Source: Alphaproteobacteria bacterium
GTDB lineage: Bacteria > Pseudomonadota > Alphaproteobacteria > MPNO01 > UBA830
NCBI GenBank assembly: GCA_964291215.2
Contig: OZ219791.1
Span: forward strand, 1,280,001-1,344,000
Length of the DNA: 64,000 nt
Direction: 5' to 3'
How positions within the stretch are numbered: position 1 is the stretch's first letter; each line of letters opens with the position of its first letter. Shown one piece after another: positions 1 to 64,000 of the stretch. The notes beneath the pieces are model-generated. The model ran no database searches, had not been told where the DNA came from, and was given only the letters and a program-made list of their open reading frames with translations. The translations under genes and the position numbers were made by a program.

Positions 1-2
1 TG

Positions 3-98
3 CCGGCAGAGCGCGGCAATATCGCCGCTGCCGACGCGCTTTCCGTGAAACGCCTGCGCGACGCCGGCGCCGTCATCTTCGGCAAGACCAACGTGCCG
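3..98 (+). pseudogene. Amidase-signature family fragment, cut by an IS end
   Basis: Frame 3 reads PAERGNIAAADALSVKRLRDAGAVIFGKTNVP, a typical amidase motif, then runs into the ISAs1-end repeat. Confidence 0.7.
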
Positions 99-244
99 CC
101 CACAACCCGAAAACAACCCGCCCACGCGCCGATAACGCCGCCGGCGACGACCGCGGACGGCCCCAAAGCCAGAAAACCCGGCACGCTGTGAAACCTCCAG
201 ACAGCAGAAGACAGCAAAATTGAATGCAGCGTGGGAACCACTTG
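99..244 (+). mobile_element. ISAs1-family right-end remnant
   Basis: Near-identical to ~31860-32009; ends ...gaatgcagcgtgggaaccacttg. Confidence 0.7.
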
Positions 245-327
245 CAAGATTTTCGGTGCCGGTCGACACTGCGGGGCGGCGGCCCTAATGCTCCGAAGGA
301 CCGAGGGCAAGCCGATGGAGCCGGGTG

Positions 328-963
328 GTGAGCAAACGAATCGCGCGGGTACGCATTGAGCTTCAGGAACTTGAGCCCACGATTTGGCGGCGGATCGACA
401 TGCCGCTGTCGGCGACGCTGGAGGTCCTGCACGAGGCCATTCAAATGACCATGGGCTGGACATTCTCGCACCTGTGAGAGTTCGAGACCGGCCACCGCAG
501 CTAAGGCGATCCGTCGTTTCGCGAGTTCGACGACGAGCCGGTGGTTTACAGGGCGAAGGGGTTGCGGCTGGGTACCGTGATTGCACGCGGTGCGGACCGG
601 TTCGTCTATGTCTACGACTACGGTGACAACTGGCGCCATGACGTGATCGTCGAAGAGGTTCGCGACGGCGATCCGAACATGGAATATCCGGTGTTCGTGG
701 ATGGGAACCGACGCTGTCCGACGGAGGATGTCGGCGGGCCGGGAGGCTTCATGGATTTTCTGGAGGCGATACTCGATTCGACGCACGAGGAGCACCGGGC
801 GATGCTCGACTGGCACCGGGCGATGCTCGACTGATACGACGGGCCGTTCGATCCGTTCGGCTTCGACGAAGCGCGAGCCCATCTCGGCATGGAGAACATG
901 GCGCGGCGTCGGCACGGTTTGTTCGCCAGCCACAAGAGCGGGGCGCGACATCCCAACTTTTGA
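328..963 (+). pseudogene. pRiA4b ORF-3-like protein pseudogene
   Basis: Single frame with motifs IWRRI, LHEAIQ..MGW..SHL, YVYDYGDNWRH and CPTEDVGG. In-frame stops at 475 (TGA), 502 (TAA) and 832 (TGA); 21-bp tandem duplication at 793-834. Confidence 0.85.
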
Positions 964-1028
964 GTCCGAGGGCCCCCATCTGTCGCCAGCGGTCGCGCGT
1001 CGGGGGCGTTCGCAGACACCGGATCGTA

Positions 1029-2732
1029 TCAGCGGACACCGAGCCCGAAATCGGCGTTGCCGCCCGCCGGCTCGAACTTCGAAAAGAATTCGGCGACGAC
1101 CGCGCTATCGCCCTTGAGGGAAACCGCGCCGCTCTCGATTCCCTCCTCGAAACTCGGACCGCCGCCTGCCCAGGCGCTCAGGAACTGCCGCGGGAACGTC
1201 AGCGATGCGTCGCAGTTTTCGGGCGCCGTCTCGTGGAACTGGCAGACGCCACGCCGGATTTCCAGCGCGAACGACTCCTGCATGTCGGTCGTCGTGAAGC
1301 CGAGGATGATTCGGGTTTCCATGCACTCTTCGGCCTTGAGGCGGACGGTCAGCAGTTCGAGCAATCCGCCCATCGGATAGTTGCGCGCCCGGTTGGGCTG
1401 GATTCGGTGACCCCCGCGCTGCTCGCCCAAGCGATCCTCCAGCTCGAGCGCCTGACACAGCGCCCAGTTGCGCCAGGTGCTCGTCTTCTGCCTGTAGCCC
1501 CAGGCCCGGAGTGCCGTCGCCTTCACGGCTCTCGCTTCCGTATCGGTGTTGTCCGCCCGCACTGCCCAGGTGGCGATGTCGGCCGCCCACTGAAACTCCT
1601 CGTCCTCGATCGCCTTCCTCGCTTCGGCGAGCACGGCATCGCGCCCGCCCATCGCGCGGACGTAGCGCTCGGCCCGTTCGCGCCAGGGCAGCGGGTCCAG
1701 TTCCACCGCGTCGCCCTGGAACCAGCCGACATAGCCCGCATAGACGCTCCGGACCGAATGCTTGTAGCTGCCGTAGAACTCGCCCAACCACGGATGCGAG
1801 GCGAGGTGCGGCGGCATCGTCACCTTTTCCGCCAACTCGTCCCAAGTGCATCCCCTGTTAATCCAGCGTACGGCCTGGTCGTGCAGGTACTGGATCGCAT
1901 CCCGGTGCGCGATCAGCACATCCTCGACGGCGTCCGTGCCTTCCACCGTGGGCCCGTGATGGGGGATCAGGATCTCGGCCTTGAACGCGCGCAACCGGTC
2001 GATCCCCTTGGCCCATTGCATGGGGTTTCGATATTGCGTGCCGCGAAGCGCGTAAACGTTGGGAAACGTCATGCCCTGGATGGCGTCGGCGGAGATCAGC
2101 ACCTTCTCGTCGGGCAGCCAGACGACGCACTGATCATCGGTTTCGCTGGGCACATGCATGATGTGCAACCGAATGCCCGCGATCTCGACTTCGAGCCTGT
2201 CCTCGAAGGTTCGGGTCGGATTCGCGAAGCCCGCCTTGCCGCGCCGAGGCGGAGCGCCGATCGCGCTGCCGAAGGAGCCGGTTTCGCCGAACTCCAAATG
2301 CCCGCCGAACTGATAGGGACCGCGGCGACGCCGGATGGGCGCGAGAATGCCCTCGTCGCGCAACAGGTTGTCGGTCAGGTCGGACTGGGTGATAACCTCC
2401 ACCTTGCCGGCCCGAATGTCCTCTTCGGAAACGAAGCTGAAGATGCCGCTGACGTGGTCTCCATGAAAATGGGTGACGATCACAGCCTCGATGGGAAGGT
2501 CAGTGATCTCCCGGAAAGCGGCCGCGGCTTCATCGCCGGGGAGTTCGCCGCTCAGCGTATCGACGAGGACACAGCCATCCATGCCCACGATGAGCGTGCA
2601 GTTCGATCCCGTGTAGCAGTGCGCCGTATGAATGTAGCCCCTCGTCGTGATTATCCGCGGCGTGTCATAGAGCACCATCTGGGCAGCAAGATCGGGATGT
2701 ACCCCCGGTTCGGCAACATCTCTTGGCGGCAT
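1029..2732 (-). CDS. Alkyl sulfatase (SdsA1/BDS1-like MBL fold with dimerisation and SCP2-like domains)
   Basis: THFHGDH, SETDDQ, FPNVYALRGT and IPHHG motifs; GGAG RBS before ATG at 2732. Confidence 0.85.
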   Translation of the reverse strand: MPPRDVAEPGVHPDLAAQMVLYDTPRIITTRGYIHTAHCYTGSNCTLIVGMDGCVLVDTLSGELPGDEAAAAFREITDLPIEAVIVTHFHGDHVSGIFSFVSEEDIRAGKVEVITQSDLTDNLLRDEGILAPIRRRRGPYQFGGHLEFGETGSFGSAIGAPPRRGKAGFANPTRTFEDRLEVEIAGIRLHIMHVPSETDDQCVVWLPDEKVLISADAIQGMTFPNVYALRGTQYRNPMQWAKGIDRLRAFKAEILIPHHGPTVEGTDAVEDVLIAHRDAIQYLHDQAVRWINRGCTWDELAEKVTMPPHLASHPWLGEFYGSYKHSVRSVYAGYVGWFQGDAVELDPLPWRERAERYVRAMGGRDAVLAEARKAIEDEEFQWAADIATWAVRADNTDTEARAVKATALRAWGYRQKTSTWRNWALCQALELEDRLGEQRGGHRIQPNRARNYPMGGLLELLTVRLKAEECMETRIILGFTTTDMQESFALEIRRGVCQFHETAPENCDASLTFPRQFLSAWAGGGPSFEEGIESGAVSLKGDSAVVAEFFSKFEPAGGNADFGLGVR

Positions 2733-3098
2733 CGACCTACTCCCGAGCGGATTTAGAGGGAAGATTAGCATAGGTGCACGGACGCGCAAAGTATATATTC
2801 GTAAGCGTTGTTCGTGCGGTGATGACGGTTTGCGCTGAGGTTTATTTGACGCTTGCAAGAAGGGGGGGCTGATAATTTGAATTCGGCTGTGCTATCAGGT
2901 TGTGCACAGTCATGTGCATCGAGGGTTTCATGTCATCATCGGGTGCGGACGCCGCTGACGATGTGCTGCAGTCGTCGTGTTGTGATTCGGTTATCTGGAA
3001 ATCCCTGTACGATCGCGAGCGTATTCGAGCCCGGGTGGCGGAAGCCCGCGCGGCGGCTGCAGAGGGTCGCTATGAGGAGTTGCGCTTGCAGGCGGTGG

Positions 3099-4670
3099 GA
3101 GCGCCAGGTTAACTGGTAGGATGTCGCCGGGTGAGAGTCCCGGCAGGAAGAGAGGCTAACCACCACTTCCTCCGTGAACCATGCGTCGTGAGGCGAAGCG
3201 TTGGGGAGCGGCAAGCCGGGCTATTGAGCCACGAGATACTGTGAAACCGGAGTGCCGAGGTCGTGGCCGAAGGCAACACCCTGCGAGCCGCGTTGGTGAG
3301 GGGGGCTTCGCGGGGTCTGAGAACCATGGCCGAAGCAGGGACCTGGGAGGTCTTGCCCCTCTGTCGTAGAGGGGTCGCAGAGGAAATTCCGTAAACCGAT
3401 GATGAACGAGAAGTCAGATTCGGCGTGCAGCGAGTCTAGCTGCTGTACTTGCGGGTGTGAGTCCCGCCGGCGCAATTTCCAGTTTGGCGCCGTAGCATTG
3501 GTTCAGGGGTGACCGTGGACCAGCGAGCTGGGATGTAGAAGCCGTTGTGGGCTGGCTGGAACGCAGTGTCCAGCCGGTTCGGTCAGCCAGGGCGGCGAGC
3601 AAACCGGAGGGCCGTAGCGAAAGCGAACGATTGGATGAAGCCCCGAAATTGATTTCCCACATGAAGCTGATTAGTGGGGTAAACGGGAATGCCAAGGGCC
3701 TGCCGATAGCCCGATGGCCAGAGTCGATGCGGAAGAACTGGAGAGCACGCATCGGGTTCCCCGGTGGTAGAGACGGCGGCAATCCGGGACAGTACAGCGG
3801 TGAAAGATCGGAAGGTGAGGAGGACAGACAGGATGAAGTGACCCTTGAATGTCAAGGACCGCGTCTATAACCAGGACTGGGAAAGGACGCGGAGTCCTCC
3901 TGACTGGCGGATGAGGTCGATTAAGCGTTGACGGGCGGGACAACACAACCCGTCCTGAGCGAGGACCTCAGGGCTCAGGTGGCCTGTGCCGCGGTAGGTC
4001 AACGCCAGTGCTCAGAAACTGGCACCGACCGACAAGACCGCGAGGTCGAAGGACGGAGCAAACGCTCGGAGATGCCGTGGGTACGGTTGGGTCAGCCTTG
4101 ACCATGGCGCGTCCGGCGGAAGGCTCCGCACCGAACTCCAAGTGGGTGCCTGATGCTTGAACCGGGAAAACCGGACGTACGGAATTTTAGGGGGGCTGCT
4201 GGAAACGTGGTCTATGGTAGTTCAGCGACCCCGCCCGCAATCGAAAGAGCGGTGACGGACAAAGCCTCTGCCTACGGATGCGCGCGCCAGCGGCCTACCC
4301 GACCGCAAACCATCCCGGAAACGCGCACCCTGCGGCGGATCAAGGAGGCGCTGCGCAAGCGGTGGCACGACAATCGGCACAAGACGGCCAAGTGGCGAGT
4401 GATCAAAGGCTGCTACTACGCCGTTCCGGGAAGCAGTGAGTCCCTGCAGGGGTTCATATACCAATGCAAACGGCTGCGTGCCCTTCGGCGGCGTTCCCAA
4501 AAGGATCGCACCGAATGGAGGGACATGGACACCCTCATCGAAGCTCACTGGCCTAAGGCCAGCATCCGTGGCCAAACCAGCGCCTTGTCGTCAGGGGAGG
4601 AGCCGGATGCGAACAGCGCAAGTCCGGATCTGTGCGGGGGGACCGGGGAAACCCGGTTCCCTACCGCGAT
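3099..4670 (+). mobile_element. Group II intron, outer (probably class E); RT domains lost, X/maturase remnant kept
   Basis: 5' GAGCGCCAGG (GTGCGCCAGG in the other copies); domain V GAGCCGGATGCG...GTCCGGATCTG at 4600; 3' CCCTACCGCGAT; homologous to 40039-44961. Confidence 0.85.
3425..4303 (+). mobile_element. ORF-less group II intron nested in the outer intron (class F-like long domain VI)
   Basis: Starts GTGCAGCG; domain V/VI-like CGTACGGAATTTTAGGGGGG...GCAATCGAAAGAGCGG; ends CCTACCCGAC; outer-intron homology resumes exactly at 4304. Confidence 0.75.
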
Positions 4671-4706
4671 AGGAGCGCAGCCGCGCGAATTCCCTGAACC
4701 CAAGTT

Positions 4707-5181
4707 CAGACGTCCTGACCTCGGCTTTGATTTCTTCGAATCAGGGTGATACTTCTGGGCTGAGTTTGCGTGCGTTGTCTGACAGTTCGTAGATCATGCG
4801 GAGGCCGGTTCCGGAGCTTCTTCACCGCCCGCTGCACGGTCGCGCGGCTCACGCCGCCTGCAGGTCTCTTTGAGGAACGCAGTGCCTGGCGATCCGCAAC
4901 AACATCGCCGGCCGGTCGCCCTCGTCGTGGCAGGGCTCCATGTTCGAGAAGTAGACGGTCTGTCCGTCGACATCGGCAAGGGAGAAGCACGAGGTTCCGA
5001 TGGCTTCAGGAGGGTGCATCGCGAGCGTGTTCATGGCCGGGAGTATCCAATTACAGGGGTCATGTTATATCGGGCCATCACGCGGCTATGTTGCCAAGCA
5101 AGAACCGGGAAAATCGTTCATTCGTGGCGGAAAAAAGGGGGGCCGGACTGATCAAGTCAACTCACGAGGTCAGAACGTCTG
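4707..5181 (-). mobile_element. Internally deleted IS (HTH transposase fragment) with TIRs and 5-bp TSD
   Basis: TIRs CAGACGTCCTGACCTCG / CGAGGTCAGAACGTCTG; AAGTT at 4702-4706 and 5182-5186; HTH-like VSRATVQRAVKKLR on the minus strand. Confidence 0.75.
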
Positions 5182-5517
5182 AAGTTGGCACTTTTTTGCG
5201 TCAGTTGAAGGGGAAATTTATGCGGCAGCCCCGCTCGATATACTATATCTATGATTTCCTGTCCGGGATGGCCAGTGTGGTGCCAGAATATTGCAGATTC
5301 GCTCGACCTCGCCGCCAAACCCGGTATATCCGGGGCCTTGCCAGCATAAAAGCTTCCAGCCAACATGTTCATCAGGGCAACCAAAACCCACAGCACCGCA
5401 GACGGCAAGTCCGTCCACAGCCACCGGCCTTTCAACGAACCATGATCGAGTCTTCGTTCATGAGGCCTTATATAGTGGCCCATGAGAATTGGCTTTCGAC
5501 ATCTATCCACGACGACG

Positions 5518-6544
5518 GTTGATTGGCTGAAGGTGGCGTCGGTTGCCGAGGGCAGCACGCCCTGGCGCAGGGATTGTGCGAGCGCGAGGACTGGTGCAAC
5601 GCGAAGGGCGAACTGTGCCTTACCGCGTGCGGCCCTGCCTGATCTTGCCTCGGCGCTCGGCATCGTCCTTCCTGCACCAAGGCCTCATGGCCTCGACACC
5701 CTTGAGCGGGACTATCCCGACAAGCCACTCGCATGTTCTCCGGAGGAGCTTGGCGAGGTCACCGTGGAGCTGGTCGGCGAGGACAAGCGCTTGGCGATGA
5801 TGGCGACCTGGCATCCCAAAGGCGAGGCGCCCGGATGAGCTACCGGATCACCTCGTCGCGCTACGGCCGCCTCGGCGGCCTGGTGTTCCGTGCGGCCAAT
5901 TGGCATCAGAAGGCGCGCGACGACTTCTGGTCCCGGGGAGCGCGTGACGTCCACCTCGGCAAGGTCGTCAACAACGCTCGCTTGCTGATACTTCCGTCGG
6001 TGAATGTTCCGGAGCTGGCCTCCCGCGTCCTGGCCTGCCGGCGGCTTGCTGCGGACTGAGAAGTGACGCCGATTCTGGCCTACGCCCATGTGAGCCCCGA
6101 AGACACCGGCACGAGCTGCAGGGCGGCAGGCCGGGAGCGTTGTGAGAAGATGACCTCGGGTCGACCTCCCGGGGCCACCGGCCAGGGCGTGCGGTGTGGA
6201 TGAAGCCCCTGGCTTGGCAAGACGTGTCGTGCCGGCAGCGTGTCATGGGCCAGGCGGCACCCCTTGTTGGCGATGACAACCGGGCGATGAGGGAGTACAG
6301 CCGCAGCAACCACGGTGACGTGCGCATCTGCGACCGCCTTGTCACCATGGGCGTGGAACGATCGTCCCGGAGAGATCCTGCCGGTGATCTTCCCCGACGG
6401 GGCGGAAAAGAAGGCGGCCTGCCGTCTGTTGTCGAACCCCGAGGTGACCATATCCTCGAGGGGCATCAGGAAGCGATGGTGGAGCGCTGCCGTCCGCAGC
6501 GCCGGATCCTTGCCATCCAGGACACGACGTTCCTGAATTACAAT
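5518..6544 (+). mobile_element. IS4-family (Tn5-like, DUF4338-fused) transposase 5' remnant
   Basis: Frameshifted fragments ALAQGLCEREDW, VVNNARLLILP and LPVIFP..AEKKAACRLLSNP..ILAIQDTTFLNY; paralogous to 11623-13578. Confidence 0.75.
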
Positions 6545-7856
6545 GGGTGCAGTTTTCGTATGGCGAATGCAAGCCATTGATTTAACGCGGTTGTGTGGTT
6601 ACGAAGCAGCGGCGAAAACGGGTTTTCGTGACAATCGCCCGTTTCAGGACAGGATTTTGTCACGGGCCGAGCGGTGGAGGTGGGAACGCTCTGCACCGCA
6701 AGATGCGAGATGATATTGGAGACAATCCACAGCATCAGGAGCGCTCCCATGTCAGTTTCGCAGCCTTCCGCGTCGATCGATATTTCCGGCTTGCCGCCTC
6801 GGGTTGTCGAGGCGGTCACGCAGATAACCGCAGTTTGTCATCAGCAACTCGGTTCGCAGCGCTCTGCCGAGGCCTTTGAGGAAACGGAGCGGCGGGTGCG
6901 TGAGAGCGTGTACGCGCTGCGAGATCCCGGGTGCCGAGGCCCGGGACGACGGTGCGCCCCGGATCGAGCGGGACGGGCAGAGATGGGGCGCCGAAGACGA
7001 TCATGACCTCGCCCGATGACCTTTCGGCGTGCCGCACCGGCGCGCGCTGCCGGTCGCTGATGCCGGTGGACGAAAGCCTCGTCGACGACTACCTGACACG
7101 GCCGGCGGCTTGGGCTGATGATGATCGGCCACTGCACGGCGCGGGAAGCGGAGGCGTTCTTCGGCAAGCTCGGCGCCATGACGCCAGCACCTTGTAGCGC
7201 CTGACCATGCAGGAGCGCTGGGAAAGTCTCGGCCCCGACATCCGGGAAGCGGAGGACATCCCGCAGGATGCAGTCACCGCCTCGCTGGACGGCGTCATGG
7301 TGGCGCTGCGGGCCGGCGAGGGCGGCCGTTCCGAAGCCTGCTGGCGGCGAGGGCGGCCTGTGGCACGGTCTCCTTCCACGACGGTGAGCGCCTGAAGACC
7401 GTCTGTCTCGGCCGCATGCCCGAGGGCCGAAAGTGCACACTGAAGGCGCAGCTCGCAAGCGAAGTCGCGCATATCAGACAGAGGCGTCCCGAGATCAGCG
7501 CCGCCGCCGACAACTGGACCTTCCTCGGGGGTCTTGAACCCGAAACCGAGGTGATCGACTTGCCTGCGAGCATCTGCGCGTGGCGGCCGACCATGCAGCG
7601 GCGCCCCACTGGTTCGAGAAGTACCGCGAGATCCTGCGTCACGATCCCTGCGGCATCGACAGGGTGATCCGGGCGCTGCGCCACCTTCCGCGCCCTGCTC
7701 GAATCCGGCCGCTTCGAGAGCGCGTGGACGGTCATGATCGGTGCAGACGACGCACCAGCCAACGACAACATCAGCCCAAATCACACCCCGGCACTGGCCG
7801 CATGAGATGAACAAATGGTACTGAGCCTGCAACTGTGCCATACGAAACTCTCACCC
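6545..7856 (+). mobile_element. ISKra4-family element, degenerate
   Basis: TIRs GGGTGCAGTTTTCGTATGGC / GCCATACGAAACTCTCACCC; fragments SLDGVMV, ADNWTFL and WFEKYREILR; same ends at 39519 and 46449. Confidence 0.8.
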
Positions 7857-8317
7857 GCGCGAGACCTGCCACAGGATCAACAAGAGCGCATCCAGGACCC
7901 TGAACGAGGCCGGGCGCAAGCGCTACCGGACCATCCTGACCCGGGGGGCGAAGGAACTGCCTGAAATCCCGCCCCGACAGAAAGGAAAACGCGGACCGAT
8001 CGCGAACGCGCACAACCTCCAGGAGCGTCTCGCAAGGCATGAAGAGTCCGTCCTGCGCTTCATGAGCGATCCGGACGTCAGCTTCACCAACAACACCGGC
8101 GAGCAGAAAATCCGGATGGCAAAGGTCAAGGTGTCCGGATGCTTCCGAACCCCGCTCTAGCCGAGGCCTGGTGCCGAAGCTCAAGCTATCTCACCTCCAT
8201 GGCCGCACTCGGCTACAGCCCGCTTGTCGCCATCCGGATCGCACTCGCCGGAAACGCCGCCGACATGATCAAAATGCACAACGCCAAACCCGCCTCTGCG
8301 GAGGGGTGAGGAGATAC
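7857..8317 (+). mobile_element. IS66-family 3' remnant with right end
   Basis: AHNL.ERL..HEESVLRFMSDPDVSFTNN.GEQKIRMAKVK.SGCFR; ends GGGGTGAGGAGATAC. Confidence 0.85.
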
Positions 8318-8582
8318 CCCGACGCCAGGAAAGATCCGGCGTGCCGGGCGCGGTGCCTGACCGCAATGAGCCGCGTCGGGATTCTCGTGACCTCCCGGAA
8401 ACCGCGCTCCGAGCGGGTCCCGCTTCCAGACGGTACGACGCATGATGTGCCGGCACAACGCGAGAAGAAAACAGACCTTCGGATTGGTCTCGACATGGTG
8501 CGAATGGCGCGCAACGATGCTCTCGATGTGGCCGTGATATTCAGCCAAGATCAGGATTTGGCGGAGCTAGCCCAGGAAGTTC
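8318..8582 (+). pseudogene. NYN/LabA (DUF88) domain fragment
   Basis: REKKTDLRIGLDMVRMA..DVAVIFSQDQDLAEL; truncated on both sides by IS66 ends. Confidence 0.7.
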
Positions 8583-8678
8583 ACACTAACCGAATCGATC
8601 TGCAGTGTCAGATCTCCACGAAAACCCGTTTGTTGCTCTACCCCGACATCAAGCCGAAACCAGGAGGTGAGCAGTTAC
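8583..8678 (-). mobile_element. IS66 left-end remnant
   Basis: Matches ~46104-46198 and ends GGTGAGCAGTTAC. Confidence 0.8.
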
Positions 8679-8895
8679 AACCGAACAAAATAAGCTCGTT
8701 TTTCATGGAGTTTTGTCCATTCCCCGATTGAACTCCGATGCGCAACGGTTCGGGGTATCCATCCGCAGGATAGTGCAGCAAAGCTGGCCGTTTTGGCGCT
8801 CTCCGCCAACAGGGTCCCCAAACACTTCGCGCGGGGACCGTTCGACCGGAGCGTGCTCCGATACCGGGGTCGCCGCGCCGCCGGGAGTTCTCCCG

Positions 8896-10155
8896 CTATC
8901 CCAGCTGCGCCGCCACCGCGTCGTACTCCGCCAGGTCGGCCACCGGGCCGAGTGCGGCGACGACCGGTTTCGACGAGAACACCCGCTCGGCCACGCGGCG
9001 CACGTCTTCGCTTTCGACTGCGTCGATGCGCGCCGCAATGTCGTCGATCGCAATGGTGTGTCCGTGGACCTGCATCTGCATTGCGAGTCTCTCGGCGCGT
9101 GCGGCCATGCTTTCCAGGGACAGGAGTGCGCCCGCCTTGATGAGGGTCCGGGCGCGCGTGATCTCGGACCCGGCCATCGTTTTACTTGCGGCCTGCACCA
9201 GTTCGGCGCCTGCGGCTGTGACGAGTTCGCCGATCTCGTCCGGGCCGGTACCGGCATAGAGCCCGAACAGCCCGCCGTCGAGGTAGCTCGAAGAGAACGT
9301 GTAGACCGCATAGGCTAGGCCGCGCCGTTCTCGCAGCTCCTGGAAAAGACGCGACGACATGCCTCCGCCAAGCGCCGTCGAGAGGACAGCCAGCGGGTAA
9401 TAATCCTCGTCGCCGAACCGGAGTCCCTCGAACCCGACAACCAGATGGACCTGTTCGAGGTCGCGGACCTCGCGCCAGTCGCCGCCTTCATAGCGCGCCG
9501 GACACGGGTATCCCCCGCCAGTGCGCCCGAAGTTGCCGAGGAACCGCTCCGCGAGACTGACGATTCGGTCGTGATCGAGCGCCCCGGCGGCGGCGAGAAT
9601 CATGCGGTCGGCGCCGTAATGGGTGCTGACATAGTCGGTCAGCGCCCGGCGGGGCAGGCCGGATACGATATCGGCGGTGCCGAGGACGGGCCGTCCGAGC
9701 GGTTGCGCAGGAAAGGCTGCCGTCTGGAACTGGTCGAAGATCGTGTCGTCCGGCGTGTCCGCGGCCTGCCTGATCTCCTGAAGGATGACGTTGCGTTCGC
9801 GGTCGATCTCGGCCTCGTCGAAGGTGGAGTTGCAGAGGATGTCGGCGAGAATGTCGAGGGCGACGGAGATGTGCTGCTTGAGAACCGTAGCGTGGTAGAC
9901 GGTGGTCTCCCGCGAGGTGTAGGCGTTCAAATGCCCGCCGATGTCCTCGATCTCGGTCGCTATCCGGAAGGCCGACCGGGTCGAGGTTCCCTTGAACGCC
10001 ATGTGTTCGAGAAAATGGGAAACGCCGTTCTCGGCTTCGACCTCATGGCGGGCCCCGACATCCACCCACAGGCCGAGGGACACGGACTGGACCGTGTCGA
10101 CGCGGTCGGTGACGATGCGTAGCCCGTTCGCGAGTTCTGCCGTCTCGATGCTCAA
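8896..10155 (-). CDS. M16 (pitrilysin/MPP-like) zinc peptidase
   Basis: HFLEHMAFKGT (HxxEH) and LGGGMSSRLFQE; TTG start overlaps the thrC stop. Confidence 0.92.
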   Translation of the reverse strand: MSIETAELANGLRIVTDRVDTVQSVSLGLWVDVGARHEVEAENGVSHFLEHMAFKGTSTRSAFRIATEIEDIGGHLNAYTSRETTVYHATVLKQHISVALDILADILCNSTFDEAEIDRERNVILQEIRQAADTPDDTIFDQFQTAAFPAQPLGRPVLGTADIVSGLPRRALTDYVSTHYGADRMILAAAGALDHDRIVSLAERFLGNFGRTGGGYPCPARYEGGDWREVRDLEQVHLVVGFEGLRFGDEDYYPLAVLSTALGGGMSSRLFQELRERRGLAYAVYTFSSSYLDGGLFGLYAGTGPDEIGELVTAAGAELVQAASKTMAGSEITRARTLIKAGALLSLESMAARAERLAMQMQVHGHTIAIDDIAARIDAVESEDVRRVAERVFSSKPVVAALGPVADLAEYDAVAAQLG

Positions 10156-11555
10156 CTGCCCGCGCCTCCCGACGCGGCTTCGATGAAGTGCTGCACGGCT
10201 CCGAGATCGTTGGGGAGAACGGCAAAGCGTTCCTCGCGCTCGAACAGGTCGGCCATGCGCGCCGGCAGTCCGGGGTGCTGGCCGGTCGCCGATTCGACAG
10301 CCTCCGGAAACTTCGCGGGATGCGCGGTGGCGAGGCACACCATCGGGGTCTCCGGATTGCCGCGGCATCTGCGGGCCGCCGCCCAGCCGATCGCGCTGTG
10401 GGGATCGAGGAGTTCGCCCGTCCGCTCGAAGGCTTCCTTCATGACGCGCAGGGTCTCGGCGTCGTCGAAACGCGCCGCGGCGAATTTTCGACGCGCCTCG
10501 GCGAATCGGGAATCGTCGACCGCGACACTGCCGTGTTCGCGGAAATCGGCCATCCAGCGGCCGACGGCGTCGCCGTCGCCGTCGAACATGTCGTACAGCA
10601 GGCGCTCGAAGTTGCTCGAGATCTGGATGTCCATGCTCGGCGAGATCGTCGGCTCGACGCCGACCAGCGCCATCTCGCCGGTCTCGAAGAACCGGAACAG
10701 GATGTCGTTGCGGTTCGTGCCGATCACCAGCCGGTCCACCGGCAGGCCCGATTTCCAGGCGGCCCAGCCTGCCAAGACGTTGCCGAAATTCCCCGTCGGC
10801 ACCGCGAAGCTGACCGCGCGGTCGGGCGCACCGAGGCGGACCGCGGCGACGACATAGTAGACGATCTGAGCCATGACCCGGGCCCAGTTGATGGAATTGA
10901 CCGCCGACAGCCGGTGGGCGTCGCGAAAGACGGAATCGCCGAACATTGCCTTGACCAGGTCCTGGCAGTCGTCAAAGGTTCCCCGGATCGCAATCGCATG
11001 GACATTGTCGGAGGCGACTGTCGTTATCTGGCGGCGCTGGACGTCGGACACCCGCCCCTCCGGGAAGAGGATGAAGATGTCGAGGTTGGCGCGGTCCCGG
11101 CAGGCCTCGATGGCGGCCGAACCGGTATCGCCCGACGTCGCGCCGACGATCGTCACCCGCTCGCAGCGGCGGGCCAGGATATCGTCGAACATGCGCCCGA
11201 CGAGTTGCAGCGCGTAATCCTTGAATGCCAGCGTCGGGCCGTGGAACAGTTCCATAAGCCAAGTGTTTGCGCCGAGCTGCCTGAGGGGTGCGATGGCGGG
11301 ATGGCCGAAATCCCGGTAGGTGTCGGCCACCATGCGCACGAGGTGGTCGTCGGGGATGGTGCCGTCGACGAAGGGCCGGATGACCCGGCAGGCGATTTCC
11401 GGATAGTCGAGACCGGCCATCGCCCTCAGTTCGGACGGCCCGAACTCCGGCCATTGCGATGGCACGTAGAGGCCGCCATCGTCGGCGAGGCCGGCTAGCA
11501 GGACATCGTCGAAGGCGAGAGCGGGCGAGTTGCCGCGCGTGGAGTTATATTTCAC
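10152..11555 (-). CDS. thrC: Threonine synthase
   Basis: ELFHGPTLAFKD, ATSGDTGSAA, NSINWAR and VPTGNFGN motifs. Confidence 0.97.
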   Translation of the reverse strand: MKYNSTRGNSPALAFDDVLLAGLADDGGLYVPSQWPEFGPSELRAMAGLDYPEIACRVIRPFVDGTIPDDHLVRMVADTYRDFGHPAIAPLRQLGANTWLMELFHGPTLAFKDYALQLVGRMFDDILARRCERVTIVGATSGDTGSAAIEACRDRANLDIFILFPEGRVSDVQRRQITTVASDNVHAIAIRGTFDDCQDLVKAMFGDSVFRDAHRLSAVNSINWARVMAQIVYYVVAAVRLGAPDRAVSFAVPTGNFGNVLAGWAAWKSGLPVDRLVIGTNRNDILFRFFETGEMALVGVEPTISPSMDIQISSNFERLLYDMFDGDGDAVGRWMADFREHGSVAVDDSRFAEARRKFAAARFDDAETLRVMKEAFERTGELLDPHSAIGWAAARRCRGNPETPMVCLATAHPAKFPEAVESATGQHPGLPARMADLFEREERFAVLPNDLGAVQHFIEAASGGAGS

Positions 11556-11622
11556 GAAGGGATCCTCGACCGCGGCGGCCAGTCTAGTCCGACCGTTGTC
11601 CGAGTCAAACCGGACGCGGCCC

Positions 11623-13578
11623 CTCTCAAAGTATCAGACTTCTATAGGTGATTGGTTTCGTGCATGCTGCAGGTCGGTCTCCGCCATTTCGATTCACGGA
11701 CACCTGACTGGTTCGCTGGCGCGTTGTGCTCTGCCGACGCCACCCGTCACGGTCTGGCTCGCGAGCTTTGCGAGCGCACCGGCTGGCGCAACGCGCCTGG
11801 TCGTCCGTGCCTGTCGGCGGCAGGTGCTGCCGGCGCTCGCCGAGCGCGTGGGTCTCGAGCTGCCGCGGCGCGTCCCCGATCGTCGTGCCCGCCGTCCCGT
11901 CCGATGACGCTCGCCTGCCTGCTGCAGGATCTCGGCCCGGTCTCGCCGGTGGGCGGCACCGACGATCGCCGGCTCCGGGAGGCGATGATGGCGACGCACC
12001 ACCCGCCGGGACGGGCGCCCCGGCGGCCAGATGCGGGTCCGCCACCACGGCACGCGGCTTCGGGTCCGCAACCTGGCGGGCGCGGGACAAGTGGATGGTC
12101 TGCCGACGCCCGCGCCGCCAACATCAGGCGCGTGATCTGCCATCATCGGTTTCTTCCCGGCGTCCGGGTCTGCGGGCTGGGGTCCTGCGCATGGCGGCGG
12201 AGCGCGTCGCCGACGACCGGGAGGCCCGCGGTGCGTCCAGTGGCGGCCTGTACTCATGTCGGCGCGGAGCGGTTACCGCTGCCACTGCGCCGGCCGGACT
12301 GTCGCCGGGCGCGGGCGCCGCGGCGAGGGGTCCTGGCGCTGGAGAGCGGCTGGCGCTCCAGGAGACAGGGCGACATCCACTCGGCGCCCTGACGGGCGCC
12401 TGTGACGGCACTGACGCGGACCGGGAGTACGGGCCGACGGGCGGCGGCCATCGTTGACATGGGCCCGGATGGAGAACATGGGGGAGGATCTGCCGGTCAT
12501 CTTTCCGGAGAAGGCGGAGCAGAAGGCCGCCTGCTGTCGAACCCGAGGATCTCCATGGAGCACGTTCTGGAGGCGCATGTCGAGGCGCCCGTCGAGCGTT
12601 GTCGGACAGAGCCTCTTGCGATACAGGACACGACGGCACTCAACTGCAGCGGCCCGGGGTCGACGAAGGGTCCGGACGGGGGCGGCAAGGGGAGTGTCGG
12701 CATTCTCGCCGGTCTGGCGGTGACGCCGGAGGGCCGGCCCCCGGGCCTGATGGACGCGGCCTTCCGGCAGGAGCCTGGGGAGGACAGCCGGCGCCGGGCG
12801 GGCACGGGAGCCCGCGGCGGCCTGCCCGGACACGCGGGTGGTCTGCGAGGGCGACTTCCGGGAGCTGCGGACACCGGGACCGCGCTGCTGGTGCGCGCGA
12901 GCCAGCGCGTGCGGACGGCAACGAGGCGTGCCTGCGGGAGCATGTCGCGGCCCGTGACGGAGCTGACGATCCCGGCGGCCCGCGCGCCCGCAAGGAGCGC
13001 GTTGTCCGTCTCGAGATCCGCACAGGTGGCGCCGCCGCACCGCGAGGGCGACGCCTGTTTCCATGTTTGCGGCCAGCGAGACGGCGACGAGGCGCTGCTG
13101 ACCACCGAGCGCCCGGCGCAAGCGGAGGCCGTGCATGCGGCGACCGGCTGGTACCGGACGCGCATCGAGACCTGGTTCCGCACGCTGAAGACCCGGATCA
13201 AGGACCGCCGGCGGGCCGACGACCTGAAGAAGTGCCTCGCCGTCCATGTCCTGACCGTCCTCGCGCGGGAGCATCCCTCGACCTCGGCGAGCGAGGTGTT
13301 TGCGGAGGAGGACATCGGCCTGCTCCACACGCTGCCGGAAGCGCAGGGTCATCGCAACGTCGTGAGGATGGCGGACGGGAAGGCGCCCGACATCAGGGCG
13401 GTGGTCATCGATCTCGGACGCCTCGTCGGATCGCATCTTGCCGCCCGGCAATCGCTCCCGGGAACGAAGAAGGTCTGGCGGGGTCTCGAGCGGCTGCACC
13501 GGGCGATCCAAGTGCGCGACGCACTCGGCGAGAGAAGGCGGGAATGAGATACCTAATATAAGTGTGGGATGTTGAAAG
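11623..13578 (+). mobile_element. IS4-family (Tn5-like, DUF4338-fused) element, both ends present, transposase shredded
   Basis: Perfect 9-bp TSD ACGCGGCCC (11614-11622 and 13579-13587); imperfect TIRs; motifs LAIQDTT, WYRTR.IETWFRTLKT and PGTKKVWRG in shifting frames. Confidence 0.88.
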
Positions 13579-13711
13579 ACGCGGCCCCTGCCGCCGGGCG
13601 AAACCTCGCGGGCCGCCGCGTGGCCGGATCCCCGGGGCGCGGCGCAGCAGCGCCGCCGGAGAGAAGCTCTCCTGTGGCGCCTTTTCCCTGTCCGGCCGGT
13701 ATCTGCGGGCC

Positions 13712-14218
13712 CTAGCGCCGCCAGTGGCGACCCTTCCGGCCCAGCGAATCGAGCGCCTTCCGCTGGCCCTCGTCAAGGGACCCGTAGAACTTCGCGAAAG
13801 CCGGCCGAACACTCCGCATGGCCTCGAGCCTGGCCGCCAGCATGTTCTCCCTGCGCTCGAGCCTCGCCAGCACCGTCGTCGGGCGTTCCTCCTCGACCAG
13901 CGCTTCGCAGGCCTGGCGGAGGCCGGCTTTCGCTGCTTCGCCCGCCTTCCTGAAATTGGTCCAGGCTGCCTTCTGGGCATCGTCGAGAACGGCGAGGCCC
14001 TCGACGACCGCTGCCATCCGCTCCATGGGCCAGCCTGCCTGCCTGCTGCAGAAACGGGCGTGCCGGCTGGCGCGGCGGTCGGCCTTTGCCGCCGAGGCCG
14101 CCGACCCGCCAGCGCCGGTCTCGGTAGCGGGTTGCGCATGTCCGTCCGGGATGCTGGCCGCTCCGGCGAACAGCAGCGCCGGGATCAGCAGGTAGGCAAA
14201 TGTCCTTGCAGTCTTCAT
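13712..14218 (-). CDS. Spy/CpxP-like (LTXXQ) periplasmic protein
   Basis: Signal peptide; LDDAQKAAW and FYGSLDEGQRK repeats; divergent from a two-component system. Confidence 0.75.
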   Translation of the reverse strand: MKTARTFAYLLIPALLFAGAASIPDGHAQPATETGAGGSAASAAKADRRASRHARFCSRQAGWPMERMAAVVEGLAVLDDAQKAAWTNFRKAGEAAKAGLRQACEALVEEERPTTVLARLERRENMLAARLEAMRSVRPAFAKFYGSLDEGQRKALDSLGRKGRHWRR

Positions 14219-14320
14219 CGCGGTCTTCTCCTGTCTGATGCCCCGCGAGGGGGTGTTTCAACGACCCGTGCATGCTGCCATGCAGATGTTGCCGGAGTAT
14301 TTCAGGTCGACCGATTTCGG

Positions 14321-14340
14321 ATAACAAATTGTAACGGTGT
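14321..14340. promoter_or_regulatory. Possible OmpR-family direct-repeat operator
   Basis: ATAACAAATT-GTAACGGTGT (10-bp period) in an AT-rich patch of the divergent promoter region. Confidence 0.35.
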
Positions 14341-14431
14341 ACGGAACGCGTCCGTGATCGGCTATGCTCCGTTCCTGCTCCCGGGTCGCTGCCGGGGGAC
14401 GGACCGCAGACGCATCACCGGACGACTCCAC

Positions 14432-15142
14432 ATGACCAGACGGCCCCATCTTCTCATCGTCGACGATGACCACGAGATCCGGTCGCTGCTGTCACGTTTT
14501 CTCGCCCGCCATGGCTTTCGGGTCGCGACCGTGGCGAACGGCAGCGATTCGCCGTGGGAGACGCGGACGTTCGACCTCATAATCCTCGACTTGATGCTGC
14601 CCGGCGAGGACGGCCTTGCGATCTGCCGCCGCATCCGGCGCGAGAGCAGCGTACCGATCATCATGCTGACGGCGCTCGACACCGATACCGATCGCATCAT
14701 CGGGCTTGAGGTCGGCGCCGACGACTATCTCGCCAAGCCGTTCAATCCGCGCGAGCTTCTCGCCCGCATTCGGGCGGTGCTGCGGCGTGCGGAAAACGCG
14801 GTTGTTGCGGAGGAAAGTCAAGACGGCATCTATGGCTTCGAGGGCTGGGCTCTCGACAGCGGGCGGCGCACGCTCCACGATCCCGACGGTGAGCCCGTGG
14901 CGCTGACCGCCGGGGAGTTCGACCTCCTCGCCGCGCTTGTTCACCGCGCCGACCGTATCGTGAGCCGTGAACAGTTGATGGACATTCTCCATGGCCGCGA
15001 GGCCGGACCGTTCGACCGCAGCATCGATGTCCAGATAAGCCGCCTCAGGGGCAAGATAGAGAAATCCCCGTCCGAACCGCAGCTTGTCAAGACGGTCCGC
15101 GGCCAGGGCTACGTGATTGCCGCACGGGTCACGCGGTCATGA
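14432..15142 (+). CDS. OmpR-family response regulator
   Basis: LIVDDD, LDLMLPGEDG, GADDYLAKPF, DRSIDVQISRLR and TVRGQGY motifs. Confidence 0.95.
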   Translation: MTRRPHLLIVDDDHEIRSLLSRFLARHGFRVATVANGSDSPWETRTFDLIILDLMLPGEDGLAICRRIRRESSVPIIMLTALDTDTDRIIGLEVGADDYLAKPFNPRELLARIRAVLRRAENAVVAEESQDGIYGFEGWALDSGRRTLHDPDGEPVALTAGEFDLLAALVHRADRIVSREQLMDILHGREAGPFDRSIDVQISRLRGKIEKSPSEPQLVKTVRGQGYVIAARVTRS

Positions 15143-16524
15143 GTCGGCGATCGCACGGCAGGCGCTTGGTCCCCCAGGGGCTGGCAAGCTGGCTCAGCCT
15201 TTTGCTGGTCGCCGCGGTGGCGGCGACGGCGTCGTTCGGGCTTGCGGTCTGGTGGATACAGGACAGCCGGCTCGCGGGCATCGGGGCCGACCGGAAGATG
15301 CTCCAGCGGATCGTCGCGCGGGTCGTGCCGGCGGTACTGCTCCTCGAGCGGACCGAACCGCAGGACCGGCAGCGGCTGCTCGATGCGGTCAGCGGCCGCC
15401 CGCTCCGCATCCAGCTGCATTCCGGGAGTTTGCCGGAGACGCTTCCCGGTGTCCCGGCCACTCCGGAACTCGACCGGTTCGTCCGGTCTCGGCTCGGGCC
15501 GCTCGCCGGGCGCGATGTCGGGATCTGGGCTCATCGCGGCGGCGGCGACAGGTTCTACCGGCGGCCCGGCCTGCGGCTCGCGATTCCGCTGGCCTCCGGC
15601 GGCTGGGCCGAGGTCGGCATCCGGCCCGTCCGGCGGCGGCCGGGTCCGGTATTCCTGATCTGGCTCGGCGCGACCGCGATCCTCGTCGGCCTGTCCGCGG
15701 CATGGGCCGGGTGGCGCCTTACGAGGCCGCTCAGCCGGCTCGCCGAAGCGACGGAACGCTTCAACCTCGACGGTGAGGAGAATCCGCTCCCCGAGACCGG
15801 TCCGCGCGAAGTGCGCAACGCGGCCTACGCCTTCAACCGCATGACGGTACGGATCCGCCGCCTGGTCGAGGAGCGGACACTTCTTCTCGCTGCGCTGTCC
15901 CACGATCTCAAGACCTTCCTGACGCGGCTGAGACTGCGCATGGAAATGGTCGAGGACCCGGAACAGCGCCGGAAGGGTATCTCCGACATAGCGGAAATGC
16001 AGTCGGTGCTCGATGCGACGCTCGGGCTCGCGCGCGACGAGACTCGGGGCGAAAGGCCGGTGGCGGTCGATCTCGCAGGCCTGCTTCGCACCGTCGCCGA
16101 GCGCCACCGGGAACTCGGCCGGAAGGTGTCCTACCACGGGCCGGAGCAGCTTGCGTTCCACGGCCGTGCGACCGCGCTCGGCCGGTGTTTCGAGAATCTC
16201 GTCGACAACGCGGTGAAGTATGGCGGCGAGGCCGAGATTCTGCTCGAGCGTGAGGACGGTGGCGCCGTCGTCAGGATCCGGGATCGCGGTCCCGGAATAG
16301 CGCCCGAACACCGGGAGGCGGTGCTGGCACCGTTCTTCCGGCTCGAATCCTCGCGCAGTCGCGACACCGGAGGCGTAGGGCTCGGGCTCGCCGTCGCCCG
16401 CACGGTGGTCGACCGCCACGGCGGCACGCTGTTGCTGGAAGACCGCGATGGTGGCGGGCTTGAAGTGTTGGTGATGCTGCCCCAGCAGATGCGGCGGCCG
16501 ACAGCTGACAGCGGCGCGGATTGA
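15139..16524 (+). CDS. EnvZ-like sensor histidine kinase with HAMP domain
   Basis: Two TM segments; LSHDLKT H-box, NLVDNAVKYG, DRGPGI and GLGLA. Confidence 0.93.
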   Translation: MSRRSHGRRLVPQGLASWLSLLLVAAVAATASFGLAVWWIQDSRLAGIGADRKMLQRIVARVVPAVLLLERTEPQDRQRLLDAVSGRPLRIQLHSGSLPETLPGVPATPELDRFVRSRLGPLAGRDVGIWAHRGGGDRFYRRPGLRLAIPLASGGWAEVGIRPVRRRPGPVFLIWLGATAILVGLSAAWAGWRLTRPLSRLAEATERFNLDGEENPLPETGPREVRNAAYAFNRMTVRIRRLVEERTLLLAALSHDLKTFLTRLRLRMEMVEDPEQRRKGISDIAEMQSVLDATLGLARDETRGERPVAVDLAGLLRTVAERHRELGRKVSYHGPEQLAFHGRATALGRCFENLVDNAVKYGGEAEILLEREDGGAVVRIRDRGPGIAPEHREAVLAPFFRLESSRSRDTGGVGLGLAVARTVVDRHGGTLLLEDRDGGGLEVLVMLPQQMRRPTADSGAD

Positions 16525-16695
16525 CCGGGCATCGCGGACCCGTCAGCCAAGGGTGCCGTCGGCGCCGGGGTCGGACGGGTCCGGCCGGCGCAGCGTCCGC
16601 CGCCGGGGAGTTGGGGCCGATTGTCGGCGAGCCCTGCGCCGGTGCTGTCGTCGGGCGAACCGTGGACGCGGCGCCGCGTCCGGGATGACGAGGTC

Positions 16696-17892
16696 ATGTC
16701 GCGTGACCGCGTCAGCTTCCTTTTTCTCAATGTCGGGCACTTCCTCGACCACCTGTTCATGTTGATCTTCGCGACGGTCGCCGCGCTGCGGCTGGCCGGG
16801 GAGTGGGGGATGAACTACGCGGAGCTCATCCCCTACGCGACGCCCGGATTCGTCGCCTTCGGGATCTGCGCCATCCCCGCCGGGTGGATCGCCGACAAGT
16901 GGAGCCGCGAGGCCATGATGGTTGTCTTCTTCTCCGGCATCGGGGCGAGCTCGATCGTAACGGCGCTCGCGGACACCCCTGTCGGGATCGTGCTCGGACT
17001 GTTCGCGATCGGCGTTTTCGCCGCGATCTACCATCCGGTCGCACTCGCACTGGTGGTGCAGGGCCGAGAGAAGCCGGGCATTCCGCTTGCGATCAATGGC
17101 GTGTTCGGCAATTTCGGAGCTGCGGTGGCGGCGCTGCTGACCGGTTGGCTGATTGATACCGGCGGCTGGCGCAGCGCGTTCGTCCTGCCGGGTGCGGTCG
17201 CCATCGGCGTCGCCTATGCCACCTTCCTGTGGACGGGACGCAGCAGGACCGTTCCGCCCGGCAGGGGCGGGAAGACCGCCGGCCCGGCCGCCGCCTCGCC
17301 GGTCGGGCGCGCGGTGTTTCTTAGCGTGCTCTCGGTCGTCGTGTTCACGACCGCGATCGGCGGGCTGATATTTCAGAGCACGACCTTCGCGTTGCCCAAG
17401 ATCTTCGATGAACGGCTGGCCGGGCTGGCGGGGTCCGCAACCGCGGTCGGCGGCTATGTGTTCCTGGTGTTTGCGGTGGCGGCGCTCGCTCAACTCGCGG
17501 TGGGCTATCTCGTCGACCGCTACCCGATGCGCACCGTGTTCACGGTCGTCGCCGGGCTTCAGGCGCTCCTGTTTGCGGTCATGTACGAACTCACGGGGAT
17601 TGCCGCACTCGTCGTCGCGCCTGCCTTCATGCTCGCAGTGTTCGGGCAGATCCCCATCAACGACGTGCTCGTGGTGCGGATCGCGAGCAGCGCGTGGCGC
17701 AGCCGCCTTTACGCCATTCACTACATCGTAACCTTCTCGGTGATGGCCTCGGCCCTGCCGCTGATCGAGGGGATTCATGCGAGCCGTGGGTTCCAGGCGC
17801 TGTTCGTGGCGATGGCGGCGGGCGGCATCTTGGCCGCGGCCCTGATACTGCCCCGCGCCGGCGGTCCGGCCCCGCAGCCCGCCGGTGGATGA
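16696..17892 (+). CDS. MFS transporter
   Basis: About 12 hydrophobic segments; GWIADKWSR and GYLVDRY motif A; AIYHP. Confidence 0.88.
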   Translation: MSRDRVSFLFLNVGHFLDHLFMLIFATVAALRLAGEWGMNYAELIPYATPGFVAFGICAIPAGWIADKWSREAMMVVFFSGIGASSIVTALADTPVGIVLGLFAIGVFAAIYHPVALALVVQGREKPGIPLAINGVFGNFGAAVAALLTGWLIDTGGWRSAFVLPGAVAIGVAYATFLWTGRSRTVPPGRGGKTAGPAAASPVGRAVFLSVLSVVVFTTAIGGLIFQSTTFALPKIFDERLAGLAGSATAVGGYVFLVFAVAALAQLAVGYLVDRYPMRTVFTVVAGLQALLFAVMYELTGIAALVVAPAFMLAVFGQIPINDVLVVRIASSAWRSRLYAIHYIVTFSVMASALPLIEGIHASRGFQALFVAMAAGGILAAALILPRAGGPAPQPAGG

Positions 17893-18020
17893 TGGCGCTC
17901 CCGGGGACCGGCGGTCCGGCCTGCCGACGACCGGATGCTGCGGCGCCGTCAACCGGATCCGCAGCGGTTCCCACCGGGCCTCGTCCGTTCTAGTCTTGCC
18001 GCGGTCGGGAAGGAGAGGCG

Positions 18021-18923
18021 ATGCGCACGACACGCCGGGCAATGCTGGCAGGGGCGGGCGCCGTGCTTGCCGCGCCAGCGTTCGGCGCGGCGGCCGGAAA
18101 GGCGCTTTCGAAGCGCATTCCGGCGACCGGGGAACCCATCCCGGCCGTCGGGATCGGCAGCTGGATCACCTTCAACGTCGGCGATGATCCGTTGCTGCGC
18201 GTCGAATGCCGCGCGGTGATGTCTGCCTTTTTCGAGGCTGGCGGCGGCATCGTCGATTCCTCGCCAATGTACGGTTCGTCGCAGGAGGTGATTGGCGACG
18301 CGCTGGCGAGGCTGAGGCGTCCGCGGGGCCTGTTCTCCGCCGACAAGGTATGGACCCGGGCCCCCTCCGGACCGGCGCAGATTGCGGAAACGGCGCGGCG
18401 CTGGGGTGTGGAACGTTTCGACTTGCTGCAGGTCCACAATCTGGTCGACTGGGAAAGGAATCTCGACATCCTCGCCGCCATGAAGGAGGCTGGCCTGGTG
18501 CGCTATACGGGGGTCACCACCTCGCACGGGCGCCGGCACGGGGCGCTCGAGGAGATCATGCGACGCCGTCCGCCGGACTTCATTCAGCTCACCTACAACA
18601 TCGTGGACCGGGAGGCGGAACGGCGTCTGCTGCCGCTCGCCCTGGAACTCGGGATCGCGGTCATCTGCAACCGGCCCTTCCGGCGCGGTCGATTGCCCGA
18701 CCGGCTTGCCGGCCATCCGCTCCCTGGCTGGGCGAGGGAAATCGGCGCGTCCACCTGGCCGCAGTTCCTCCTGAAGTTCATTCTGTCCCACCCCGCGGTG
18801 ACGGCAGCCATCCCCGCGACCCGGCGAGTCGACCACCTGCGGGAAAACAAGTCCGCTGCCTTCGGCCCGATGCCGGACGCGGCCATGAGCCGGCGCATGG
18901 CGGAGCATGTGCGCGCGCTGTAG
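18021..18923 (+). CDS. Aldo/keto reductase with Tat-like signal
   Basis: TRRAML; DSSPMYGSS, DLLQVHNL and IPAT motifs. Confidence 0.88.
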   Translation: MRTTRRAMLAGAGAVLAAPAFGAAAGKALSKRIPATGEPIPAVGIGSWITFNVGDDPLLRVECRAVMSAFFEAGGGIVDSSPMYGSSQEVIGDALARLRRPRGLFSADKVWTRAPSGPAQIAETARRWGVERFDLLQVHNLVDWERNLDILAAMKEAGLVRYTGVTTSHGRRHGALEEIMRRRPPDFIQLTYNIVDREAERRLLPLALELGIAVICNRPFRRGRLPDRLAGHPLPGWAREIGASTWPQFLLKFILSHPAVTAAIPATRRVDHLRENKSAAFGPMPDAAMSRRMAEHVRAL

Positions 18924-18959
18924 GGCCGCGCCGCCGGGGACGGCATAGAGAGGCCCGCA

Positions 18960-19628
18960 ATGGCAGGAAGCTGGGCGCTGGAGGACTTTCTGCCATTCTC
19001 GCCGCAGGCCTACTGGCGACTGTTCGCGCTGGAGAACGAGGCGGTCTGGCCGGCCCAGCTACTGCTGGTGACGGCGGGGGCGCTGCTCGTCCTCTTGCTG
19101 CTGCGGGGCAGGCAGCCTTCCTTTCGGTGGCTTGGCCCGGCGCTCGGAGCGGCCTGGATCTGGGCCGGCTGGCAGTTCGTGGCGATGCGCTACGGCACGC
19201 TTAACTGGGCCGCGCCGACGCTTGCCTGGGGATTCTACGCCGAAGGCGCGCTCCTGGCGGCGCTCGGCCTCTCGGGGCGGCCGGCATTCGCCGCACGGGA
19301 GAAATCCCGGGCGGGCATCGGGCTTGTCGCGGCGGCGCTTCTGGTCTGGCCGGTCCTGGCACCTCTCGACGGGCGGCCGTGGCGCGAGGCGGAGGTGTTC
19401 GCGGTCGCGCCCGACCCGACCGCGGCCGCCACGCTCGCCCTGCTTGCGCTCGCCGCGCGCGGCAAGTGGAGCACGCTCCTCTGCGTCGCTCCGGTGCTGT
19501 GGCTTGCAGCCTCCGCGCTCACGCTCCTCACCATGGGCGCCTGGCAAGGCTGGGCGGTGCTTGCGGTCCTGCTCGCCGGCGTCGCCGCCTGCGCCCTGCT
19601 GCGGAAAGGGACCACGGACGGCTCGTGA
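18960..19628 (+). CDS. Membrane protein, DUF6064-like
   Basis: LPFSPQAYWRLF..N.AVWP and APDPTA.ATL motifs; multiple TM segments. Confidence 0.65.
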   Translation: MAGSWALEDFLPFSPQAYWRLFALENEAVWPAQLLLVTAGALLVLLLLRGRQPSFRWLGPALGAAWIWAGWQFVAMRYGTLNWAAPTLAWGFYAEGALLAALGLSGRPAFAAREKSRAGIGLVAAALLVWPVLAPLDGRPWREAEVFAVAPDPTAAATLALLALAARGKWSTLLCVAPVLWLAASALTLLTMGAWQGWAVLAVLLAGVAACALLRKGTTDGS

Positions 19629-19663
19629 ACGCCGCCAATTCCCTCGTGAACGCCGCCAATTCC
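19622..19663. repeat. 21-bp perfect tandem duplication
   Basis: CTCGTGAACGCCGCCAATTCC x2 over the stop codon, followed by the ISAs1-end-like CCCACGCTGCATTC at 19674. Confidence 0.85.
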
Positions 19664-20012
19664 CAAGACTTTCCCCACGCTGCATTCGATCTTGCCAACT
19701 GCTGATGGAGGGAGGTTGTACAGGCTCGACCCTCCTGGGTTTTCTGGCCGCGGGGCCGTCCACGGGTCGCCGCAGCCGGAAAACCTGGCAAGAATGCGGA
19801 AATTTGTGCTCCGTTCAGCGGTCATTCAAAACACCAACCACAGCATGAGAAAGTCCTGCGCCAATTCCCGGCCCCGGTTGCCCGAGCGCGGGCGCCCGGA
19901 TAGAGTTACGGGCGAACTGCGGAACCTGTCGCGCATGCCCGCCCCGGAGGGGCGGCGCGTCGGTGGCGATGCGGCCGTCCGCAACAGCTGAAACGGATTC
20001 TGGGAGGCAACG

Positions 20013-21017
20013 ATGAAAGTGAATATCAGCCAGATCGCCGCGGTGGTTTGCGGGGCCGCGCTGCTGCTTGCGCCGGTTGCGGCGTTCGCGGAGACGATCA
20101 TGAAGATCGGTTTCGTGACGATCAATGACGGCCAGCACAAATCCGCGAACTGGATTCAGAAGGAAGTCGAGAAGCGGACCGGCGGCTCGATCAAGGTCAA
20201 GGTCTTTCCGGCCGCGCAGCTCGGCAAGATCCCGCGCCAGATCGAGGGCGTCCTGTTGGGCACCCAGGAGGCGTTCATCTCGCCGCCCGGATTCTTCGTC
20301 GGCCTCAACAAGGCGTTCATGGCCCCCGACGCGCCCGGCCTGTTCAAGGATTTCGCGCACCAGACGGCGGTTTTGAACCACCCGAAGGTCCGCGACAAAT
20401 TCCTCAATCTCGGAACCTCGAAGGGCGTCACCGGGGCCTATGTCGTGTGTGCCGGCTCTTCGGCGCTTGCCATGCGCGATCCGGTGCGCAAGCTCGCCGA
20501 CGTCCAGGGCAAGAAGATCCGGGTGCTGGCCTCGCCCATGGAGGTCGCGATCATGAGGCAGCTCAAGGCGGCGGGTACCCCGATGGCATATTCCGAGGTT
20601 CTTCCGGCAATCCAGCGCCGCGTGCTCGACGGTGCGAGCTCTGCGATCGTGGTCATGGGGCCGTCGAAATTCTACACCGCGGCGAAGTACCTCACGCCGA
20701 CCAACTTCACCTTCATCCCGAGCGCGATGTGGACCAGCGCCAGGTGGCTTGCCAAGCTCTCCGAGAAGGAGCGCGACATCCTCATGCAGGTCGGCCGTGA
20801 GGTGACGCCGATGGCCAACAAGTGGTCGGAGGACGACACCGCGAAGTGGGAGAAGAAATGGGGCGAGGAGGGCGGCACCGTGATCCGGCTCGACGAGAAG
20901 GAGCGTCTCGCGGCGCTCGAGAAGCTGCGACCCCTCGGCGACGAGATCTTCCTCAAGGATCCCGCCATCGCGCCGATGTACAAGCTGCTGAAGGCAGTGG
21001 CCAAGGAAACGATGTAG
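20013..21017 (+). CDS. dctP: TRAP transporter solute-binding protein (DctP family)
   Basis: Signal peptide; IKVKVFPAAQLG, GKKIRV and PMAYSEVLPAIQRRVLDG motifs. Confidence 0.9.
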   Translation: MKVNISQIAAVVCGAALLLAPVAAFAETIMKIGFVTINDGQHKSANWIQKEVEKRTGGSIKVKVFPAAQLGKIPRQIEGVLLGTQEAFISPPGFFVGLNKAFMAPDAPGLFKDFAHQTAVLNHPKVRDKFLNLGTSKGVTGAYVVCAGSSALAMRDPVRKLADVQGKKIRVLASPMEVAIMRQLKAAGTPMAYSEVLPAIQRRVLDGASSAIVVMGPSKFYTAAKYLTPTNFTFIPSAMWTSARWLAKLSEKERDILMQVGREVTPMANKWSEDDTAKWEKKWGEEGGTVIRLDEKERLAALEKLRPLGDEIFLKDPAIAPMYKLLKAVAKETM

Positions 21018-21103
21018 CCTGCCGGTTCCGCTGGAAGCGGAGGGTCGGCCCGCTGGTCCTCCGCGACTGCGGAGCCTCAATCCTTGCGGCGGACGGCTGC
21101 CGG

Positions 21104-21799
21104 TCAGGCGAGCCAGGTCGTGAACGCGTCGACATCGATGCGTTCGGGCTGAAACCGGTTGACGCCGGCGCCGTCGTCCGACCATCCGATGCTCATGCCG
21201 CCGATCAGCGTGTGGTCGGCGCCGATGCCGAACATCCGGTGCGCGACATGCGGGTACATGCCGAGCGCGCCCTGCGCGGTTGCCGCCAGCCCCCAGCCCT
21301 GCGCCGACAGCACGATGGAATGGATGAAGGTGCCGTAATCGAGCCACGAGCCGTGCTCGAGATCGGCCAAGATCCAGAACAAGAGGCCGGTTCCGGCGCC
21401 GAAGAACTCAAAATTCCGCCGCATCGCCCGGCGCCGCCCCGCGCGGTCGTCGCGGGCGACGCCCATCGCGTCATAGAGGCCGTAGCCGCAGGCGCGCCGG
21501 CGCGCGAGGAATGGCTCGCGCCAGTTCGGTGGGTAGTAGTGATACTCCATGTCCGCGCTCTCGCCGGCCTCCTCGGCGGCCAGCAGGGCGCGGCTGTAGC
21601 GGCGCAAGCTCTCGCCATTGAGGATGTGCACCTTCCAGGGCTGGATGTTGGAGCCGGACGGTGCCCATCGCGCTGCCTCAAGGATGCGGCGCATGACCGC
21701 GTCGGGAACGGGTTCGGGACGGAACGCCCGGATCGAGCGCCGCGACAGGATTGCGTCCTCGACATGAACGTCCGGACGCTCTAGCCCGGGATCGGTCAT
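21104..21799 (-). CDS. Nitroreductase family flavoprotein
   Basis: SRRSIRAF and APSGSNIQPW motifs; the start may instead be 21856. Confidence 0.9.
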   Translation of the reverse strand: MTDPGLERPDVHVEDAILSRRSIRAFRPEPVPDAVMRRILEAARWAPSGSNIQPWKVHILNGESLRRYSRALLAAEEAGESADMEYHYYPPNWREPFLARRRACGYGLYDAMGVARDDRAGRRRAMRRNFEFFGAGTGLLFWILADLEHGSWLDYGTFIHSIVLSAQGWGLAATAQGALGMYPHVAHRMFGIGADHTLIGGMSIGWSDDGAGVNRFQPERIDVDAFTTWLA

Positions 21800-21874
21800 G
21801 TGCCGGCGCCGTTCGGCGGCGATCCGGGCTGGCGTGGGCGGTGCGGGGCCGGTCATCTCTGGTGCCCGGTGGTT

Positions 21875-22120
21875 TCAGGTGCCGACCGAGGGCGTCGGCG
21901 GCAGCCGGCCGCGCCACTTGATCCAGTTGAAGCTCGTGTCGCAGCTGCGGCAGCGGAACATGACCTCGGAAGCCGCGCCTCCGAAGAGCGAGAGCACCTC
22001 AAGGCCGCAGGATCCACAGTCGGGGCAGGACACGCCGTCGAAATCCGGGTCGCCGGAATGAAGCTCGCGATGGCGCGCGGCATAGCCGCCGCTCCGCCCG
22101 GCTCCGCGCTCAGTGGGCAA
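21875..22120 (-). CDS. Stand-alone PaaD-like zinc-ribbon protein
   Basis: CPDCGS..SLFG..CRSC..FNWIK; probable TTG start overlapping the upstream stop, with AAGGA RBS. Confidence 0.7.
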   Translation of the reverse strand: MPTERGAGRSGGYAARHRELHSGDPDFDGVSCPDCGSCGLEVLSLFGGAASEVMFRCRSCDTSFNWIKWRGRLPPTPSVGT

Positions 22121-22889
22121 GCTCGGCGTCCTTGAAGCGGACGACATTGAACAGCCCGTCGGGTAGCGGACCGGTCCGCCGCGCGTCCTCGCGCCAGTCG
22201 GCGCCGACGCTGACCGGGGTTTCATGGTCAAGCGGAGCGCCCAGCATTTCCGAAGCCTGCGCCGCCTCCTTGACGAAGGCGCTGCGCAGCGCGCTCAGCC
22301 GCACGTCGCGGAGCTCGGCCTTGAAAACCGGGTCCTGTCCCCGCGGCGGCCCGAACCAGGCCAGGGCCAGCGGGAAGCGGCGGGCATAGGCTTTCTGGAA
22401 ACGGGCCGTCGTCGCCTTCGCCTCGCCGATGATGCGGAACCAGCCGTGGGCGTATTTGAGGTGGAAATAGGCTTCCTCCCCGATCTTCTTGGTCAGGCCC
22501 GAGACAACGCGGTCGGAATGGTTGAGAAAGCCCGAGGCGAGCATCCAGGTCGCGAGTTCGGCGAGCCAGGTACTGACGATGAAATCCTCCCAGTTCGCCG
22601 GCGCATCGTCGAGGAGGTTCATCGCGTGGATGTCCTCGGGGCCGCGGCCGCGCTCAAGATGGACATAGCCGCGGCCATGCGCCGCGAGGTACTGGTAGAT
22701 TGCGCGGGTGTGGCCGTAATTGGCGGTGCACATGCCGAGGATCGCCGCGAAATCCGGCAGCGAGCGCCCGTTCATCACGCATTCCGCGTACCAGTTGCCG
22801 AGCACGAGCTTGGTGTCGGCAATGGCCAGCAGGTCGTTCTCGAATTCCGCATGCAGTCTGGTGCCCGGAGTCCCGGGTTCATAGGTCAT
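22110..22889 (-). CDS. PaaC-like structural subunit
   Basis: LLAIADTKLVLG, NYGH (degenerate ExxH) and EEAYFH. Confidence 0.8.
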   Translation of the reverse strand: MTYEPGTPGTRLHAEFENDLLAIADTKLVLGNWYAECVMNGRSLPDFAAILGMCTANYGHTRAIYQYLAAHGRGYVHLERGRGPEDIHAMNLLDDAPANWEDFIVSTWLAELATWMLASGFLNHSDRVVSGLTKKIGEEAYFHLKYAHGWFRIIGEAKATTARFQKAYARRFPLALAWFGPPRGQDPVFKAELRDVRLSALRSAFVKEAAQASEMLGAPLDHETPVSVGADWREDARRTGPLPDGLFNVVRFKDAELAH

Positions 22890-22916
22890 CTGACGCTGTC
22901 TCCATGTTGCGGGGCC

Positions 22917-23189
22917 TCAGCCCATCTTGATCTTGGCCGACTTGCCCTCTTCGGTGACGGTGATGATCGCGTCGAGCGGCACGACGCACATTTCCCGCCA
23001 GTGGTGCTGATCGTAGATGTACCATGCGCGCACCTTGGCAAGTTCGTCGTTGGGCGCCTCGACGGATCCGACATGCGACAGGTCGGACTCGGAATCGCGG
23101 CGCGCGAACACTTCGTAGTATTTGGGACTGGTCCCGCCACGCTCGCGCAGCTGGTTGATCTTCTTTCTGCGAATCGCCTGTACCGCCAT
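22917..23189 (-). CDS. PaaB-like small subunit
   Basis: YEVFAR..HVGSVEAPNDELA..A...Y..MCVVP. Confidence 0.8.
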   Translation of the reverse strand: MAVQAIRRKKINQLRERGGTSPKYYEVFARRDSESDLSHVGSVEAPNDELAKVRAWYIYDQHHWREMCVVPLDAIITVTEEGKSAKIKMG

Positions 23190-23206
23190 CGTTTTCCTCG
23201 CGCTCT

Positions 23207-23539
23207 TCAGACCTGTATGCCGTTGGTCCGCATCATTTCCTGCACCTCGGGCTCGATCATTTCGCGCGACCATGGAAGGTGCCAACCTTCCTCGACCACG
23301 ACCCCGCTGACGCCGTCGAGCGCCATCACCGCGTCGCGTATCGAGTCGCGCAGCATGCCGGCACCGGGGCAGCCCATGCACGGGATGCAGACCGCCACGC
23401 GCACGGTGCCGTCGTCCGCGATGTCGATGTCGCGCAGCATCCCCATGCGCCGGAGGCTGACCGGCACGTGAGGATCGTTGACCGTCTCGAGCGCGGCAGT
23501 GACATCGTCTCGGGATGGCGGTGGAGGCGCGGCGGCCAT
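23207..23539 (-). CDS. PaaD N-terminal-like (DUF59, FeS assembly) protein
   Basis: VNDPHVPVSL..MG, GCPG and PWSREMI. Confidence 0.82.
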   Translation of the reverse strand: MAAAPPPPSRDDVTAALETVNDPHVPVSLRRMGMLRDIDIADDGTVRVAVCIPCMGCPGAGMLRDSIRDAVMALDGVSGVVVEEGWHLPWSREMIEPEVQEMMRTNGIQV

Positions 23540-23562
23540 GGCGGGATCGTAGCCCTACGCCG

Positions 23563-24516
23563 TTACCAGAGGTCGTTGCCCCAGACCTCGGAGAGCACGC
23601 GGCTGATCGAGGGCACCTTGTGCTTCGAGCCCCGCTTCCAGATCTCGATCTGCTCTTCCCAGCTGATCGTCGTGGCGTAGTCCCAGGTGCGGGTTTCCTC
23701 GTCGAGGGCGATCGGGGGTTCGTAGTCGAGTACGTATCGGCCTTCGTCCTCATCCCAGTGGGCGGGGACCTTGATGCCGACGCTCTCCGAGAACGGGACG
23801 ATGCGCGAGAGCCATTTCTGGCGCATCTCGTCGTTGGAGGCGCCGCGGATACGGTAGCGGATCTGGTCGGTCCGGGTCTTCAGGTGATCGGGCAGGCCGA
23901 ACCAGGCGGCACAGAGCGGAAAATAGAAATCCACCGATTCCTGCACGCGCCGCCGGGCCGCCTCCGAGTGGTTCCAGAAAAACCGCACCCAGCGCTCGCC
24001 GTGGCTCACGTGGAAGGTCTCTTCGTAATTGACCTTGCGGAGCGAGCGGGCAAACGGAGCGTAGGAGCAATTCTCCTCGAGATCGACTGTCGTGATGTAG
24101 CCAGCACGGTCGCCGTAGCACATCGAGACGACGGATTCGATGTAGTCCTCGTGGGGAAATTCCAGCATCTGAAAGGTTCGCCACTCCTCGGGATCGCGCT
24201 CGAACAGGAACCTGTGCGTGTCGTATCCGAAATCCTCGAGGATGCGGTACATCATCTGCGCGTGTCCGAGCTCGTCCTGGCAGGCGGCGGCGATCGCAAT
24301 CTTGTCCTCGAGCGTCGGCGATGTCCTGATCGCCGGCGAATAGGTGGGCAGGGTGACGACCTCGAGATCGGCGGCGATGTGGATGGTGTTGACCAGCACG
24401 TTGCGGTAGCGCGGGGTCATCTCCTCGACATCTTCGAGCTTCTGCCCCGACGCCACGCGCTCCTGCAGGGCGCGCTCGCGCGGATCTTCCCGTTTGTCCT
24501 TGACTGCTGCGTCCAT
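23563..24516 (-). CDS. PaaA-like diiron catalytic subunit
   Basis: QDELGH and YEETFH diiron motifs; CSYAPFAR; SNDEMRQKW; GGAG RBS before ATG at 24516. Confidence 0.85.
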   Translation of the reverse strand: MDAAVKDKREDPRERALQERVASGQKLEDVEEMTPRYRNVLVNTIHIAADLEVVTLPTYSPAIRTSPTLEDKIAIAAACQDELGHAQMMYRILEDFGYDTHRFLFERDPEEWRTFQMLEFPHEDYIESVVSMCYGDRAGYITTVDLEENCSYAPFARSLRKVNYEETFHVSHGERWVRFFWNHSEAARRRVQESVDFYFPLCAAWFGLPDHLKTRTDQIRYRIRGASNDEMRQKWLSRIVPFSESVGIKVPAHWDEDEGRYVLDYEPPIALDEETRTWDYATTISWEEQIEIWKRGSKHKVPSISRVLSEVWGNDLW

Positions 24517-24550
24517 CTTGCTCCTGCTCCCGTCTGTCGTGATTGGTGGT

Positions 24551-25216
24551 CTAGCCGCGCCGTTCCGCAGCGACGCCGTCAATGACGAAGTCGCGGAACG
24601 CCCTGGCGAAATCGTGGCCGTCGAGACCGCGGCCGCGCATGTACCATTCGACGTAGCACCCCTTGTTGAGCGCCATGATTACGCTCGTGATCTCGTCGGC
24701 GCCGATACCGTTGCGGAACACGCCGCCGGCCTGGCCCGACTGCACCGTTTCGCGCAGCGCGTTTTCCATCCGCGCCATCATTTCCTGGAGGCGGACCTCC
24801 GTGCTTTCGCCCGAGCCATTGAATTCCGCACTCATCAGAATCGCGAGAAGCATGTACTCCGTCTTTTCGGCTCCGATGACGGACTGGGTGCGGATGAAGG
24901 CACCCAGGCGTTCGCTCGGGTCCATGCCGGCGTCGCCCATGGCGGCGATCGTGGGCTCAACGATCAACGCCTCGGCGCGGTCGAGCAGAGCTTCGAGCAG
25001 CATCGACTTGCTGCGGAAGTAGAAATACACCGCGCCCTTGGTCAGGCCCGCGGACTGCGCTATTTCCTCGACGGTGGTCGCATGATAGCCCTGCGTGATG
25101 AACAGCGTCAGCGCCGCCGACAGCAGGGATTCGATGCTTGCGGCCCGCTGTTCGCGCTTGGTCAGCGGCCGCGTGCGTTCCAGAACTTGGTCGGCGATTT
25201 GTGTCGTGTCGTCCAT
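24551..25216 (-). CDS. TetR/AcrR family regulator
   Basis: GYHATTVEEIA..AGLTKGAVYFYF.SK HTH. Confidence 0.92.
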   Translation of the reverse strand: MDDTTQIADQVLERTRPLTKREQRAASIESLLSAALTLFITQGYHATTVEEIAQSAGLTKGAVYFYFRSKSMLLEALLDRAEALIVEPTIAAMGDAGMDPSERLGAFIRTQSVIGAEKTEYMLLAILMSAEFNGSGESTEVRLQEMMARMENALRETVQSGQAGGVFRNGIGADEITSVIMALNKGCYVEWYMRGRGLDGHDFARAFRDFVIDGVAAERRG

Positions 25217-25260
25217 GGCAGAGCGGATGGCCCAAGCATCGTGAAGCCCACGCGTTTCAC

Positions 25261-25278
25261 ATACTGATCAGACAGTAT
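25261..25278. promoter_or_regulatory. Probable TetR operator
   Basis: Inverted repeat ATACTG-N6-CAGTAT about 45 bp upstream of the TetR start. Confidence 0.6.
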
Positions 25279-25322
25279 CTTCAATTCGTAGCCGTCGCAA
25301 GCCCGTCCCGGCGCGTCGGGCT

Positions 25323-26372
25323 TCAGCCCGCCTCCGCGCCCAGATCCTCGAGGGGCCAGCGCGGCCGCGGCGCGAAATCGAGCCCGTCGGCGCGGCCCGA
25401 CTGCAGGCGCTCGATCCCCGCCCAGGCAATCATCACGGCGTTGTCGGTGCAGAGCCCCTGCGGCGGCGCGACGAACTTGTAGCCGACCGACCCGCACAGC
25501 CCCAGCAACCGGCCGCGCAGGAAGCGGTTGGCGGCAACGCCGCCGGCCACGACCAGCGTCCGGTGGCCGCCGGTCGCGCCGTGCTGGCCGTCGAAGATCC
25601 GCATCGCCCTTGCGCAGCGGTCGACGAGCACATCCCCGACCGCGGCTTGGAACGAGGCGCAGACATCCGCTACGTCCCTTTCGGCCACCGTTTCGCCGCC
25701 GAGGCCCGCGACCGCGTGGCGGACTGCCGTCTTGAGCCCGGAGAACGAGAAGTCGCACCCGTCGCGCCCGCGCATGGGGCGGGGAAAGTCGAATCGTTCA
25801 GCGTCGCCGCCGACGGCGGCCGCCTCGACGGCCGGACCGCCGGGGAATCCAAGCCCGAGAATCCGCGCCGTCTTGTCGAAGGCCTCGCCGGCGGCGTCGT
25901 CGAGGGTCGATCCGAGCCGGGTGTAGCGTCGCGGGTCCTCGACGCCTAGGATTTGGCAGTGCCCGCCAGAGACCAGCAGCAGCAGATAGGGAAACGCGAC
26001 ATCGTCAGTGAGGCGTGCGGTCAGCGCGTGCCCCTCGAGATGGTTGATTGCGAGGAACGGACGGCCGAGCGTCGCGGCCATGGCCTTCGCCGTCATCACG
26101 CCGACGATCAGGCCGCCGATCAGGCCGGGACCGGCTGCGGCGGCGATGCCGTCGAGTTGCCCGGGCGCGATCCGCGCCCGGGACAGCGCAAGGCGCACGA
26201 TGCCGTCGATGGTTTCGAGATGCGCGCGCGCAGCGATCTCGGGCACCACGCCGCCATAGGGCCGGTGGTCCTCGATCTGTGAGTGGATCACGTTCGCGCG
26301 CACCGCGCCGTCGCCGTCGACGACTGCCGCTGCGGTCTCGTCGCAACTTGTCTCGATTCCCAGCACCGTCAT
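25323..26372 (-). CDS. tsaD: tRNA N6-threonylcarbamoyltransferase
   Basis: [32 protein letters not shown] and CTDNAVMI. Confidence 0.97.
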
Positions 26373-26468
26373 TTTCGGCCCTTCTGCCGCAGCCCCGCAG
26401 GAGTCTCGCCAGCGCCTGCGGGGCGCAAGCCGCTTTCATGAAACGACATATGGTTCTAGACTCCGGAG

Positions 26469-27386
26469 ATGTCGACGTCACCCCTCAGAATCGGCACCCG
26501 GGGGAGCCCGCTGGCGATGGCGCAGGCCAGCGAGGTGCGCGACCGTCTGATTTTGGCCCATGGTGAAATCGACGCCACGATCGTGCCGATCACCACCACC
26601 GGCGACCGCCATCCGCTGCCGCCGGCACCCGCTGCCGGGGGCAAGGGAATGTTCACCGGCGAACTTGAACAGGCGCTTCTCGACGGCCGTATCGATATCG
26701 CGGTCCATTCGATGAAGGATCTCCCGGCGCCGTTGCGGCGCGGTCTCGATATCGACTGCTATCTGCCGCGCGAGGATCCGCGCGACATGCTGGTCTCCCC
26801 GGATGCGTGGGACCTCGCGGGGCTGCCGCCGGAAGCGACCGTCGGCACCGCTTCACCGCGCCGTCGTGCGCTGCTGCTGTATCACCGTCCCGATCTCCGC
26901 ATTGTGCCGTTTCGCGGCAATGTCGACACCCGCCTAGCCCGTCTCGAGAGCGGGGAAGTCGATGCGACCGTGCTCGCGGCCGCCGGCATCAAACGCCTCG
27001 GGCGCGGGGACGTCACGGGGATACCGCTGGATCCCTCGACGGTCCTGCCGGCGGCCTGCCAGGGTATTATCGGAGTCCAGCGGCGGGTCGGGAATCGCCG
27101 AGCCGCGGCGCTCCTTGAGCCGGTGAACGATCCCGCGGCAACGGCGAGCGCGACCGCCGAGCGGGCGCTGCTGGTCGGGCTCGACGGTTCGTGCCAGACC
27201 GCGATCGCTGCCCTCGCGTCGCCGCATGGCGACTGCCTGACCCTGCGCTCCGCCATCGCGCGGCCCGACGGTGGCGAGGTGCTGGAAACCGAGCGCCGGG
27301 GATCGTGGAGCGACGCTGCGGCGCTCGGCGCCAGCGCGGCGACGGAATTGCGTGAACGTTCGGGACCCGGGTTCTTCCATGGTTAA
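26469..27386 (+). CDS. hemC: Hydroxymethylbilane synthase
   Basis: GTRGSPLA, AVHSMKD, RGNVDTRL and LDGSC. Confidence 0.95.
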   Translation: MSTSPLRIGTRGSPLAMAQASEVRDRLILAHGEIDATIVPITTTGDRHPLPPAPAAGGKGMFTGELEQALLDGRIDIAVHSMKDLPAPLRRGLDIDCYLPREDPRDMLVSPDAWDLAGLPPEATVGTASPRRRALLLYHRPDLRIVPFRGNVDTRLARLESGEVDATVLAAAGIKRLGRGDVTGIPLDPSTVLPAACQGIIGVQRRVGNRRAAALLEPVNDPAATASATAERALLVGLDGSCQTAIAALASPHGDCLTLRSAIARPDGGEVLETERRGSWSDAAALGASAATELRERSGPGFFHG

Positions 27387-29658
27387 GCCGTTCGAATCGA
27401 GCAGCCGTCATGCCCTGATCACCCGCCCCCGCGAGGATGCGGCGGCAGTCGCCGCGGCAGTAATGCGCCGAGGCGTGATGCCCGTGATCTCGCCGGTCAT
27501 GACCGTCGAACAGTTCGATATCGAAATTGACCGCGACGTCGATCGCTGCCAGGCGATTCTTTTCACCAGCGGCAACGGCGTGCGCGCGTTTTGCCGCCTG
27601 TCCGACAGGCGCGACAAGCACGCATATGTGGTCGGATCCGCGACCGCCGCGCTGGCTCGCGACAGCGGTTTCGCTCTGGTCACCAGTGCCGACGGAAACA
27701 GCGCCGATCTTGCACGGATGGTCGCCGCCAGCTTGAGCGCCTATGACGGCCCGCTGTTCCACGCAGCGGGAACGACGGTCGCTGGCGATCTGTCGAGGCA
27801 GCTCGACGAGGCCGGATTCGAGACCGTGCGGCGCACGCTCTATGCGGCCCGCCCGGTCGACCGGCTGCCGCCCGAGGCCGAAACCGCGCTGCGCGAGGAC
27901 AGGTTCGACTATGTCCTGCTCTTCTCGCCGAGAACCGCGAAGGTGTTCGGAGGGCTCGTGGAGGCCGCAGGGCTGGCGCCGGCGCTGGGTCGCATCGCCG
28001 CGGTCTGCCTGTCGGGGGCGGTGGCCGATGAACTCGACGGTGAATCGTGGAAGGAGATCCGGGTTGTCGACCGGCCGACGCTTGAAGCCATGGTCGAGGC
28101 CATCGACGCTGCCGCGGCCGGAACCGCCGGGCCGGAGAATGCCGGAACCGGACAGCCGTCGACGACGCCTGCCGATGCAGCGCCGGAACCCGAGATCGAA
28201 ATCATCGTGCCGGAGGATGCTGCGGGCCGGCTCGGGGCCGGCAGAACGGACAGCAGTTCTGACGCCAGCGGGATGCCCGGCGCGGCGCCGTGGGGCTTCC
28301 GGGCGCGCAGCGCCGCGGGTGCCCCCGTTTCGGGAACCGGCGCCGGTTCGCCGGACACGCCGCCGGGGAGCGATGGCCGGCCGGGTCCGACCGGCCCCGC
28401 TTCCCCGACGCCAGCGGCGCTGCGGGGTGGGTACTTCTCGCGTCGGGCGGCGATCGCCGCCGGCGCCGTTGTCATCGTGGTGGCCGTGGCCTTCGGCTAT
28501 CTCGTGTGGTCGTTGTGGCAGACCCGGGCAACCGGTCAGGAGGTCCGGGCGCTTGTGACGCTTGGCGAATCGCAGCGCGCCGACCTGGCGAGGCTGGCCG
28601 AACAGCGGAACGCCGACCTGGTCCGCCTCGACGCGGAACGGCACGCCGGGCTTGCCGCACTCCGTGAGGAGAGCGCACTCCTTGCCCGGGAAGTCGCCGG
28701 GTTGAAGGACTGGCTGGCCGCGGCCGAGGCTCGACTTGCGGATGCTGACGGGCTCGTTGCGCGCCTGGACGCGCTTGAGAAGGAGGATCGAGCATCGGAT
28801 GGTAGCGCTGCCGCTGCCGCCGTCGGCGGGCTTGCAGAGCGCATCGACGGCGTCGAAAGCCGGCTGGCCGAAGCGGAGAAGGCTCGCGTGGCTGCCGAGG
28901 AACGGCTGCGGACCCGCGACCGGTCCGAGACCGGGTTGCGTTCGGAGCTCGACCGCGCGCACGCCCGCATCGACGAGCTCGGGTCGGTGCTGAAATCGGT
29001 GCAGGAGGCGTCCGGCGATCCGGCGCGAACGGCTGCGGAGCTGCATTCGGGGCTGGACCGCGCCAATGCCCGCATCGACGAGCTCGGGTCGTTGGTGAAG
29101 TCGGTCCGGGAGACGCCGCGCGATCCGGGACGCTACGGCGTCATTGCCCTGGCGGCGAGCCGGCTGCGCGAGGCGATGACAGGCCCGCGCCCGTTCGCCA
29201 CGGAACTTGCCGCCGTTGAGAACTTGGCGCGCGGGGACGCCGACATAGCCAAGGCGATCGCCGCGCTCGCTCCATACGCAGCCGATGGTGTTCCGTCACG
29301 GGTTCTTCTGTTCGACCGGTTTTCCGATGTCGTTCGCGCCGTCGCGGCGGCGGTTCCGGAAGCCGATGTGGCGGGAGACTGGTGGGACCAGGCTGTCACC
29401 GAACTGAGGAACCTCGTCAGGATCCGGCGCGTGGACGGCAGCGGCGGCGGTGTTCACTCGATTCTTGCCCGCGCCGAGACGCAGGCGCGTCGTGGCGATC
29501 TCGCCAGCATGGTCCTTGAACTCTCCGGGCTTGAGGGTCGTCCGGCCACCGCCGCGCGGCGCTGGCTCGACGAGGCGCGGGCGAGACTCGCCGTCGAGAG
29601 CGCGGCAGCGGCGCTCAACTATGTCGTTCTCGACCGTCTCGGGGCTGCCGGCGGCTGA
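27379..29658 (+). CDS. hemD: Uroporphyrinogen-III synthase fused to a TM/coiled-coil/mitofilin-like (COG4223) region
   Basis: LITRP, FTSGNGV, VGSATA and FSPRTA, then a low-complexity linker, one TM, coiled coil and PFATEL..GVPS..LVRIRR..LARAE; lies between hemC and hemY. Confidence 0.82.
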   Translation: MVKPFESSSRHALITRPREDAAAVAAAVMRRGVMPVISPVMTVEQFDIEIDRDVDRCQAILFTSGNGVRAFCRLSDRRDKHAYVVGSATAALARDSGFALVTSADGNSADLARMVAASLSAYDGPLFHAAGTTVAGDLSRQLDEAGFETVRRTLYAARPVDRLPPEAETALREDRFDYVLLFSPRTAKVFGGLVEAAGLAPALGRIAAVCLSGAVADELDGESWKEIRVVDRPTLEAMVEAIDAAAAGTAGPENAGTGQPSTTPADAAPEPEIEIIVPEDAAGRLGAGRTDSSSDASGMPGAAPWGFRARSAAGAPVSGTGAGSPDTPPGSDGRPGPTGPASPTPAALRGGYFSRRAAIAAGAVVIVVAVAFGYLVWSLWQTRATGQEVRALVTLGESQRADLARLAEQRNADLVRLDAERHAGLAALREESALLAREVAGLKDWLAAAEARLADADGLVARLDALEKEDRASDGSAAAAAVGGLAERIDGVESRLAEAEKARVAAEERLRTRDRSETGLRSELDRAHARIDELGSVLKSVQEASGDPARTAAELHSGLDRANARIDELGSLVKSVRETPRDPGRYGVIALAASRLREAMTGPRPFATELAAVENLARGDADIAKAIAALAPYAADGVPSRVLLFDRFSDVVRAVAAAVPEADVAGDWWDQAVTELRNLVRIRRVDGSGGGVHSILARAETQARRGDLASMVLELSGLEGRPATAARRWLDEARARLAVESAAAALNYVVLDRLGAAGG

Positions 29659-29666
29659 CGGGACCG

Positions 29667-31076
29667 GTGATCAGATTCGTCATTCTGCTTGTCGTCGCCC
29701 TGGCGCTCGTCGTCGCGGGGGCGGCCTGGCTCAGCGCGAGGCCGGGAGCCGTCGCGATCGAGTGGCAGGGCTGGCTGATCGAGATGTCCGCGGGGAGCCT
29801 CGCGCTGATCGGCGTCATGGTTGTGGTACTGGCGGTTCTCGTTGTCGGAATCGTGCGCCTCATCTGGCAGTTGCCGGGATCGGTCCAGAACAGCCTCCGC
29901 GCGTCGCGTCGCGACCGCGGCTACCGGACGCTGACCCGGGGCATGGTGGCCGCCGCCGCCGGCGAGCCCGACGAGGCTCTCAGGCTGGCGCGCCGCGCCA
30001 ATGCGCTGCTCGACGATCCGCCACTGACCATGCTGCTGTCAGCCCAGGCGGCACAACTCAACGGCGAGGAGGAGGCGGCGCGCAGTTATTTTCTCGAGAT
30101 GCTCGAACGGCCCGACATGGCCTTTCTCGGACTTCGCGGCTTGCTGATGCAGGCGCAGCGCGGCGGCGACCGGGCGGCGGCGCTGGAATATGCGCGCCGG
30201 GCCTATGAGCTGCAGTCCGGTTCGTCGTGGGTTCTCTCGACCCTGTTCGACCTCTACGTCGAAAGGCGCGAGTGGTCGGAAGCGCTGGCCATCCTTGACG
30301 ACGCCGCCAGGCACAGGGTCGAGATGCCGGATGTCGGGGGCCGGATGCGGGCGGCGGTACTGCTCGGTTGCAGCGGTGAGGCCGAGGAGGCCGGCCGGCA
30401 GTCGCGCGCGCTGCGCTATGCGCGGCGCGCGCAGGTCTTGGCGCCATCGTTCCTTCCAGCCGTGCTGCGCACCGTCGAACTCCTGGTGCGGTCGGGAAGC
30501 ACGGGGCGTGCGAGCCGGATGATTCTTGAGACTTGGGCCGAGACCCCGCATCCCGAACTCGCCCGCGTCTACGGCGAGGTTGGCACCGGCGGTAACCCGT
30601 TGAAGAGGGTGCTGCGACACGAGGAACTGCTCGCGGCCAATCCCGAGCATCAGGAAAGCCACGTGGCGCTTGCTGAGGCAGCGCTCGGCGCCGGGCTTTG
30701 GGGCGAGGCGCGCAATCACCTGGGCAGGGCGGCGGCGCAGGATCCGTCGGCGCGCGTCTGTCGTCTGATGGCAGAGCTGGAGGAACGCGAGCGCGGGGAC
30801 GAGGAGAAAGTACGATCTTGGCTCCTCAGGGCGTCGTCGGCAGCTCCGGATCCGGCCTGGGTGTGCAGCGATTGCGGGAACGCCTGGGAAAACTGGGCCG
30901 CATTGTGCGGCAGTTGCGGCGCTCTGGGCACGCTGGACTGGCGCCCGCCGGCCCGTGCGCTTGCGCTTGGTTTGGACGCGGTGCATACCGGTGCCGTCGC
31001 TGTCGCCGGGGCGAACATGTTTCCTGCGGTAACGGAGGGAGATGCCGGACAGCCGGCGCCGCCGGCCGCCGGATAG
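29667..31076 (+). CDS. hemY: HemY-like membrane TPR protein
   Basis: Two N-terminal TMs; LLSAQAAQ, FLGLRGL and PHPELA; C-terminal CxxC..CxxC. Confidence 0.85.
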   Translation: MIRFVILLVVALALVVAGAAWLSARPGAVAIEWQGWLIEMSAGSLALIGVMVVVLAVLVVGIVRLIWQLPGSVQNSLRASRRDRGYRTLTRGMVAAAAGEPDEALRLARRANALLDDPPLTMLLSAQAAQLNGEEEAARSYFLEMLERPDMAFLGLRGLLMQAQRGGDRAAALEYARRAYELQSGSSWVLSTLFDLYVERREWSEALAILDDAARHRVEMPDVGGRMRAAVLLGCSGEAEEAGRQSRALRYARRAQVLAPSFLPAVLRTVELLVRSGSTGRASRMILETWAETPHPELARVYGEVGTGGNPLKRVLRHEELLAANPEHQESHVALAEAALGAGLWGEARNHLGRAAAQDPSARVCRLMAELEERERGDEEKVRSWLLRASSAAPDPAWVCSDCGNAWENWAALCGSCGALGTLDWRPPARALALGLDAVHTGAVAVAGANMFPAVTEGDAGQPAPPAAG

Positions 31077-31077
31077 T

Positions 31078-32009
31078 CGCGGCAGGGTGATCACCCGCGC
31101 TGCACACGACGCCGGCGACGCTGATCACCCGGCGCTGCGGCGCAGACCATGTCTTCCCGGTCAAGGGCGCCCGAAACCTTCGACGGCATCGACCGGGAGA
31201 CGGATGCCACCGGCCGCTTCAAGGAGGAGTTCGACAAGGCCTACGGACGCCTCGAGCAGCGCTCGATACGTGCCGCTCGAGGATCTGATCAACTACCCCG
31301 GCGTCAGCCCACGGTGATCCCACGCTGCTAATCCGGCGACGACTGGCGAGATTTTTATAGTTTGCGTCGCGGTGCAATCGTGCCGCCAAGGCTCGATGGG
31401 ACCTTCTCGGCACGAAAATTGCGATCAAGGAGGCGATCTGTGATGATCCGAGCCCCAACGCATTCGGATTTCGCGTCTCCGAATTAGCATGGGATCGTCA
31501 TGCGTCAGCCAGATCGCCCGTATCAAGCGCTACCGCGAGCCGCTGGGAAAGAGCGTCAGCGGCGCAGCGAGCGGCAACGACCACACCGGTACATCATCAC
31601 CCGCTCGATGCGCAACACGCGTCGCCAGAGGAACTTCTGCGGCCGCGGGCCGTGGAAAACATGAACCACCGAGACTGCGTCTTCGGCGAACACGTCTGCC
31701 TGACACGCCCTGCAAACCGCGCCAGCCTCAACAACATCGCGCTCACGGTGATCTTCGCCAACCGACGCGAGAACCTCGCCGAAACACGACGGCGGCTCGA
31801 CCGCCGGGAAGCCGTCGCAGCCCTGAGCGCCAATGGTGTCCGGCCGATTCCCGGACGCCGCCCACAACCCGCCCACATTCCGAAAACAACCCGCCGATAA
31901 CGCCGCCAGCGACGACCGCGGACGGCCCCGAAGCCAGAAAACCCGGCACGCCGTGAAACCTCCGGACAGCAGAAGACAGCAAAATTGAATGCAGCGTGGG
32001 AAACACCTG
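31078..32009 (+). mobile_element. ISAs1-family transposase 3' remnant interrupted by a MITE
   Basis: Fragments ALHTT, VKG.PETF, DKAYGRLEQR, LINYPGVS/QIAR and VEN.NH.RD..F.E; end GCGTGGGAAACACCTG. Confidence 0.75.
31310..31502. mobile_element. 193-bp MITE with ISAs1-type ends
   Basis: TIRs CACGGTGATCCCACGC / GCATGGGATCGTCATG; TSD CGTCAGCC at 31302-31309 and 31503-31510. Confidence 0.85.
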
Positions 32010-32082
32010 ATAGTCGCGGACGTGACGCTTGCCGGCATCGAAGCTGACGGCTATCTTCGCATCCGCTGTCGGTGGCGGTGCA

Positions 32083-32158
32083 GCCGATGTAGCTCAGATG
32101 GTAGAGCAACGCATTCGTAATGCGTGGGTCGGGGGTTCGAGTCCCTCCATCGGCACCA
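32083..32158 (+). tRNA. tRNA-Thr(CGT)
   Basis: Acceptor stem GCCGATG/CATCGGC; anticodon arm ACGCA-TTCGTAA-TGCGT; GTTCGAGTC T-loop; encoded CCA. Confidence 0.96.
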
Positions 32159-32218
32159 GCCCCGGCGCGGCCGTCCGCAGGGGCCTCAAGATCTTCCACC
32201 TGCGGCAGAGCCGGCCCC

Positions 32219-32251
32219 GCGTCACAAAAAATTCATCAAATTGTCACGCCG
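32219..32251 (+). promoter_or_regulatory. Pho box-like repeats
   Basis: TCAC/TCAT/TCAC at 32222, 32233 and 32244 (11-bp period, A-rich spacers) upstream of pstS. Confidence 0.7.
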
Positions 32252-32351
32252 TCATTAAATAGGCGCAATAGATTCATACTGCCAACGACAGGCGTTGGCT
32301 GACGAGGCGCCAGTGTCTCGTGTTTCCCAAGCCCATCTCCATGGAGGTAAG

Positions 32352-33389
32352 ATGCAAGCGAAAACCCTTGTCGCGGTCACCGCTGCCGCGCTTGTCGCAG
32401 TCGGCGCGGCGGAGGCCCGCGACCAGATCAAGATCGTTGGATCGTCGACGGTGTTTCCGTTCTCGACCACGGTTGCCGAACAGTTCGGTAAGAGAACGCA
32501 GTTCAAGACTCCTGTGGTCGAGAGCACGGGGTCCGGCGGCGGGCTAAAGCTGTTTTGCGCCGGCGTCGGCGTGCAGCATCCGGACATCACGAACGCCTCG
32601 CGCAGGATCAAGAAATCGGAGGTGGAGAAGTGCGCCAAGAACGGCGTGACCAAGATCACGGAAGTCAAGATCGGCTATGACGGCATCGTGCTCGCGCACT
32701 CCAAGTCCGCCAAGCAGATGAACATCACCCTCAGACAGCTGTTCCTGGCCCTGGCCAAGGATGTTCCGGCGAACGAGGACGGCTCGAAGCTGCAGCCGAA
32801 CCCCTACAAGAAATGGAGCGAAGTCGACGTCTCGCTGCCGGACCGCAATATCGAGGTTCTTGGCCCGCCGCCGACATCGGGCACGCGGGATGCGTTCGTG
32901 GAGCTTGCCATGGAGGGCGGCTGCAAGACGTTCGCGGCGCTCAAGGCCATGAAGAAGACCGACAGTAAGATGTATAAGGCGGTCTGTCGCGGCGTTCGTG
33001 AAGACGGCGCCTTTGTCGAGGCGGGCGAGAACGACAACCTGATCGTCCAGAAGCTCAGCGCCAATCCGAAAGCTCTGGGAATCTTCGGATTCTCGTTCCT
33101 CGATGCCAATGCCGACAAGCTTCGAGGCAGCAAGGTCGACGGGGTCGACCCGGAATTCGAGTTGATCGCGTCGGGCAAGTATCCGATTTCGCGGTCCATG
33201 TACTTCTACGTCAAGAACGCGCATGTCGGTGCCATCCCCGGGATCACCGAATACGTCAAGGAGTTCACGTCCGAGAAGGCGTGGGGCGAGGACGGCTACC
33301 TGGTTGACAAGGGCCTGATCCCGCTCGGGGATGCCGATCGGAAGAAGGCCAGCGCCATGGCGAGGAAATTTGCCCCGCTCAGCATGTAG
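32352..33389 (+). CDS. pstS: Phosphate ABC transporter substrate-binding protein
   Basis: IVGSSTVFPF, STGSGGGLKLFC, NASRRIK and GPPPTSGTRDAF. Confidence 0.94.
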   Translation: MQAKTLVAVTAAALVAVGAAEARDQIKIVGSSTVFPFSTTVAEQFGKRTQFKTPVVESTGSGGGLKLFCAGVGVQHPDITNASRRIKKSEVEKCAKNGVTKITEVKIGYDGIVLAHSKSAKQMNITLRQLFLALAKDVPANEDGSKLQPNPYKKWSEVDVSLPDRNIEVLGPPPTSGTRDAFVELAMEGGCKTFAALKAMKKTDSKMYKAVCRGVREDGAFVEAGENDNLIVQKLSANPKALGIFGFSFLDANADKLRGSKVDGVDPEFELIASGKYPISRSMYFYVKNAHVGAIPGITEYVKEFTSEKAWGEDGYLVDKGLIPLGDADRKKASAMARKFAPLSM

Positions 33390-33806
33390 CTGCGTGACAG
33401 CGGTCGAGGCCTTTCGGCCCGCCGCGGGGGCGGCGCTCTCTGGAGAGCCGCCCCTTCTGCGTTCAGAGCCCGGTGTGGTGCAGACGGGGCCTGCTGGCGG
33501 AACCTGCCGCGCATGCTGCGGGTGCGCCAGGTGCAGGCAGGAGCTATCCGGTTGTCACGCGGCGTCTGGTCGTGCAGACGGTCCGGATACGGTGGCTCCG
33601 GACGGTCGACTGTAGGCGCGCGATGACCGCGACAGTCGTCGGTCGGCGCGCAATCCCGCTGATGCTGCGCGCCGGACCAGGCCGGGTCGTTGTCCGCGTT
33701 CACTCGTATGTTCGGATTGGGAACGGTCCGGCCCTGGCGGAGAGTAGTACGGACGGTTCGATGGGCTCCGGCGCGCCAGCGCCGGGAGAAGGCTGTGGAT
33801 GCTGAC

Positions 33807-34148
33807 TTACTGGTTTTCCGCTTCGGCGAGCGCTGCGTCTCTCGAATCGTGGACCGGGATGATCTTGTGAAATCCTGAAATCTCGAAGACTTCCTTGATC
33901 GAGCCGGGGAGGGAACAGAGCATGAACTTTGCGTCCCTCTTCCAGAGGGTCTTCGCCAACAGGAGAATGGCGCGCAGGCCGGCACTGCTGATGTAGGACA
34001 GTTCGGTCATGTCGACGACCACGGCCGTGTCCGAACTGTCAACGGCGACATTCATCGCATCTTCGAAATTGCGGCTGTTGGAGCCGTCGATGCGGCCTTC
34101 CACCCTGACAATCAGGACGCCACTCTCGCGTTCAGTCTTTAGATCCAT
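33807..34148 (-). CDS. STAS-domain anti-sigma factor antagonist
   Basis: GRIDG, LSYISSAGLR and EVFEISGF. Confidence 0.9.
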   Translation of the reverse strand: MDLKTERESGVLIVRVEGRIDGSNSRNFEDAMNVAVDSSDTAVVVDMTELSYISSAGLRAILLLAKTLWKRDAKFMLCSLPGSIKEVFEISGFHKIIPVHDSRDAALAEAENQ

Positions 34149-34540
34149 GGGATTTTCCTTACGCTGGCTTATTCGAATCCAGAATCGCCCACGGATGGTA
34201 ACACGATTCCAGATGCGTTCAAACTACCTGCCGCCCACTTCACGCCGTCGGACGCAAGCACCTTCGGGCAGGATGGACGTTGGCAACCTCGTCGAAGCTA
34301 TTATCACTTGTCCGGGTGCAAGATGCAACAGCCGATAGGGCCAGGACCATTCTGTTGTCCCGATCGGCGGCGGACAACCGTGTCAGAGTGGCCGTTCTTG
34401 AAGTTGGTGGCACCGTCTCAAGGTCGAAACCGGCATATCGACAACGAAATCCGCTCCCGAATGGACCTCCAGATCTGCCTACAACGCCCCCTCGTCGGAC
34501 GAAACATGACAAAAGAAGAGTCCTGCCGATAGGACACTAT

Positions 34541-34733
34541 CACGGTGATCCCATGCTGATTCCGAGACGCGAAATCCGAGTGCGTTGGGGCTCGCGTCAT
34601 CACAGATCGCCTCCTTGATCGCAATTTTTCGCGCCGAGAAGGCCCCATCGGGCCTTGGCGGCACGATTGCAGCGCGACGCAGACTGAAAAATCTCGCCAG
34701 TCGTCGCTGGATTGGCAGCGTGGGATCATCGTG
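34541..34733. mobile_element. 193-bp MITE, second copy (inverted)
   Basis: Reverse-complement homologue of 31310-31502; TIRs CACGGTGATCCCATGC / GCGTGGGATCATCGTG; no TSD seen. Confidence 0.85.
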
Positions 34734-34891
34734 CGATAGGGAGCGGGTTCCGCCGAACCGCCAGAGCAGCTCAGCTATCGCTCCGACGGCTTCCTGCCGG
34801 CGCCGGTTTTGCCTCCTCGTCCCTAAGGTTCTACAAATGGCGTGCGCCGTTCAGCGGATTGCGGAGCGGCAGACTTCCGGAGACCGTTCGC

Positions 34892-36505
34892 ATGGGTGAA
34901 GCGCCGCGTCAGTTCGACTATGTCATTGTCGGAGGCGGATCGGCCGGCTGCGTCCTGGCCAATCGCTTGTCCGAGGACCCGTCGACGACGGTGTGCCTGC
35001 TGGAGGCCGGCTCACGGGACCGGCGTCCCTGGATACATGTTCCCCTTGGCGTCATGCGCTGCATGTTCGACGGGGCGATCAACTGGAAGTTCTCCAGCGC
35101 CGCCCAGACAGGCATGAGTGGCCGCAACATCTACATGCCGCGCGGCAAGACGCTGGGCGGTTCGAGCTCCATCAACGGAATGATCTATGTCCGCGGCCAT
35201 CGCGGGGACTATGACGACTGGGCCGCGCTCGGCAACGAGGGCTGGGGCTTCGACGATGTGGTGCCCTACTTCCGGAAATCGGAGAACAACCTCGAGTACG
35301 GTGACGCCGAGCTTCACGGCGACAGCGGTCCGCTGGACGTCACCTACATCAACAGGCCGAGCCCCCTGCACGAGACGTTCTTCCACGCCGCCGAGGAGTT
35401 GCAATACCGCCGCAACGACGATTTCAACGGCGCCGCTCAGGAAGGGTTCGGGATCTATCAGGTAACCCAGAGGAAGGGCCGGCGGCTGTCGACCGCGCGC
35501 GCGTTCCTCAAACCGGTCGAGAAACGCAAGAACCTGTCGGTGATCACCGGCGCCACGGCAACCCGCATACGGATTGAGGATGGGCGCGCCTCCGGGGTCG
35601 AGGTCAGGATCGGCAACGTTCCCGCGGTGATTGCCGTCCGGCGGGAACTCGTTCTCTCCGCCGGTGCGCTGCTTTCTCCGAAGCTCCTGATGCTGTCCGG
35701 CATCGGCGGCGGCAACGAGCTCAAGGCGTGCGGAATCGAGCCGGTCCACGAACTTCCCGGAGTCGGCCGGAACCTGCACGACCATCCCGCGATACACGCC
35801 TTCTACCGTACTCGTAGCCGCAGGGCTTACGGCCTCACGGTCGGCGCGATTCCGGAACTCGCATGGTGGATGCTTGAATATGCGGCGGCCCGGACGGGGC
35901 TCCTCGCAAGCAACATGGTCGAAGCGGGTGGATTCGTGAAGACCCGCCCCGGCGTCGAACGGCCCGACATCCAGCTCAATTTCATTCCCGGTTACCGCGA
36001 GTCGCCGAGCCGGATGATCGGTTACGGTCGCGGCTACGTGGTGACGGCGGCCCTTCTGCGGCCGACCAGCCGGGGTTCGCTAACTGTGGAGACCGCCGAT
36101 CCCGACACCCCGCCCCGCATCGATCCCAACCTGCTCGGCACCGACGAGGATCTCGAGATCCTGACCGACGGGTTCGGCATCGGACGCAGGATTGCCAATG
36201 CTCCGGCATTCTCCGGAATTGACGGCACGGAACGCTATCCGGGCGATGCCGTTCAATCCAGGGACGAGCTCAAGGCGTATGTCCGGAACAATGGAGCGAC
36301 TATTTTTCACCCTGTCGGCACCTGTAAGATGGGTTCGGACGATATGGCCGTGGTGGATTCGCGCTTGAAGGTCAGGGGTCTTGCCGGCCTGCGCGTCGTC
36401 GACGCCTCGATCATGCCGAGCATTGTCGGTGGCAACACCAATGCGCCGACCATCATGATCGCGGAGAAGGCCTCCGACATGGTCAAAGAGGACGCGCGCG
36501 CCTGA
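34892..36505 (+). CDS. GMC oxidoreductase (choline/alcohol dehydrogenase family)
   Basis: GGGSAG, GKTLGGSSSINGM, VGRNLHDH, HPVGTCKMG and GNTNAPTIMIAE. Confidence 0.93.
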   Translation: MGEAPRQFDYVIVGGGSAGCVLANRLSEDPSTTVCLLEAGSRDRRPWIHVPLGVMRCMFDGAINWKFSSAAQTGMSGRNIYMPRGKTLGGSSSINGMIYVRGHRGDYDDWAALGNEGWGFDDVVPYFRKSENNLEYGDAELHGDSGPLDVTYINRPSPLHETFFHAAEELQYRRNDDFNGAAQEGFGIYQVTQRKGRRLSTARAFLKPVEKRKNLSVITGATATRIRIEDGRASGVEVRIGNVPAVIAVRRELVLSAGALLSPKLLMLSGIGGGNELKACGIEPVHELPGVGRNLHDHPAIHAFYRTRSRRAYGLTVGAIPELAWWMLEYAAARTGLLASNMVEAGGFVKTRPGVERPDIQLNFIPGYRESPSRMIGYGRGYVVTAALLRPTSRGSLTVETADPDTPPRIDPNLLGTDEDLEILTDGFGIGRRIANAPAFSGIDGTERYPGDAVQSRDELKAYVRNNGATIFHPVGTCKMGSDDMAVVDSRLKVRGLAGLRVVDASIMPSIVGGNTNAPTIMIAEKASDMVKEDARA

Positions 36506-36550
36506 GGCGCCGCGCCCGGGACTGCTGTGGCGGGAACCGAGGGTGTCAGG

Positions 36551-37510
36551 ATGAACTCTGCGCTGGTCTGCACCTCGCATTCGCCGATTCTCTATGTCCG
36601 CCCGGAAGCGCCGCCCTACGAGGAAGAGGTCTTCGCAGCCCTTGCGGCGCGGCGCGACGCCATTCTCGCTTTTAATCCTGAGGTTGTGTTCTTTTTCGGC
36701 GCCGATCATTTTGCAGGCTTTCATCTGAACGCGATGCCGGCGTTCTGCATCGGTACCGGCGCCGCGACGGCGATTGACGATGTCGGCGGCTTTCCCGGCG
36801 ATTTCGATGTGGATACCGCCGCCGCCCGGGGCTTGGTGCGGCATCTGCGCGGCCAAGCGTTCGATGTCGCGCTCTCGGAACGGATGACCGTGGATCACGG
36901 GTTCTCCCAGACCATGAAGAACGTCTTCGGTGAACTTGACGCTTTTCCCTGTGTTCCGATCTTCATTGGTGGAATATGCCAGCCGTTTCTGCAGTTCCAA
37001 AGGACGCGGCAGTTTGGCAGCGCGATCGGTCAGTATGCCACCTCGCTCGGCAAGCGGGTGCTCTTTGCCGGGTCGGGAGGCCTTTCACACCATCCGACGC
37101 GCTACTACCCGCTGCCCGGCGAGGCCGATCCCGAAGTCGAGGCTTGGCAGATGGCAGGACCCCTCGGCGGAACCTTCACGCAGGAGGAATGGCTGAAGCG
37201 GCTCTTCGACATGCATGTCGAGGGCGGACGGATGCTCAGGGACGGGCGCAGGACCCGCGAGCAGATCAGGCTCAATCCGGCGGTCGACCGGGCGTTCCTC
37301 GACGTGCTGGCGTCGGGGGACCTTTCTCCGCTCGACGGTTGGTTGATGGAGGACCTGTTCGAGACGGCCGGCATCGGTTTCACCGAACTGCATGGCTGGG
37401 TGGCTGCGGTGGCGGCGAATCTCGCCTGCGATGGTGCGGCGCCTACGGTCGATTTCTATCTCGATTCGCTGGATTACGCGATTGGCTTTGGCATCATTCA
37501 CGCTGACTAG
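36551..37510 (+). CDS. LigB-family extradiol dioxygenase, MhpB-like
   Basis: SHSP, DHFAGF..MPAFCIG, VDHG, GSGGLSH and late E; long insert typical of MhpB. Confidence 0.85.
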   Translation: MNSALVCTSHSPILYVRPEAPPYEEEVFAALAARRDAILAFNPEVVFFFGADHFAGFHLNAMPAFCIGTGAATAIDDVGGFPGDFDVDTAAARGLVRHLRGQAFDVALSERMTVDHGFSQTMKNVFGELDAFPCVPIFIGGICQPFLQFQRTRQFGSAIGQYATSLGKRVLFAGSGGLSHHPTRYYPLPGEADPEVEAWQMAGPLGGTFTQEEWLKRLFDMHVEGGRMLRDGRRTREQIRLNPAVDRAFLDVLASGDLSPLDGWLMEDLFETAGIGFTELHGWVAAVAANLACDGAAPTVDFYLDSLDYAIGFGIIHAD

Positions 37511-37527
37511 CCGCCGCGCACGAACAG

Positions 37528-38775
37528 TCAATCGGTGCCGCGGTGGCCGTGGTGATGCGATTGCATGTAGTGCAGCCGTAGCAGGTCCACTCCGTAATCA
37601 TTGCCGTTCGGCGTGCGCACGATCGTGTGGATGTGAAAATTCCGCGGTTCCGCGTTGGTCAGAAACAGGCCGGAATGCTGGTCGAACTCGATGAATATGA
37701 CCGGGCTCTGGATGCGGTAGTAGAAGGCCGCCGTCTCCTCCATTCCCCCGATCCAGCAGAAATGCGTGTCCCCGAGATGACGCGCGACCTCGTCCATCCT
37801 TGCCTGCAACGGTCCCGAGGGGAGCGGATCGACATAGGCCTCGATCAGGTCGAGCAGTATGCGTTGCTGCGGCCCCGTCAGGGTGTCGCAGGGCAGACCC
37901 TCATAGGGAACGATCCTGTTGTCCTGGTAGGCGCCTCCGAGGTGGAAATGGTCTGCGGGATGCCATCTGCCGGGCGGATGATCCTCGCCGTTCATGGACG
38001 CCGAAACGCGTGCCTTATTGCGCATCTGCAGCGTCAGCGAACGCATCAACTCGAGGCCTCGCTTCTCTTCGTCCGTGAACACGCTGATGCCCTCGAAGCG
38101 GCCCTGGTCGGCATAGGTCGGTTCGGCGCCCATGAAGCAGGGGGTCAAGACCATTTGTCCGCCGATCACGAGGCAGTTCAGGCTTAGGTGATGTCCGAAG
38201 AGCTGCCAGCCCCAAGGCTCGGAAACCGACGGAACCCCGAACAGCGCGAACGTGTAGCTCCATTCCCCGAGCACCCCGGGGGCATCCAGAAGTTCGCCTA
38301 GAAAGGCGTTCAGGCGCATCACCGAGCGTGATTTCTCCATGCCCTTCGAGCTCAGGCTGGCTTCGAGCACCGAGAGCACCGCCTCGCGGAGGTCCGGCTC
38401 CACCCCGTCGAGGCGCAGGCCGTGCCCGTCGACGCAGAGTTCGGTGTTCTGCCAGTGTCGCCACTGTTCCGACTCGACCGCAAACACCGTCTTCTGCTTC
38501 TGTTCGGTGGACAGGCGGGCGAGGAGGGCGATCGCAGCATTGGTCATGGTCGATGCGGGCGCATCCTCGGACCGCAACGAAAAGAGTTCGCCTCGGACCT
38601 GCCCGTCGGACGTCAGGCCGGTGAAAGGCCGTTCTCGGAGCTCCGCCCAGCCAGCGAGCAGCTTCCGGGCTCGTTCCCGTCTGCAGATTGCGGCCGTGTG
38701 TTCTTCGGCTGTCGCCCCCGCTATGCGTGACTGTCCGGTCTCCGGCACGAAGGGGCGGAAGTCGGCGCGGCTCAT
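37528..38775 (-). CDS. DUF3500-like protein
   Basis: PWGWQLFGHHLSLN, TP.FMGAEP, FYYRIQSP..IEFD and HIHTIVRTPNGNDYG. Confidence 0.8.
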   Translation of the reverse strand: MSRADFRPFVPETGQSRIAGATAEEHTAAICRRERARKLLAGWAELRERPFTGLTSDGQVRGELFSLRSEDAPASTMTNAAIALLARLSTEQKQKTVFAVESEQWRHWQNTELCVDGHGLRLDGVEPDLREAVLSVLEASLSSKGMEKSRSVMRLNAFLGELLDAPGVLGEWSYTFALFGVPSVSEPWGWQLFGHHLSLNCLVIGGQMVLTPCFMGAEPTYADQGRFEGISVFTDEEKRGLELMRSLTLQMRNKARVSASMNGEDHPPGRWHPADHFHLGGAYQDNRIVPYEGLPCDTLTGPQQRILLDLIEAYVDPLPSGPLQARMDEVARHLGDTHFCWIGGMEETAAFYYRIQSPVIFIEFDQHSGLFLTNAEPRNFHIHTIVRTPNGNDYGVDLLRLHYMQSHHHGHRGTD

Positions 38776-40038
38776 ATGTCCTGTCCCCGTGTGGAAGGTT
38801 TGGGGCAGGATAGAACTCCGGAGCGTGGTCTTTCAACCTGACACTGTTAACTCGCACGGTGATCCCACGCCAAGTTTGTTGGAAGGGTCGGTTTCGCTTG
38901 TTCAGGATGATTCGCATTTTCGCTGACTTTTTGTGAAGCGGCGCAGTATCCGTTGTCGTGATGGAAGGGGCAGCGGATTTTTTTGAGACGACTCTGGAGG
39001 GTTTTGCGCTCCGGGATGTAGTTGTGCGCCTTGCGTGGCCTGATGTCGCTGGAATCGTGCGGTTGACGGTATCCTGGTTTCAAGCAGTTTGCCGGTCGAG
39101 GTCTGCGCTACGTGTTCACCTGGCGCGGGCAGTGGATTGGCGCTGCGGGCTGGCAGACGGGCGCCCTCGGCTGCGCACCGCGGGACCGTTGGATTGGCTG
39201 GCGCCGCGAGGAACAGTTCAGGCGGTTGCCGGGAACAACACGAGGTTTGTTGTTCTTGGTGGTCGCCGGGTGCTGCCGGGCCTTGCCTCGTTTGCGTTGT
39301 CGCGGATGGTGCGGTGGCGACCGGGAGGCTGCCGTTGCTTGTTGCGGAGTCGTTTGTCTCGCCGACGAAGTTCAGCGGCACCATGTACAAGGTGGCGAAC
39401 CGGGAGGGCGTTGGCAGGAGCTATGCGCGCGCCAACGGGCGCCGACCGGCACAGGGAGGCGAAGGATCTTTACGTGTTTCCGCTGCGTCGTGACGTCGGC
39501 TGCGGGACCGTTCGTCGCGGGTGCAGTTCTCGTATGGCGAATCCAATTCATTGATTTAACACGGTTGTGCGGTCGCGAGGCAGCGGCGAAAACGGGTTTT
39601 CGTGACAATCGCCCGTTTCGGGACAGGATTTTGTCACGACCCCCGCGGCATCGACAGGGTGATCCGGGCGCTGCGCCATCTTCGCGACACCGCGGCGCCA
39701 ACGGGCCGACATCGACAGGGAACCGGCCTTTTTCCGCAAGCATCGCCACCGCATGCGCTACCACGCGCTGAAGCAACCGGCTCGGGAATTGTCGAGGCGG
39801 CGTATCTACTCACCCCTAGTTGGGTTCTGATTCATAGTGCTCGTTGATGATGTCTGCGGCTTTTCCGTCGAGGGCGATCTGGGTGGCGACGAGTGGGTTG
39901 TAGCCGAGTGCGGCCATGGAGGTGAGGTAGCTTGAGCTCCGGCACCATGCTTTTGCGTGGAGCGGAAGCATCCGGACACCTTGACCTTTGCCATCCTGAT
40001 CTTCTGTTCTCCGGCATTGTTGGTGAAGCTGACATTGG

Positions 40039-41681
40039 GTGCGCCAGGCTAACTGGTGGAATGTTGCCGGGTGCAAGTCCCGGCAGGAAGAGAGGCTAAC
40101 CACCACTTTCTCCGTGAACCATGCGTCGTGAGGCGTCAGGCGAAGCGTTGGGGAACGGCAGGCCGGGCTATTGAGCCACGAGATGCTTTGAAACCGGAGT
40201 GCCGAGGTCGTGGCCGAAGGCAACGAGCCGCGTTGGTGAGGGGGGCTCCGCGGGGTCCGAGAACCATGGCCGAAGCAGGGACCTGGGAGGTCTTTCAATC
40301 GCCCCTCTGTCGTGGAGGGGCCGCAGAGGAAAGGAACTATTCCATAAACCGATGATGAACGAGAAGTCAGATCCGGCCATAGTACCGTTGAAGGCGGCGA
40401 ACAAGGGTTCTTCGGAGCCTGCGGAGTTGCTGGAGGGAAGGGCAATGCGGTTGGCCCGCGCCGCGCGCAGAAGCGGGGGTCACAGGCGGCTGAACGCAGG
40501 TAGCGAAGAGGAACCCGGAAGAGCGTCTTTACTCCACCACGTGACGGTCGACGCTCTGCACGATGCGTTCCATTCCTTGAGGAAGGACGCGGCGGCGGGG
40601 CGTTGTGTGGCAAGCGTATGCGGAGGGTGTGGAACTGCCTGCACGCCCGTGTGCACAGGGGCGGGCGCCTCCGGGGTTTACATACCCAAGGAGGATGGAG
40701 GGCAACGACCGCTTGCCTCGGACAAGATTCTTCAGCGGGCGGTGTGATTCTGGTGCCGCGAGACGGAGTTCCTCGGGTTTAGTTACGGTTTCCGGCCGGG
40801 GCGCATCACGCGCTCGACGCCGTCACGGTGGAACGGCGGAAGGTCAACTGGATCGTTGACGCCCGCGGGTTCTTCGACAATCTCGACCGCGACCACCTGA
40901 TTGCGATGCTCGGGAAACGGATCGGGGGGTTATCCGGCTGATCATCAAGTGGCTGAACGCCGGCGTCATGGAAGGGACCGACTGGTCGGATACGGGCAAG
41001 GGAACACCGCAGGGGGCGATTGTATCGCCCTGCCTCGCGAACGTTTACCTGCACTACGTGCGACTGGTTCCAGAACCACTGGCGCAAGCGGATGGCTGGA
41101 GGCGACACGATCATTATGCGGACGACTTCGTGTGCGGCTTTCAGCATCTGGGCGATGCGCAGCGCTTTCTCCGGGACCTTGGGGAGAGGCTGGCCCACTT
41201 GAACTGCACCCGGACAATCATCGAGTTCGGTCGGTTTGCCAGAGCGAACCGCCGGAAGCAGGGCAAGACATTCGACTTCCTCGGCATGACGCACTTCTGC
41301 GAACAGACGAGGAAAGGCAGGTTCAGGGTCGGTCGCAAACCGTCTCGCAAACGGGCACCCTGCGGCGGATCAAGGGGGCCTTGCGCATGCGATGGCACGA
41401 CAACCGGCACGAAACGGCCAAGTGGTGAGTCATCAACGGCTGCTACTACGCCGTCCCGGGAAGCAGTCAATCCCTGCAGGGGTTCATACACCAATGCAAA
41501 CGGCTGCGTGCCCTTCGGCGACGCTCCCAAAAGGACTTCACCGGGGACATAGACACCCTCGCCGCTGCCCACTGAGCCAGCATCCGCCACCCGTGGCCAA
41601 ACCAGCGCCTTGTCGTCAGGGGAGGAGCGAACAGCGCACGTCCGGTTCTGTGCGGGGGGTAACCCGGTTCCCTACCGCAAT
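40039..41681 (+). mobile_element. Group II intron tandem copy 1 (RT pseudogene)
   Basis: GTGCG...CCCTACCGCAAT; RT motifs LLHHV, YIPK.DG..RPL, GTPQGAIVSP.LANVYLHYV, YADD and FDFLG in broken frames. Confidence 0.93.
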
Positions 41682-43324
41682 GTGCGCCAGGCAAACTGGT
41701 GGAATGTTGCCGGGTGCAAGTCCCGAGAGAGGCTAACCACCACTTTCTCCGTGAACCATGCGTCGTGAGGCGTCAGGCGAAGCGTTGGGGAGCGGCAGGC
41801 TGGGCTATTGAGCCACGAGATGCTTTGAAACCGGAGTGCCGAGGTCGTCCAAGTGGGCAACACCCCGCGAGCCGCGTTGGTGAGGGGGGCTCCGCGGGGT
41901 CCGAGAACCATGGCCGAAGCAGGGACCTGGGAGGTCTTGCCCCTCTGTCGTGGAGGGGCCGCAGAGGAAAGGAACTATTCCATAAACCGATGATGAACGA
42001 GAAGTCAGATCCGGCCATAGTACCGTTGAAGGCGGCGAACAAGGGTTCTTCGGAGCCTGCGGAGTTGCTGGAGGGAAGGGCAATGCGGTTGGCCCGCGCC
42101 GCGCGCAGAAGCGGGGGTCACAGGCGGCTGAACGCAGGTAGCGAAGAGGAACCCGGAAGAGCGTCTTTACTCCACCACGTGACGGTCGACGCTCTGCACG
42201 ATGCGTTCCATTCCTTGAGGAAGGACGCGGCGGCGGGGCGTTGTGTGGCAAGCGTATGCGGAGGGTGTGGAACTGCCTGCACGCCCGTGTGCACAGGGGT
42301 GCGTACCGGGCGCCTCCAGGGTTTACATACCCAAGGAGGATGGAGGGCAACGACCGCTTGCCTCGGACAAGATTCTTCAGCGGGCAGTGTGATTCTGGTG
42401 CCGCTCTACGAAACGGAGTTCCTCGGGTTTAGTTACGGTTTCCGGCCGGGGCGCATCACGCGCTCGACGCCGTCACGGTGGAACGGCGGAAGGTCAACTG
42501 GATCGTTGACGCCCGCGGGTTCTTCGACAATCTCGACCGCGACCACCTGATTGCGATGCTCGGGAAACGGATCGGGGGGTCTGATCATCAAGTGGCTAAA
42601 CGCCGGCGTCATGGAAGGGACCGACTGGTCGGATACGGGCAAGGGAACACCGCAGGGGGCGATTGTATCGCCCTGCCTCGCGAACGTTTACCTGCACTAC
42701 GTGCGACTGGGTCCAGAACCACTGGCGCAAGCGGATGGCTGGAGGCGACACGATCATTATGCGGACGACTTCGTGTGCGGCTTTCAGCATCTGGGCGATG
42801 CGCAGCGCTTTCTCCGGGACCTTGGGGAGAGGCTGGCCCACTTGAACTGCACCCGGACAATCATCGAGTTCGGTCGGTTTGCCAGAGCGAACCGCCGGAA
42901 GCAGGGCAAGACGTTCGACTTCCTCGGCATGACGCACTTCTGCGAACAGACGAGGAAAGGCAGGTTCAGGGTCGGTCGCAAACCGTCTCGCAAACGGGCA
43001 CCCTGCGGCGGATCAAGGGGGCCTTGCGCATGCGATGGCACGACAACCGGCACGAAACGGCCAAGTGGTGAGTCATCAACGGCTGCTACTACGCCGTCCC
43101 GGGAAGCAGTCAATCCCTGCAGGGGTTCATACACCAATGCAAACGGCTGCGTGCCCTTCGGCGACGCTCCCAAAAGGACTTCACCGGGGACATAGACACC
43201 CTCGCCGCTGCCCACTGAGCCAGCATCCGCCACCCGTGGCCAAACCAGCGCCTTGTCGTCAGGGGAGGAGCGAACAGCGCACGTCCGGTTCTGTGCGGGG
43301 GGTAACCCGGTTCCCTACCGCAAT
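41682..43324 (+). mobile_element. Group II intron tandem copy 2
   Basis: Begins at the base after the 3' AAT of copy 1; 1643 bp. Confidence 0.93.
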
Positions 43325-44961
43325 GTGCGCCAGGCAAACTGGTGGAATGTTGCCGGGTGCAAGTCCCGAGAGAGGCTAACCACCACTTTCTCCGTGAACC
43401 ATGCGTCGTGAGGCGCCAGGCGAAGCGTTGGGGAGCGGCAGGCCAGGCTATTGAGCCACGAGATGCTTTGAAACCGGAGTGCCGAGGTCGTCCAAGTGGG
43501 CAACACCCCGCGAGCCGCGTTGGTGAGGGGGGCTCCGCGGGGTCCGAGAACCATGGCCGAAGCAGGGACCTGGGAGGTCTTGCCCCTCTGTCGTGGAGGG
43601 GCCGCAGAGGAAAGGAACTATTCCATAAACCGATGATGAACGAGAAGTCAGATCCGGCCATAGTACCGTTGAAGGCGGCGAACAAAGGTTCTCCGGAGCC
43701 TGCGGAGTTGCTGGAGGGAAGGGCAATGCGGTTGGCCCGCGCCGCGCGCAGAAGCGGGGGTCACAGGCGGCTGAACGCAGGTAGCGAAGAGGAACCCGGA
43801 AGAGCGTCTTTACTCCACCACGTGACGGTCGACGCTCTGCACGACGCGTTCCATTCCTTGAGGAAGGACGCGGCGGCGGGGCGTTGTGTGGCAAGCATAC
43901 GCGGAAGGGGTGGAACTGGTTGATCTACACGCCCGTGTGCACAGGGGTGCGTACCGGGCGCCTCCAGGGTTTACATTCCCAAGGAGGATGGAGGGCAACG
44001 ACCGCTTGCCTCGGACAAGATTCTTCAGCGGGCAGTGTGATTCTGGTGCCGCTCTACGAAACGGAGTTCCTCGGTTTCAGCTACGGTTTCCGGCCGGGAC
44101 GCATCATGCGCTCGACGCCGTCACGGTGGAACGGCGGAAGGTCAACTGGATCGTTGACGCCCGCGGGTTCTTTGACAATCTCGACCGCGACCACCTGATT
44201 GCGATGCTCGGGAAACGGATCGGGGGGTTATCCGGCTGATCATCAAGTGGCTGAACGCCGGCGTCATGGAAGGGACCGACTGGCAAGGGAACACCGCAGG
44301 GGGCGATTGTATCGCCCTGCCTCGCGAACGTTTACCTGCACTACGTGCGACTGGGTCCAGAACCACTGGCGCAAGCGGATGGCTGGAGGCGACACGATCA
44401 TTATGCGGACGACTTCGTGTGCGGCTTTCAGCATCTGAGCGACGCGCAGCGCTTTCTCCGGGACCTTGGGGAGAGGCTGGCCCACTTGAACTGCACCCGG
44501 ACAATCATCGAGTTCGGTCGGTTTGCCAGAGCGAACCGCCGGAAGCAGGGCAAGACGTTCGACTTCCTCGGCATGACGCACTTCTGCGAACAGACGAGGA
44601 AAGGCAGGTTCAGGGTCGGTCGCAAACCGTCTCGCAAACGGGCACCCTGCGGCGGATCAAGGGGGCCTTGCGCATGCGATGGCACGACAACCGGCACGAA
44701 ACGGCCAAGTGGTGAGTCATCAACGGCTGCTACTACGCCGTCCCGGGAAGCAGTCAATCCCTGCAGGGGTTCATACACCAATGCAAACGGCTGCGTGCCC
44801 TTCGGCGACGCTCCCAAAAGGACTTCACCGGGGACATAGACACCCTCACCGCTGCCCACTGAGCCAGCATCCGTGGCCAAACCAGCGCCTTGTCGTCAGG
44901 GGAGGAGCGAACAGCGCACGTCCGGTTCTGTGCGGGGGGTAACCCGGTTCCCTACCGCAAT
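43325..44961 (+). mobile_element. Group II intron tandem copy 3
   Basis: Same exact junction; 1637 bp; IS66 sequence resumes at 44962. Confidence 0.93.
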
Positions 44962-47087
44962 GGTCGTCTGTGAAGCGCAGGTTTTCGTGTTTCACGAGAC
45001 GTTCGTGCAGGTTGTGCGCGCCGGACTTGCGTCCACGTTTTCCTTTCGGCGGGATATCGGGCAGTTCCCTGGCGCCCTGATGGTGCGGTAGCGCTTGCGC
45101 CCGGCGTCGTTCAGGGTTTTGGATGCGCTCTTGTTGACCTTGTGGCAGGGAGCAGGCTCTTCATCAGTCGCGCGGTAGCCTCGACGACAAAGGTCAGTTC
45201 GCGCAGCAGGTGGCTGCCGCTGGTGGCTACACTGGCCCATGTACGAGGCCCAGGACGCCCTTGTAACACGGGATGATGCCGATCTCTTGCCCGCGCTTGC
45301 GGTGCGGGAACTTGCACGTCAGGGTCCCACGACATGGAGCCACTTACTGTTGATCCGAAATCGTCGACATCGGGCGTTGCAGGAGGTGCGCCACGGCGGC
45401 CTCCTCCCATGACGCATCGTGAAAGCATAGCCGAGGCCTCGGAGAGCTTGATATCGCCTGCACGAGCGCGACGGCGCAGGGACAGCATTTGGGCGACCAG
45501 CAGGTTGATGACGAGGGCCTGGATGCCGATGCCGTAATGCACGGGATGTTGTCGGGGAACCGGCCCCGGGCCTTGCACTTCGGACATTCCTTGATCTCGG
45601 CGCGGCGCTCGACGACCTCGAACACGATGTCGTGCGGCGCTCCCGATCGACGGGGCCGTCGATGTCGGCGCCGCAGGCCGCGACCGTTTCCTCGACGATG
45701 GTCTTGCGCAGGTTGTCGCCCATCTGCCGGTTCGGCTTCGGGCCGTTGCTCCCGGCACGCTCTCGTCCTTGTCCGTCTGTGACGGCGGCAGACCGGAGTT
45801 CCGGCTCGTGCGTAGTCTTCTCCAGAAGGACGACGATGATGATGTCGAGCAGGATGACGAGGACGCGGATCACGGCCTCTTTCGGCACCTTGCCGGCAGC
45901 GCCGCGGTCTTGGCCGCTTCGAACTCCTCGCGCGCCGCGTTGACCGTCGCCATCACCCGGTCTTGCGCTTCATCAGCGCGCCGCCTCCGAGATGCGTTTC
46001 CACATACAGATCATGCGGGGGCTGGAGCCTCGGAAGCAGCTGGCACAGCCCGCTCGTCGCCTTCGATCCAAAGTAGCCCACTGGCGGTCCCCTCGATTAC
46101 CACCACTAAACGAATCGGCCTGCAGTGTCAAATCTCCACGAAAACCCGTTCATTGCTCTACCCCGACATCAAGCCGGAACCAGGGGGTGAGCAGTTACGA
46201 GGCGGCAAATAAGACCCTCGTCACACAGCGCATGAAACGCTCTGGCATGCGCTGGCGCATCGTCGGCGGACAATCACCTTCCGCGCCCTGCTCGAAGCCA
46301 GCCGCTTCGAGAGCGCGTGGACGGCCATGATCGGTGCAGACGACGCACCAGCCAACGACAACATCAGCCCAAATCACACCCCGGCACTGGCCGTACGAGA
46401 TGAACAAATGGTACTGAGCCTGCAACTGTGCCATACGAAACTCTCACCCTTCGCCGCTTCCTGTGGCGTGGGAGTTGCGGGCGCCGCTGGTCGCGCAGGA
46501 GTTGTGCTCGATTTATCAGCGGCGCTTTCCGGCGCGCGCAGGGGCATCGCCTCGGTACTGTGCGTGATGGCGCGGCTTGCGAACCGGCGCGGCGGCGCAC
46601 TACGACGCAGAAGGAGCTGGAGCAGCATGGAAGAACAGGGACAAGCCGGTCTCGACCGTGCACCGGGTGCTGCAGAACACCGACCCGGGATGGATCGAGG
46701 ATGCGGCGCGCAGCCGCAGGTCGGCAACGCGGTCGACGGCAAGCGCACCGGCGAGGATCATTACGAGACAGTCTCGCTGGCCGGTATTCGATCCTCAACT
46801 ATCACGACGGGGAGATCGCTGCCGTCCACGCCGCGACGGCGCTGGCCGTCTGCTCACCCTCGACGCGCTCCACACCACCCGCGAGGCTGATCATCGAGAC
46901 CCATCGCGCGGACTGATGGTCAAGGGCAACGCACCTTCGAGAGAGCATCAACTGGAAGACCGCCAGCGCTACAACGAAAAGCCCGCGCATGGCCGCCAGC
47001 GCATCATCTTCACCCCGCTGGCGAAGATGATCAACTATGTCAAGCAGATCTTCCGCGTCACCCGGCACGTCGAATTCAGGAAATCCG

Positions 47088-48287
47088 CCCCACTTCCAGT
47101 CTGAAGTGCAACATCCGGCCCTCATCGCAGTGAGGGCGTAGCCCGAACGGAGATGAGGGCCGGATGTTGCGCAAATTTTTCCCCTCTGCTCTTCTCGATT
47201 CCGCCTGGGAACAGCTTCAGTTCCTTCAACATCGAGCTTATGCAACGCCTTTGTCGGCTTCAAGCCACTATTTCGTCGTCGCGCGGCATGGACCCTGCTG
47301 CACGTTGCGGCTTTGGAACGCAGATGGTCAGCGCGGTTTCACTTCAAGATTACCTCCGTCGGCGATCCCAGGACTTTCCGAGTGTTGAGCCGCACCTTCT
47401 GAACATCTTCGTTGCATGTCGCGCGAAAGTCCGTGCCCTTCGGGAAGTACTCCCGCACCAGGCCGTTGGTGTGCTCATTCAAGCCGCGCTCCCAGGAATG
47501 GAAAGGCGAAGAAGAAATCTGCGTCAAGTGCGACACGCCTGTGGTCTGCGAACTCTTTGCCGTTGTGATTGTGTGGACCAATAGCGCACCAGAGCCGAGC
47601 AGGCGGATCATACCAACCGTGTCTTTCTGTCCACCCAGCAAGGTGTATTTCGTGGCACGAGCGACACGACAGCTCCACTGTGAGCTTTGCCGATGATGGC
47701 TCCCAGTCGCCGATCCGTTCCTTTGCCTCCGCAGGGCGCTCGGAAATGTCCACTCGGCCAGGAATGTGGCCCCGATGGCATCCGCCCTTCCAGTTCGGCT
47801 TCTTGCCGCGCCGCCGAAGCTTCTTCCACAAGACGCCCCGGCTCTCCGATCTTCGGCGATCATGGATCCGTTGCCAACCCACGGCCCTCCAGTCGAAAAC
47901 GGCCGCTGCTCGGGGCCCTCCCGCAGCTTTTTCTGAGCTTCAGCCCGAGGCGTCAACCGCCAAGAAACAGACAAGGCGGCCCTGCGGCGCGTTTCTGCCA
48001 TCCTTTGCGCCTGCTTGTGACGGTAACCCCGTCCCCCGGTGTTGCGCTTGATCTCCCGGAAAATTGTTGATCGGCCCAGCTGCCGAGCAATCGCACCTCG
48101 TGAAAGACCGCTTTTCTGCCTCAATCTGACATCGCTCTTCGTAGGTGACGGTAGCCTTTGGACATGAACAAGCTCCCTTCATCTTGTACAGGAACTCTCG
48201 CCGCTGCTGGACAGCTCCGCAACATCATGCGTCTAAAAACACATGGCCACAGCCCATCATGTGTTGCACTTCACTATGGAACGGGGG
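47088..48287 (-). mobile_element. IS30-family element, degenerate
   Basis: TIR cores TTCCAGTCTGAAGTGCAACA / TGTTGCACTTCACTATGGAA; IARQLGR.STI.REIKRN and SWERGLNEHTNGLVREYFPKG. Exact ends are approximate. Confidence 0.88.
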
Positions 48288-48672
48288 GACAAATTCTGGC
48301 TAGTTTGGCGTATAAGCCCCATGCGGAATGGCGGAGTATCCCGGCGCGACAACGTTGCCGATTGTGTGGAACATGTGGCACAGGGTCCGGGCGGGCAAGT
48401 GTTGTCGGCCAGCCGCGACTCCTTGCCGGCGTTGAGGATGCACGACTTCCCGCGGCATTGACTCGCCCGGTGCAGCCGGACATCGTCAACGTCATCCGAA
48501 ACGTTCATGCCCGGAGCGGGGTCATGGAGCAGATGCAGGGCAAGATCGAACGACGGGGTGGCGATGATCCGGCAAATGGCCGGTGCGGGCGAACGGTCGG
48601 CCTTCAGAGCAGGTTGGCGCGAATGACCTTCGCGCCGGGCGAGGGATCACTGCTGATCTCGGAGAGACTTCG

Positions 48673-50124
48673 GTGACGTCCGTCGATGTCGCCGTCGTGG
48701 GCGGCGGATACACTGGCGCCGTCTTTGCGATCTACCTGTCGCGTCTGGTCGGGCGGCCGCTCGACATCGCGATCGTCGAGCCGCGCAAACGTCCCGGTCG
48801 CGGCGTCGCCTACGATACCGACGATCCCGACCTTCGGCTCAACGCGCCGCTGCCGGTGCATTTCGTCTTCCCGGATGCGCCGGACCATCTGAGCGACTGG
48901 TACGCCGAACAGAACTCCTTGGCGCGCGATCCCGGCGCGCTGGTCGCGGATGGCAGCATCTATATGCGCCGCGGGGATTTCGGACGCTACGTCGAAGAAC
49001 AGCTTCGCGCGCATATCGACGGCAATCCTTCCGGCTCGAGGCTCCGGCATGTCCGATCCCGCGCCTTGGCCGCGCACCGAACGCCCGATGGCTACAGGCT
49101 GGCCTTGGATGACGGGCGGACGCTGTCGGTCGGGCTGACGGTTCTTGCCTCCGGCTACGATGCCCCCCGTGCGCCGCCGCCCTTTGATGGTGCAATCTCC
49201 GGTCATGCCGGGTTCGTTGTCGATCCGTGGAATACCGCTCGGGTCCGGGAAATTCCGGCCGATGCCAGGGTCCTGGTGCTCGGCATGGCGCAAACGGCTG
49301 CGGATGTAATCGCTGTGCTGGTGCGTTCCGGGCACAGGGGATCCATCACGGCGGTCTCGCGTCACGGCCTCTATCCCCGCCGCCGCCCGCCCGCAATTCC
49401 CGGCTCGCCACCGGACGTCATGGAACGCTTGGTTCGGCCGGTTTCCCTGTTCACGGCGGCGCACGGCCGGCACAAAAGCGTGCGCTGCCTGCTTCGGACG
49501 CTGCGGTCCGAAGTGCGCCGGGCCGAGGCCGTGGGCGGCAGTTGGGTCGAGCCCTTCGGCGATTTGAGGGATTCGGTCTGGGAGCTCTGGCCGGCGCTGC
49601 CGCTGGCGGAGAAGCGCCGGTTCTTGCGCCACTTGCGGGCCTGGTACGATGTCTACCGGTTCCAGCTGTCGCCGCAGGTCGACAGCCGCATCGCCGGTGC
49701 CGAGGTCCAAGGACAGGTTTCGTTCGAGGCGGCTTTCTGCATGTCGGCCGCGTCGGAGGATGGCGCCCTGTTGGTCACCCTGCGCCGAAGGGGTGGTCGC
49801 GAGTGCCGCCGCAAGGCGTTTGATGCCGTCGTGAACTGCACCGGGCCAAGCATGCGGCCGGACCGGTCCAACAATCCCCTTGTGGCAAGTCTTGTGGCGT
49901 CCGGCTACGCGGCGCCCCATCCGGCCGGAGTGGGTTTCAGAGTCGACGACGAGTGCCGCGCGATCGGCGCCGATGGGCGCGCGGATCCGCATTTGCGGAT
50001 CGTCGGCCCGTTGACCTATGGCGCGTTCGCTGACCAGCAGGGCGCCGCGTTCATCGCGCTGCGGCTGCACCGAATTATGCCCGGCGTCGTCGCCTCGCTG
50101 AACCCGGTAGGGCGGTTTCGTTGA
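48673..50124 (+). CDS. FAD/NAD(P)-binding protein (COG4529-like)
   Basis: VVGGGYTG, GRGVAY..LN, R.DFGRY, SRHGL.P and VVNCTGP; GTG start after GGAGAG. Confidence 0.82.
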   Translation: MTSVDVAVVGGGYTGAVFAIYLSRLVGRPLDIAIVEPRKRPGRGVAYDTDDPDLRLNAPLPVHFVFPDAPDHLSDWYAEQNSLARDPGALVADGSIYMRRGDFGRYVEEQLRAHIDGNPSGSRLRHVRSRALAAHRTPDGYRLALDDGRTLSVGLTVLASGYDAPRAPPPFDGAISGHAGFVVDPWNTARVREIPADARVLVLGMAQTAADVIAVLVRSGHRGSITAVSRHGLYPRRRPPAIPGSPPDVMERLVRPVSLFTAAHGRHKSVRCLLRTLRSEVRRAEAVGGSWVEPFGDLRDSVWELWPALPLAEKRRFLRHLRAWYDVYRFQLSPQVDSRIAGAEVQGQVSFEAAFCMSAASEDGALLVTLRRRGGRECRRKAFDAVVNCTGPSMRPDRSNNPLVASLVASGYAAPHPAGVGFRVDDECRAIGADGRADPHLRIVGPLTYGAFADQQGAAFIALRLHRIMPGVVASLNPVGRFR

Positions 50125-50235
50125 CGGTGTATCCGTACGGACCGGCGCAGGGTAGGTTTCCGCGGGCAGGACCGGTCCGGCTGGAACCCTTTGATGCGCC
50201 TGGTGGTCTGTCCTCCGCCGGCAAGGGCTGAGCGC

Positions 50236-52083
50236 CACGGTGATCCCACGCTAGGTTTGTTGGAAGGGTCGGTTTCGCTTATTCAGGATGATTCGCATTT
50301 TCGCTGGCTTTTTGTGAAGCGACGTAGTATCCGTTGTCGTGGGGGCAGCGGATTTTTTTGAGACGACTCCGGAGGGTTTTGCGCTCCGGGATGTGGTTGT
50401 GCGCCTTGCGCGGCCTGATGTCGCTGAAATCGTGTCGTTGACCGTATCTTGGTTTCAAGCAGTTTGCCGGTCGAGGTCTGCGTGTTCACCTGGCGCGGGC
50501 GGTGGATTGGTGCTGCGGGCTGGCAGACGGGCGTCCTCAGCTGCGCACCCGTTGGATTGGCTGGCGCCGCGAGGAACAGTTCAGGCGGTTGCCGGGAACA
50601 ACACGAGGTTTGTTGTTCCTGGTGGTCGTTTCCGGGCCTTGCCTCGTTTGCGTTGTCGCGGATGGTGCGGCGTGGCGACTGGGAGGCTGCGTACGGCCAT
50701 CCGTTGCTTGTTGCGGAGTCGTTTGTCTCGCCGACGAAGTTCAGCGGCACCATGTACAAAGCGGCGAACTGGGAGTGCGTTGGCAAGGGCTATGCGCGCG
50801 CCAGCGGGCGCTATACCGACCGGCACGGGGAGGCGAAGGATCTTTACGTGTTTCCGCTGCGTCGCGATGCCTGTCGTCGGCTGCGGGATCGTTCACCGCT
50901 TCCTGTGGCGTGGGAGTTGCGGGCGCCGCTGGTCGGCGCAGGAGTTGCGCTCGATTTATCAGCGGCGCTTTCCGACTTCCGGCGCGCGCAGGGGCACCGC
51001 ATCGCCTCGGTGCTGTGCGTGATTTTGCTGGCTTGCGAACCGGCACGGTGCGGTTGCGGCGGCGCACTACGACGCAGAAGGAGCTGGAGCAGCATGGAAG
51101 AACAGGGACAAGCCGGTTTCCAAATCGACCGTGCACCGGGTGCTGCAGAACACCGACCCGGGATGGATCGAGGATGCGGCGCGCAGCCGCAGGTCGGCAA
51201 CGCGGTCGACGGCAAGCGCATCCGCGGCCGCACCGGCGAGGATCATTACGAGACGGTCTCGCTGGCACGGGACCGGTATGCCGGTTTCGATCCTCAACTA
51301 TAACGACGGGGAGATCGCTGCCGTCCACGCCGCGACGGCGCCGGCCGTCTGCTCACCCTCGACGCGCTCCACACCACCCGCGAGGCTGATCATCGAGACC
51401 CATCGCGCGGACTGATGGTCAAGGGCAACGCACCTTCGAGAGAGCATCAACTGGAAGACCGCCAGCGCTACAACGAAAAGCCCGCGCATGGCCGCCAGCG
51501 CACCATCTTCACCCCGCTGGCGAAGATGATCAACTAGTCAAGCAGATCTTCCGCGTCACCCGGCGCGTCGAATTCAAGAAATCCGGAAAACGGACAACCG
51601 AATACGGCATGACCTCGGTCAAGGCCGAACGCGCCTCGCCGCAACAGCTGCTCGCATGGAATCGCGGACACTGGGTAGTCGAGAGCCATCATCATGTCCG
51701 CGACGCCACCTTCCGCGAAGACGACTCCATGCTCCGAACGCGCCCGCAAACAACGCGATCACCCTCGCAATCATCATCCGCAACAAGCTGCCCAAACCCT
51801 TCAACAGCTTCGTCGACACCACTATGCCGACAAACGCAAGCAGGTCCTGCACGCAATCACAAGACCAGGCTGACCGCGCCTCTCTCCCCGACAGAAACCG
51901 CAAGCCTTCGAGCCCGGCAACCAAACTCGGCAGGCCTCTCGCTCGCCCCGGATACGCCGACCAATCGCGCCCCGCGCCGCAACAGCGCGTCAGCAAATCT
52001 CAAAATCGCAGTCTCGAACGCGTCGACCCGCGCCGCGATCAGGACTCCGATCACATCACATCAACAAGCATGGGATCATCTTG
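50236..52083 (+). mobile_element. ISAs1-family (DUF4338-fused) copy B, both ends, degenerate
   Basis: TIRs CACGGTGATCCCACGC / GCATGGGATCATCTTG; motifs NNTRF, GTMYKAANW, AVDGKRIRG, TLDALHT and RGHW.VE.HHVRD.TFRED. Confidence 0.9.
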
Positions 52084-52170
52084 CAAGCCGGAACCAGGGG
52101 GTGAGCAGTTACGTACTGGGAAAAAGGGATCACGGACTGATCAAGTCAACTCACGAGGTCAGGACCTCTG
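52084..52170. mobile_element. Stacked terminal remnants: IS66 left end plus end of the 4707-5181 element
   Basis: CAAGCCGGAACCAGGGGGTGAGCAGTTAC, then GGACTGATCAAGTCAACTCACGAGGTCAG, which matches ~5144-5173. Confidence 0.8.
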
Positions 52171-52173
52171 AGT

Positions 52174-53880
52174 CTACTCCGTGTCTATCCTCGCTGCGTA
52201 GCCGCCGGCAGCGTGCCCGGTCCCGAAGTGGGCGTTGAAGGTGCCGATCATGCCGTCCGGACGCCCCGGGCCGGAATGGTGATAGCCCTCACCCTGCCAC
52301 TCGCCGGCTTGAGGCATGTCGCCGCCGGGAGCGGCGGAACCCTGGGCAACGCCTTCAACGTCGATGAGGTCTTCGTATTCAGCCGTCCCCTCCTGGAGCG
52401 TAACGCTCCAGTCCGAGCCGACGGCACTCCCCTTGAAGTTGTCGATCTTTCCTTTCAGTTTGGACTTGACGGCGCCAACCACGAACGTCGCGTTGAGCGT
52501 CACATCCGCCGTGAACTGTCCCGACTTTTGCCCCGTATGCGTGCCGGCGGTGTAGGTCTTCAGCACCGACAGGCCAAAGGCCTCGCCCTTGTAGGTGGCG
52601 GTTTTGGCGAGCCCGGCGGTCTCGCTGACATCCCCGCCATAGCCGGCGGGGGCGTGGGCGAAGAGACGAATCCCGACATCCTCGCCGGTCTCATACAGCC
52701 AGTACCCGTAGCGGGCATAGGCTCCATACCGCGTGTAGTGGGCGTCGGTCGCCTTCATCCGGTAGTAGCGCGTTTGATCGCCGCTCTCTTCCCCGAGCCA
52801 CTGGAAAAACAGGTTGCCGGTCAGCTTGCCTTCGTCAACCGTGCAGCTGCCCTGGCAGTGCAGCGTCCCCTTGACCCCCTTGTAATACTGGGTATCGGCC
52901 TTGTTGTTGGGGAATGCGGGAAGCGCCGTCAGGGCCGTTCCATCCGAGCCGGTGAGTACGGAAAGGGGCATCCCGGCAAGGGGCAGGACATCGACATCCA
53001 TGTTGTCGGTGCCGAAGGCCTTCTTGATCAGGTTCCCCGCTCCGGCAATCTGCTCCCAGGTCATGACGTCTTCCGGGAGGCCGCGCAGGTCATACTTGAG
53101 GTAGGCCCTGGAGCGGCCAGTGTTGTCGGTCTGGTCTGGATCGGAAGTGGCGGGGAGGACAACCTTCGTCGGTACAACACCAATAAGATCATCATCGGTA
53201 TCGTCTTCCCTCCGGCTCGTCGTAGCCCCGACCTTCGGTGCGCCGTCGCTCTCGCTGAAAGGCTGCAGCATGTAGAGGACCCCCCGTGCGCCAGAGTAGG
53301 TGCCCTGGTTCCCGGAGGCGTCGGCGTCGCCAGCGGGGGTTTCGTCGGCGCGCGCCTTGATCTTCGCCTCGGTATCGACCCTCCCGGCATAGCCGTTGAT
53401 CGTTCTCAGATACCCCTCGATGAGCTTGATCTCCGCCTCCACTTTCTCGATCGCACTCGCGGCCACTTCTTTTTGCGCCGCGAGGCCGGGCGTGTCGGAC
53501 GACGCGGCGTCCAACTCCTTCTTCGCCTCCTCGGCCTTCATCTTCTCCGCCTTGGCCTCCGCCAGCGCCTTCTCGACCGCCGCCTTCGCGTCCGTTATGA
53601 TCTTGGCGTTGGTCGCGACTACCCCGCTGTCGCCGCCTGTGTTGTAGATGTCAGCTGGGTCCGCCTTCTTGGCCGCGTCAAGCTGCGTTTTCGCTGTCGT
53701 CCTGGCCGTCATGGCCGCCTTTTCGGCCGCCTTGGCGTTGTTGTACCAGTCGTCCGGCGTCATCATCTGCTCCTCACCGCCCATCGCCGTGGCCGGCTTC
53801 TTCGACCCGCCGCCGCAGCTCGCGAGCGCCAAACCCGCAGCGGCCAGCGCCGCCAAGGTCACATATTTCATAGTTCTCAT
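52174..53880 (-). CDS. Surface lipoprotein with coiled-coil stalk and C-terminal TbpB-like beta-barrel
   Basis: Lipobox LASC-GGG; Ala/Lys-rich coil; YGYWL, ATYKGEAFG, FTADVTLNATF, G.IDNF and GTFNAHF..GH.AGGY; AGGAG RBS. Confidence 0.75.
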   Translation of the reverse strand: MRTMKYVTLAALAAAGLALASCGGGSKKPATAMGGEEQMMTPDDWYNNAKAAEKAAMTARTTAKTQLDAAKKADPADIYNTGGDSGVVATNAKIITDAKAAVEKALAEAKAEKMKAEEAKKELDAASSDTPGLAAQKEVAASAIEKVEAEIKLIEGYLRTINGYAGRVDTEAKIKARADETPAGDADASGNQGTYSGARGVLYMLQPFSESDGAPKVGATTSRREDDTDDDLIGVVPTKVVLPATSDPDQTDNTGRSRAYLKYDLRGLPEDVMTWEQIAGAGNLIKKAFGTDNMDVDVLPLAGMPLSVLTGSDGTALTALPAFPNNKADTQYYKGVKGTLHCQGSCTVDEGKLTGNLFFQWLGEESGDQTRYYRMKATDAHYTRYGAYARYGYWLYETGEDVGIRLFAHAPAGYGGDVSETAGLAKTATYKGEAFGLSVLKTYTAGTHTGQKSGQFTADVTLNATFVVGAVKSKLKGKIDNFKGSAVGSDWSVTLQEGTAEYEDLIDVEGVAQGSAAPGGDMPQAGEWQGEGYHHSGPGRPDGMIGTFNAHFGTGHAAGGYAARIDTE

Positions 53881-53916
53881 CGAACTTTTCTCCTTAGGAA
53901 TCTCGCCAAAATGAAT

Positions 53917-53983
53917 TGAAAGCCGCAGACATCATCAACGAGCACCACGACCAATCAGAACCCAACTAGGGGTGGGTAGATAC
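53917..53983 (+). mobile_element. IS66 right-end remnant
   Basis: Reverse complement of ~39802-39865; ends GGGGTGGGTAGATAC. Confidence 0.75.
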
Positions 53984-54462
53984 ACGGAAAGCTGTATTGG
54001 CATCAGTCTGCGCGTAGACAATGAACTGATAAGGGGTTCCGTTCGTCAGGCCCGTTACCGTGTGGCTTCTTGTGCCGGAGTTGGAAGCTGGAATAGCGAT
54101 GGGTGTCCCAGCCCAACGATGTGCGCCGCCATTGATCTTGTACCCCCAACCGGTTAGCCCGCCGCCGGTATACGTCCAGTTCAGCGTCACCTGTCCGTTG
54201 CCCGCCGTGGCGGTGAGGACCGGCGATTGCGCCTGCGCGTATTGGGGCGCGAGGGCGGCGGCCAGCGCGATGAGGAAGAGGGCAGCGAATGCCGCCTTCA
54301 GGAGGCGGGCGGTTCTTTCGAGGGCGCCCACCGGCTCAGCCCCGCGCCCTGACTCTTGAGGGGGGGGGGGGGGGGGGGTACAACGAGTTCGCGCGCGCGT
54401 GAGGCGCTCCGTCCGAAGAGCCGCAGGTCATGCATCCCGACATCGCCCGGCGTCTGCGTCAT
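53984..54462 (-). pseudogene. Secreted fibronectin type III protein, 5' part; frameshifted at poly-C and truncated by an IS66 end
   Basis: Signal ..AQAQ; LTATAGNGQVTLNW..HTVTGLTNGTPYQF; upstream ATG at 54462 with GGAGG RBS is out of frame across C19. Confidence 0.78.
54360..54378. repeat. G19 homopolymer (simple-sequence contingency tract)
   Basis: 19 consecutive G within the 5' coding region of the FN3 gene. Confidence 0.9.
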
Positions 54463-55874
54463 GGCCCCATCCTCCCGTGCCGAATTCCACGCCGCCGCGC
54501 CCGAACGGCCGCAGCGAACCCGTCATCGCAATCTATAACCCGTCCGCTGGCCGGTTTCAAGGCGCGCCGCGCCCGATACACGGCGATCCCACGCCAGGTT
54601 TGTTGGAAGGGTCGGTTTCGCTTGTTTAGGATGATTCGCATTTTCGCAGGCTTTTTGTGAAGCGACGCAGTATCCGTTGTCGTGGAGGCAGCGGATTTTT
54701 TGAGACGACTCCGGAGGGTTTTGCGCTCCGGGATGTGGTTGTGCGCCTTGCGCGGCCTGATGTCGCTAGAATCGTGTCGTTGACCGTATCTTGGTTTCAA
54801 GCAGTTTGCCGGTCGAGGTCTGCGTGTTCACCTGGCGCGGGCGGTGGATTGGTGCTGCGGGCTGGCAGACGGGCGCCCTCGGCTGCGCACCCGTTGGCTG
54901 GCGCCGCGGGGAACAGTTCAGGCGGTTGCCGGGAACAACACGAGGTTTGTTGTTCCTGGTGGTCGTTTCCGGGCCTTGCCTCGTTTGCGTTGTCGCAGAT
55001 GGTGCGGCGGCGACCGGGAGGCTGCCGTTGCTTGTTGCGGAGTCGTTTGTCTTGCCGACGAAGTTCAGCGGCACCATGTACAAGGCGGCGAACCGGGAGT
55101 GCGTTGGCAGGGGCCATGCGCGCGCCAGCGGGCGCCGACTGGGGAGGCGAAGGATCCTTGCGTATTTCCGCTGCGTCGCGATGTCGGCTGCGGGATCGTT
55201 CGCCGCTTCCTGTGGCGTGGGAGTTGCGGGCGCCGCTGGTCGGCGCAGGAGTTGCGCTCGATTTATCAGCGGCGCTTTCCGGCGCGCGCAGGGGCATCGC
55301 CTCGGTGCTGTGCGTGATGGCGCGGCTTGCGAACCGGCGCGGTGGCGCACTACGACGCAGAAGGAGCTGGAGCAGCGTGGAAGAACAGGGACAAGCCGGC
55401 CTCCAAATCGACCGTGCACCGGGTGCTGCAGAACACCGACCCGGGATGGATCGAGGATGCGGCGCGCAGCCGCAGGCCGGCAACGCGGTCGACGGCAAGC
55501 GCACCGGCGAGGATCATTACGAGACGGTCTCGCTGGCCGGTATTCGATCCTCAACTGTCACGACGGGGAGATCGCTGCCGTCCACGCCGCGACGGCGCCG
55601 GCCGGCTGCTCACCCTCGACGCGCTCCATACCACCCGCGAGGCTGATCGTCGAGACCCATCGCGCGGACTGATGGTCAAGGGCAACGCACCTTCGAGAGA
55701 GCATCAACTGGAAGGCCGCCAGCACTACAACGAAAAGCCCGCGCATGGCCGCCAGCGCACCATCTTCACCCCGCTGGCGAAGATGATCAACTAGCAGATC
55801 TTCCGCGTCACCCGGCGCGTCGAATTCAGGAAAACCGAACACGCCATGACCTTATATGACTAGGTTTTGTCTCC

Positions 55875-56115
55875 TTGATGATGAAATCATCCACAGCAGT
55901 TGGGGGCGGGAAAATGTGGATCTGTGGGAGAGCGTCCGGTTTATGGTTGCAGAGAGATTCCGCTCCCCTGAGCGAACATGCACAGGGGATCAAACGATCT
56001 CCGCGGAGGTTGCCGTTTTGACCTTGACAGAGCCGCGACCGAGTGTGGTCGGCCAACCTCCCTTGACGTCCCTCGCATGGATGCCTGGGTTTGAACCCAT
56101 CGTAAGGCGAGGAGC
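55875..56115 (+). ncRNA. Putative IS110 bridge RNA
   Basis: Target loop closed by GGAGGTTG/CAACCTCC contains TGACCT and GACCGAG; donor loop closed by CCTCGC/GCGAGG contains ATGGATGC and GTAAG. The 5' boundary is approximate. Confidence 0.75.
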
Positions 56116-56874
56116 AAGGGACGATGGTCAAGGTAGTAGCAGGGGTCAGCCAGTCTGGACATCTGGCGCATTGTTTTGCGGACGACGCCACGGGCAGGTG
56201 GCTTCGCGGCCTCGGGGTGAGCCGGGTGGTGGGCGACAGGCCGCTATCACCGCAAGGTTCACCAGTGTCTTCATGACCGGGGCTTCGAGGTTATTCTCGT
56301 CAACCCGTTGCGGGCGCTTCGCCGAGGCGCCAACCGCGTCGACGCCAAGATCGGCTGGGCGATCTCGAGCCTGTGGCTCCGCCTTCCTCAAGAGCCTGGA
56401 GGATCTCCTGGTGCCGCGCTTGTCGACGCGTGGCAGATGAGGTAGATGGCGAGACCGTCACAAGGGCCTCGGCGGCCGATCTCGATGATCGCATTGCCGG
56501 CGCGGCGATCAAAGCGGTGATCACCGGTGATTCCGAGCAGAGGTACGCCATCCTGACCTCGATCCCCGGTCCGATGACCGCCGCGGCCCTTCTTTGCTGG
56601 ATGCCCGAACTCGGCAGCGTCGGCAGCCTTGATCGGGGTGGCGCTGATGGCCAACGACCACGGTGCTCGGCACATCCGTGGCGGGCGCCGAAGGCCACGC
56701 GATCTCCTGGCCGCAACCGGCACGCTTCAACGCGGACCTGGTGCGCCTCAAGACTGCCGGCAAGCAAGGTCGCGATTGTCGCCGTGATGCGCAAGCTCTG
56801 GCGAACACCTTGCTGCGACAGCAGCGTTGCTGGTCGACCGAAGCACCGGTGAGTGAGCGAAGGAGACCACCTTC

Positions 56875-57060
56875 ATGGCCCTCACCCCTGCCGAGAGCGC
56901 GATCGGGACTGTCTCGACAGTCTCCCTCTACGACACGACTTGGGAAGAATGTCTGCAGATCATCGTCGAGGCCGACATCGAGGAGATCGAACCGCCTTGG
57001 GACACCTGGAACCCGGACGGTCACGTGCCCGGGGACGGCAAGGTAGCCGCGTTCACGTGA
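56875..57060 (+). CDS. Small acidic hypothetical ORF inside the IS110 right end (possibly eroded)
   Basis: AAGGAG RBS, ATG, 61 aa; family unrecognised. Confidence 0.4.
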   Translation: MALTPAESAIGTVSTVSLYDTTWEECLQIIVEADIEEIEPPWDTWNPDGHVPGDGKVAAFT

Positions 57061-57843
57061 CCAATGGACGGCAACCCGCCGCCGGGACCACAAGCTTCAT
57101 GTCGCCTCGCTCGCAGAGCAAACCCCACACCGCTTGTGGACAACCACAGAAAAAATCACCGCAGACACCCGCAAAAACCTTGCCAAGAAACATGGATGCT
57201 CGGTCGAGCGCGCCTCGCCGCAACAGTTGCTCGCATGGAATCGCGGACACCGGGTAGTCGAGAGCCATCATCATGTCCGCGACACCACCTTCCGCGAAGA
57301 CGACTCCATGCTCCGAACGCGCCCGCAAACAACGCGATCACCCTCGCAATCATCATCCGCAACAAGCTGCCCAAACCCTTCAACAGCTTCGTCGACACCA
57401 CTATGCCGACAAACGCAAGCAGGTCCTGCACGCAATCACAAGACCAGGCTGACCGCGCCTCTCTCCCCGACAGAAACCGCAAGCCTTCGAGCCCGGCAAC
57501 CAAACCCGGCAGGCCTCTCGCTCGCCCCGGATACGCCGACCAATCGCGCCCCGCGCCGCAACAGCGCGTCAGCAAATCTCAAAATCGCAGCCTCGAACGC
57601 GTCGACCCGCGCCGCGATCAGGACTCCGATCACATCACATCAACAAGCATGGGATCACCTTGGCTGAGCGCTCGGCGAGCTTTGCCAAATATCCACGACG
57701 CTGATATAGTTGCGGCACGGAGCGAGGAACGGTAGGCGCGCGGCGTCCCGGATCAGCGCGAAGAGCTTGTGGACTACGATTCCGCGTTTTTGCTCCTGCC
57801 GGTGCGCAGCGAAGCGGAGCAGAGTGTGCAGACGACGGGAGGG

Positions 57844-59103
57844 ATGACGAGGCGGGCGGTGCTCCGCGCTGGATTGGGCGGCTGCGTGGCTGCGCCCCTG
57901 TTCGGATCTGCCAGCCTCGCGCAGCAGGGCGACGGAGTGACCGACACCGAGATCGTTCTTGGAATGTCGGCGGCGTTCTCGGGCCCATCGCGGGGCCTCG
58001 GCATCGAACTCTACCGTGGCGCCAGCGCCTATTTTACCCATGTCAACCGGGCTGGCGGGGTGCAAGGCCGGAGGATCGTCGTCAAGACCTATGACGACGG
58101 CTATCAGCCGATCCCGTCGGTCGAGAACACTATGAAGTTGATGCTGCGGGACCGGGTGTTCGCGCTCTTCGGGTATGTAGGTACGCCGACGGTCACGCGC
58201 GTGCTGCCGATGCTGAAGAAATTTCAGCAGGAAAACGTTTACCTGTTTTTTCCGTTCACTGGCGCCCAGCCCCAGAGGGAGCCGCCCTACGGCGACTTTG
58301 CCTTCAACCTGCGCGCTTCCTACCGTCAGGAGACTGGAGGACTCGTTGACCAGTTCGTGTCGGTTGGCCGACGGCGCATCGGGATATTCTATCAGGCGGA
58401 TGCCTATGGTCGAAGCGGCTGGGCAGGCGCGCGACGCGCGCTCGCGAGGTACGGGGAGCGAATCGTCGGGGAGGCCACCTATCGGCGCGGCGAGAAGTTT
58501 ACCGGCAGCATGCGCCGCCAGGTAGACATCCTCAAGGCGGTCCGCCCCGATGCCGTGATTTGCATCGGCGCTTATGCGGCATGCGCTGCCTTTCTCCGCG
58601 ACGCCGTCGATCGAGGGCTGCGGGTTCCGATAGCCAACCTGTCCTTTGTTGGCAGCGAGAACCTGCTCAAGCTGATCAGGCGCGCGCGCGCGGACAGTGC
58701 GCCTTACACCCGACTTCTGGTGAACTCGCAGGTTGTTCCGAGCTACGAGGACGACTCGATTCCGGCGGTACGGCAGTATCGCGAACTGATGGGCCGCTAT
58801 GATCCGTTACCGCCGCAGGAACTGGTTACCGAACCCTACGCGCCGTTTCCGCACAGCTTCGTCGGCCTCGAGGGTTTCCTCGACGCCAAGCTGATGGTCG
58901 AGATATTGAATCGTCTCGGCGACAGCCCGCAGCGGGCGGCGCTCGACAAGGCCGTTTTCTCGGTGAAGGACTTCGATCTAGGGATCGATGAGCGCGTCTC
59001 ATTCGACCTCGGCCGGCGGCAGGGTTTGCAGCGCGTCTACTACACGGTCGTCGAAGGGGACAGGTTCGTGCCCCTGAAGGACTGGAAGGACAGGTTTTCG
59101 TGA
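57844..59103 (+). CDS. LivJ-like periplasmic binding protein with Tat-like signal
   Basis: TRRAVL; LGMSAAFSGP, YDDGY.P, GYVGTPT and NLRASY. Confidence 0.88.
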   Translation: MTRRAVLRAGLGGCVAAPLFGSASLAQQGDGVTDTEIVLGMSAAFSGPSRGLGIELYRGASAYFTHVNRAGGVQGRRIVVKTYDDGYQPIPSVENTMKLMLRDRVFALFGYVGTPTVTRVLPMLKKFQQENVYLFFPFTGAQPQREPPYGDFAFNLRASYRQETGGLVDQFVSVGRRRIGIFYQADAYGRSGWAGARRALARYGERIVGEATYRRGEKFTGSMRRQVDILKAVRPDAVICIGAYAACAAFLRDAVDRGLRVPIANLSFVGSENLLKLIRRARADSAPYTRLLVNSQVVPSYEDDSIPAVRQYRELMGRYDPLPPQELVTEPYAPFPHSFVGLEGFLDAKLMVEILNRLGDSPQRAALDKAVFSVKDFDLGIDERVSFDLGRRQGLQRVYYTVVEGDRFVPLKDWKDRFS

Positions 59104-59104
59104 G

Positions 59105-59839
59105 ATGAAGATTCCCAAGCTCTTTCAGAAGACGCTGTTCGGTATTTTCCTGCTGTTCGGCGTCATAGGCGTGTCGACCTCGATCCTCTGCATCTACACG
59201 GTTGATGTCCACCTGTCCGAGGAATATGAGAGTAACAGCAAGGGCATCGCGAAGACGATCGCCGATGCCAGCGTCGACATCATTCTCAACCGCGAACTGT
59301 CGGCGCTGCAGTCGCTGATCGACCAGTTCGTCGAAATCCAGGGCATAAGCTACATCTATGTCACTAGCGAATCGGGAGAGTTCCTCGCGCACACCTTCGT
59401 ACCCGGCATCCCCGAACAGATCCTGAAGGGCGACCCGACCAGCACCGCGACGGTCGAGCGTAGACTGCCGGGCATGGGTGACTTCGTCGAGGTCAGCAGC
59501 CCCATTCTTGCGGGTGTCGCGGGCGCAGTTCATATCGGCATGGATACCGGGCTGATCACGCTCCAGATCCAGCGGGCCATCGGCCATCAGATCTATCTCA
59601 TTTCCCTGATCTTCATCGGCGGCATCTTTGCCGCCCTGTGGCTGGTCAACCTTGCCGCGAAACCGATCGCTACGCTCCTCGCCTCTGCAGCAAGCGTTGC
59701 GCGTGACGGCGGCAGTGATGTCGACGAGAAGCTGCTTGCCCGCGGCGACGAGGCCGGGCACCTTGCCCGCCTGTTTCTGCATGTTGCCGGGACCGCCGCC
59801 CCGCCAGTGACCGCCGCCTCGTCGGACGAGCGCGCCTGA
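59105..59839 (+). CDS. Two-TM periplasmic-sensor protein ending in a HAMP-like domain
   Basis: TM, periplasmic domain (LAHTF.P..P), TM, then KPIATL..DEAGHLARLF; no output domain. Confidence 0.75.
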   Translation: MKIPKLFQKTLFGIFLLFGVIGVSTSILCIYTVDVHLSEEYESNSKGIAKTIADASVDIILNRELSALQSLIDQFVEIQGISYIYVTSESGEFLAHTFVPGIPEQILKGDPTSTATVERRLPGMGDFVEVSSPILAGVAGAVHIGMDTGLITLQIQRAIGHQIYLISLIFIGGIFAALWLVNLAAKPIATLLASAASVARDGGSDVDEKLLARGDEAGHLARLFLHVAGTAAPPVTAASSDERA

Positions 59840-59865
59840 CCGGCCGGCATGCGGACAAGCCTTCG

Positions 59866-61173
59866 ATGAGAGTTCCGCGGACGATAATCGTTATTCTCTG
59901 CACCGTGTTGCAGATCTGCTTCGGCACGGTGTATGCGTGGAGTTTCTTCCAGACACTCCTCGTTATGCAGCTCGGCTGGTCGTTCACCAATACCGCGGTC
60001 GCGTTCAGTGTCACCATCTTCTCGCTCGGCGTTTCCGCCGCTTGGGCAGGCTGGATGCTGCCGCGCCTCGGTCCGCGGAATCTGGCGCTGATCGGAAGCC
60101 TGATGTTCTCGGCCGGCTACATCATCGGCGGTCTCGCGCTGTACCTCGAGAACCTGCTCCTCTTCTACGCGGGCTACGGCGTGATCGGCGGTGCCGGAAT
60201 CGGGCTCGGCTACGTGACGCCGGTTGCTACCGCCGCAAAATGGTTTCCCGATCGCAAGGGGCTGGCCACGGGAATCGTGATCATGGGATTCGGGGTCGGG
60301 GCGTTCCTGCTGAGCAAGGCGCTGGCCCCGTTTCTGGTTGTCGTCACCGACAAGGATCTGCCTCTCGTGTTCGCCTGGCTCGGCGTGGTGTTTGCCGGCA
60401 TCCTGATTCCGTCGAGCCTGCTGTTGAGGGATCCGCCCGACGACTCCGGTGCCGCAGGCGCGAAAGCCGCGACGGGCGCGGAGGAGGCCGAAGAGGCGGA
60501 CGCTATCGGAGCGTGCCTCCGGTCGCGCGAGTTCATGATCATGTGGCTGGTATTCTTCTTCAACATCGCCGCCGGAATCTCGGTGATCAGCTTCCAGTCG
60601 TCCCTCCTTCAGGACGTCTGGGGTCTTGCCGATCCGTCGATCGAGCCGGAAATCCTGGCCGAATACGGGGCAACCCTGATCGCGGTGAGCTCGCTCTGCA
60701 ACGGGGCAGGACGCCTGTTCTGGGGATTGTTGTCGGACCGCCTCGGCCGCGTCCGGGTGTTCCGCATCCTGCTTGCCAGCCAGATGGTCGTCTTCGGCAT
60801 CCTGATGACGGAACGCGACCCATGGATATTCTCGATCCTGGTCTGCTACATCCTGCTGTGTTTCGGGGGCGGTTTCGCCACCATGCCGTCTTTCGTGGTC
60901 GATGTATTCGGCGCAAAACGGATGTCGGTGATCTACGGCGCGATCCTGACGGCTTGGGCGGCGGCGGGCATCTTCGGTCCCCTCTATGTCGGATATCTCA
61001 AGGACCAGTATCCCGACCGTGCGGTCATATACTGCTTCCTGATCGGGGTTTTGATTCTCGGCCTCGGCTTCATTTTTTCCTATTTGCTCAGCGATGACCG
61101 CATCCGTCTCGGCCGGCCGACGCTGGAGGGGACGCTGCGCGAATTCGGCATCCCCCTAGCGCGGCGAAACTGA
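59866..61173 (+). CDS. OFA-family (oxalate:formate antiporter-like) MFS transporter
   Basis: GTVYAWS, GIGLGY.TP...KWFPDRKGLATG, NGAGRLFWG..SDRLGR and GGGFATMP. Confidence 0.9.
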   Translation: MRVPRTIIVILCTVLQICFGTVYAWSFFQTLLVMQLGWSFTNTAVAFSVTIFSLGVSAAWAGWMLPRLGPRNLALIGSLMFSAGYIIGGLALYLENLLLFYAGYGVIGGAGIGLGYVTPVATAAKWFPDRKGLATGIVIMGFGVGAFLLSKALAPFLVVVTDKDLPLVFAWLGVVFAGILIPSSLLLRDPPDDSGAAGAKAATGAEEAEEADAIGACLRSREFMIMWLVFFFNIAAGISVISFQSSLLQDVWGLADPSIEPEILAEYGATLIAVSSLCNGAGRLFWGLLSDRLGRVRVFRILLASQMVVFGILMTERDPWIFSILVCYILLCFGGGFATMPSFVVDVFGAKRMSVIYGAILTAWAAAGIFGPLYVGYLKDQYPDRAVIYCFLIGVLILGLGFIFSYLLSDDRIRLGRPTLEGTLREFGIPLARRN

Positions 61174-61319
61174 CGGGCGGGGTGGCTCCTGCCGCCGGTC
61201 CTGAGCCCGGGGCGCGGGATGTCGTACTCCCGGTTCCTTGCTGGCCGCATTCCTCTCGACAGGGCCGCGGCTATTCTGCATTCTGTGCCATGATCGGGAT
61301 ATGCAGCGAGGCAGCCGAG

Positions 61320-64000
61320 ATGATGGAACAGGCAAAGCGAGACGATGTCTATCTCGTTGACGGGTCGGCATACATCTTCCGCGCCTACCATGCGCTGCGA
61401 GCGATGACCCGCGCCGACGGTACGCCCGTCAATGCTGTCTACGGTTTCGTCCGGATGCTGACCAAGCTCGTTGACGATGCCGACCCCGACTACCTGGTCG
61501 TGATCTTCGATGCCGCCCGCGAGACCTTCCGCAACGACATCTATCGCGAGTACAAGGCGCATCGGCCGCCCCCTCCTCCCGAACTCGTGCCCCAGTTCGA
61601 CCTGATCCGCGAGGCCACCAGGGCCTACAGCCTTCCCTATATCGAGATGGCTGGATTCGAGGCTGATGACCTGATCGCGACCTATGCGCGGATGGCGTGC
61701 GAGCAGGGGCTCGGCGTGACCATCGTGTCCTCGGACAAGGATCTGATGCAGCTCATCGGTCCCGATGTCCGCATGATGGATCCGATGAAGAACCGGTTTG
61801 TCGGGCCGGAGGAGGTCTTCGAGAAATTCGGCGTCGGACCGGACCGGGTGATCGACGTGCAGGCGCTGGCCGGCGATTCTTCGGACAATGTGCCCGGGGT
61901 GCCGGGAATCGGCATCAAGACGGCGGCGCAGCTGATCGGGGAGTACGGCGATCTCGATTCGCTGCTCGAACGCGCCGGGGAGATCCCGCAGAATAGGCGT
62001 CGCGAGAACTTGATCGAATTCGCGGAGCAGGCGCGCATTTCGCGCAAGCTGGTCACGCTGAGAACGGATGTTCCGGTTGAGGCCACGCTCGACGAGTTCA
62101 GGCGCCGGCAGGCGGATCCGGCGGTCCTGATACCGTTTCTCGAAGAGCAGGAGTTCAAGTCGATTCTCGCAAAGGAGCGTGCGCGGCTGCCGCCCGGCGA
62201 GGTGCTCGCCGGGTCCGGCGATTCGCCGGCGGCCGGGGAGGAGACATACGAGCTCGTGGGCGACGAAGAGGCGCTCAGCGCTTGGGTCGCGCACATCGCC
62301 GATGTCGGCTTTGTTGCCATCGATACCGAGACCACATCGCTCGATGTTGCCGAGGCTGAGCTTGTCGGGATGTCACTTTCGGTCGCTCCGGGTCACGCCT
62401 GCTACATCCCGCTCGGACATGTGGTCTCGGGACAGGACGCGGAGCAGGAGGCGCCGGAACTTGATTTCGACGGCGCTTCAAGCCTGGCGCCGGAGCTTGC
62501 GCCGGGGCAGATTCCCCGCGACGCCGCCCTCGCGCTGCTCCGGCCGGTCCTTGAGGATCCCGGAATCCTCAAGATTGGCCACAACATTAAGTATGACATG
62601 CATATTTTCACCCGCTGCGGCATCGCCATGGCGCCGATCGACGACACCATGCTTCTGTCCTATGTGCTCGAGGCGGGAAAACAGCGGGGGCATGGGCTCG
62701 ACATGCTTTCGAGCGAGCATTTCGGCCACGACAACATCAAGTATGGAGATGTTGCGGGAACGGGTAAGAAGCAGATCAGTTTCGCCGAGGTCGCCATAGA
62801 CAAGGCGCTCGGCTACGCCGCCGAAGATGCCGACATGACCAATCGGCTACATCGTCTGCTGCGCCCGCGCATCGCCGCCGAGCGCATGGCCAGCGTCTAT
62901 GAAACCCTGGAGCGGCCCCTTGTGCCGGTACTTCTCGACATGGAGCGCACCGGAATCGCCGTTGACAGGACGGTCCTCGACAGGCTCTCGGTGGATTTTG
63001 CGGAACGCGCCGCCGAGATCGCCTCGGAAATCCACGGCCTTGCCGGGCGCGAGTTCAATATAGGCTCGCCCCGCCAGCTCGGAGAAATTCTGTTCGACGA
63101 GCTTGGCCTAGGGGATGGTAAGAAGACCAGAAGCGGTGGCGGTTATGCAACCGATGCGCGCGTGCTCGAGGATCTTGCGGCGCAGGGGCACGAGCTTCCG
63201 GCTCGGGTGCTTGACTGGCGCCAGCTCACCAAGCTCAGGAACACCTACACTGCTGCGCTCGTCGGGCAGATCAACCCGCGGACCGGCCGCGTGCACACCT
63301 CCTATTCGCAGGCTGTCGCTTCCACGGGACGGTTGAGCTCCAACGATCCCAACCTTCAGAACATTCCCGTCCGGACCGAGGAGGGCCGCAAGATTCGCCA
63401 CGCCTTCGTCGCGGTTGAGGGTTCAGAGCTTCTTTCGGCGGATTATTCGCAGATCGAGCTCAGGCTGCTCGCGCATGTCGCGGGCATCGAGGAATTGCTT
63501 GAGGCGTTCCGCGACGACGCTGACATCCATGCGATGACGGCGAGCGAAGTCTTCGGCGTGCCCGTCGAAGGCATGGACCCCGCGGTACGCGACCGCGCCA
63601 AGGCGATAAATTTCGGAATCATATACGGTATCAGCCCATTCGGTCTTGCCCGCCAGCTTCGGATTCCGCGCGGTGACGCGAAGGATTTCATCGACGGGTA
63701 TTTCAAGAGATTTCCCGGCATCAGGAAATACATGGACGATACAATAGGGTTTGCCCGCGAACACGGCTATGTGGAGACAATTTTCGGACGCAAGTGTCAT
63801 ACGCCCGGCATCGCCGACGACCGCAATCCACGCAAGAGCTTCCTGCAGCGTCTTGCGATCAACGCGCCGCTGCAGGGCGCCGCGGCTGACATCATCAAGC
63901 GCGCGATGATCCGGATCGGTCCGGTGCTGGCCGCCAATGGGCTGCGGGCAAGAATGCTGCTCCAGGTCCATGACGAACTTATCTTCGAGGTTCCGCGCGA
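61320..64000 (+). CDS. polA: DNA polymerase I (partial, runs off the window)
   Basis: LVDGSAYIFRAYHA, EADDLIAT, DTETTS, TGRLSSNDPNLQNIP, ADYSQIELR, KAINFGIIYG and LQVHDELIFE. Not in the ORF track because there is no stop in the window. Confidence 0.97.
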   Translation, partial: MMEQAKRDDVYLVDGSAYIFRAYHALRAMTRADGTPVNAVYGFVRMLTKLVDDADPDYLVVIFDAARETFRNDIYREYKAHRPPPPPELVPQFDLIREATRAYSLPYIEMAGFEADDLIATYARMACEQGLGVTIVSSDKDLMQLIGPDVRMMDPMKNRFVGPEEVFEKFGVGPDRVIDVQALAGDSSDNVPGVPGIGIKTAAQLIGEYGDLDSLLERAGEIPQNRRRENLIEFAEQARISRKLVTLRTDVPVEATLDEFRRRQADPAVLIPFLEEQEFKSILAKERARLPPGEVLAGSGDSPAAGEETYELVGDEEALSAWVAHIADVGFVAIDTETTSLDVAEAELVGMSLSVAPGHACYIPLGHVVSGQDAEQEAPELDFDGASSLAPELAPGQIPRDAALALLRPVLEDPGILKIGHNIKYDMHIFTRCGIAMAPIDDTMLLSYVLEAGKQRGHGLDMLSSEHFGHDNIKYGDVAGTGKKQISFAEVAIDKALGYAAEDADMTNRLHRLLRPRIAAERMASVYETLERPLVPVLLDMERTGIAVDRTVLDRLSVDFAERAAEIASEIHGLAGREFNIGSPRQLGEILFDELGLGDGKKTRSGGGYATDARVLEDLAAQGHELPARVLDWRQLTKLRNTYTAALVGQINPRTGRVHTSYSQAVASTGRLSSNDPNLQNIPVRTEEGRKIRHAFVAVEGSELLSADYSQIELRLLAHVAGIEELLEAFRDDADIHAMTASEVFGVPVEGMDPAVRDRAKAINFGIIYGISPFGLARQLRIPRGDAKDFIDGYFKRFPGIRKYMDDTIGFAREHGYVETIFGRKCHTPGIADDRNPRKSFLQRLAINAPLQGAAADIIKRAMIRIGPVLAANGLRARMLLQVHDELIFEVPR

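Follow-up and report, generated by a model that had tools for sequence, protein, structure and literature searches.

The DNA analysed here, a stretch of 64,000 nucleotides from an alphaproteobacterium (referred to throughout as the window), raises the question of why its mobile-element copies have lost so many short blocks of sequence and how these losses come to be distributed among the copies as they are. A sequence-only reading had described every multicopy element as eroded by small deletions, many of them between short direct repeats, with a pattern of sharing that does not follow a tree. That description is borne out in part: the deletions are real, their sizes are sharper than had been reported and some repeats are exempt. 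Repeats make up 35% of the 6.15-Mb genome, which is rated 99.3% complete. Host genes are clean, as had been stated, with long uninterrupted open reading frames and full-length Pfam matches. Transposases of the IS4, IS66, ISKra4, IS30 and ISAs1 types occur as fragments only, in four blocks (2799-8691, 31072-32011, 38835-48295 and 50227-57682), and the group II intron reverse transcriptase is likewise found there only in fragments. IS110 had also been listed, and none was seen in the scans.

The eroded elements can be followed along the window. A group II intron remnant lies at 3097..4670 on the forward strand (the '3099 intron' of the sequence-only reading), established by an RF02005 match of 101 bits, by alignment and by repeat boundaries; its ends alone are ~90% like the tandem introns described below, its 6-7 nt gaps form a set of their own, and its middle gives no alignment with the tandem triplet. 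NCBIfam and Pfam fragment matches mark 4702..8678 as a cluster of eroded IS4-/IS66-type remnants with a DruA-like fragment at 5706-6056, where gaps of 5, 6 and 7 bp number 82, 555 and 185, vs 11 of 4 bp and 17 of 8 bp. An eroded repeat of ~2 kb and 72% GC, present in ~10 copies, occupies 11626..13584, as judged from depth and from its gaps against other copies (18 of 5 bp, 50 of 6 bp and 22 of 7 bp), and an eroded block at 31072..32011 adjoining a tRNA gene (32083-32155) gives 100, 75 and 82 gaps of these three sizes. On the reverse strand an IS66-like element that we call isA, with ~175 genome copies, is split by an intron array into a left part (39802..40039), which has a weak IS66 transposase match of 18.9 bits, and a right part (44963..46198); an 8-bp target-site duplication, GAGGCGGC, flanks 39802 and 46198, and the inverted ends are imperfect. 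The three tandem group II introns nested within this multicopy element are all on the forward strand: copy 1 at 40040..41682 (91.5 bits against RF02005, its helices lacking 6-7 nt blocks), copy 2 at 41683..43325 and copy 3 at 43326..44962, the last placed by the RF02005 model alignment and the intron alignment. Together with the 3097 intron they score 82-101 bits against RF02005, for which the cut-off is 49 bits. Against TIGR04416 the fragments of their reverse transcriptase score 65-90 bits, and all such enzymes in the genome are broken, 0 of 82 matches reaching the 300-bit cut-off.

Immediately downstream, 46199..47087 contains an ISKra4-type C-terminal fragment, with an NCBIfam ISKra4 match, and an ISAs1-type fragment (direct repeats D6, D9 and D13), followed on the reverse strand by an IS30-family element with ~60 copies at 47088..48287, recognised from NCBIfam IS30 fragments. 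Two ISAs1-family copies are present on the forward strand. Copy B occupies 50236..52083; copy C is divided into a left part (54579..55849), identified by alignment with copy B, and a right part (57204..57662), identified by direct repeat D11 and boundary peaks, through insertion of F5, an element with ~60 copies, at 55850..57203. Relative to copy B, the left part of copy C is shortened at successive gaps of 5, 11, 10, 7, 7, 5, 11, 12, 14 and 5 bp. Both examples previously drawn from this pair are present, the long forms lying at 50968 and 51214 in copy B opposite gaps of 7 bp and 12 bp in copy C, and the 7-nt gap reported in intron domain V is seen as well.

Deletion sizes are quantised at 5-7 bp, a property that is new relative to the sequence-only reading and is left unaccounted for by all of the candidate mechanisms proposed there. 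Among 12,296 pairwise gaps in the IS elements and group II introns of the window 8,740 are 5-7 bp long (2,029 of 5 bp, 3,538 of 6 bp and 3,173 of 7 bp), and at the edges of this class there are only 85 gaps of 4 bp and 347 of 8 bp. When distinct events are counted in five families, 258 of 429 are 5-7 bp, 39 are 1 bp and 16 are 2-4 bp. The class recurs in a second species of the genus, G002, where gaps of 5 bp number 118, those of 6 bp 276 and those of 7 bp 54, vs 13 at 4 bp and 3 at 8 bp; 6-bp gaps are far above 7-bp gaps there, and the two are about equal in the present genome, G000. Copies in the window carry one 5-7 bp deletion per 43-71 bp, with 38 of 68 scorable sites deleted in tandem intron copy 2 (1643 bp), 17 of 23 in the IS30 element (1200 bp), 39 of 53 in ISAs1 copy B (1848 bp) and 31 of 46 in F5 (1354 bp). 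Transitions and transversions among the window repeat copies number 31,644 and 14,365.

The deletions are real DNA and derived. Alignment to the Rfam model establishes that the gaps are deletions, 6-7 nt blocks having gone from one helix arm; the long forms are mostly non-repetitive sequence and not tandem duplicates, and reconstructions retaining every long form give longer open reading frames, for example one of 481 aa in the intron. Relative to a functional ancestor deletions exceed insertions, as in ordinary pseudogene decay. Contigs from three samples (X1-X3), built by another assembler and covering 40 kb of the window, reproduce the junctions, with gapless matching pieces of 170-310 bp within repeats and 18 indel places per 20 kb, not hundreds. 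X3 is from a strain ~1% diverged from the window, and X1 shows 0 differences in unique DNA, over pieces of 2,001-5,051 bp, an exact match because of which X1 may be the source sample.

How the deletions are shared is best appreciated from linkage. Indels of 5-7 bp show next to no linkage, either among themselves or with SNPs, but linkage between SNPs is retained: the mean r2 for indel-indel pairs is 0.13-0.16, flat over all distances, vs values for SNP-SNP pairs of 0.51 at up to 30 bp and 0.24 at distances above 300 bp. Failure of the four-gamete test is seen for 58-79% of indel-indel pairs vs 32-66% of SNP-SNP pairs, and within 5 bp of an indel four gametes are found in 18 of 125 indel-SNP pairs vs 13 of 249 SNP-SNP pairs. 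Comparison of mutual nearest-neighbour copies leads to the same picture, since 274 of 276 indel differences between such sisters fall at sites whose deletion is common to other copies, and in 251 of the 276 the deletion is carried by more than 5 copies. The conflict noted earlier, in which the losses of TCAATC and CCAAGT group the tandem introns and the 3097 intron in incompatible ways, is seen in the alignment. Both the claim of non-tree-like sharing and the conclusion that the deletions are recurrent or move between diverged copies therefore hold. Deletion alleles are often frequent, with 102 of 256 sites at 80% or above. Only 23 of 75 deletions private to one copy are 5-7 bp, as expected if the size peak reflects what spreads. 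Around 217 indel differences between near-identical copies the flanking SNP excess is ~0.17 mismatch per event within 30 bp, with mismatch rates of 0.005-0.011 vs a background of 0.0037.

Erosion depends on the kind of repeat. The number of 5-7 bp gaps per mismatch rises from 0.013 in islands of at most 250 bp to 0.158 in islands above 2.5 kb (~12-fold), and with copy number from 0.021 (1-2 copies) to 0.268 (more than 100 copies); both trends, along island length and along copy depth, are monotonic, and they are to be read as correlational because the low-copy classes include selected paralogs and copy pairs are not independent. Host genes, short repeats and one young family escape erosion. 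Thus, the assertion that every multicopy element is eroded applies to long IS and intron copies and fails in three cases. A 2.36-kb family with at least 5 copies at 99.4-99.9% identity has no 5-7 bp gaps. Erosion is also absent at 52177..53931, where a long open frame (ORFs of 568 aa) belongs to one of ~20 copies of a paralog family whose gaps come in multiples of three (65, 14, 18 and 10 gaps of 3, 6, 9 and 15 bp), with counts of 0 at 5 bp and 8 at 7 bp. Two short repeats at 34342..34733, ~190 bp each by their boundaries and in 42-90 copies, show 15 gaps of 5-6 bp vs 1,856 mismatches over 28,512 columns of alignment. Short non-coding repeats have diverged further than long elements (6.7% mismatch), yet 5-7 bp gaps are ~12-fold rarer in them per mismatch. 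Position matters as well, with 2 deletion sites within 100 columns of an IS end vs ~20 expected. Intron ends are not spared (7 sites vs 7.5 expected), and deletion frequency shows no rise toward the element middle. The terminal inverted repeats and target-site duplications had been called intact; among the four IS elements whose ends were checked, one 8-bp duplication was seen, at isA.

At the junctions themselves, microhomology is enriched, at least 2 bases being present at 95 of 256 deletions (37%) vs 18% in the null. The placement of deletions between short repeats is nevertheless not the rule, as 91 of the 256 have none (vs 53% in the null). Neither microhomology nor GC content relates to deletion frequency, no motif marks the deletion boundaries or recurs at a constant offset up to 50 bp away, and no association with hairpins or direct repeats was found. 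Searches of the genome, at 99.3% completeness, gave no match to Ku (PF02735) or LigD_N (PF13298), and none to the Piwi domain (PF02171) of Argonaute; the two CRISPR arrays hold 111 spacers, none targeting the genome, with just four partial matches of 17-21 nt. MutS and MutL are intact. Repeat-targeted breaks closed by microhomology joining, one of the two processes suggested earlier, thus find little to recommend them: Ku, LigD_N, Piwi, a self-targeting spacer and a motif are all missing from these searches, and the microhomology is modest. The earlier interpretation is supported in part, as regards spread or recurrence and the fit of conversion to the length and copy-number trends.

Our leading explanation, advanced tentatively and at somewhat less than an even chance, is that ectopic gene conversion, a homology-dependent exchange, passes 5-7 bp deletions between copies, with each loop resolved singly, mostly to the shorter strand. 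Heteroduplex would form between diverged copies, and the intact MutS/MutL pair would handle SNP mismatches together, while loops of at least 5 nt would evade MutS and be settled individually by a separate short-patch route biased to deletion; with loops settled in this way, a deletion that had arisen once would sweep the family without its flanks. As in gene conversion and concerted evolution, variants cross the copy genealogy, and the effect is stronger the longer and the more numerous the potential homologous partners, a dependence that is correlational; the high-frequency deletion alleles suggest bias. Conversion tracts usually carry flanking markers, however, and here the flanks hardly move, with SNPs keeping the linkage that indels lose. 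Deletion-biased conversion, also among the earlier candidates, is therefore favored by length and copy-number dependence and by frequent deletion alleles and weakened by the scant co-conversion of flanking SNPs, a scarcity that would require very short exchange tracts or very close donors. Escape from MutS does not predict so sharp a fall in counts between 7 and 8 bp, and the stop at 7 bp points to a component acting as a physical ruler. The sparing of IS ends could be explained equally well if only copies with intact ends go on transposing. We know of no size-selective, deletion-favouring conversion in bacteria, and literature searches also found none.

A doubtful but substantial competitor to loop-by-loop conversion is recurrent cutting with a fixed stagger, in which an enzyme, for example a type II topoisomerase in an abortive complex or some other nuclease, would make breaks 5-7 nt apart at preferred places in mobile elements and the overhangs would be trimmed before rejoining, many copies thereby losing identical blocks in independent events. 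The narrow, ruler-like size window, slightly different in G000 and G002, would follow, as would sister copies that differ at shared sites with flanking SNPs nearly unchanged and four gametes even within 5 bp of an indel. There is a precedent in human tumours with TOP2A p.K743N, whose ID_TOP2alpha signature is described, in the excerpt of that work available (PMC8795545), as enriched for deletions of 6-8 bp together with 2-4 bp duplications and as linked to transcription and sequence motifs in human cells; the resemblance lies in a narrow preferred deletion size, tied in that excerpt to a fixed-stagger cutting enzyme, and ends with the 2-4 bp duplications, a class absent here, where 2-4 bp events are so few. 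The lack of a motif, of any tie to hairpins, direct repeats, microhomology or GC content, and of Ku, LigD_N, Piwi or a spacer matching the genome beyond 17-21 nt all count against cutting, which also leaves the sparing of host DNA and short repeats unaccounted for.

It is likewise conceivable, if rather unlikely, that this lineage has a process which recognises DNA that is long and present in many copies and takes 5-7 bp blocks out of it, thereby disabling it; this would in effect be a bacterial counterpart of repeat-induced point mutation (RIP), with machinery unlike known defences. RIP produces C-to-T transitions in the fungal sexual cycle by means of a cytosine-methyltransferase-like protein. 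The effect is similar, in that long duplicated sequences are disabled, single-copy genes are spared and there is a length threshold, whereas the lesions here are 5-7 bp deletions, the host is a bacterium and homology sensing is only a candidate.

Less probable again is a genome-wide mutational bias to 5-7 bp deletions that is visible only where selection is absent, with defective intact-end copies mobilised in trans so that old deletions are inherited by many copies. Selection alone would keep host genes clean, IS ends would be spared if only mobilisable copies multiply, and the many high-frequency deletion alleles fit; X3, compared with the window on contigs that lie mostly on host DNA, differs by 45 gap letters in at most 6 unlisted places. 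Short non-coding repeats should then be eroded in proportion to their divergence, and they are not; density scales with copy number, one-copy private deletions show no 5-7 bp peak, and inheritance predicts nested, tree-like, SNP-linked patterns, the opposite of what is observed. Deletional bias and pseudogene decay in bacteria were reportedly treated by Kuo and Ochman in 2009 (PMC2817411). In the excerpt available of Danneels et al. 2018 (PMC6054270), pseudogene deletion sizes obey a power law in which 1 bp is commonest, with an excess of multiples of three, and 43% of small deletions are flanked by microhomology. Such decay is comparable in that small deletions affect non-functional DNA and are partly microhomology-flanked, as here (37% with at least 2 nt); it is unlike the present case in its size distribution, which here has a peak at 5-7 bp and a trough at 2-4 bp, and in that density here tracks the length of a repeat and its number of copies, with sharing that follows no tree. 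Nor would decay acting evenly on unselected DNA yield so different a rate of 5-7 bp gaps per mismatch in short and long repeat islands. Host-restricted bacteria offer a further comparison in the IS expansion and decay of Wolbachia (Cerveau et al. 2011, PMC3205602), where the genome is likewise laden with degraded IS copies and nested insertions; the size-locked spectrum and unlinked indel sharing found here are in neither case part of the opening of that abstract.

Finally, an assembly, consensus or polishing artefact restricted to repeats, the main alternative in the sequence-only reading, is very improbable: erosion confined to repeats with clean IS ends beside the flanks is what failed short-read polishing would look like, X1 may not be independent and runs X1-X3 have no sequencing technology on record, but the other contigs should then show hundreds of 5-7 bp insertions, and instead they come from three samples, one a diverged strain, traverse repeats without gaps and reproduce the junctions with few indel places, while the near-identical 2.36-kb family is clean, the gap size is 5-7 bp and not 1 bp, intron ends inside repeats and elements nested in other repeats are eroded, read-level errors would strike unique DNA too (none in 5,051 bp) and the same spectrum appears in the second species.

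Indel spectra in bacteria are usually assumed to fall smoothly from 1 bp and IS decay is assumed to be passive, and literature searches returned no description of such size-locked erosion of mobile elements in bacteria. A third of this genome follows another rule, one of a single narrow size, of long high-copy elements and of independence from copy history, and the existence of related strains and of a second affected species makes the question testable. If biased exchange of small loops is the cause it would be a new force that silences and shrinks bacterial mobile DNA, and the repeats would document, in nature, the handling of loops beyond the size range of MutS; should a fixed-stagger cutting enzyme be responsible, it would amount to a new mutational signature and possibly a new defence. 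Either reading bears on the later reduction of genomes swollen by IS expansion.

The genome studied here (G000) comprises two contigs, C1 and C2, with a length of 6.15 Mb and a GC content of 64%, and in a self-comparison 2,155,980 of its 6,154,152 bases (35%) prove to be repeated. Its HSPs of at least 500 bp span 85.4 million aligned columns, in which 2.72 million mismatches stand beside 1.47 million opened gaps; the window occupies C2:1280001-1344000. Host genes of the window have long open reading frames and full-length Pfam matches (an alkyl sulfatase, an M16 peptidase, ThrC, a two-component pair, Paa genes, TsaD, HemC/D/Y and PolA), and the repeat blocks hold solely fragments of IS4, IS66, ISKra4, IS30 and ISAs1 transposases and of group II intron reverse transcriptase; IS110, which the sequence-only reading had listed among the eroded elements, was not seen in scans of the window. 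Element boundaries were placed where HSP ends cluster. The IS66-like element isA, with ~175 copies and an 8-bp target-site duplication, lies at 39802-40039 and 44963-46198, interrupted by three head-to-tail group II introns at 40040-44962 (1643, 1643 and 1637 bp) that differ from each other by ~9-22 SNPs and 4-8 indels of 5-11 bp and that arose either through duplication in place or through successive homing events. None of 82 reverse transcriptase matches in the genome reaches the family cut-off; one open frame, 386 aa long, comes to 262 bits. In a cluster of IS4/IS66 remnants a 117-aa frame at 5706-6056 has a Pfam hit to DruA, a protein of Druantia (E = 3e-9).

Comparison of the window repeats with the genome by affine-gap BLAST gave 992 HSPs containing 46,009 mismatches and 12,296 gaps, whose lengths are sharply peaked: 2,029 gaps are of 5 bp, 3,538 of 6 bp and 3,173 of 7 bp, with 1,316 of 1 bp, 465 of 2 bp, 285 of 3 bp, 85 of 4 bp, 347 of 8 bp, 176 of 9 bp and 765 of 11-14 bp. 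Full-length copies were then aligned for five families, namely isA (98 copies), the intron (49), IS30 (42), ISAs1 (15) and F5, an element without an assigned family (44). The peak is present in all five, and among 429 distinct indel events 258 are of 5-7 bp, 39 of 1 bp, 5 of 4 bp and 14 of 8 bp; copies in the window have one deleted site per 43-71 bp, and the individual deletions cited in the sequence-only reading were found again in these alignments. Such a spectrum is unusual because the indels of bacterial pseudogenes are reported to follow a power law of sizes with 1 bp the most frequent (PMC6054270). Our search of the open-access literature returned no 5-7 bp deletion signature in bacterial insertion sequences (IS) or symbionts.

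Three observations establish that the short forms are deletions. The Rfam covariance model, applied to the tandem introns, finds blocks of 6-7 nt absent from one arm of a helix so that pairing is broken; the long forms are mostly not tandem duplicates of flanking sequence; and reconstructions that keep all long forms have lengthened ORFs, for example 481 aa for the intron and 447 aa for F5. Several other routes to polarity were abandoned: matches to isA in relatives extend over just ~100-140 bp at 75-78% identity, the ORFs at loci L004 and L005 were uninformative as an outgroup, and the intact introns of genome G001 are no more than 65-73% identical. An intact transposase was also sought through a majority consensus of isA, and no threshold restored one.

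The frequency of 5-7 bp gaps per mismatch rises with the length of the repeat island (0.013 at ≤250 bp, then 0.036, 0.063, 0.091, 0.144 and 0.158 at >2.5 kb) and, in alignments of at least 700 bp, from 0.021 at 1-2 copies to 0.268 at >100 copies, trends that are to be read with the splitting of some gaps by megablast, the non-independence of copy pairs and the presence of selected paralogs in the low-copy classes in mind. Gaps of 1 bp stay at 0.10-0.17 per mismatch across island lengths. The claim that every multicopy element is eroded was too strong, as is seen from the family at 52177-53931, whose open frames are long and whose gaps are all multiples of three, and from the 190-bp repeats at 34342-34733, with 15 gaps of 5-6 bp versus 1,856 mismatches. 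The former has 568 aa open frames on both strands, without Pfam or NCBIfam match, and ~20 paralogs at 73-79% identity; an fn3 fragment adjoins it at 53969-54427.

Sharing of deletions among copies is not tree-like, as had been proposed from the sequence, and the matrix of 31 polymorphic sites in 98 isA copies is a mosaic rather than a nested series. With indels and SNPs both restricted to a minor-allele frequency of at least 15%, and a site scored solely if its gap boundaries are exact, mean indel-indel r² is 0.13-0.16 whatever the distance while the SNP-SNP value declines with distance, from 0.51 at ≤30 bp to 0.24 at >300 bp; the four-gamete test, run separately, fails in 58-79% of cases for indels versus 32-66% for SNPs, figures that alignment error could inflate to some extent. 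A stricter test at ≤5 bp gave 18 failures in 125 indel-SNP comparisons versus 13 in 249 between SNPs. Between mutual nearest-neighbour copies there are 276 indel differences of 5-7 bp; the deletion is private at only 2 of them and is carried by >5 copies at 251. Copy pairs with <0.3% mismatch have 66 gaps of 5-7 bp versus 313 mismatches, and mismatches increase only mildly near these gaps. Few deletions (75) occur in one copy alone, and since just 23 of them are of 5-7 bp, the size peak is a property of the shared class.

These are real and derived deletions, locked in size; they are concentrated in long mobile elements of high copy number, and their distribution among copies is independent of the SNP genealogy. 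We tentatively favour a model of exchange between copies: MutS/MutL would handle SNP mismatches jointly, and loops of at least 5 nt would be settled one by one, mainly towards deletion. The flat indel linkage, the trends with length and copy number and the high deletion frequencies fit this model, as do the broad size range of the private deletions and the different behaviour of IS and intron ends described below. It leaves the cut-off at 7 bp and the weak co-conversion unaccounted for. Among the repair and defence genes that the sequence-only reading had singled out, MutS and MutL are intact and Cas1 is present twice, while Ku, LigD_N and Piwi (Argonaute) were not found in G000. Each Cas1 gene adjoins a CRISPR array, at C1:574247-581220 and C2:2068487-2069582, the first Cas1 lying within a 599-aa open frame. 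In both arrays the repeat is 36 bp long; one contains 96 repeats, with spacers of 34-40 bp, and the other 17, with spacers of 30 bp. A search of the 111 spacers against the rest of the genome for self-targeting returned just four partial matches of 17-21 nt.

All readings of the process come from sequence comparison. An enzyme cutting with a fixed stagger, which would account for the size of the deletions, strikes us as doubtful. Its nearest precedent is a human TOP2A mutant with a deletion class of 6-8 bp (PMC8795545) as against 5-7 bp here, but this reading lacks a motif, machinery or a cause for the sparing of host DNA. Boundary composition and information content did not rise above noise; k-mers placed at a constant offset, on either strand and up to 50 bp from deletions, and reverse-complement (hairpin) or direct matches of the deleted block within 40 bp, equalled the null. 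Deletion frequency is unrelated to microhomology, GC content, block length or distance to the element end, and SNP diversity is not significantly higher in deleted blocks (0.043 vs 0.032, p = 0.16). That deletions lie between short direct repeats holds in part: microhomology of ≥2 bases is found at 95 of 256 deletions versus 18% in the null and of ≥3 bases at 53 versus 6.4%, but 91 have none.

Rather unlikely, in our view, is a genome-wide deletion bias inherited through trans-mobilised copies. It would account for the spared IS ends but fails on the linkage and on the short repeats. In the 100 columns nearest an end, four DDE-type IS families together have 2 sites against ~20 predicted by their overall density, and the intron has 7 against 7.5.

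Contigs built independently bear on the accuracy of the assembly. Of the words sampled from a test stretch, 62-80% are present in three runs from one host organism, in three samples, and the contigs of these runs cover all bins of 38001-58000 and 1-20000; runs X4 and X6, with short low-depth pieces, were left out. Both stretches have 18 indel places per 20 kb relative to the window, and among the 12 listed per 20 kb most are of 1-2 bp and two are 5-bp and 6-bp insertions from other copies. Within repeats that have a deletion junction every ~45 bp, the contigs align without gaps over pieces of 170-310 bp. Run X1 has no differences in unique DNA over pieces up to 5,051 bp, and so may be the source sample rather than independent. 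A contig of X3, a strain ~1% diverged, fuses 50225 to 57662, so that the IS cluster at 50226-57661 (7.4 kb) is missing in its entirety, either because the site is empty or because the cluster was cleanly lost; over 339-3031 and 14716-19766, mostly host DNA, X3 contigs show 23 gap letters and 35 mismatches, and 21 and 31, respectively. Runs that contain minor portions of the window carry the label of sponge or marine metagenomes, and no RNA run is listed as containing it. The genome, 6.15 Mb with 35% repeats, has a single rRNA operon, which therefore gave no internal control of assembly error. A 2.36-kb family, found at C1:476940-479301 and in four or more further locations, appears to be currently active and a natural control: its copies, at least five at 99.4-99.9% identity, have no 5-7 bp gaps, so that the assembly is not noisy in repeats as such. 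An assembly, consensus or polishing artefact is therefore an unlikely source of the gaps, to which we give very little credence, as read-level error would strike unique DNA too, the near-identical family is clean and independent contigs show only 18 indel places per 20 kb, the remaining weakness being that the sequencing technology of the compared runs is not on record.

Two further genomes were also compared. In G001 two diverged introns have gaps of 1-2 bp only. G002, another species of the genus with 6.1 Mb in one contig, has 12 intron loci whose pairwise alignments contain 762 gaps, with 118 of 5 bp, 276 of 6 bp and 54 of 7 bp beside 13 of 4 bp and 3 of 8 bp. Two or more repeat-rich members of the genus therefore have the signature, its peak differing slightly between them.

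What the first reader, a model, noticed from the sequence alone, without database searches (positions are those of the whole stretch)
40039..44961. Three group II introns joined head-to-tail at exact splice boundaries
Seen: both internal junctions are CCCTACCGCAAT|GTGCGCCAGG with no exon bases. Removing all three restores the IS66 frame LRFTDD/PNVSFTNN on the opposite strand. Copies carry private SNPs and indels. Established: this junction is what an intron circle gives. Inference: the array arose by repeated homing at the regenerated 5' exon site (the +1 base is G both before and after insertion), by rolling-circle reverse transcription, or by recombination with a DNA circle. All three share a domain V deletion that should abolish splicing, so amplification or homogenisation followed inactivation.
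Basis: partly seen in the sequence, partly recalled or inferred. Interest (0 to 1): 0.78.

Follow-up and report, generated by a model that had tools for sequence, protein, structure and literature searches.

The report
Stacked dead group II introns
Three broken copies of a self-splicing mobile intron sit nose to tail inside one copy of a jumping gene, most likely because each newcomer landed again at the same entry point, which stays recognisable after it is filled; this is a natural fossil of a behaviour already seen in laboratory assays.

Summary
Window 40039-41681, 41682-43324 and 43325-44961 are three copies (1643, 1643 and 1637 nt) of one group II intron. They are joined exactly ...CCGCAAT|GTGCGCC... 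and lie antisense in an IS66-family transposase gene.

The array is not unique. The genome holds 8 such exact joints at 6 loci, 44 occupied IS66 sites and 142 empty ones.

Occupancy follows replication direction: 38 of 44 occupied sites, against 49 of 142 empty ones, have the target on the predicted lagging-strand template. The intact relative's protein has no endonuclease domain.

I located EBS1 and EBS3 by covariation. At an occupied site the 5' exon is unchanged and intron G1 pairs with EBS3 C, as at an empty site. Copies per permissive site fit a Poisson distribution.

Members of three other arrays are not sister copies. In this array the 3'-most copy carries 22 private substitutions against 1.

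Repeated retrohoming at the 5' exon/intron joint is therefore the best reading. It has already been shown in the laboratory for RmInt2 and EcKTE56.groEL, and this scan has noted natural tandem introns in other genomes.

All copies are dead. The shared domain V deletion belongs to a genus-wide, unexplained 5-7-nt deletion signature, so it does not date the amplification.

The parts
39802..40038 (-). Right part of the host IS66-family element: terminal inverted repeat (39802-39816) and the frameshifted C-terminal part of the transposase gene. For the intron on the + strand this is the 5' exon, ending ...GCTGACATTGG (IBS1 = TTGG).
   Evidence: Inverted-repeat motif found. Translation NVSFTNNAGEQKIRMAKVKVSGCFRS. 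Identical target sequence lies inside PF03050 matches at empty sites.
40039..41681 (+). Intron copy 1 (1643 nt), next to the 5' exon and predicted to be the youngest. GTGCG...CCGCAAT. The EBS1 loop is deleted (40206-40220 reads GGTCGTGGCCGAAGG). EBS3 C is at 40258. The reverse-transcriptase reading frame is broken (YADD at 41113-41126). Domain V remnant at 41624-41648; domain VI at 41649-41681.
41681..41682 (+). Joint 1|2: intron 3' end T41681 abuts intron G1 at 41682, with no exon bases.
   Evidence: Unitigs from 3 runs cross it.
41682..43324 (+). Intron copy 2 (1643 nt). EBS1 CCAAGT at 41849-41854. EBS3 C at 41902. Domain V remnant at 43267-43291. It is 100% identical over 1621 aligned columns to a solo copy at G000:C2:171714-173375.
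43324..43325 (+). Joint 2|3, with the same sequence as joint 1|2.
43325..44961 (+). Intron copy 3 (1637 nt), next to the 3' exon and predicted to be the oldest. It has 22 private substitutions against 1 in copy 2. EBS1 CCAAGT at 43492-43497. EBS3 C at 43545. Domain V remnant at 44904-44928.
44962..46198 (-). Left part of the IS66-family element: frameshifted transposase gene ending ...HENLRFTDD at the insertion point, and the terminal inverted repeat at 46184-46198. For the intron this is the 3' exon, beginning GGTCGTCTGTG (IBS3 = G44962).

Best explanation
Three degenerate copies of one group II intron lie head to tail at a single target site in an IS66-family transposase gene, and they were most likely stacked one after another by retrohoming into the joint between the 5' exon and the resident intron. 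The steps are as follows.

1. Shown: the intron RNA recognises its DNA target by base pairing. EBS1 pairs with the last 4-6 nt of the 5' exon, and EBS3 pairs with the first base of the 3' exon.

2. Shown: after one insertion the 5' exon is untouched, and the base after the insertion point is again G (intron G1). This G pairs with EBS3 = C exactly as the original G of the 3' exon did.

3. Inferred: a later ribonucleoprotein therefore reverse-splices again at the same phosphodiester bond and pushes the older copy downstream. The 5'-most copy would then be the youngest.

4. Inferred from orientation bias and from the lack of an endonuclease domain in the intact relative's protein: insertion happened at replication forks into the lagging-strand template.

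5. Shown: every copy is now dead. Reading frames are broken, and in the three copies here domain V is broken too.

6. Inferred: the decay came after insertion, through a lineage-wide 5-7-nt deletion process whose products are shared among copies by recurrence or gene conversion.
For: Exact joints: 8 head-to-tail joints at 6 loci, all CCGCRAT|GTGYGCC.

Target logic:
- The EBS1 hairpin loop covaries with the 5' exon in three lineages. G029 has CAGAUC against GATCTG. The GAGCG subfamily has CCACCA against ...GGTGG at 5 loci. The main family has CCAAGU or CCGAGU against ..TTGG or ..TCGG.
- The EBS3 position GGGGUC[N]GAGAACC covaries with +1 of the 3' exon: C:G 47, U:A 7, A:T 2, with 1 exception (C:A). 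One U:G pair was seen in a copy beyond the distance limit of that tally. G029 adds another A:T.
- The intron 3' end ...CCGCAAT has no match to IBS1, so re-entry must be on the 5' exon side.

Replication-linked retrohoming: the target lies on the GC-skew-predicted lagging-strand template at 38 of 44 occupied sites against 49 of 142 empty sites (odds ratio 12, p 8.8e-10). All IS66 sites together split 87:99. All 8 joints are in the permissive orientation. The intact relative's protein has RVT_1 and GIIM and no HNH domain.

No immunity of occupied sites: copies per permissive site are 49/33/4/2 for 0/1/2/3 copies, against a Poisson expectation of 51.6/27.6/7.4/1.5 (chi-square p 0.23).

Independent origin of array members: one-clade trees are rejected for arrays T2, D4 and D5. 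Copy 2 here is nearer to three copies at other loci (path 0.0021-0.0035) than to its neighbours (0.010 and 0.017).

Polarity: in 7 of 7 adjacent pairs the downstream copy has at least as many substitutions away from the root-like copy as the upstream one. Three pairs are individually significant. Here the counts are 1 against 22.

[quoted passage not shown] EcKTE56.groEL gave tandem integrations in 4.2% (wild type) and 22.4% (ORF-deleted) of positive colonies. Both were explained by EBS3 pairing with G1 of the first copy (PMC4615759 and PMC12584367, passages read).
Against: - For this array itself the AU test does not reject a single clade (p 0.139). The same holds for array D3 (p 0.07).
- Near-identical copies at four loci share about 28 deletions, several in the ribozyme core. 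Such RNAs could hardly have reverse-spliced. My reading therefore needs gene conversion or recurrent deletion after insertion, and neither is shown.
- If conversion is rampant, non-sisterhood of array members is weaker evidence than it looks.
- In T2 and D4 the downstream excess of substitutions is mostly made of clade-defining changes, not private ones. It is not a clean clock.
- Copy length against terminal branch length is not significant (Spearman -0.17, p 0.25).
- EBS1-IBS1 in the main family is only 4 bp, and I could not identify EBS2.
- Replichores are inferred from GC skew only.
- No intact donor remains: across 80 reverse-transcriptase loci the longest open frame is 448 aa, against 495 aa in the intact relative.
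Confidence: 0.7

Rival explanations
1. In-situ amplification from a single insertion. This could be reverse transcription round an intron RNA circle, end-to-end template switching by the reverse transcriptase, integration of a multimeric cDNA or DNA circle, or unequal crossing-over once a dimer existed.
For: The joint is what a circle junction would give. Intron RNA circles with head-to-tail junctions are documented for Ll.LtrB (PMC4478347, search listing and abstract start only). For this array the AU test does not reject one clade (p 0.139). Copies 2 and 3 are sisters at 88% SH-aLRT.
Against: - Simultaneous birth predicts equal divergence, but copy 3 has 22 private substitutions against 1 in copy 2 (p 5.7e-6), and 28 against 6 compared with copy 1.
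- Copy 2 is identical over 1621 columns to a solo copy elsewhere.
- The middle copy is not a chimera of copy 3 and copy 1 over the informative columns up to 1256.
- Arrays T2, D4 and D5 reject one clade.
- The Poisson fit and the orientation bias need no extra mechanism.
Confidence: 0.15
2. DNA-level spread. One ancient joint was copied to other IS66::intron loci by homologous recombination or gene conversion, and arrays then grew and shrank by unequal exchange. The three copies here would not be three retrohoming events.
For: About 50 copies 97-99% alike offer ample homology. Deletion states are mosaic: 51 of 54 sites need 3 or more changes on the tree. Indel haplotypes private within the array recur 2-29 times elsewhere.
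Against: - At least three joint haplotypes exist: A|GTGCG, G|GTGCG and G|GTGTG.
- All 8 joints sit in the permissive orientation.
- The count distribution fits independent hits.
- The consistent 5'-to-3' polarity (7 of 7 pairs) is not predicted by this model.
Confidence: 0.1
3. Assembly artefact: the repeat was expanded by the assembler and fewer copies exist.
For: No read spans the array. Only short unitigs were available.
Against: The three copies differ at about 40 positions and about 9 indels. Copy 3 has a unique 41-mer. Joint-crossing unitigs occur in three runs at about 5-15% of the intron-body depth, in line with 8 joints among 51 intact intron 3' ends in the assembly (43 exon junctions plus 8 joints).
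Confidence: 0.03

Closest known systems
Head-to-tail insertion of RmInt2 (class D, Sinorhizobium meliloti) in a plasmid mobility assay (PMC4615759; passages read)
   Same: The intron has no endonuclease domain. It prefers the lagging-strand template. A second copy enters an occupied site and gives an exact head-to-tail joint. The explanation is EBS3 pairing with intron G1.
   Different: In RmInt2, EBS3 is U, so pairing with G1 is a wobble. Here EBS3 is C, and G1 restores the same Watson-Crick pair as the empty site. That case is one laboratory product. Here there are eight fossil joints at six chromosomal loci, including two trimers. I did not test membership of class D.
Tandem integration of the IIB1 intron EcKTE56.groEL in E. 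coli (PMC12584367; passages read)
   Same: The second copy inserts precisely between the 5' exon and the first copy. The frequency is a few percent to about 20% of integrations, comparable to 6 of 39 occupied permissive sites here.
   Different: It belongs to a different lineage and has a different target (the groEL stop codon). It was over-expressed from a plasmid, and only dimers were reported in the passages I read.
Sr.md.I1 / RmInt1 family in insertion-sequence transposase genes (PMC4615759; passages read)
   Same: Sr.md.I1 sits in an ORF annotated as IS66 transposase. EBS3-IBS3 is a G-C pair. Retrohoming is biased to the lagging-strand template.
   Different: The protein here (495 aa in the intact relative) and the RNA were not compared with RmInt1. 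Here the intron is antisense to the transposase gene, so splicing cannot rescue the IS. There are 44 occupied sites out of 186.
Group II intron circles (Ll.LtrB; PMC4478347, listing and abstract only) and Podospora alpha-senDNA multimers (recalled; not found in the library)
   Same: They give the same head-to-tail junction sequence.
   Different: They are RNA circles or extrachromosomal DNA multimers whose units are copies of one molecule. Here the units are chromosomal and of unequal divergence.
Twintrons (intron within intron)
   Same: The same families also invade each other. G029 has an intact relative inserted just after domain V of another intron. G000:C1:1651029-1655922 has a nested pair.
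   Different: Nesting interrupts the outer intron. In the array no copy is interrupted by another.

Membership tests
Group II intron (bacterial, mobile) | 5' GUGYG and 3' AY boundaries | tested here: met
   Each copy starts GTGCG and ends ...CCGCAAT.
Group II intron (bacterial, mobile) | Domain I-IV ribozyme fold | tested here: met
   RF02005 scores 91.5, 82.1 and 81.6 bits against a gathering score of 49, full model length, in all three copies.
Group II intron (bacterial, mobile) | Catalytic domain V hairpin and domain VI with a bulged A | tested here: not met
   RF00029 scores 14.5 bits against a gathering score of 40 on copy 1's 3' end, which is identical in the other two copies. No hit at gathering score in any of the three. 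A 7-nt deletion in domain V and another in domain VI. The feature is met in the longest genomic copy (43.4 bits; fold z -5.5). The three copies are therefore degenerate members.
Group II intron (bacterial, mobile) | Intact reverse transcriptase/maturase ORF in domain IV | tested here: not met
   RVT_1 is found in a 386-aa fragment of the longest copy. The intact relative has RVT_1 and GIIM. No own locus of 80 has an open frame longer than 448 aa, against 495 aa in the intact relative.
Group II intron (bacterial, mobile) | EBS1-IBS1 and EBS3-IBS3 pairing with the flanking exons | tested here: met
   Shown by covariation across three lineages. EBS2 was not identified.
Endonuclease-less introns that retrohome at replication forks (behaviour of RmInt1 / class D) | The intron-encoded protein lacks the endonuclease domain | tested here: met
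   Pfam finds RVT_1 and GIIM only in the intact G029 relative. The own copies are too broken to test.
Endonuclease-less introns that retrohome at replication forks (behaviour of RmInt1 / class D) | Insertion bias to the lagging-strand template | tested here: met
   38 of 44 occupied against 49 of 142 empty sites, odds ratio 12, p 8.8e-10. Replichores were inferred from GC skew.
Endonuclease-less introns that retrohome at replication forks (behaviour of RmInt1 / class D) | Phylogenetic placement of the protein and RNA in class D | not tested
   No reference class D sequence was compared.
Tandem integration by re-homing (RmInt2, EcKTE56.groEL) | Exact joint of intron 3' end to intron G1, with intact exon junctions on the outside | tested here: met
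Tandem integration by re-homing (RmInt2, EcKTE56.groEL) | EBS3 can pair with intron G1 | tested here: met
   EBS3 is C in all three copies (40258, 41902, 43545).
Tandem integration by re-homing (RmInt2, EcKTE56.groEL) | Copies arise from separate insertion events | tested here: inconclusive
   For this array the AU test gives p 0.139 (one clade not rejected), but the relative-rate test gives 1 against 22 (p 5.7e-6). The feature is met for arrays T2, D4 and D5.
Tandem integration by re-homing (RmInt2, EcKTE56.groEL) | Observed second integration into an occupied site | not testable with these tools
   This needs a mobility assay.
IS66 family (host element) | DDE_Tnp_IS66 transposase and terminal inverted repeats | tested here: met
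   PF03050 matches overlie empty copies of the same target, for example G000:C2:1789161-1789544. Inverted repeats at 39802-39816 and 46184-46198. The two short pieces flanking the array gave no Pfam hit on their own.

The most novel reading that the evidence does not exclude
The arrays are stratified fossils in a lineage where dead mobile DNA is eroded by a ruler-like deletion process. This process cuts about 6 nt at a time with no motif and acts far more strongly on high-copy families. It could be a repeat-directed genome defence, a bacterial counterpart of fungal RIP. Alternatively it could be a size-selective, deletion-biased gene conversion that drives each small deletion through a whole repeat family.
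Probability: 0.12. Interest if true: 0.8.

Novelty: new member of a known kind. Interest (0 to 1): 0.4.

Why it matters
Laboratory assays showed that a group II intron can re-enter an occupied homing site. This genome shows what that does over evolutionary time, at the scale of a population of targets.

There are 186 copies of one target. 44% of those in the permissive orientation are filled (38 of 87), against 6% of the others (6 of 99). Stacking occurs at about the rate expected if an occupied site is as good a target as an empty one. This follows from EBS3 = C, because intron G1 restores the native pair.

It is also a clear case of one mobile element disabling another. The intron lies antisense in the catalytic region of the transposase gene, so splicing cannot rescue the IS.

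None of this overturns current understanding of group II introns. The by-product may deserve more attention than the arrays: a 5-7-nt deletion signature shared by two genomes of the genus.

Tried and rejected
- Tandem Repeats Finder reported nothing because its longest period is 500.
- Size slip, corrected.
- Pfam on the two short IS66 pieces beside the array gave no hit. I confirmed IS66 identity through empty copies instead.
- Sponge and marine metagenome runs held 0.06 of the sampled words. The sponge run X2, when laid, gave 0 records. No habitat claim can be made.
- No contig had 31 nt on both sides of the joint, and no long reads were available.
- I could not find EBS2 by complementarity with the 5' exon. 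Candidates did not hold across lineages.
- Copy length against terminal branch length as an age proxy was not significant (rho -0.17, p 0.25).
- Causes of the deletions:
  - The position-weight matrix at deletion borders is flat.
  - Microhomology is mostly 0-2 nt.
  - There is no excess of flanking inverted repeats.
  - Similarity to the adjacent block of the same length is modestly raised (4 or more matches in 35% of events against 10% of controls), but this may partly reflect gap placement.
- The single-copy comparison with G001 (about 5.9 kb at 92-93% identity) shows no 5-7-nt gap, but this is coding DNA and uninformative.
- G002 lacks this IS66 element and this intron.
- Literature searches for the deletion signature and for Podospora senDNA found no papers. 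The scan's own notes on such deletions gave no relevant finding, and there are no notes on this genome.
- I rejected a long-read assembly artefact as the source of the deletions. Both forms occur in short-read unitigs of three runs. The intact outgroup has the deleted segment at 62 of 66 sites. A second genome of the genus shows the same peak.


Full report
**What is in the window.** The repeat finder shows three direct copies spaced 1638-1650 nt apart. The raw sequence gives units of 1643, 1643 and 1637 nt at 40039-41681, 41682-43324 and 43325-44961. Each starts GTGCGCC and ends CCCTACCGCAAT. Both internal joints read CCCTACCGCAAT|GTGCGCCAGGCA, with no base between them. The unit boundary can slide by a single G only. 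The copies align at 98% mean column identity and differ by substitutions and by indels of 5-11 nt. Rfam places a full-length group-II-D1D4-6 match in each copy (91.5, 82.1 and 81.6 bits against a gathering score of 49).

On the minus strand the flanks translate to ...HENLRFTDD and NVSFTNNAGEQKIRMAKVKVSGCFRS, with one Pro codon split by the insertion. The host element is bounded by inverted repeats at 39802-39816 and 46184-46198. The same uninterrupted target occurs 142 times in the genome. Copies I checked lie inside Pfam DDE_Tnp_IS66 matches.

**State of the copies.** All three lack 7 nt (GCCGGAT) of the 5' strand of domain V, and 7 nt of domain VI, that the longest genomic copy keeps.
- RF00029 scores 14.5 bits on copy 1's 3' end, against 43.4 bits in the longest copy (gathering score 40).
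- The longest copy's 3' 80 nt fold into the expected domain V and domain VI hairpins (-48.2 kcal/mol, z -5.5). Copy 1's last 66 nt, identical in the other two copies, fold no better than shuffles (z -0.55).
- The reverse-transcriptase frame is broken in every copy. Across 80 reverse-transcriptase loci found with the intact relative's protein, the longest stop-free frame is 448 aa against 495 aa.

No live donor remains in this genome.

**The array is one of six.** Blastn of the longest copy (G000:C2:3402931-3404765, 1835 nt) against the laid genome gave 112 HSPs. Pattern searches then found the following:

| Feature | Count |
|---|---|
| 5' exon|intron junctions | 44 |
| intron|3' exon junctions | 43 |
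| empty sites | 142 |
| exact head-to-tail joints | 8, at six loci |

The six loci are:
- this trimer (T1);
- a second trimer, T2, at C2:151337-157105;
- dimers at C2:123815-128779 (D3), C2:734579-739273 (D4) and C2:1515003-1517963 (D5);
- a truncated copy followed by a full copy at C2:2501350-2503043 (D6).

Some members are themselves split by later IS insertions.

**Read support.** Three runs of one coded organism and one study hold 0.50-0.60 of the region's sampled words. Their short contigs cover the region at depths of hundreds to thousands. In all three runs, unitigs cross the joint. Examples are X3 41656-41707 at depths 146 and 116, X4 41663-41710 at 496, and X5 41661-41707 at 477. None has 31 nt on both sides, which is the limit of such contigs. 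One of the runs may be the source of the assembly. The copy number of three is therefore not independently verified.

**How the intron finds its target.** An intact relative (69% identity, 1919 nt, 495-aa ORF with RVT_1 and GIIM and no HNH domain) sits in genome G029 just after domain V of another intron. Its 5' exon ends GATCTG, and a hairpin loop in its domain I reads CAGAUC.
- The homologous loop reads CCACCA in a diverged subfamily (5' end GAGCG) whose five ectopic sites end ...GGTGG.
- It reads CCAAGU or CCGAGU in the main family, whose IS66 sites end ..TTGG or ..TCGG. This loop is EBS1.

A single position, GGGGUC[N]GAGAACC, covaries with the first base of the 3' exon: C with G 47 times, U with A 7 times, A with T twice, and one exception (C with A). 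One U with G was seen in a copy beyond the distance limit of that tally. G029 adds another A with T. This position is EBS3. The 47 C:G cases are all the same IS66 site, so the independent evidence is the three-state correspondence.

In the three copies here EBS3 is C (40258, 41902, 43545). At an occupied site the 5' exon is unchanged and +1 is intron G1, so every identified RNA-DNA pair is preserved. The intron 3' end (CCGCAAT) offers no IBS1. A newcomer can therefore enter only between the 5' exon and the resident copy.

**Evidence that the sites were filled by retrohoming.** Cumulative GC skew suggests that the two contigs form one circle, with the origin near C2:0.6 Mb and the terminus near C1:0.19 Mb. 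With replichores so defined, the target lies on the lagging-strand template at 38 of 44 occupied sites and at 49 of 142 empty sites (Fisher odds ratio 12, p 8.8e-10). All IS66 copies together show no bias (87 against 99). All 8 joints are in the permissive orientation. This is the bias known for endonuclease-less introns of the RmInt1 group (PMC4615759, passages read). It argues that most copies entered resident IS66 copies one by one and were not carried about by IS66 transposition.

Among 88 permissive sites the numbers with 0, 1, 2 and 3 copies are 49, 33, 4 and 2. A Poisson distribution with the same mean expects 51.6, 27.6, 7.4 and 1.5 (p 0.23). Occupied sites were therefore hit about as often as empty ones. 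This simple model assumes that all sites were present and equal throughout.

**Are array members separate events?** I analysed 52 full-length copies: 49 contiguous and 3 re-joined across IS insertions.
- On their tree, members of one array are mostly not sisters.
- AU tests reject one clade for T2 (p 1e-33), D4 (3e-47) and D5 (0.035). They do not reject it for D3 (0.07) or for the array in question (0.139).
- Within this array copy 2 is identical over 1621 columns to a solo copy at C2:171714, and is nearer to three copies elsewhere than to its neighbours.
- A relative-rate count against the root-like longest copy gives 1 substitution unique to copy 2 and 22 unique to copy 3 (p 5.7e-6), 6 against 28 for copy 1 against copy 3, and 7 against 8 for copies 1 and 2.

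Simultaneous birth of the three units, as from a rolling circle or a multimer, does not fit. The most diverged unit is the 3'-most one, as insertion at the 5' joint predicts.

Over all arrays, the downstream member has at least as many changes as the upstream one in 7 of 7 adjacent pairs, and three pairs are individually significant. In T2 and D4, however, the excess is made of clade-defining changes, so it is not a clean clock.

[quoted passage not shown] It also reported that Sr.md.I1 lies in an IS66 transposase ORF (PMC4615759; passages read). A 2025 study of EcKTE56.groEL found tandem integration in 4.2% (wild type) and 22.4% (ORF-deleted) of positive colonies, with the same explanation (PMC12584367; passages read). 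This scan has also noted natural tandem group II introns in other genomes. I did not check those notes.

The mechanism is therefore known. What this genome adds is scale, trimers, and a native C-G EBS3 pair that makes the occupied site equivalent to the empty one. Intron RNA circles exist (PMC4478347, listing and abstract only). Podospora senDNA is recalled from memory and was not found in the library.

**The shared domain V deletion and the odd decay.** The copies differ little by substitution (terminal branches 0-0.02) but by about 100 gap events. Their lengths are 5 nt (11 events), 6 nt (30) or 7 nt (23), or doubles of these. Only 8 events are 1-3 nt long.
- The intact outgroup has the segment at 62 of 66 such sites, so these are deletions.
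- The same spectrum is seen in the IS66 flanks and in all repeat families of C1:1-1.3 Mb. There 27% of the DNA is repeated, and distinct extra segments number 545, 876, 1442, 673 and 145 for lengths 4 to 8, with echoes at 12 and 18.
- Borders show no base preference, little microhomology and no flanking hairpins.
- The ratio of 5-7-nt gaps to mismatches rises from 0.02 in families with 1-3 hits to 0.22 in families with more than 60 hits.
- A second, independently assembled genome of the genus shows the same peak in a different IS66 family (5 nt: 933; 6 nt: 1259; against 4 nt: 191 and 8 nt: 4).
- Both forms of several sites occur in short-read unitigs.

On the substitution tree the deletion states are highly homoplastic. 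Of 54 informative sites, 51 need 3 or more changes, the median is 5, and the domain V deletion needs 8. Many tree branches are unresolved, which inflates these counts. The indels that look private within the array recur 2-29 times elsewhere.

Sharing the domain V deletion therefore says nothing about whether the copies were already dead when stacked. My inference is that copies entered alive, then decayed, and that deletions spread among copies by gene conversion or recur at the same places. I could not tell which, and I have no mechanism for the 6-nt ruler. This is the weakest part of the account. Four near-identical copies at four loci share about 28 deletions, which needs one of these processes.

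**Verdict.** The timing inference drawn from the domain V deletion is unsafe. The array is a new natural member of a known kind. The deletion signature noticed on the way is the more unusual feature and remains unexplained.

Noticed in passing
Whole genome G000. In the window, for example, the indels among 40039-44961. Also G002 loci L028-L056.: Dead repeats (introns, IS66 and other IS families) differ mainly by deletions of 5-7 nt (mode 6, echoes at 12 and 18). There is no border motif, little microhomology and a mosaic distribution among copies. The ratio of deletions to mismatches rises ten-fold with family copy number. A second genome of the genus shows the same peak. The cause is unknown.
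   Followed up: partly
G000:C2:151337-157105 (L002), 123815-128779 (L005), 734579-739273 (L003), 1515003-1517963 (L004), 2501350-2503043 (L006): Five further head-to-tail arrays of the same intron at the same IS66 site: one trimer and four dimers. Several members are split by later IS insertions.
   Followed up: yes
window 3101-3424 and 4304-4670: A copy of a diverged intron subfamily (5' end GAGCG, EBS1 CCACCA, EBS3 U) at a non-IS66 site ending ...GGTGG|A. It is split by an insert of about 880 bp and has lost its middle. At least four other members sit at different ...GGTGG|A sites, so this subfamily retrotransposed to ectopic sites.
   Followed up: partly
G000:C1:1651029-1655922; G029 locus L008 about 3150-3160: Intron-in-intron nesting. 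In G000 a copy is inserted at ...GAGTTGCTGG|A inside another copy. In G029 an intact intron is inserted directly after domain V of a related intron, at CGTCCGGATCTG|TGCGGGG.
   Followed up: partly
for example window 3424|3425; G000:C2:153675, 128652, 97375, 1641437; C1:702303, 1656759: One other mobile element (end reading ...CAGCGAGTCTAGCTGCTGAT) has inserted at the same two intron positions, after ...GGCGTG at about nt 135 and nt 384, in at least ten intron copies. This suggests a site-specific IS that targets the intron.
   Followed up: no
G000:C1:204615-206595, 1652658-1654647; C2:1607960-1609945; G001 locus L015 at about 216: Another IS (end ...AACGCAAAAGGTAACTT) interrupts the intron at the same position, about nt 1151, in three copies here and in the related genome G001.
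   Followed up: no
G000 contigs C1 and C2: Cumulative GC skew fits one 6.15-Mb circle split into two contigs, with the origin near C2:0.6 Mb and the terminus near C1:0.19 Mb.
   Followed up: partly
G000 genome-wide; window 8052 holds one empty site: The target IS66-like family has 186 sites (142 empty, 44 occupied). Among the 142 empty copies examined, the open frame across the site is mostly 100-200 aa. Other IS66-family elements in the same genome are intact, for example a 556-aa frame at C1:2102834-2103703 and about a dozen copies with 463-aa frames.
   Followed up: partly

Follow-up and report, generated by a model that had tools for sequence, protein, structure and literature searches.

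The window, a 64,000-nucleotide stretch of an alphaproteobacterial genome, contains a decayed IS621-type IS110 element (55851-57200) with a CT core at each end, lying within copy C of an ISAs1 element. The predicted guides of the element match the ISAs1 site that it occupies, and we consider it very probable that an intact ancestor homed to this site by RNA-guided recombination at the CT core and that the copy is now immobile by itself. At the left junction, TGAC (55847-55850) is followed by the CT core (55851-55852), and the left end of the element starts TATATGAC. At the right junction, ATGGATG is followed by the CT core and then by CGGTC. ISAs1 copy B carries the unfilled site, TGACCTCGGTC. 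Comparison of filled with empty sites revealed the CT core at both ends and no target duplication beyond the core. An earlier reading of the window made from its letters (the sequence-only reading) had placed the element at TGAC-CT-CGGTC in copy C and the empty site in copy B, and both placements were borne out by the junctions. All features are listed in Table 1.

Table 1. Coordinates of the IS110 element, its predicted bridge RNA and its ISAs1 host in the window.
Feature	Position	Strand	Details
Unfilled target site, ISAs1 copy B	51610..51620	+	
Left arm of host ISAs1 (copy C): DruA/DUF4338-like N-terminal part and ISAs1 transposase, broken by short deletions	54580..55850	+	ends approximate
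Left target half TGAC and left CT core	55847..55852	+	in codons Y-x-M-T-S of the ISAs1 transposase
IS110 left non-coding end	55853..56123	+	predicted -10 hexamer 55855-55860, complete only in the circle
Bridge RNA 5' stem-loop (predicted)	55985..56002	+	
Target-binding loop (predicted)	56005..56061	+	left guide 56016-56024; right guide 56037-56043; handshake bases 56044-56045
Donor-binding loop (predicted)	56067..56123	+	left donor guide 56077-56084; right donor guide 56098-56106; handshake 56107-56108
Remnant gene of the 315-aa IS110 DEDD recombinase	56124..56850	+	end approximate; 25 deletions
Second ORF, truncated, in right end	56875..57060	+	end approximate
Right end	57180..57200	+	predicted -35 hexamer 57180-57185; left-donor sequence ATGGATG 57192-57198; right CT core 57199-57200
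Right target half CGGTC and right arm of host ISAs1 copy C	57201..57660	+	end approximate

The host was recognised as ISAs1 from the copy with the fewest deletions (L033), which scored 102.6 bits against NF033564 (cut-off for ISAs1 transposase, 70 bits), matched PF13808 and PF01609 and has a DruA-like domain at its N-terminus. A second ISAs1 host family scored 92.2 bits against the same model (L035). The window fragments by themselves gave no IS110 Pfam match, and the identity of the element is therefore based on less damaged copies and relatives. Intact relatives encode a 315-aa protein, inside the 315-330 aa of the IS621 group, with PF01548 and PF02371 (N-terminal DEDD domain, C-terminal Ser domain), and fragments from the genome copies match PF01548, PF02371 and NF033542. 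The nearest solved structures to the recombinase were those of IS621 (E 2e-28) and then ISCro4. The second ORF is 96 aa long in the intact relative L052 and encodes a hypothetical protein without a Pfam family. No Rfam family was found across 55851-57200 at the gathering threshold, and a search of a plasmid collection gave no match.

Joining the two ends gives TTGCCA, 17 nt and TATGAC, as the sequence-only reading had counted. This predicted junction promoter fits the -35 consensus at 5/6 positions and the -10 consensus at 4/6 (the final T is missing), with a 17-nt spacer. No promoter-like site was found in the integrated state, and no circle junction was present in the assembly or in the list of joints from three public runs. 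As the ends of the window copy are intact, it could act as a donor were an intact relative to arrive.

The left non-coding end had been read from the sequence as an IS621-type bridge RNA, and eight intact relatives agree with that layout in having a 5' stem-loop and two guide-loop stems. The target-loop stem GGAGGTTG/CAACCTCC and both target guides, including the right guide GACCGAG, were found at the positions claimed for them, as were ATGGATGC and GTAAG, which lie within the two donor guides. The proposed CCTCGC/GCGAGG was also present, but as a donor stem it was out of register. This helix was rejected because it uses the two handshake positions and breaks there (unpaired in 3/8 and 2/8 intact relatives). 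In the eight relatives the donor-loop stem is formed by alignment columns 92-106 with 146-159 (93.8% of cells paired), equivalent in the window to 56067-56076 with 56110-56123. This stem is invariant at 13/14 pairs and so is conserved, but unproven by covariation. The target-loop stem was 99.2% paired with 3 compensatory pairs. Folding with homologues and a covariance model, the check that the sequence-only reading had proposed, gave 94.3% of cells paired and 4 compensatory pairs overall. None of 500 shuffles reached the covariation score, a value which the tool warns is no probability.

The window copy itself scored 91.7 bits against the RNA covariance model, compared to 167-189 bits for intact or nearly intact relatives (three relatives, two of which built the model). 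Its RNA scaffold has four deletions of 4-7 nt each. The target loop has lost 6 nt in its basal stem and 5-6 nt in its inner stem-loop, and the donor loop 7 nt and 4-5 nt. The left guide has only 6 contiguous matching bases and two wobbles. Placement in the IS1111 group was ruled out, as both the guides and the match to the RNA model precede the gene, whereas the guide RNA of IS1111 elements is in the right end, downstream of the gene.

The predicted handshake bases were examined across the family under the pairing rules given for IS621 in the accessible part of PMC11208158. The pre-core base was C in 40/40 intact left junctions, facing G in the donor loop, and the first target-loop handshake base was C or U in 60/61 copies, facing the donor G. 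The right donor guide shifts together with the donor junction in L052 relative to other relatives; in several copies the donor guide and the left-end variant are at odds at one right-donor position. Sequence comparison thus supports a probable self-recognition of the circle junction by the donor guides.

Compared with intact L052, the window copy is 92% identical and has 43 deletions (25 in the gene, 4 in the RNA). The sequence-only reading had noted the apparent loss of the first catalytic Asp of the recombinase. That residue (D9) is indeed gone, but the loss is far larger: E51, D93 and S232 are missing as well and D96 alone is kept (numbering of intact P0004), so that four of five catalytic residues are lost in a gene with 25 deletions. 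This bears against an active recombinase and leaves membership of the IS110 family untouched. Among 57 copies, D9 survives in 2, E51 in 7, D93 in 10, D96 in 53 and S232 in 18. Read-through of the recombinase from the start codon was found in 0/63 paired-end rows and a full target-loop stem likewise in 0/63, all 57 aligned copies lacking 6 nt of this stem, and in 9 sister copies an 8-nt deletion has removed the left junction. The suggestion that the RNA guides had survived the loss of the recombinase was not supported. The deletion rate per copy per 100 nt was similar in the RNA region (1.8) and the gene (2.4), giving no clear sign of RNA preservation, and the scaffold is broken. Selective survival of the RNA was accordingly rejected, since deletions strike RNA region and gene alike. 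Collectively, the family is likely dead in this genome, as all compared copies are full of short deletions.

The source assembly (6.15 Mb, 2 contigs, 99% complete) holds about 60 copies of the family, represented by 63 rows that each pair a left end with a right end; two of these share one right end and one is without a true right end. Judged by the right flank, this ISAs1 family accounts for 20 rows and the second ISAs1 family for 14 (at three sites). IS1634 hosts 15 rows, a DUF4338-domain element 4, ISNCY 3 and IS630 1; a further 5 rows are at single-copy sites, and the remaining one lacks a right end. Mobile elements are thus the hosts in 57/63 rows. It had been supposed that the family parasitises ISAs1. 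Repeated insertion into ISAs1 was confirmed (34/63 rows), but specificity for it was not, because 23 rows lie in IS1634, ISNCY, IS630 or the DUF4338 element. The ISAs1 sites of both families fall on the sense strand in equivalent YxxTS codons (YGMTSV and YIITSL). Two sites of a matching guide lineage, C1-1169093 and C1-2112914, are single-copy. On the host trees, the filled labels of IS1634 and ISAs1 were near shuffled, which recombination alone could also give.

Guide-target agreement was tested on 61 rows, two having been dropped for an unreadable RNA region, and these carry 17 guide haplotypes. The right guide (5 nt) matched the right target as an exact reverse complement in 38/60 copies, with 14.3 expected by permutation, and the last 5 nt of the left guide were exact in 16/38 (6.0 expected). 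Seven of the 9 right-guide types matched their own site at least once. The listing of genomic copies and the covariation test proposed by the sequence-only reading therefore came out in its favour, with guides tracking sites. The right guide was mismatched to its own site in 22/60 copies, 10 of which have a single mismatch, a CGGAC guide at CGGTC. Guide alleles only 1-3 substitutions apart are paired with different sites (in two ISAs1 families, IS1634, ISNCY, IS630 and the DUF4338 element), and three sites host unmatched, half-matched and matched guides together. The series at these three sites fits stepwise retargeting, and also fits gene conversion among copies. Polymorphism at guide positions was in marginal excess over the rest within clade A (p=0.05-0.07), and across all copies gave p=0.002 or 0.06 depending on the criterion.

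Since the copies are related by descent, the within-genome permutation p-values are too strong, and the guide test was repeated in other genomes. Of 31 loci from Alphaproteobacteria MAGs, both ends were present in 23, and the 22 that were parsable yielded 17 distinct guide-site pairs with 7 guide types. Their agreement was 8.17/9 compared to 4.38 when shuffled (p=0.0003). Relatives in other genomes lie in or beside IS5, IS66, IS3 and group II intron genes and ordinary genes. A DNA search of 40 relative genomes gave just 3 weak short matches. A protein search found a 54% relative in genome G001 and a weak match in G004, and no relative in G002 or G003.

Several other histories could have produced this distribution. 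Many of the ISAs1 and IS1634 copies might derive from one or a few insertions that were multiplied as composites by the host transposase or by recombination. The host ends remain intact after insertion, mosaic flanks show recombination among copies (in at least 7/39 copies with both junctions, the left and right flanks stem from different sites), and the host trees are weakly resolved, with 7/39 and 1/23 branches starred. The filled hosts nevertheless do not form one clade. In this ISAs1 family 19/42 right arms are filled and spread across the host tree, requiring 11 changes, and 0% of bootstrap trees explained them by one change; in the second host tree 14/26 are filled, with 9 changes. The starred branches force at least 3 and at least 2 changes, respectively. 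The same guide lineage is also found at the two guide-matching single-copy sites, and overall we regard multiplication as composites as quite improbable. A different possibility is that the preference for mobile elements is a survival sieve, whereby short 9-11-nt guides match many sites and insertions in useful genes are purged. Repeats make up 34% of the genome, relatives elsewhere also occupy ordinary genes, and 7/14 empty matches to TGACCTCGGTC lie outside ISAs1 or inside the element itself. Such a sieve is compatible with RNA guidance, but the 19/42 and 14/26 occupancy at one exact site per host requires site-specific insertion or copying, and mobile elements host 57/63 rows. We consider a sieve a real possibility, while leaning somewhat against it.

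The dead copies may also have been moved in trans by an intact master supplying recombinase and RNA and since lost or unassembled, in which case guides need not match. This would accommodate the 22/60 guide-site mismatches and the near-identical copies at unrelated sites that have about 30 deletions in common, including that of the first catalytic Asp. In another MAG, 7 copies (L063-L068, L074) at 5 or more sites have one 7-nt frameshift in common, which is compatible with past trans-mobilisation, and ISEc21 RNA works when supplied in trans according to the available text of PMC11187229. Both trans-acting RNA and expanded forms of IS110 elements are discussed in the available part of 10.64898/2026.08.14.744561. 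Against a master, a search of the source genome with the intact protein returned fragments only, and this 99% complete two-contig assembly has no intact cognate gene or RNA. Two intact IS110 genes (about 415 aa) are present, but they were rejected as helpers because they belong to another clade, have different ends and do not match the RNA model. Present mobilisation in trans, which the sequence-only reading had thought possible, would thus be without a helper in the assembly and is at present unsupported. In addition, guides track sites by lineage, as expected if its own lineage guided each copy. Deletions recur across deep clades, so that common deletions do not show inheritance, and copies at 0-3 SNP/kb are still 11 deletions apart on average. 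We therefore judge that a trans-acting master is rather unlikely, and we retain homing by the guides of an intact ancestor as the explanation of the window insertion.

The deletions that disabled the element are themselves unusual. The IS110 copies have 30-53 deletions each (57 copies), and in each of the seven high-copy repeat families examined, deletions of 5-8 nt return at fixed sites. Between near-identical copies they are more numerous than substitutions. These families (10-40 copies each) have 11-26 indels per kb, with a peak at 5-7 nt and few of 2-4 nt. Identical deletions were found in clades 53 diagnostic SNPs apart, and such SNPs are retained 3-9 nt away. Copy pairs at 0-3 SNP/kb had 11.4 deletion differences on average (22 pairs), and one pair had 0 SNPs and 10 deletion differences. 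In sampled repeat tiles (419/450 with a match), the number of 5-8-nt gaps per substitution was 0.035 with one other copy, 0.22 with 40-79 copies and 0.19 with 80 or more, whereas 1-4-nt gaps per substitution were flat across copy number. Low-copy repeats may just be younger or under selection.

That the elements are intact in the cell and the deletions an artefact of assembling or polishing repeats is very hard to credit. High-copy repeats, on which assemblers fail, are where the damage is concentrated, but its sizes peak at 5-7 nt and not at 1-2. Public contigs from three runs (one study, same sample type, possibly the source of the assembly) are identical over 105-119 nt to stretches that carry deletions, at depths of 223-2017, and several indels of 5-6 nt occur in them in both states. 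The ISAs1 copies of the same-genus genome G002 have the 5-7-nt peak in 3/7 loci, and those of G004 have it in 0/8 loci.

Examination of the deletion sites revealed no strong sequence motif, only a weak GC-n3-A enrichment, together with a weak enrichment of imperfect direct repeats (at least 5/6 identical, 20% vs 5.6%) and no enrichment of hairpins. Ku and Piwi were searched for in the source genome and four others (G000-G004) and not found; MutS was present in 5/5 genomes. MutS binds loops of up to four nucleotides, according to the available part of PMC8235422. We tentatively favour slippage deletions that evade mismatch repair and spread between copies via heteroduplex DNA; such slippage would be rare, and loops of more than 4 nt would escape MutS. 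A dedicated repeat-directed deletion process seems doubtful to us, and so, to the same degree, does independent recurrence at sequence hot spots that is hidden elsewhere by selection. The indels show an unexplained bias towards deletion. A literature search for such a deletion pattern, covering mainly openly available papers, returned no paper describing it.

In fungi, repeat-induced point mutation causes damage that is confined mainly to multi-copy DNA and grows with copy number. The damage here is likewise in multi-copy DNA and rises with copy number, an analogy that extends to the deletions only. Unlike in the fungal process, the lesions are deletions of 5-8 nt that recur at fixed sites, the organism is a bacterium, and no enzyme was identified. 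A broader and speculative reading, which we think is probably not correct as a whole, is that a homology-dependent process, outpacing point mutation, made deletions of 5-8 nt at fixed sites in multi-copy DNA and so killed the IS110, ISAs1, IS1634, ISNCY, IS630 and group II intron families as a deletion-based counterpart of the fungal mutation, and that the frozen IS110 copies record stepwise retargeting of a bridge RNA between host transposons.

The potential sequence of events is as follows. By analogy with IS621, the element would form a circle whose joined ends make a sigma70-like promoter, from which the left end would be transcribed. The target loop would pair with the bottom strand on the left side of the core and with the top strand on its right side. 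The donor loop would pair with the junction of the element itself, and the recombinase would insert the element scarlessly. Transposase genes are abundant and dispensable, and the family may have spread by homing into them repeatedly, with retargeting by point mutation. Later recombination among copies would have scrambled some guide-site pairs, and recurrent 5-8-nt deletions would have destroyed the recombinase and the RNA scaffold in every aligned copy. For this family the circle, the junction promoter and RNA-guided insertion are proposed from IS621 and ISEc21. Weak RNA expression and inefficient excision are reported for integrated IS621 in the available text of PMC13626964. Copy-and-paste circles with half-match insertion, described in the accessible part of 10.64898/2026.08.31.748434, would explain the high copy number and some of the mismatched sites.

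Like IS621 of E. coli and ISCro4, as far as the accessible parts of PMC11208160 and PMC11208158 describe them, the family has a CT core at both ends and a left-end RNA upstream of the gene. It is further like IS621, on the same partial texts, in having a 5' stem-loop with target and donor loops, a 9-nt left target guide, an 8-nt left donor guide, a bulged right donor guide, handshake bases and a junction promoter (predicted here), and its DEDD and Ser recombinase is of similar size. In contrast to IS621, whose targets in those texts are REP elements, the targets here are transposase genes. The right guide is also naturally extended to 5 nt, a 96-aa passenger ORF is present, the right end is longer than the left, and there are many guide alleles in one genome, all copies being dead. 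The ends of L052 measure 317 nt on the left and, with the passenger ORF, about 700 nt on the right. A longer left end is a tendency of the IS621 group of IS110 and not a strict criterion, according to the available part of PMC11208160. Apart from its end lengths and the dead gene of this copy, the family has the features by which the IS621 group can be recognised from sequence.

Insertion into the transposase gene of another IS is a likeness to ISEc21, whose insertion site is a conserved motif in the catalytic region of IS3-family transposase genes but which is of a different size class (358 aa), and ISMch6 is a natural redirection with three guide bases changed (both from the available part of PMC11187229). 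Unlike ISEc21 and ISMch6, the family described here combines 17 guide haplotypes and six host families in a single genome, and three of its sites have partly matched intermediates. A dedicated literature search for natural IS110 retargeting, covering mainly openly available papers, found no describing paper beyond the ISMch6 redirection in the accessible text of PMC11187229. Bridge RNAs, the targeting of other IS transposase genes and natural retargeting are already published, and the bridge RNA here confirms a known mechanism. The added value comes from the series of guides within one genome and from the unexplained pattern of deletions.

With about 60 copies and 17 guide haplotypes, this genome provides a natural series for target change and mismatch tolerance in IS110 elements, and the intact relatives L044, L052 and L057 make retargeting directly testable. 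If the disabling of repeats is active or driven by homology, bacteria would have a form of genome defence that is new. Should it be a by-product of the blindness of mismatch repair, it would still alter the dating of mobile-element decay.

Short deletions of 5-8 nt recur at fixed sites in repeats of the G000 genome, in all seven of the high-copy families examined genome-wide. Among near-identical copies these deletions outnumber substitutions, and their frequency rises with copy number; ISAs1 copies and group II introns of the window are among the repeats that carry them. The same pattern was present in the same-genus genome G002 and was not found in another relative, G004. In one other MAG, a single 7-nt frameshift at the KTDR motif is common to seven copies (L063-L068 and L074), which occupy at least five different sites, three of these in IS5. 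This frameshift coincides in place with a G000 deletion hot spot.

About twelve copies of the element are adjoined by other repeats no more than about 10 nt from the left end, with the junction removed. The boundary mostly lies directly before CTAG. These abutting repeats are a third layer of nesting. Within the element's own recombinase gene, TGACCTCGATC (56554-56564) is a perfect target of one guide allele. The second ORF at the right end of the element begins with a basic helix-like stretch; its Atlas look-alikes are hypothetical proteins, for which no Pfam family was found. An N-terminal DruA/DUF4338-like domain, either fused to the transposase or ahead of it, occurs in two ISAs1 families and in a third element. 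The lipoprotein-like ORF between two ISAs1 copies of the window is intact and has no significant Pfam family.

Coordinates of the features (window positions unless a contig or locus is named)
Feature	Position	Strand	Remark
Deletion-bearing ISAs1 copies	about 46300-47100, 50236-52080, 54580-57660		
Deletion-bearing group II introns	40039-44962		three tandem copies, spacing about 1640 nt
Fourth group II intron copy	near 3100-4600		
Abutted left ends (examples)	G000 C2:1789707, C2:868414, C2:178906, C1:1705009	second and fourth -	
Region with DruA/DUF4338-like domain	L033 (least-deleted host ISAs1 copy):224-1981	+	
Region with DruA/DUF4338-like domain	L037:623-1600	+	
Region with DruA/DUF4338-like domain	54657-55300		
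Lipoprotein-like ORF	52174-53880	-	568 aa; between ISAs1 copies B and C
Second ORF	L052 (intact relative):2478-2765	+	96 aa; window remnant from 56875
Intact IS110 recombinase gene (L013)	G000 C1:480856	+	about 415 aa
Intact IS110 recombinase gene (L014)	G000 C1:884740	-	about 415 aa

Both intact IS110 recombinase genes of G000 belong to a clade other than that of the element. They share 96% identity, with one 6-nt gap only, and are low-copy in this genome. The deletion pattern has spared these two low-copy genes.
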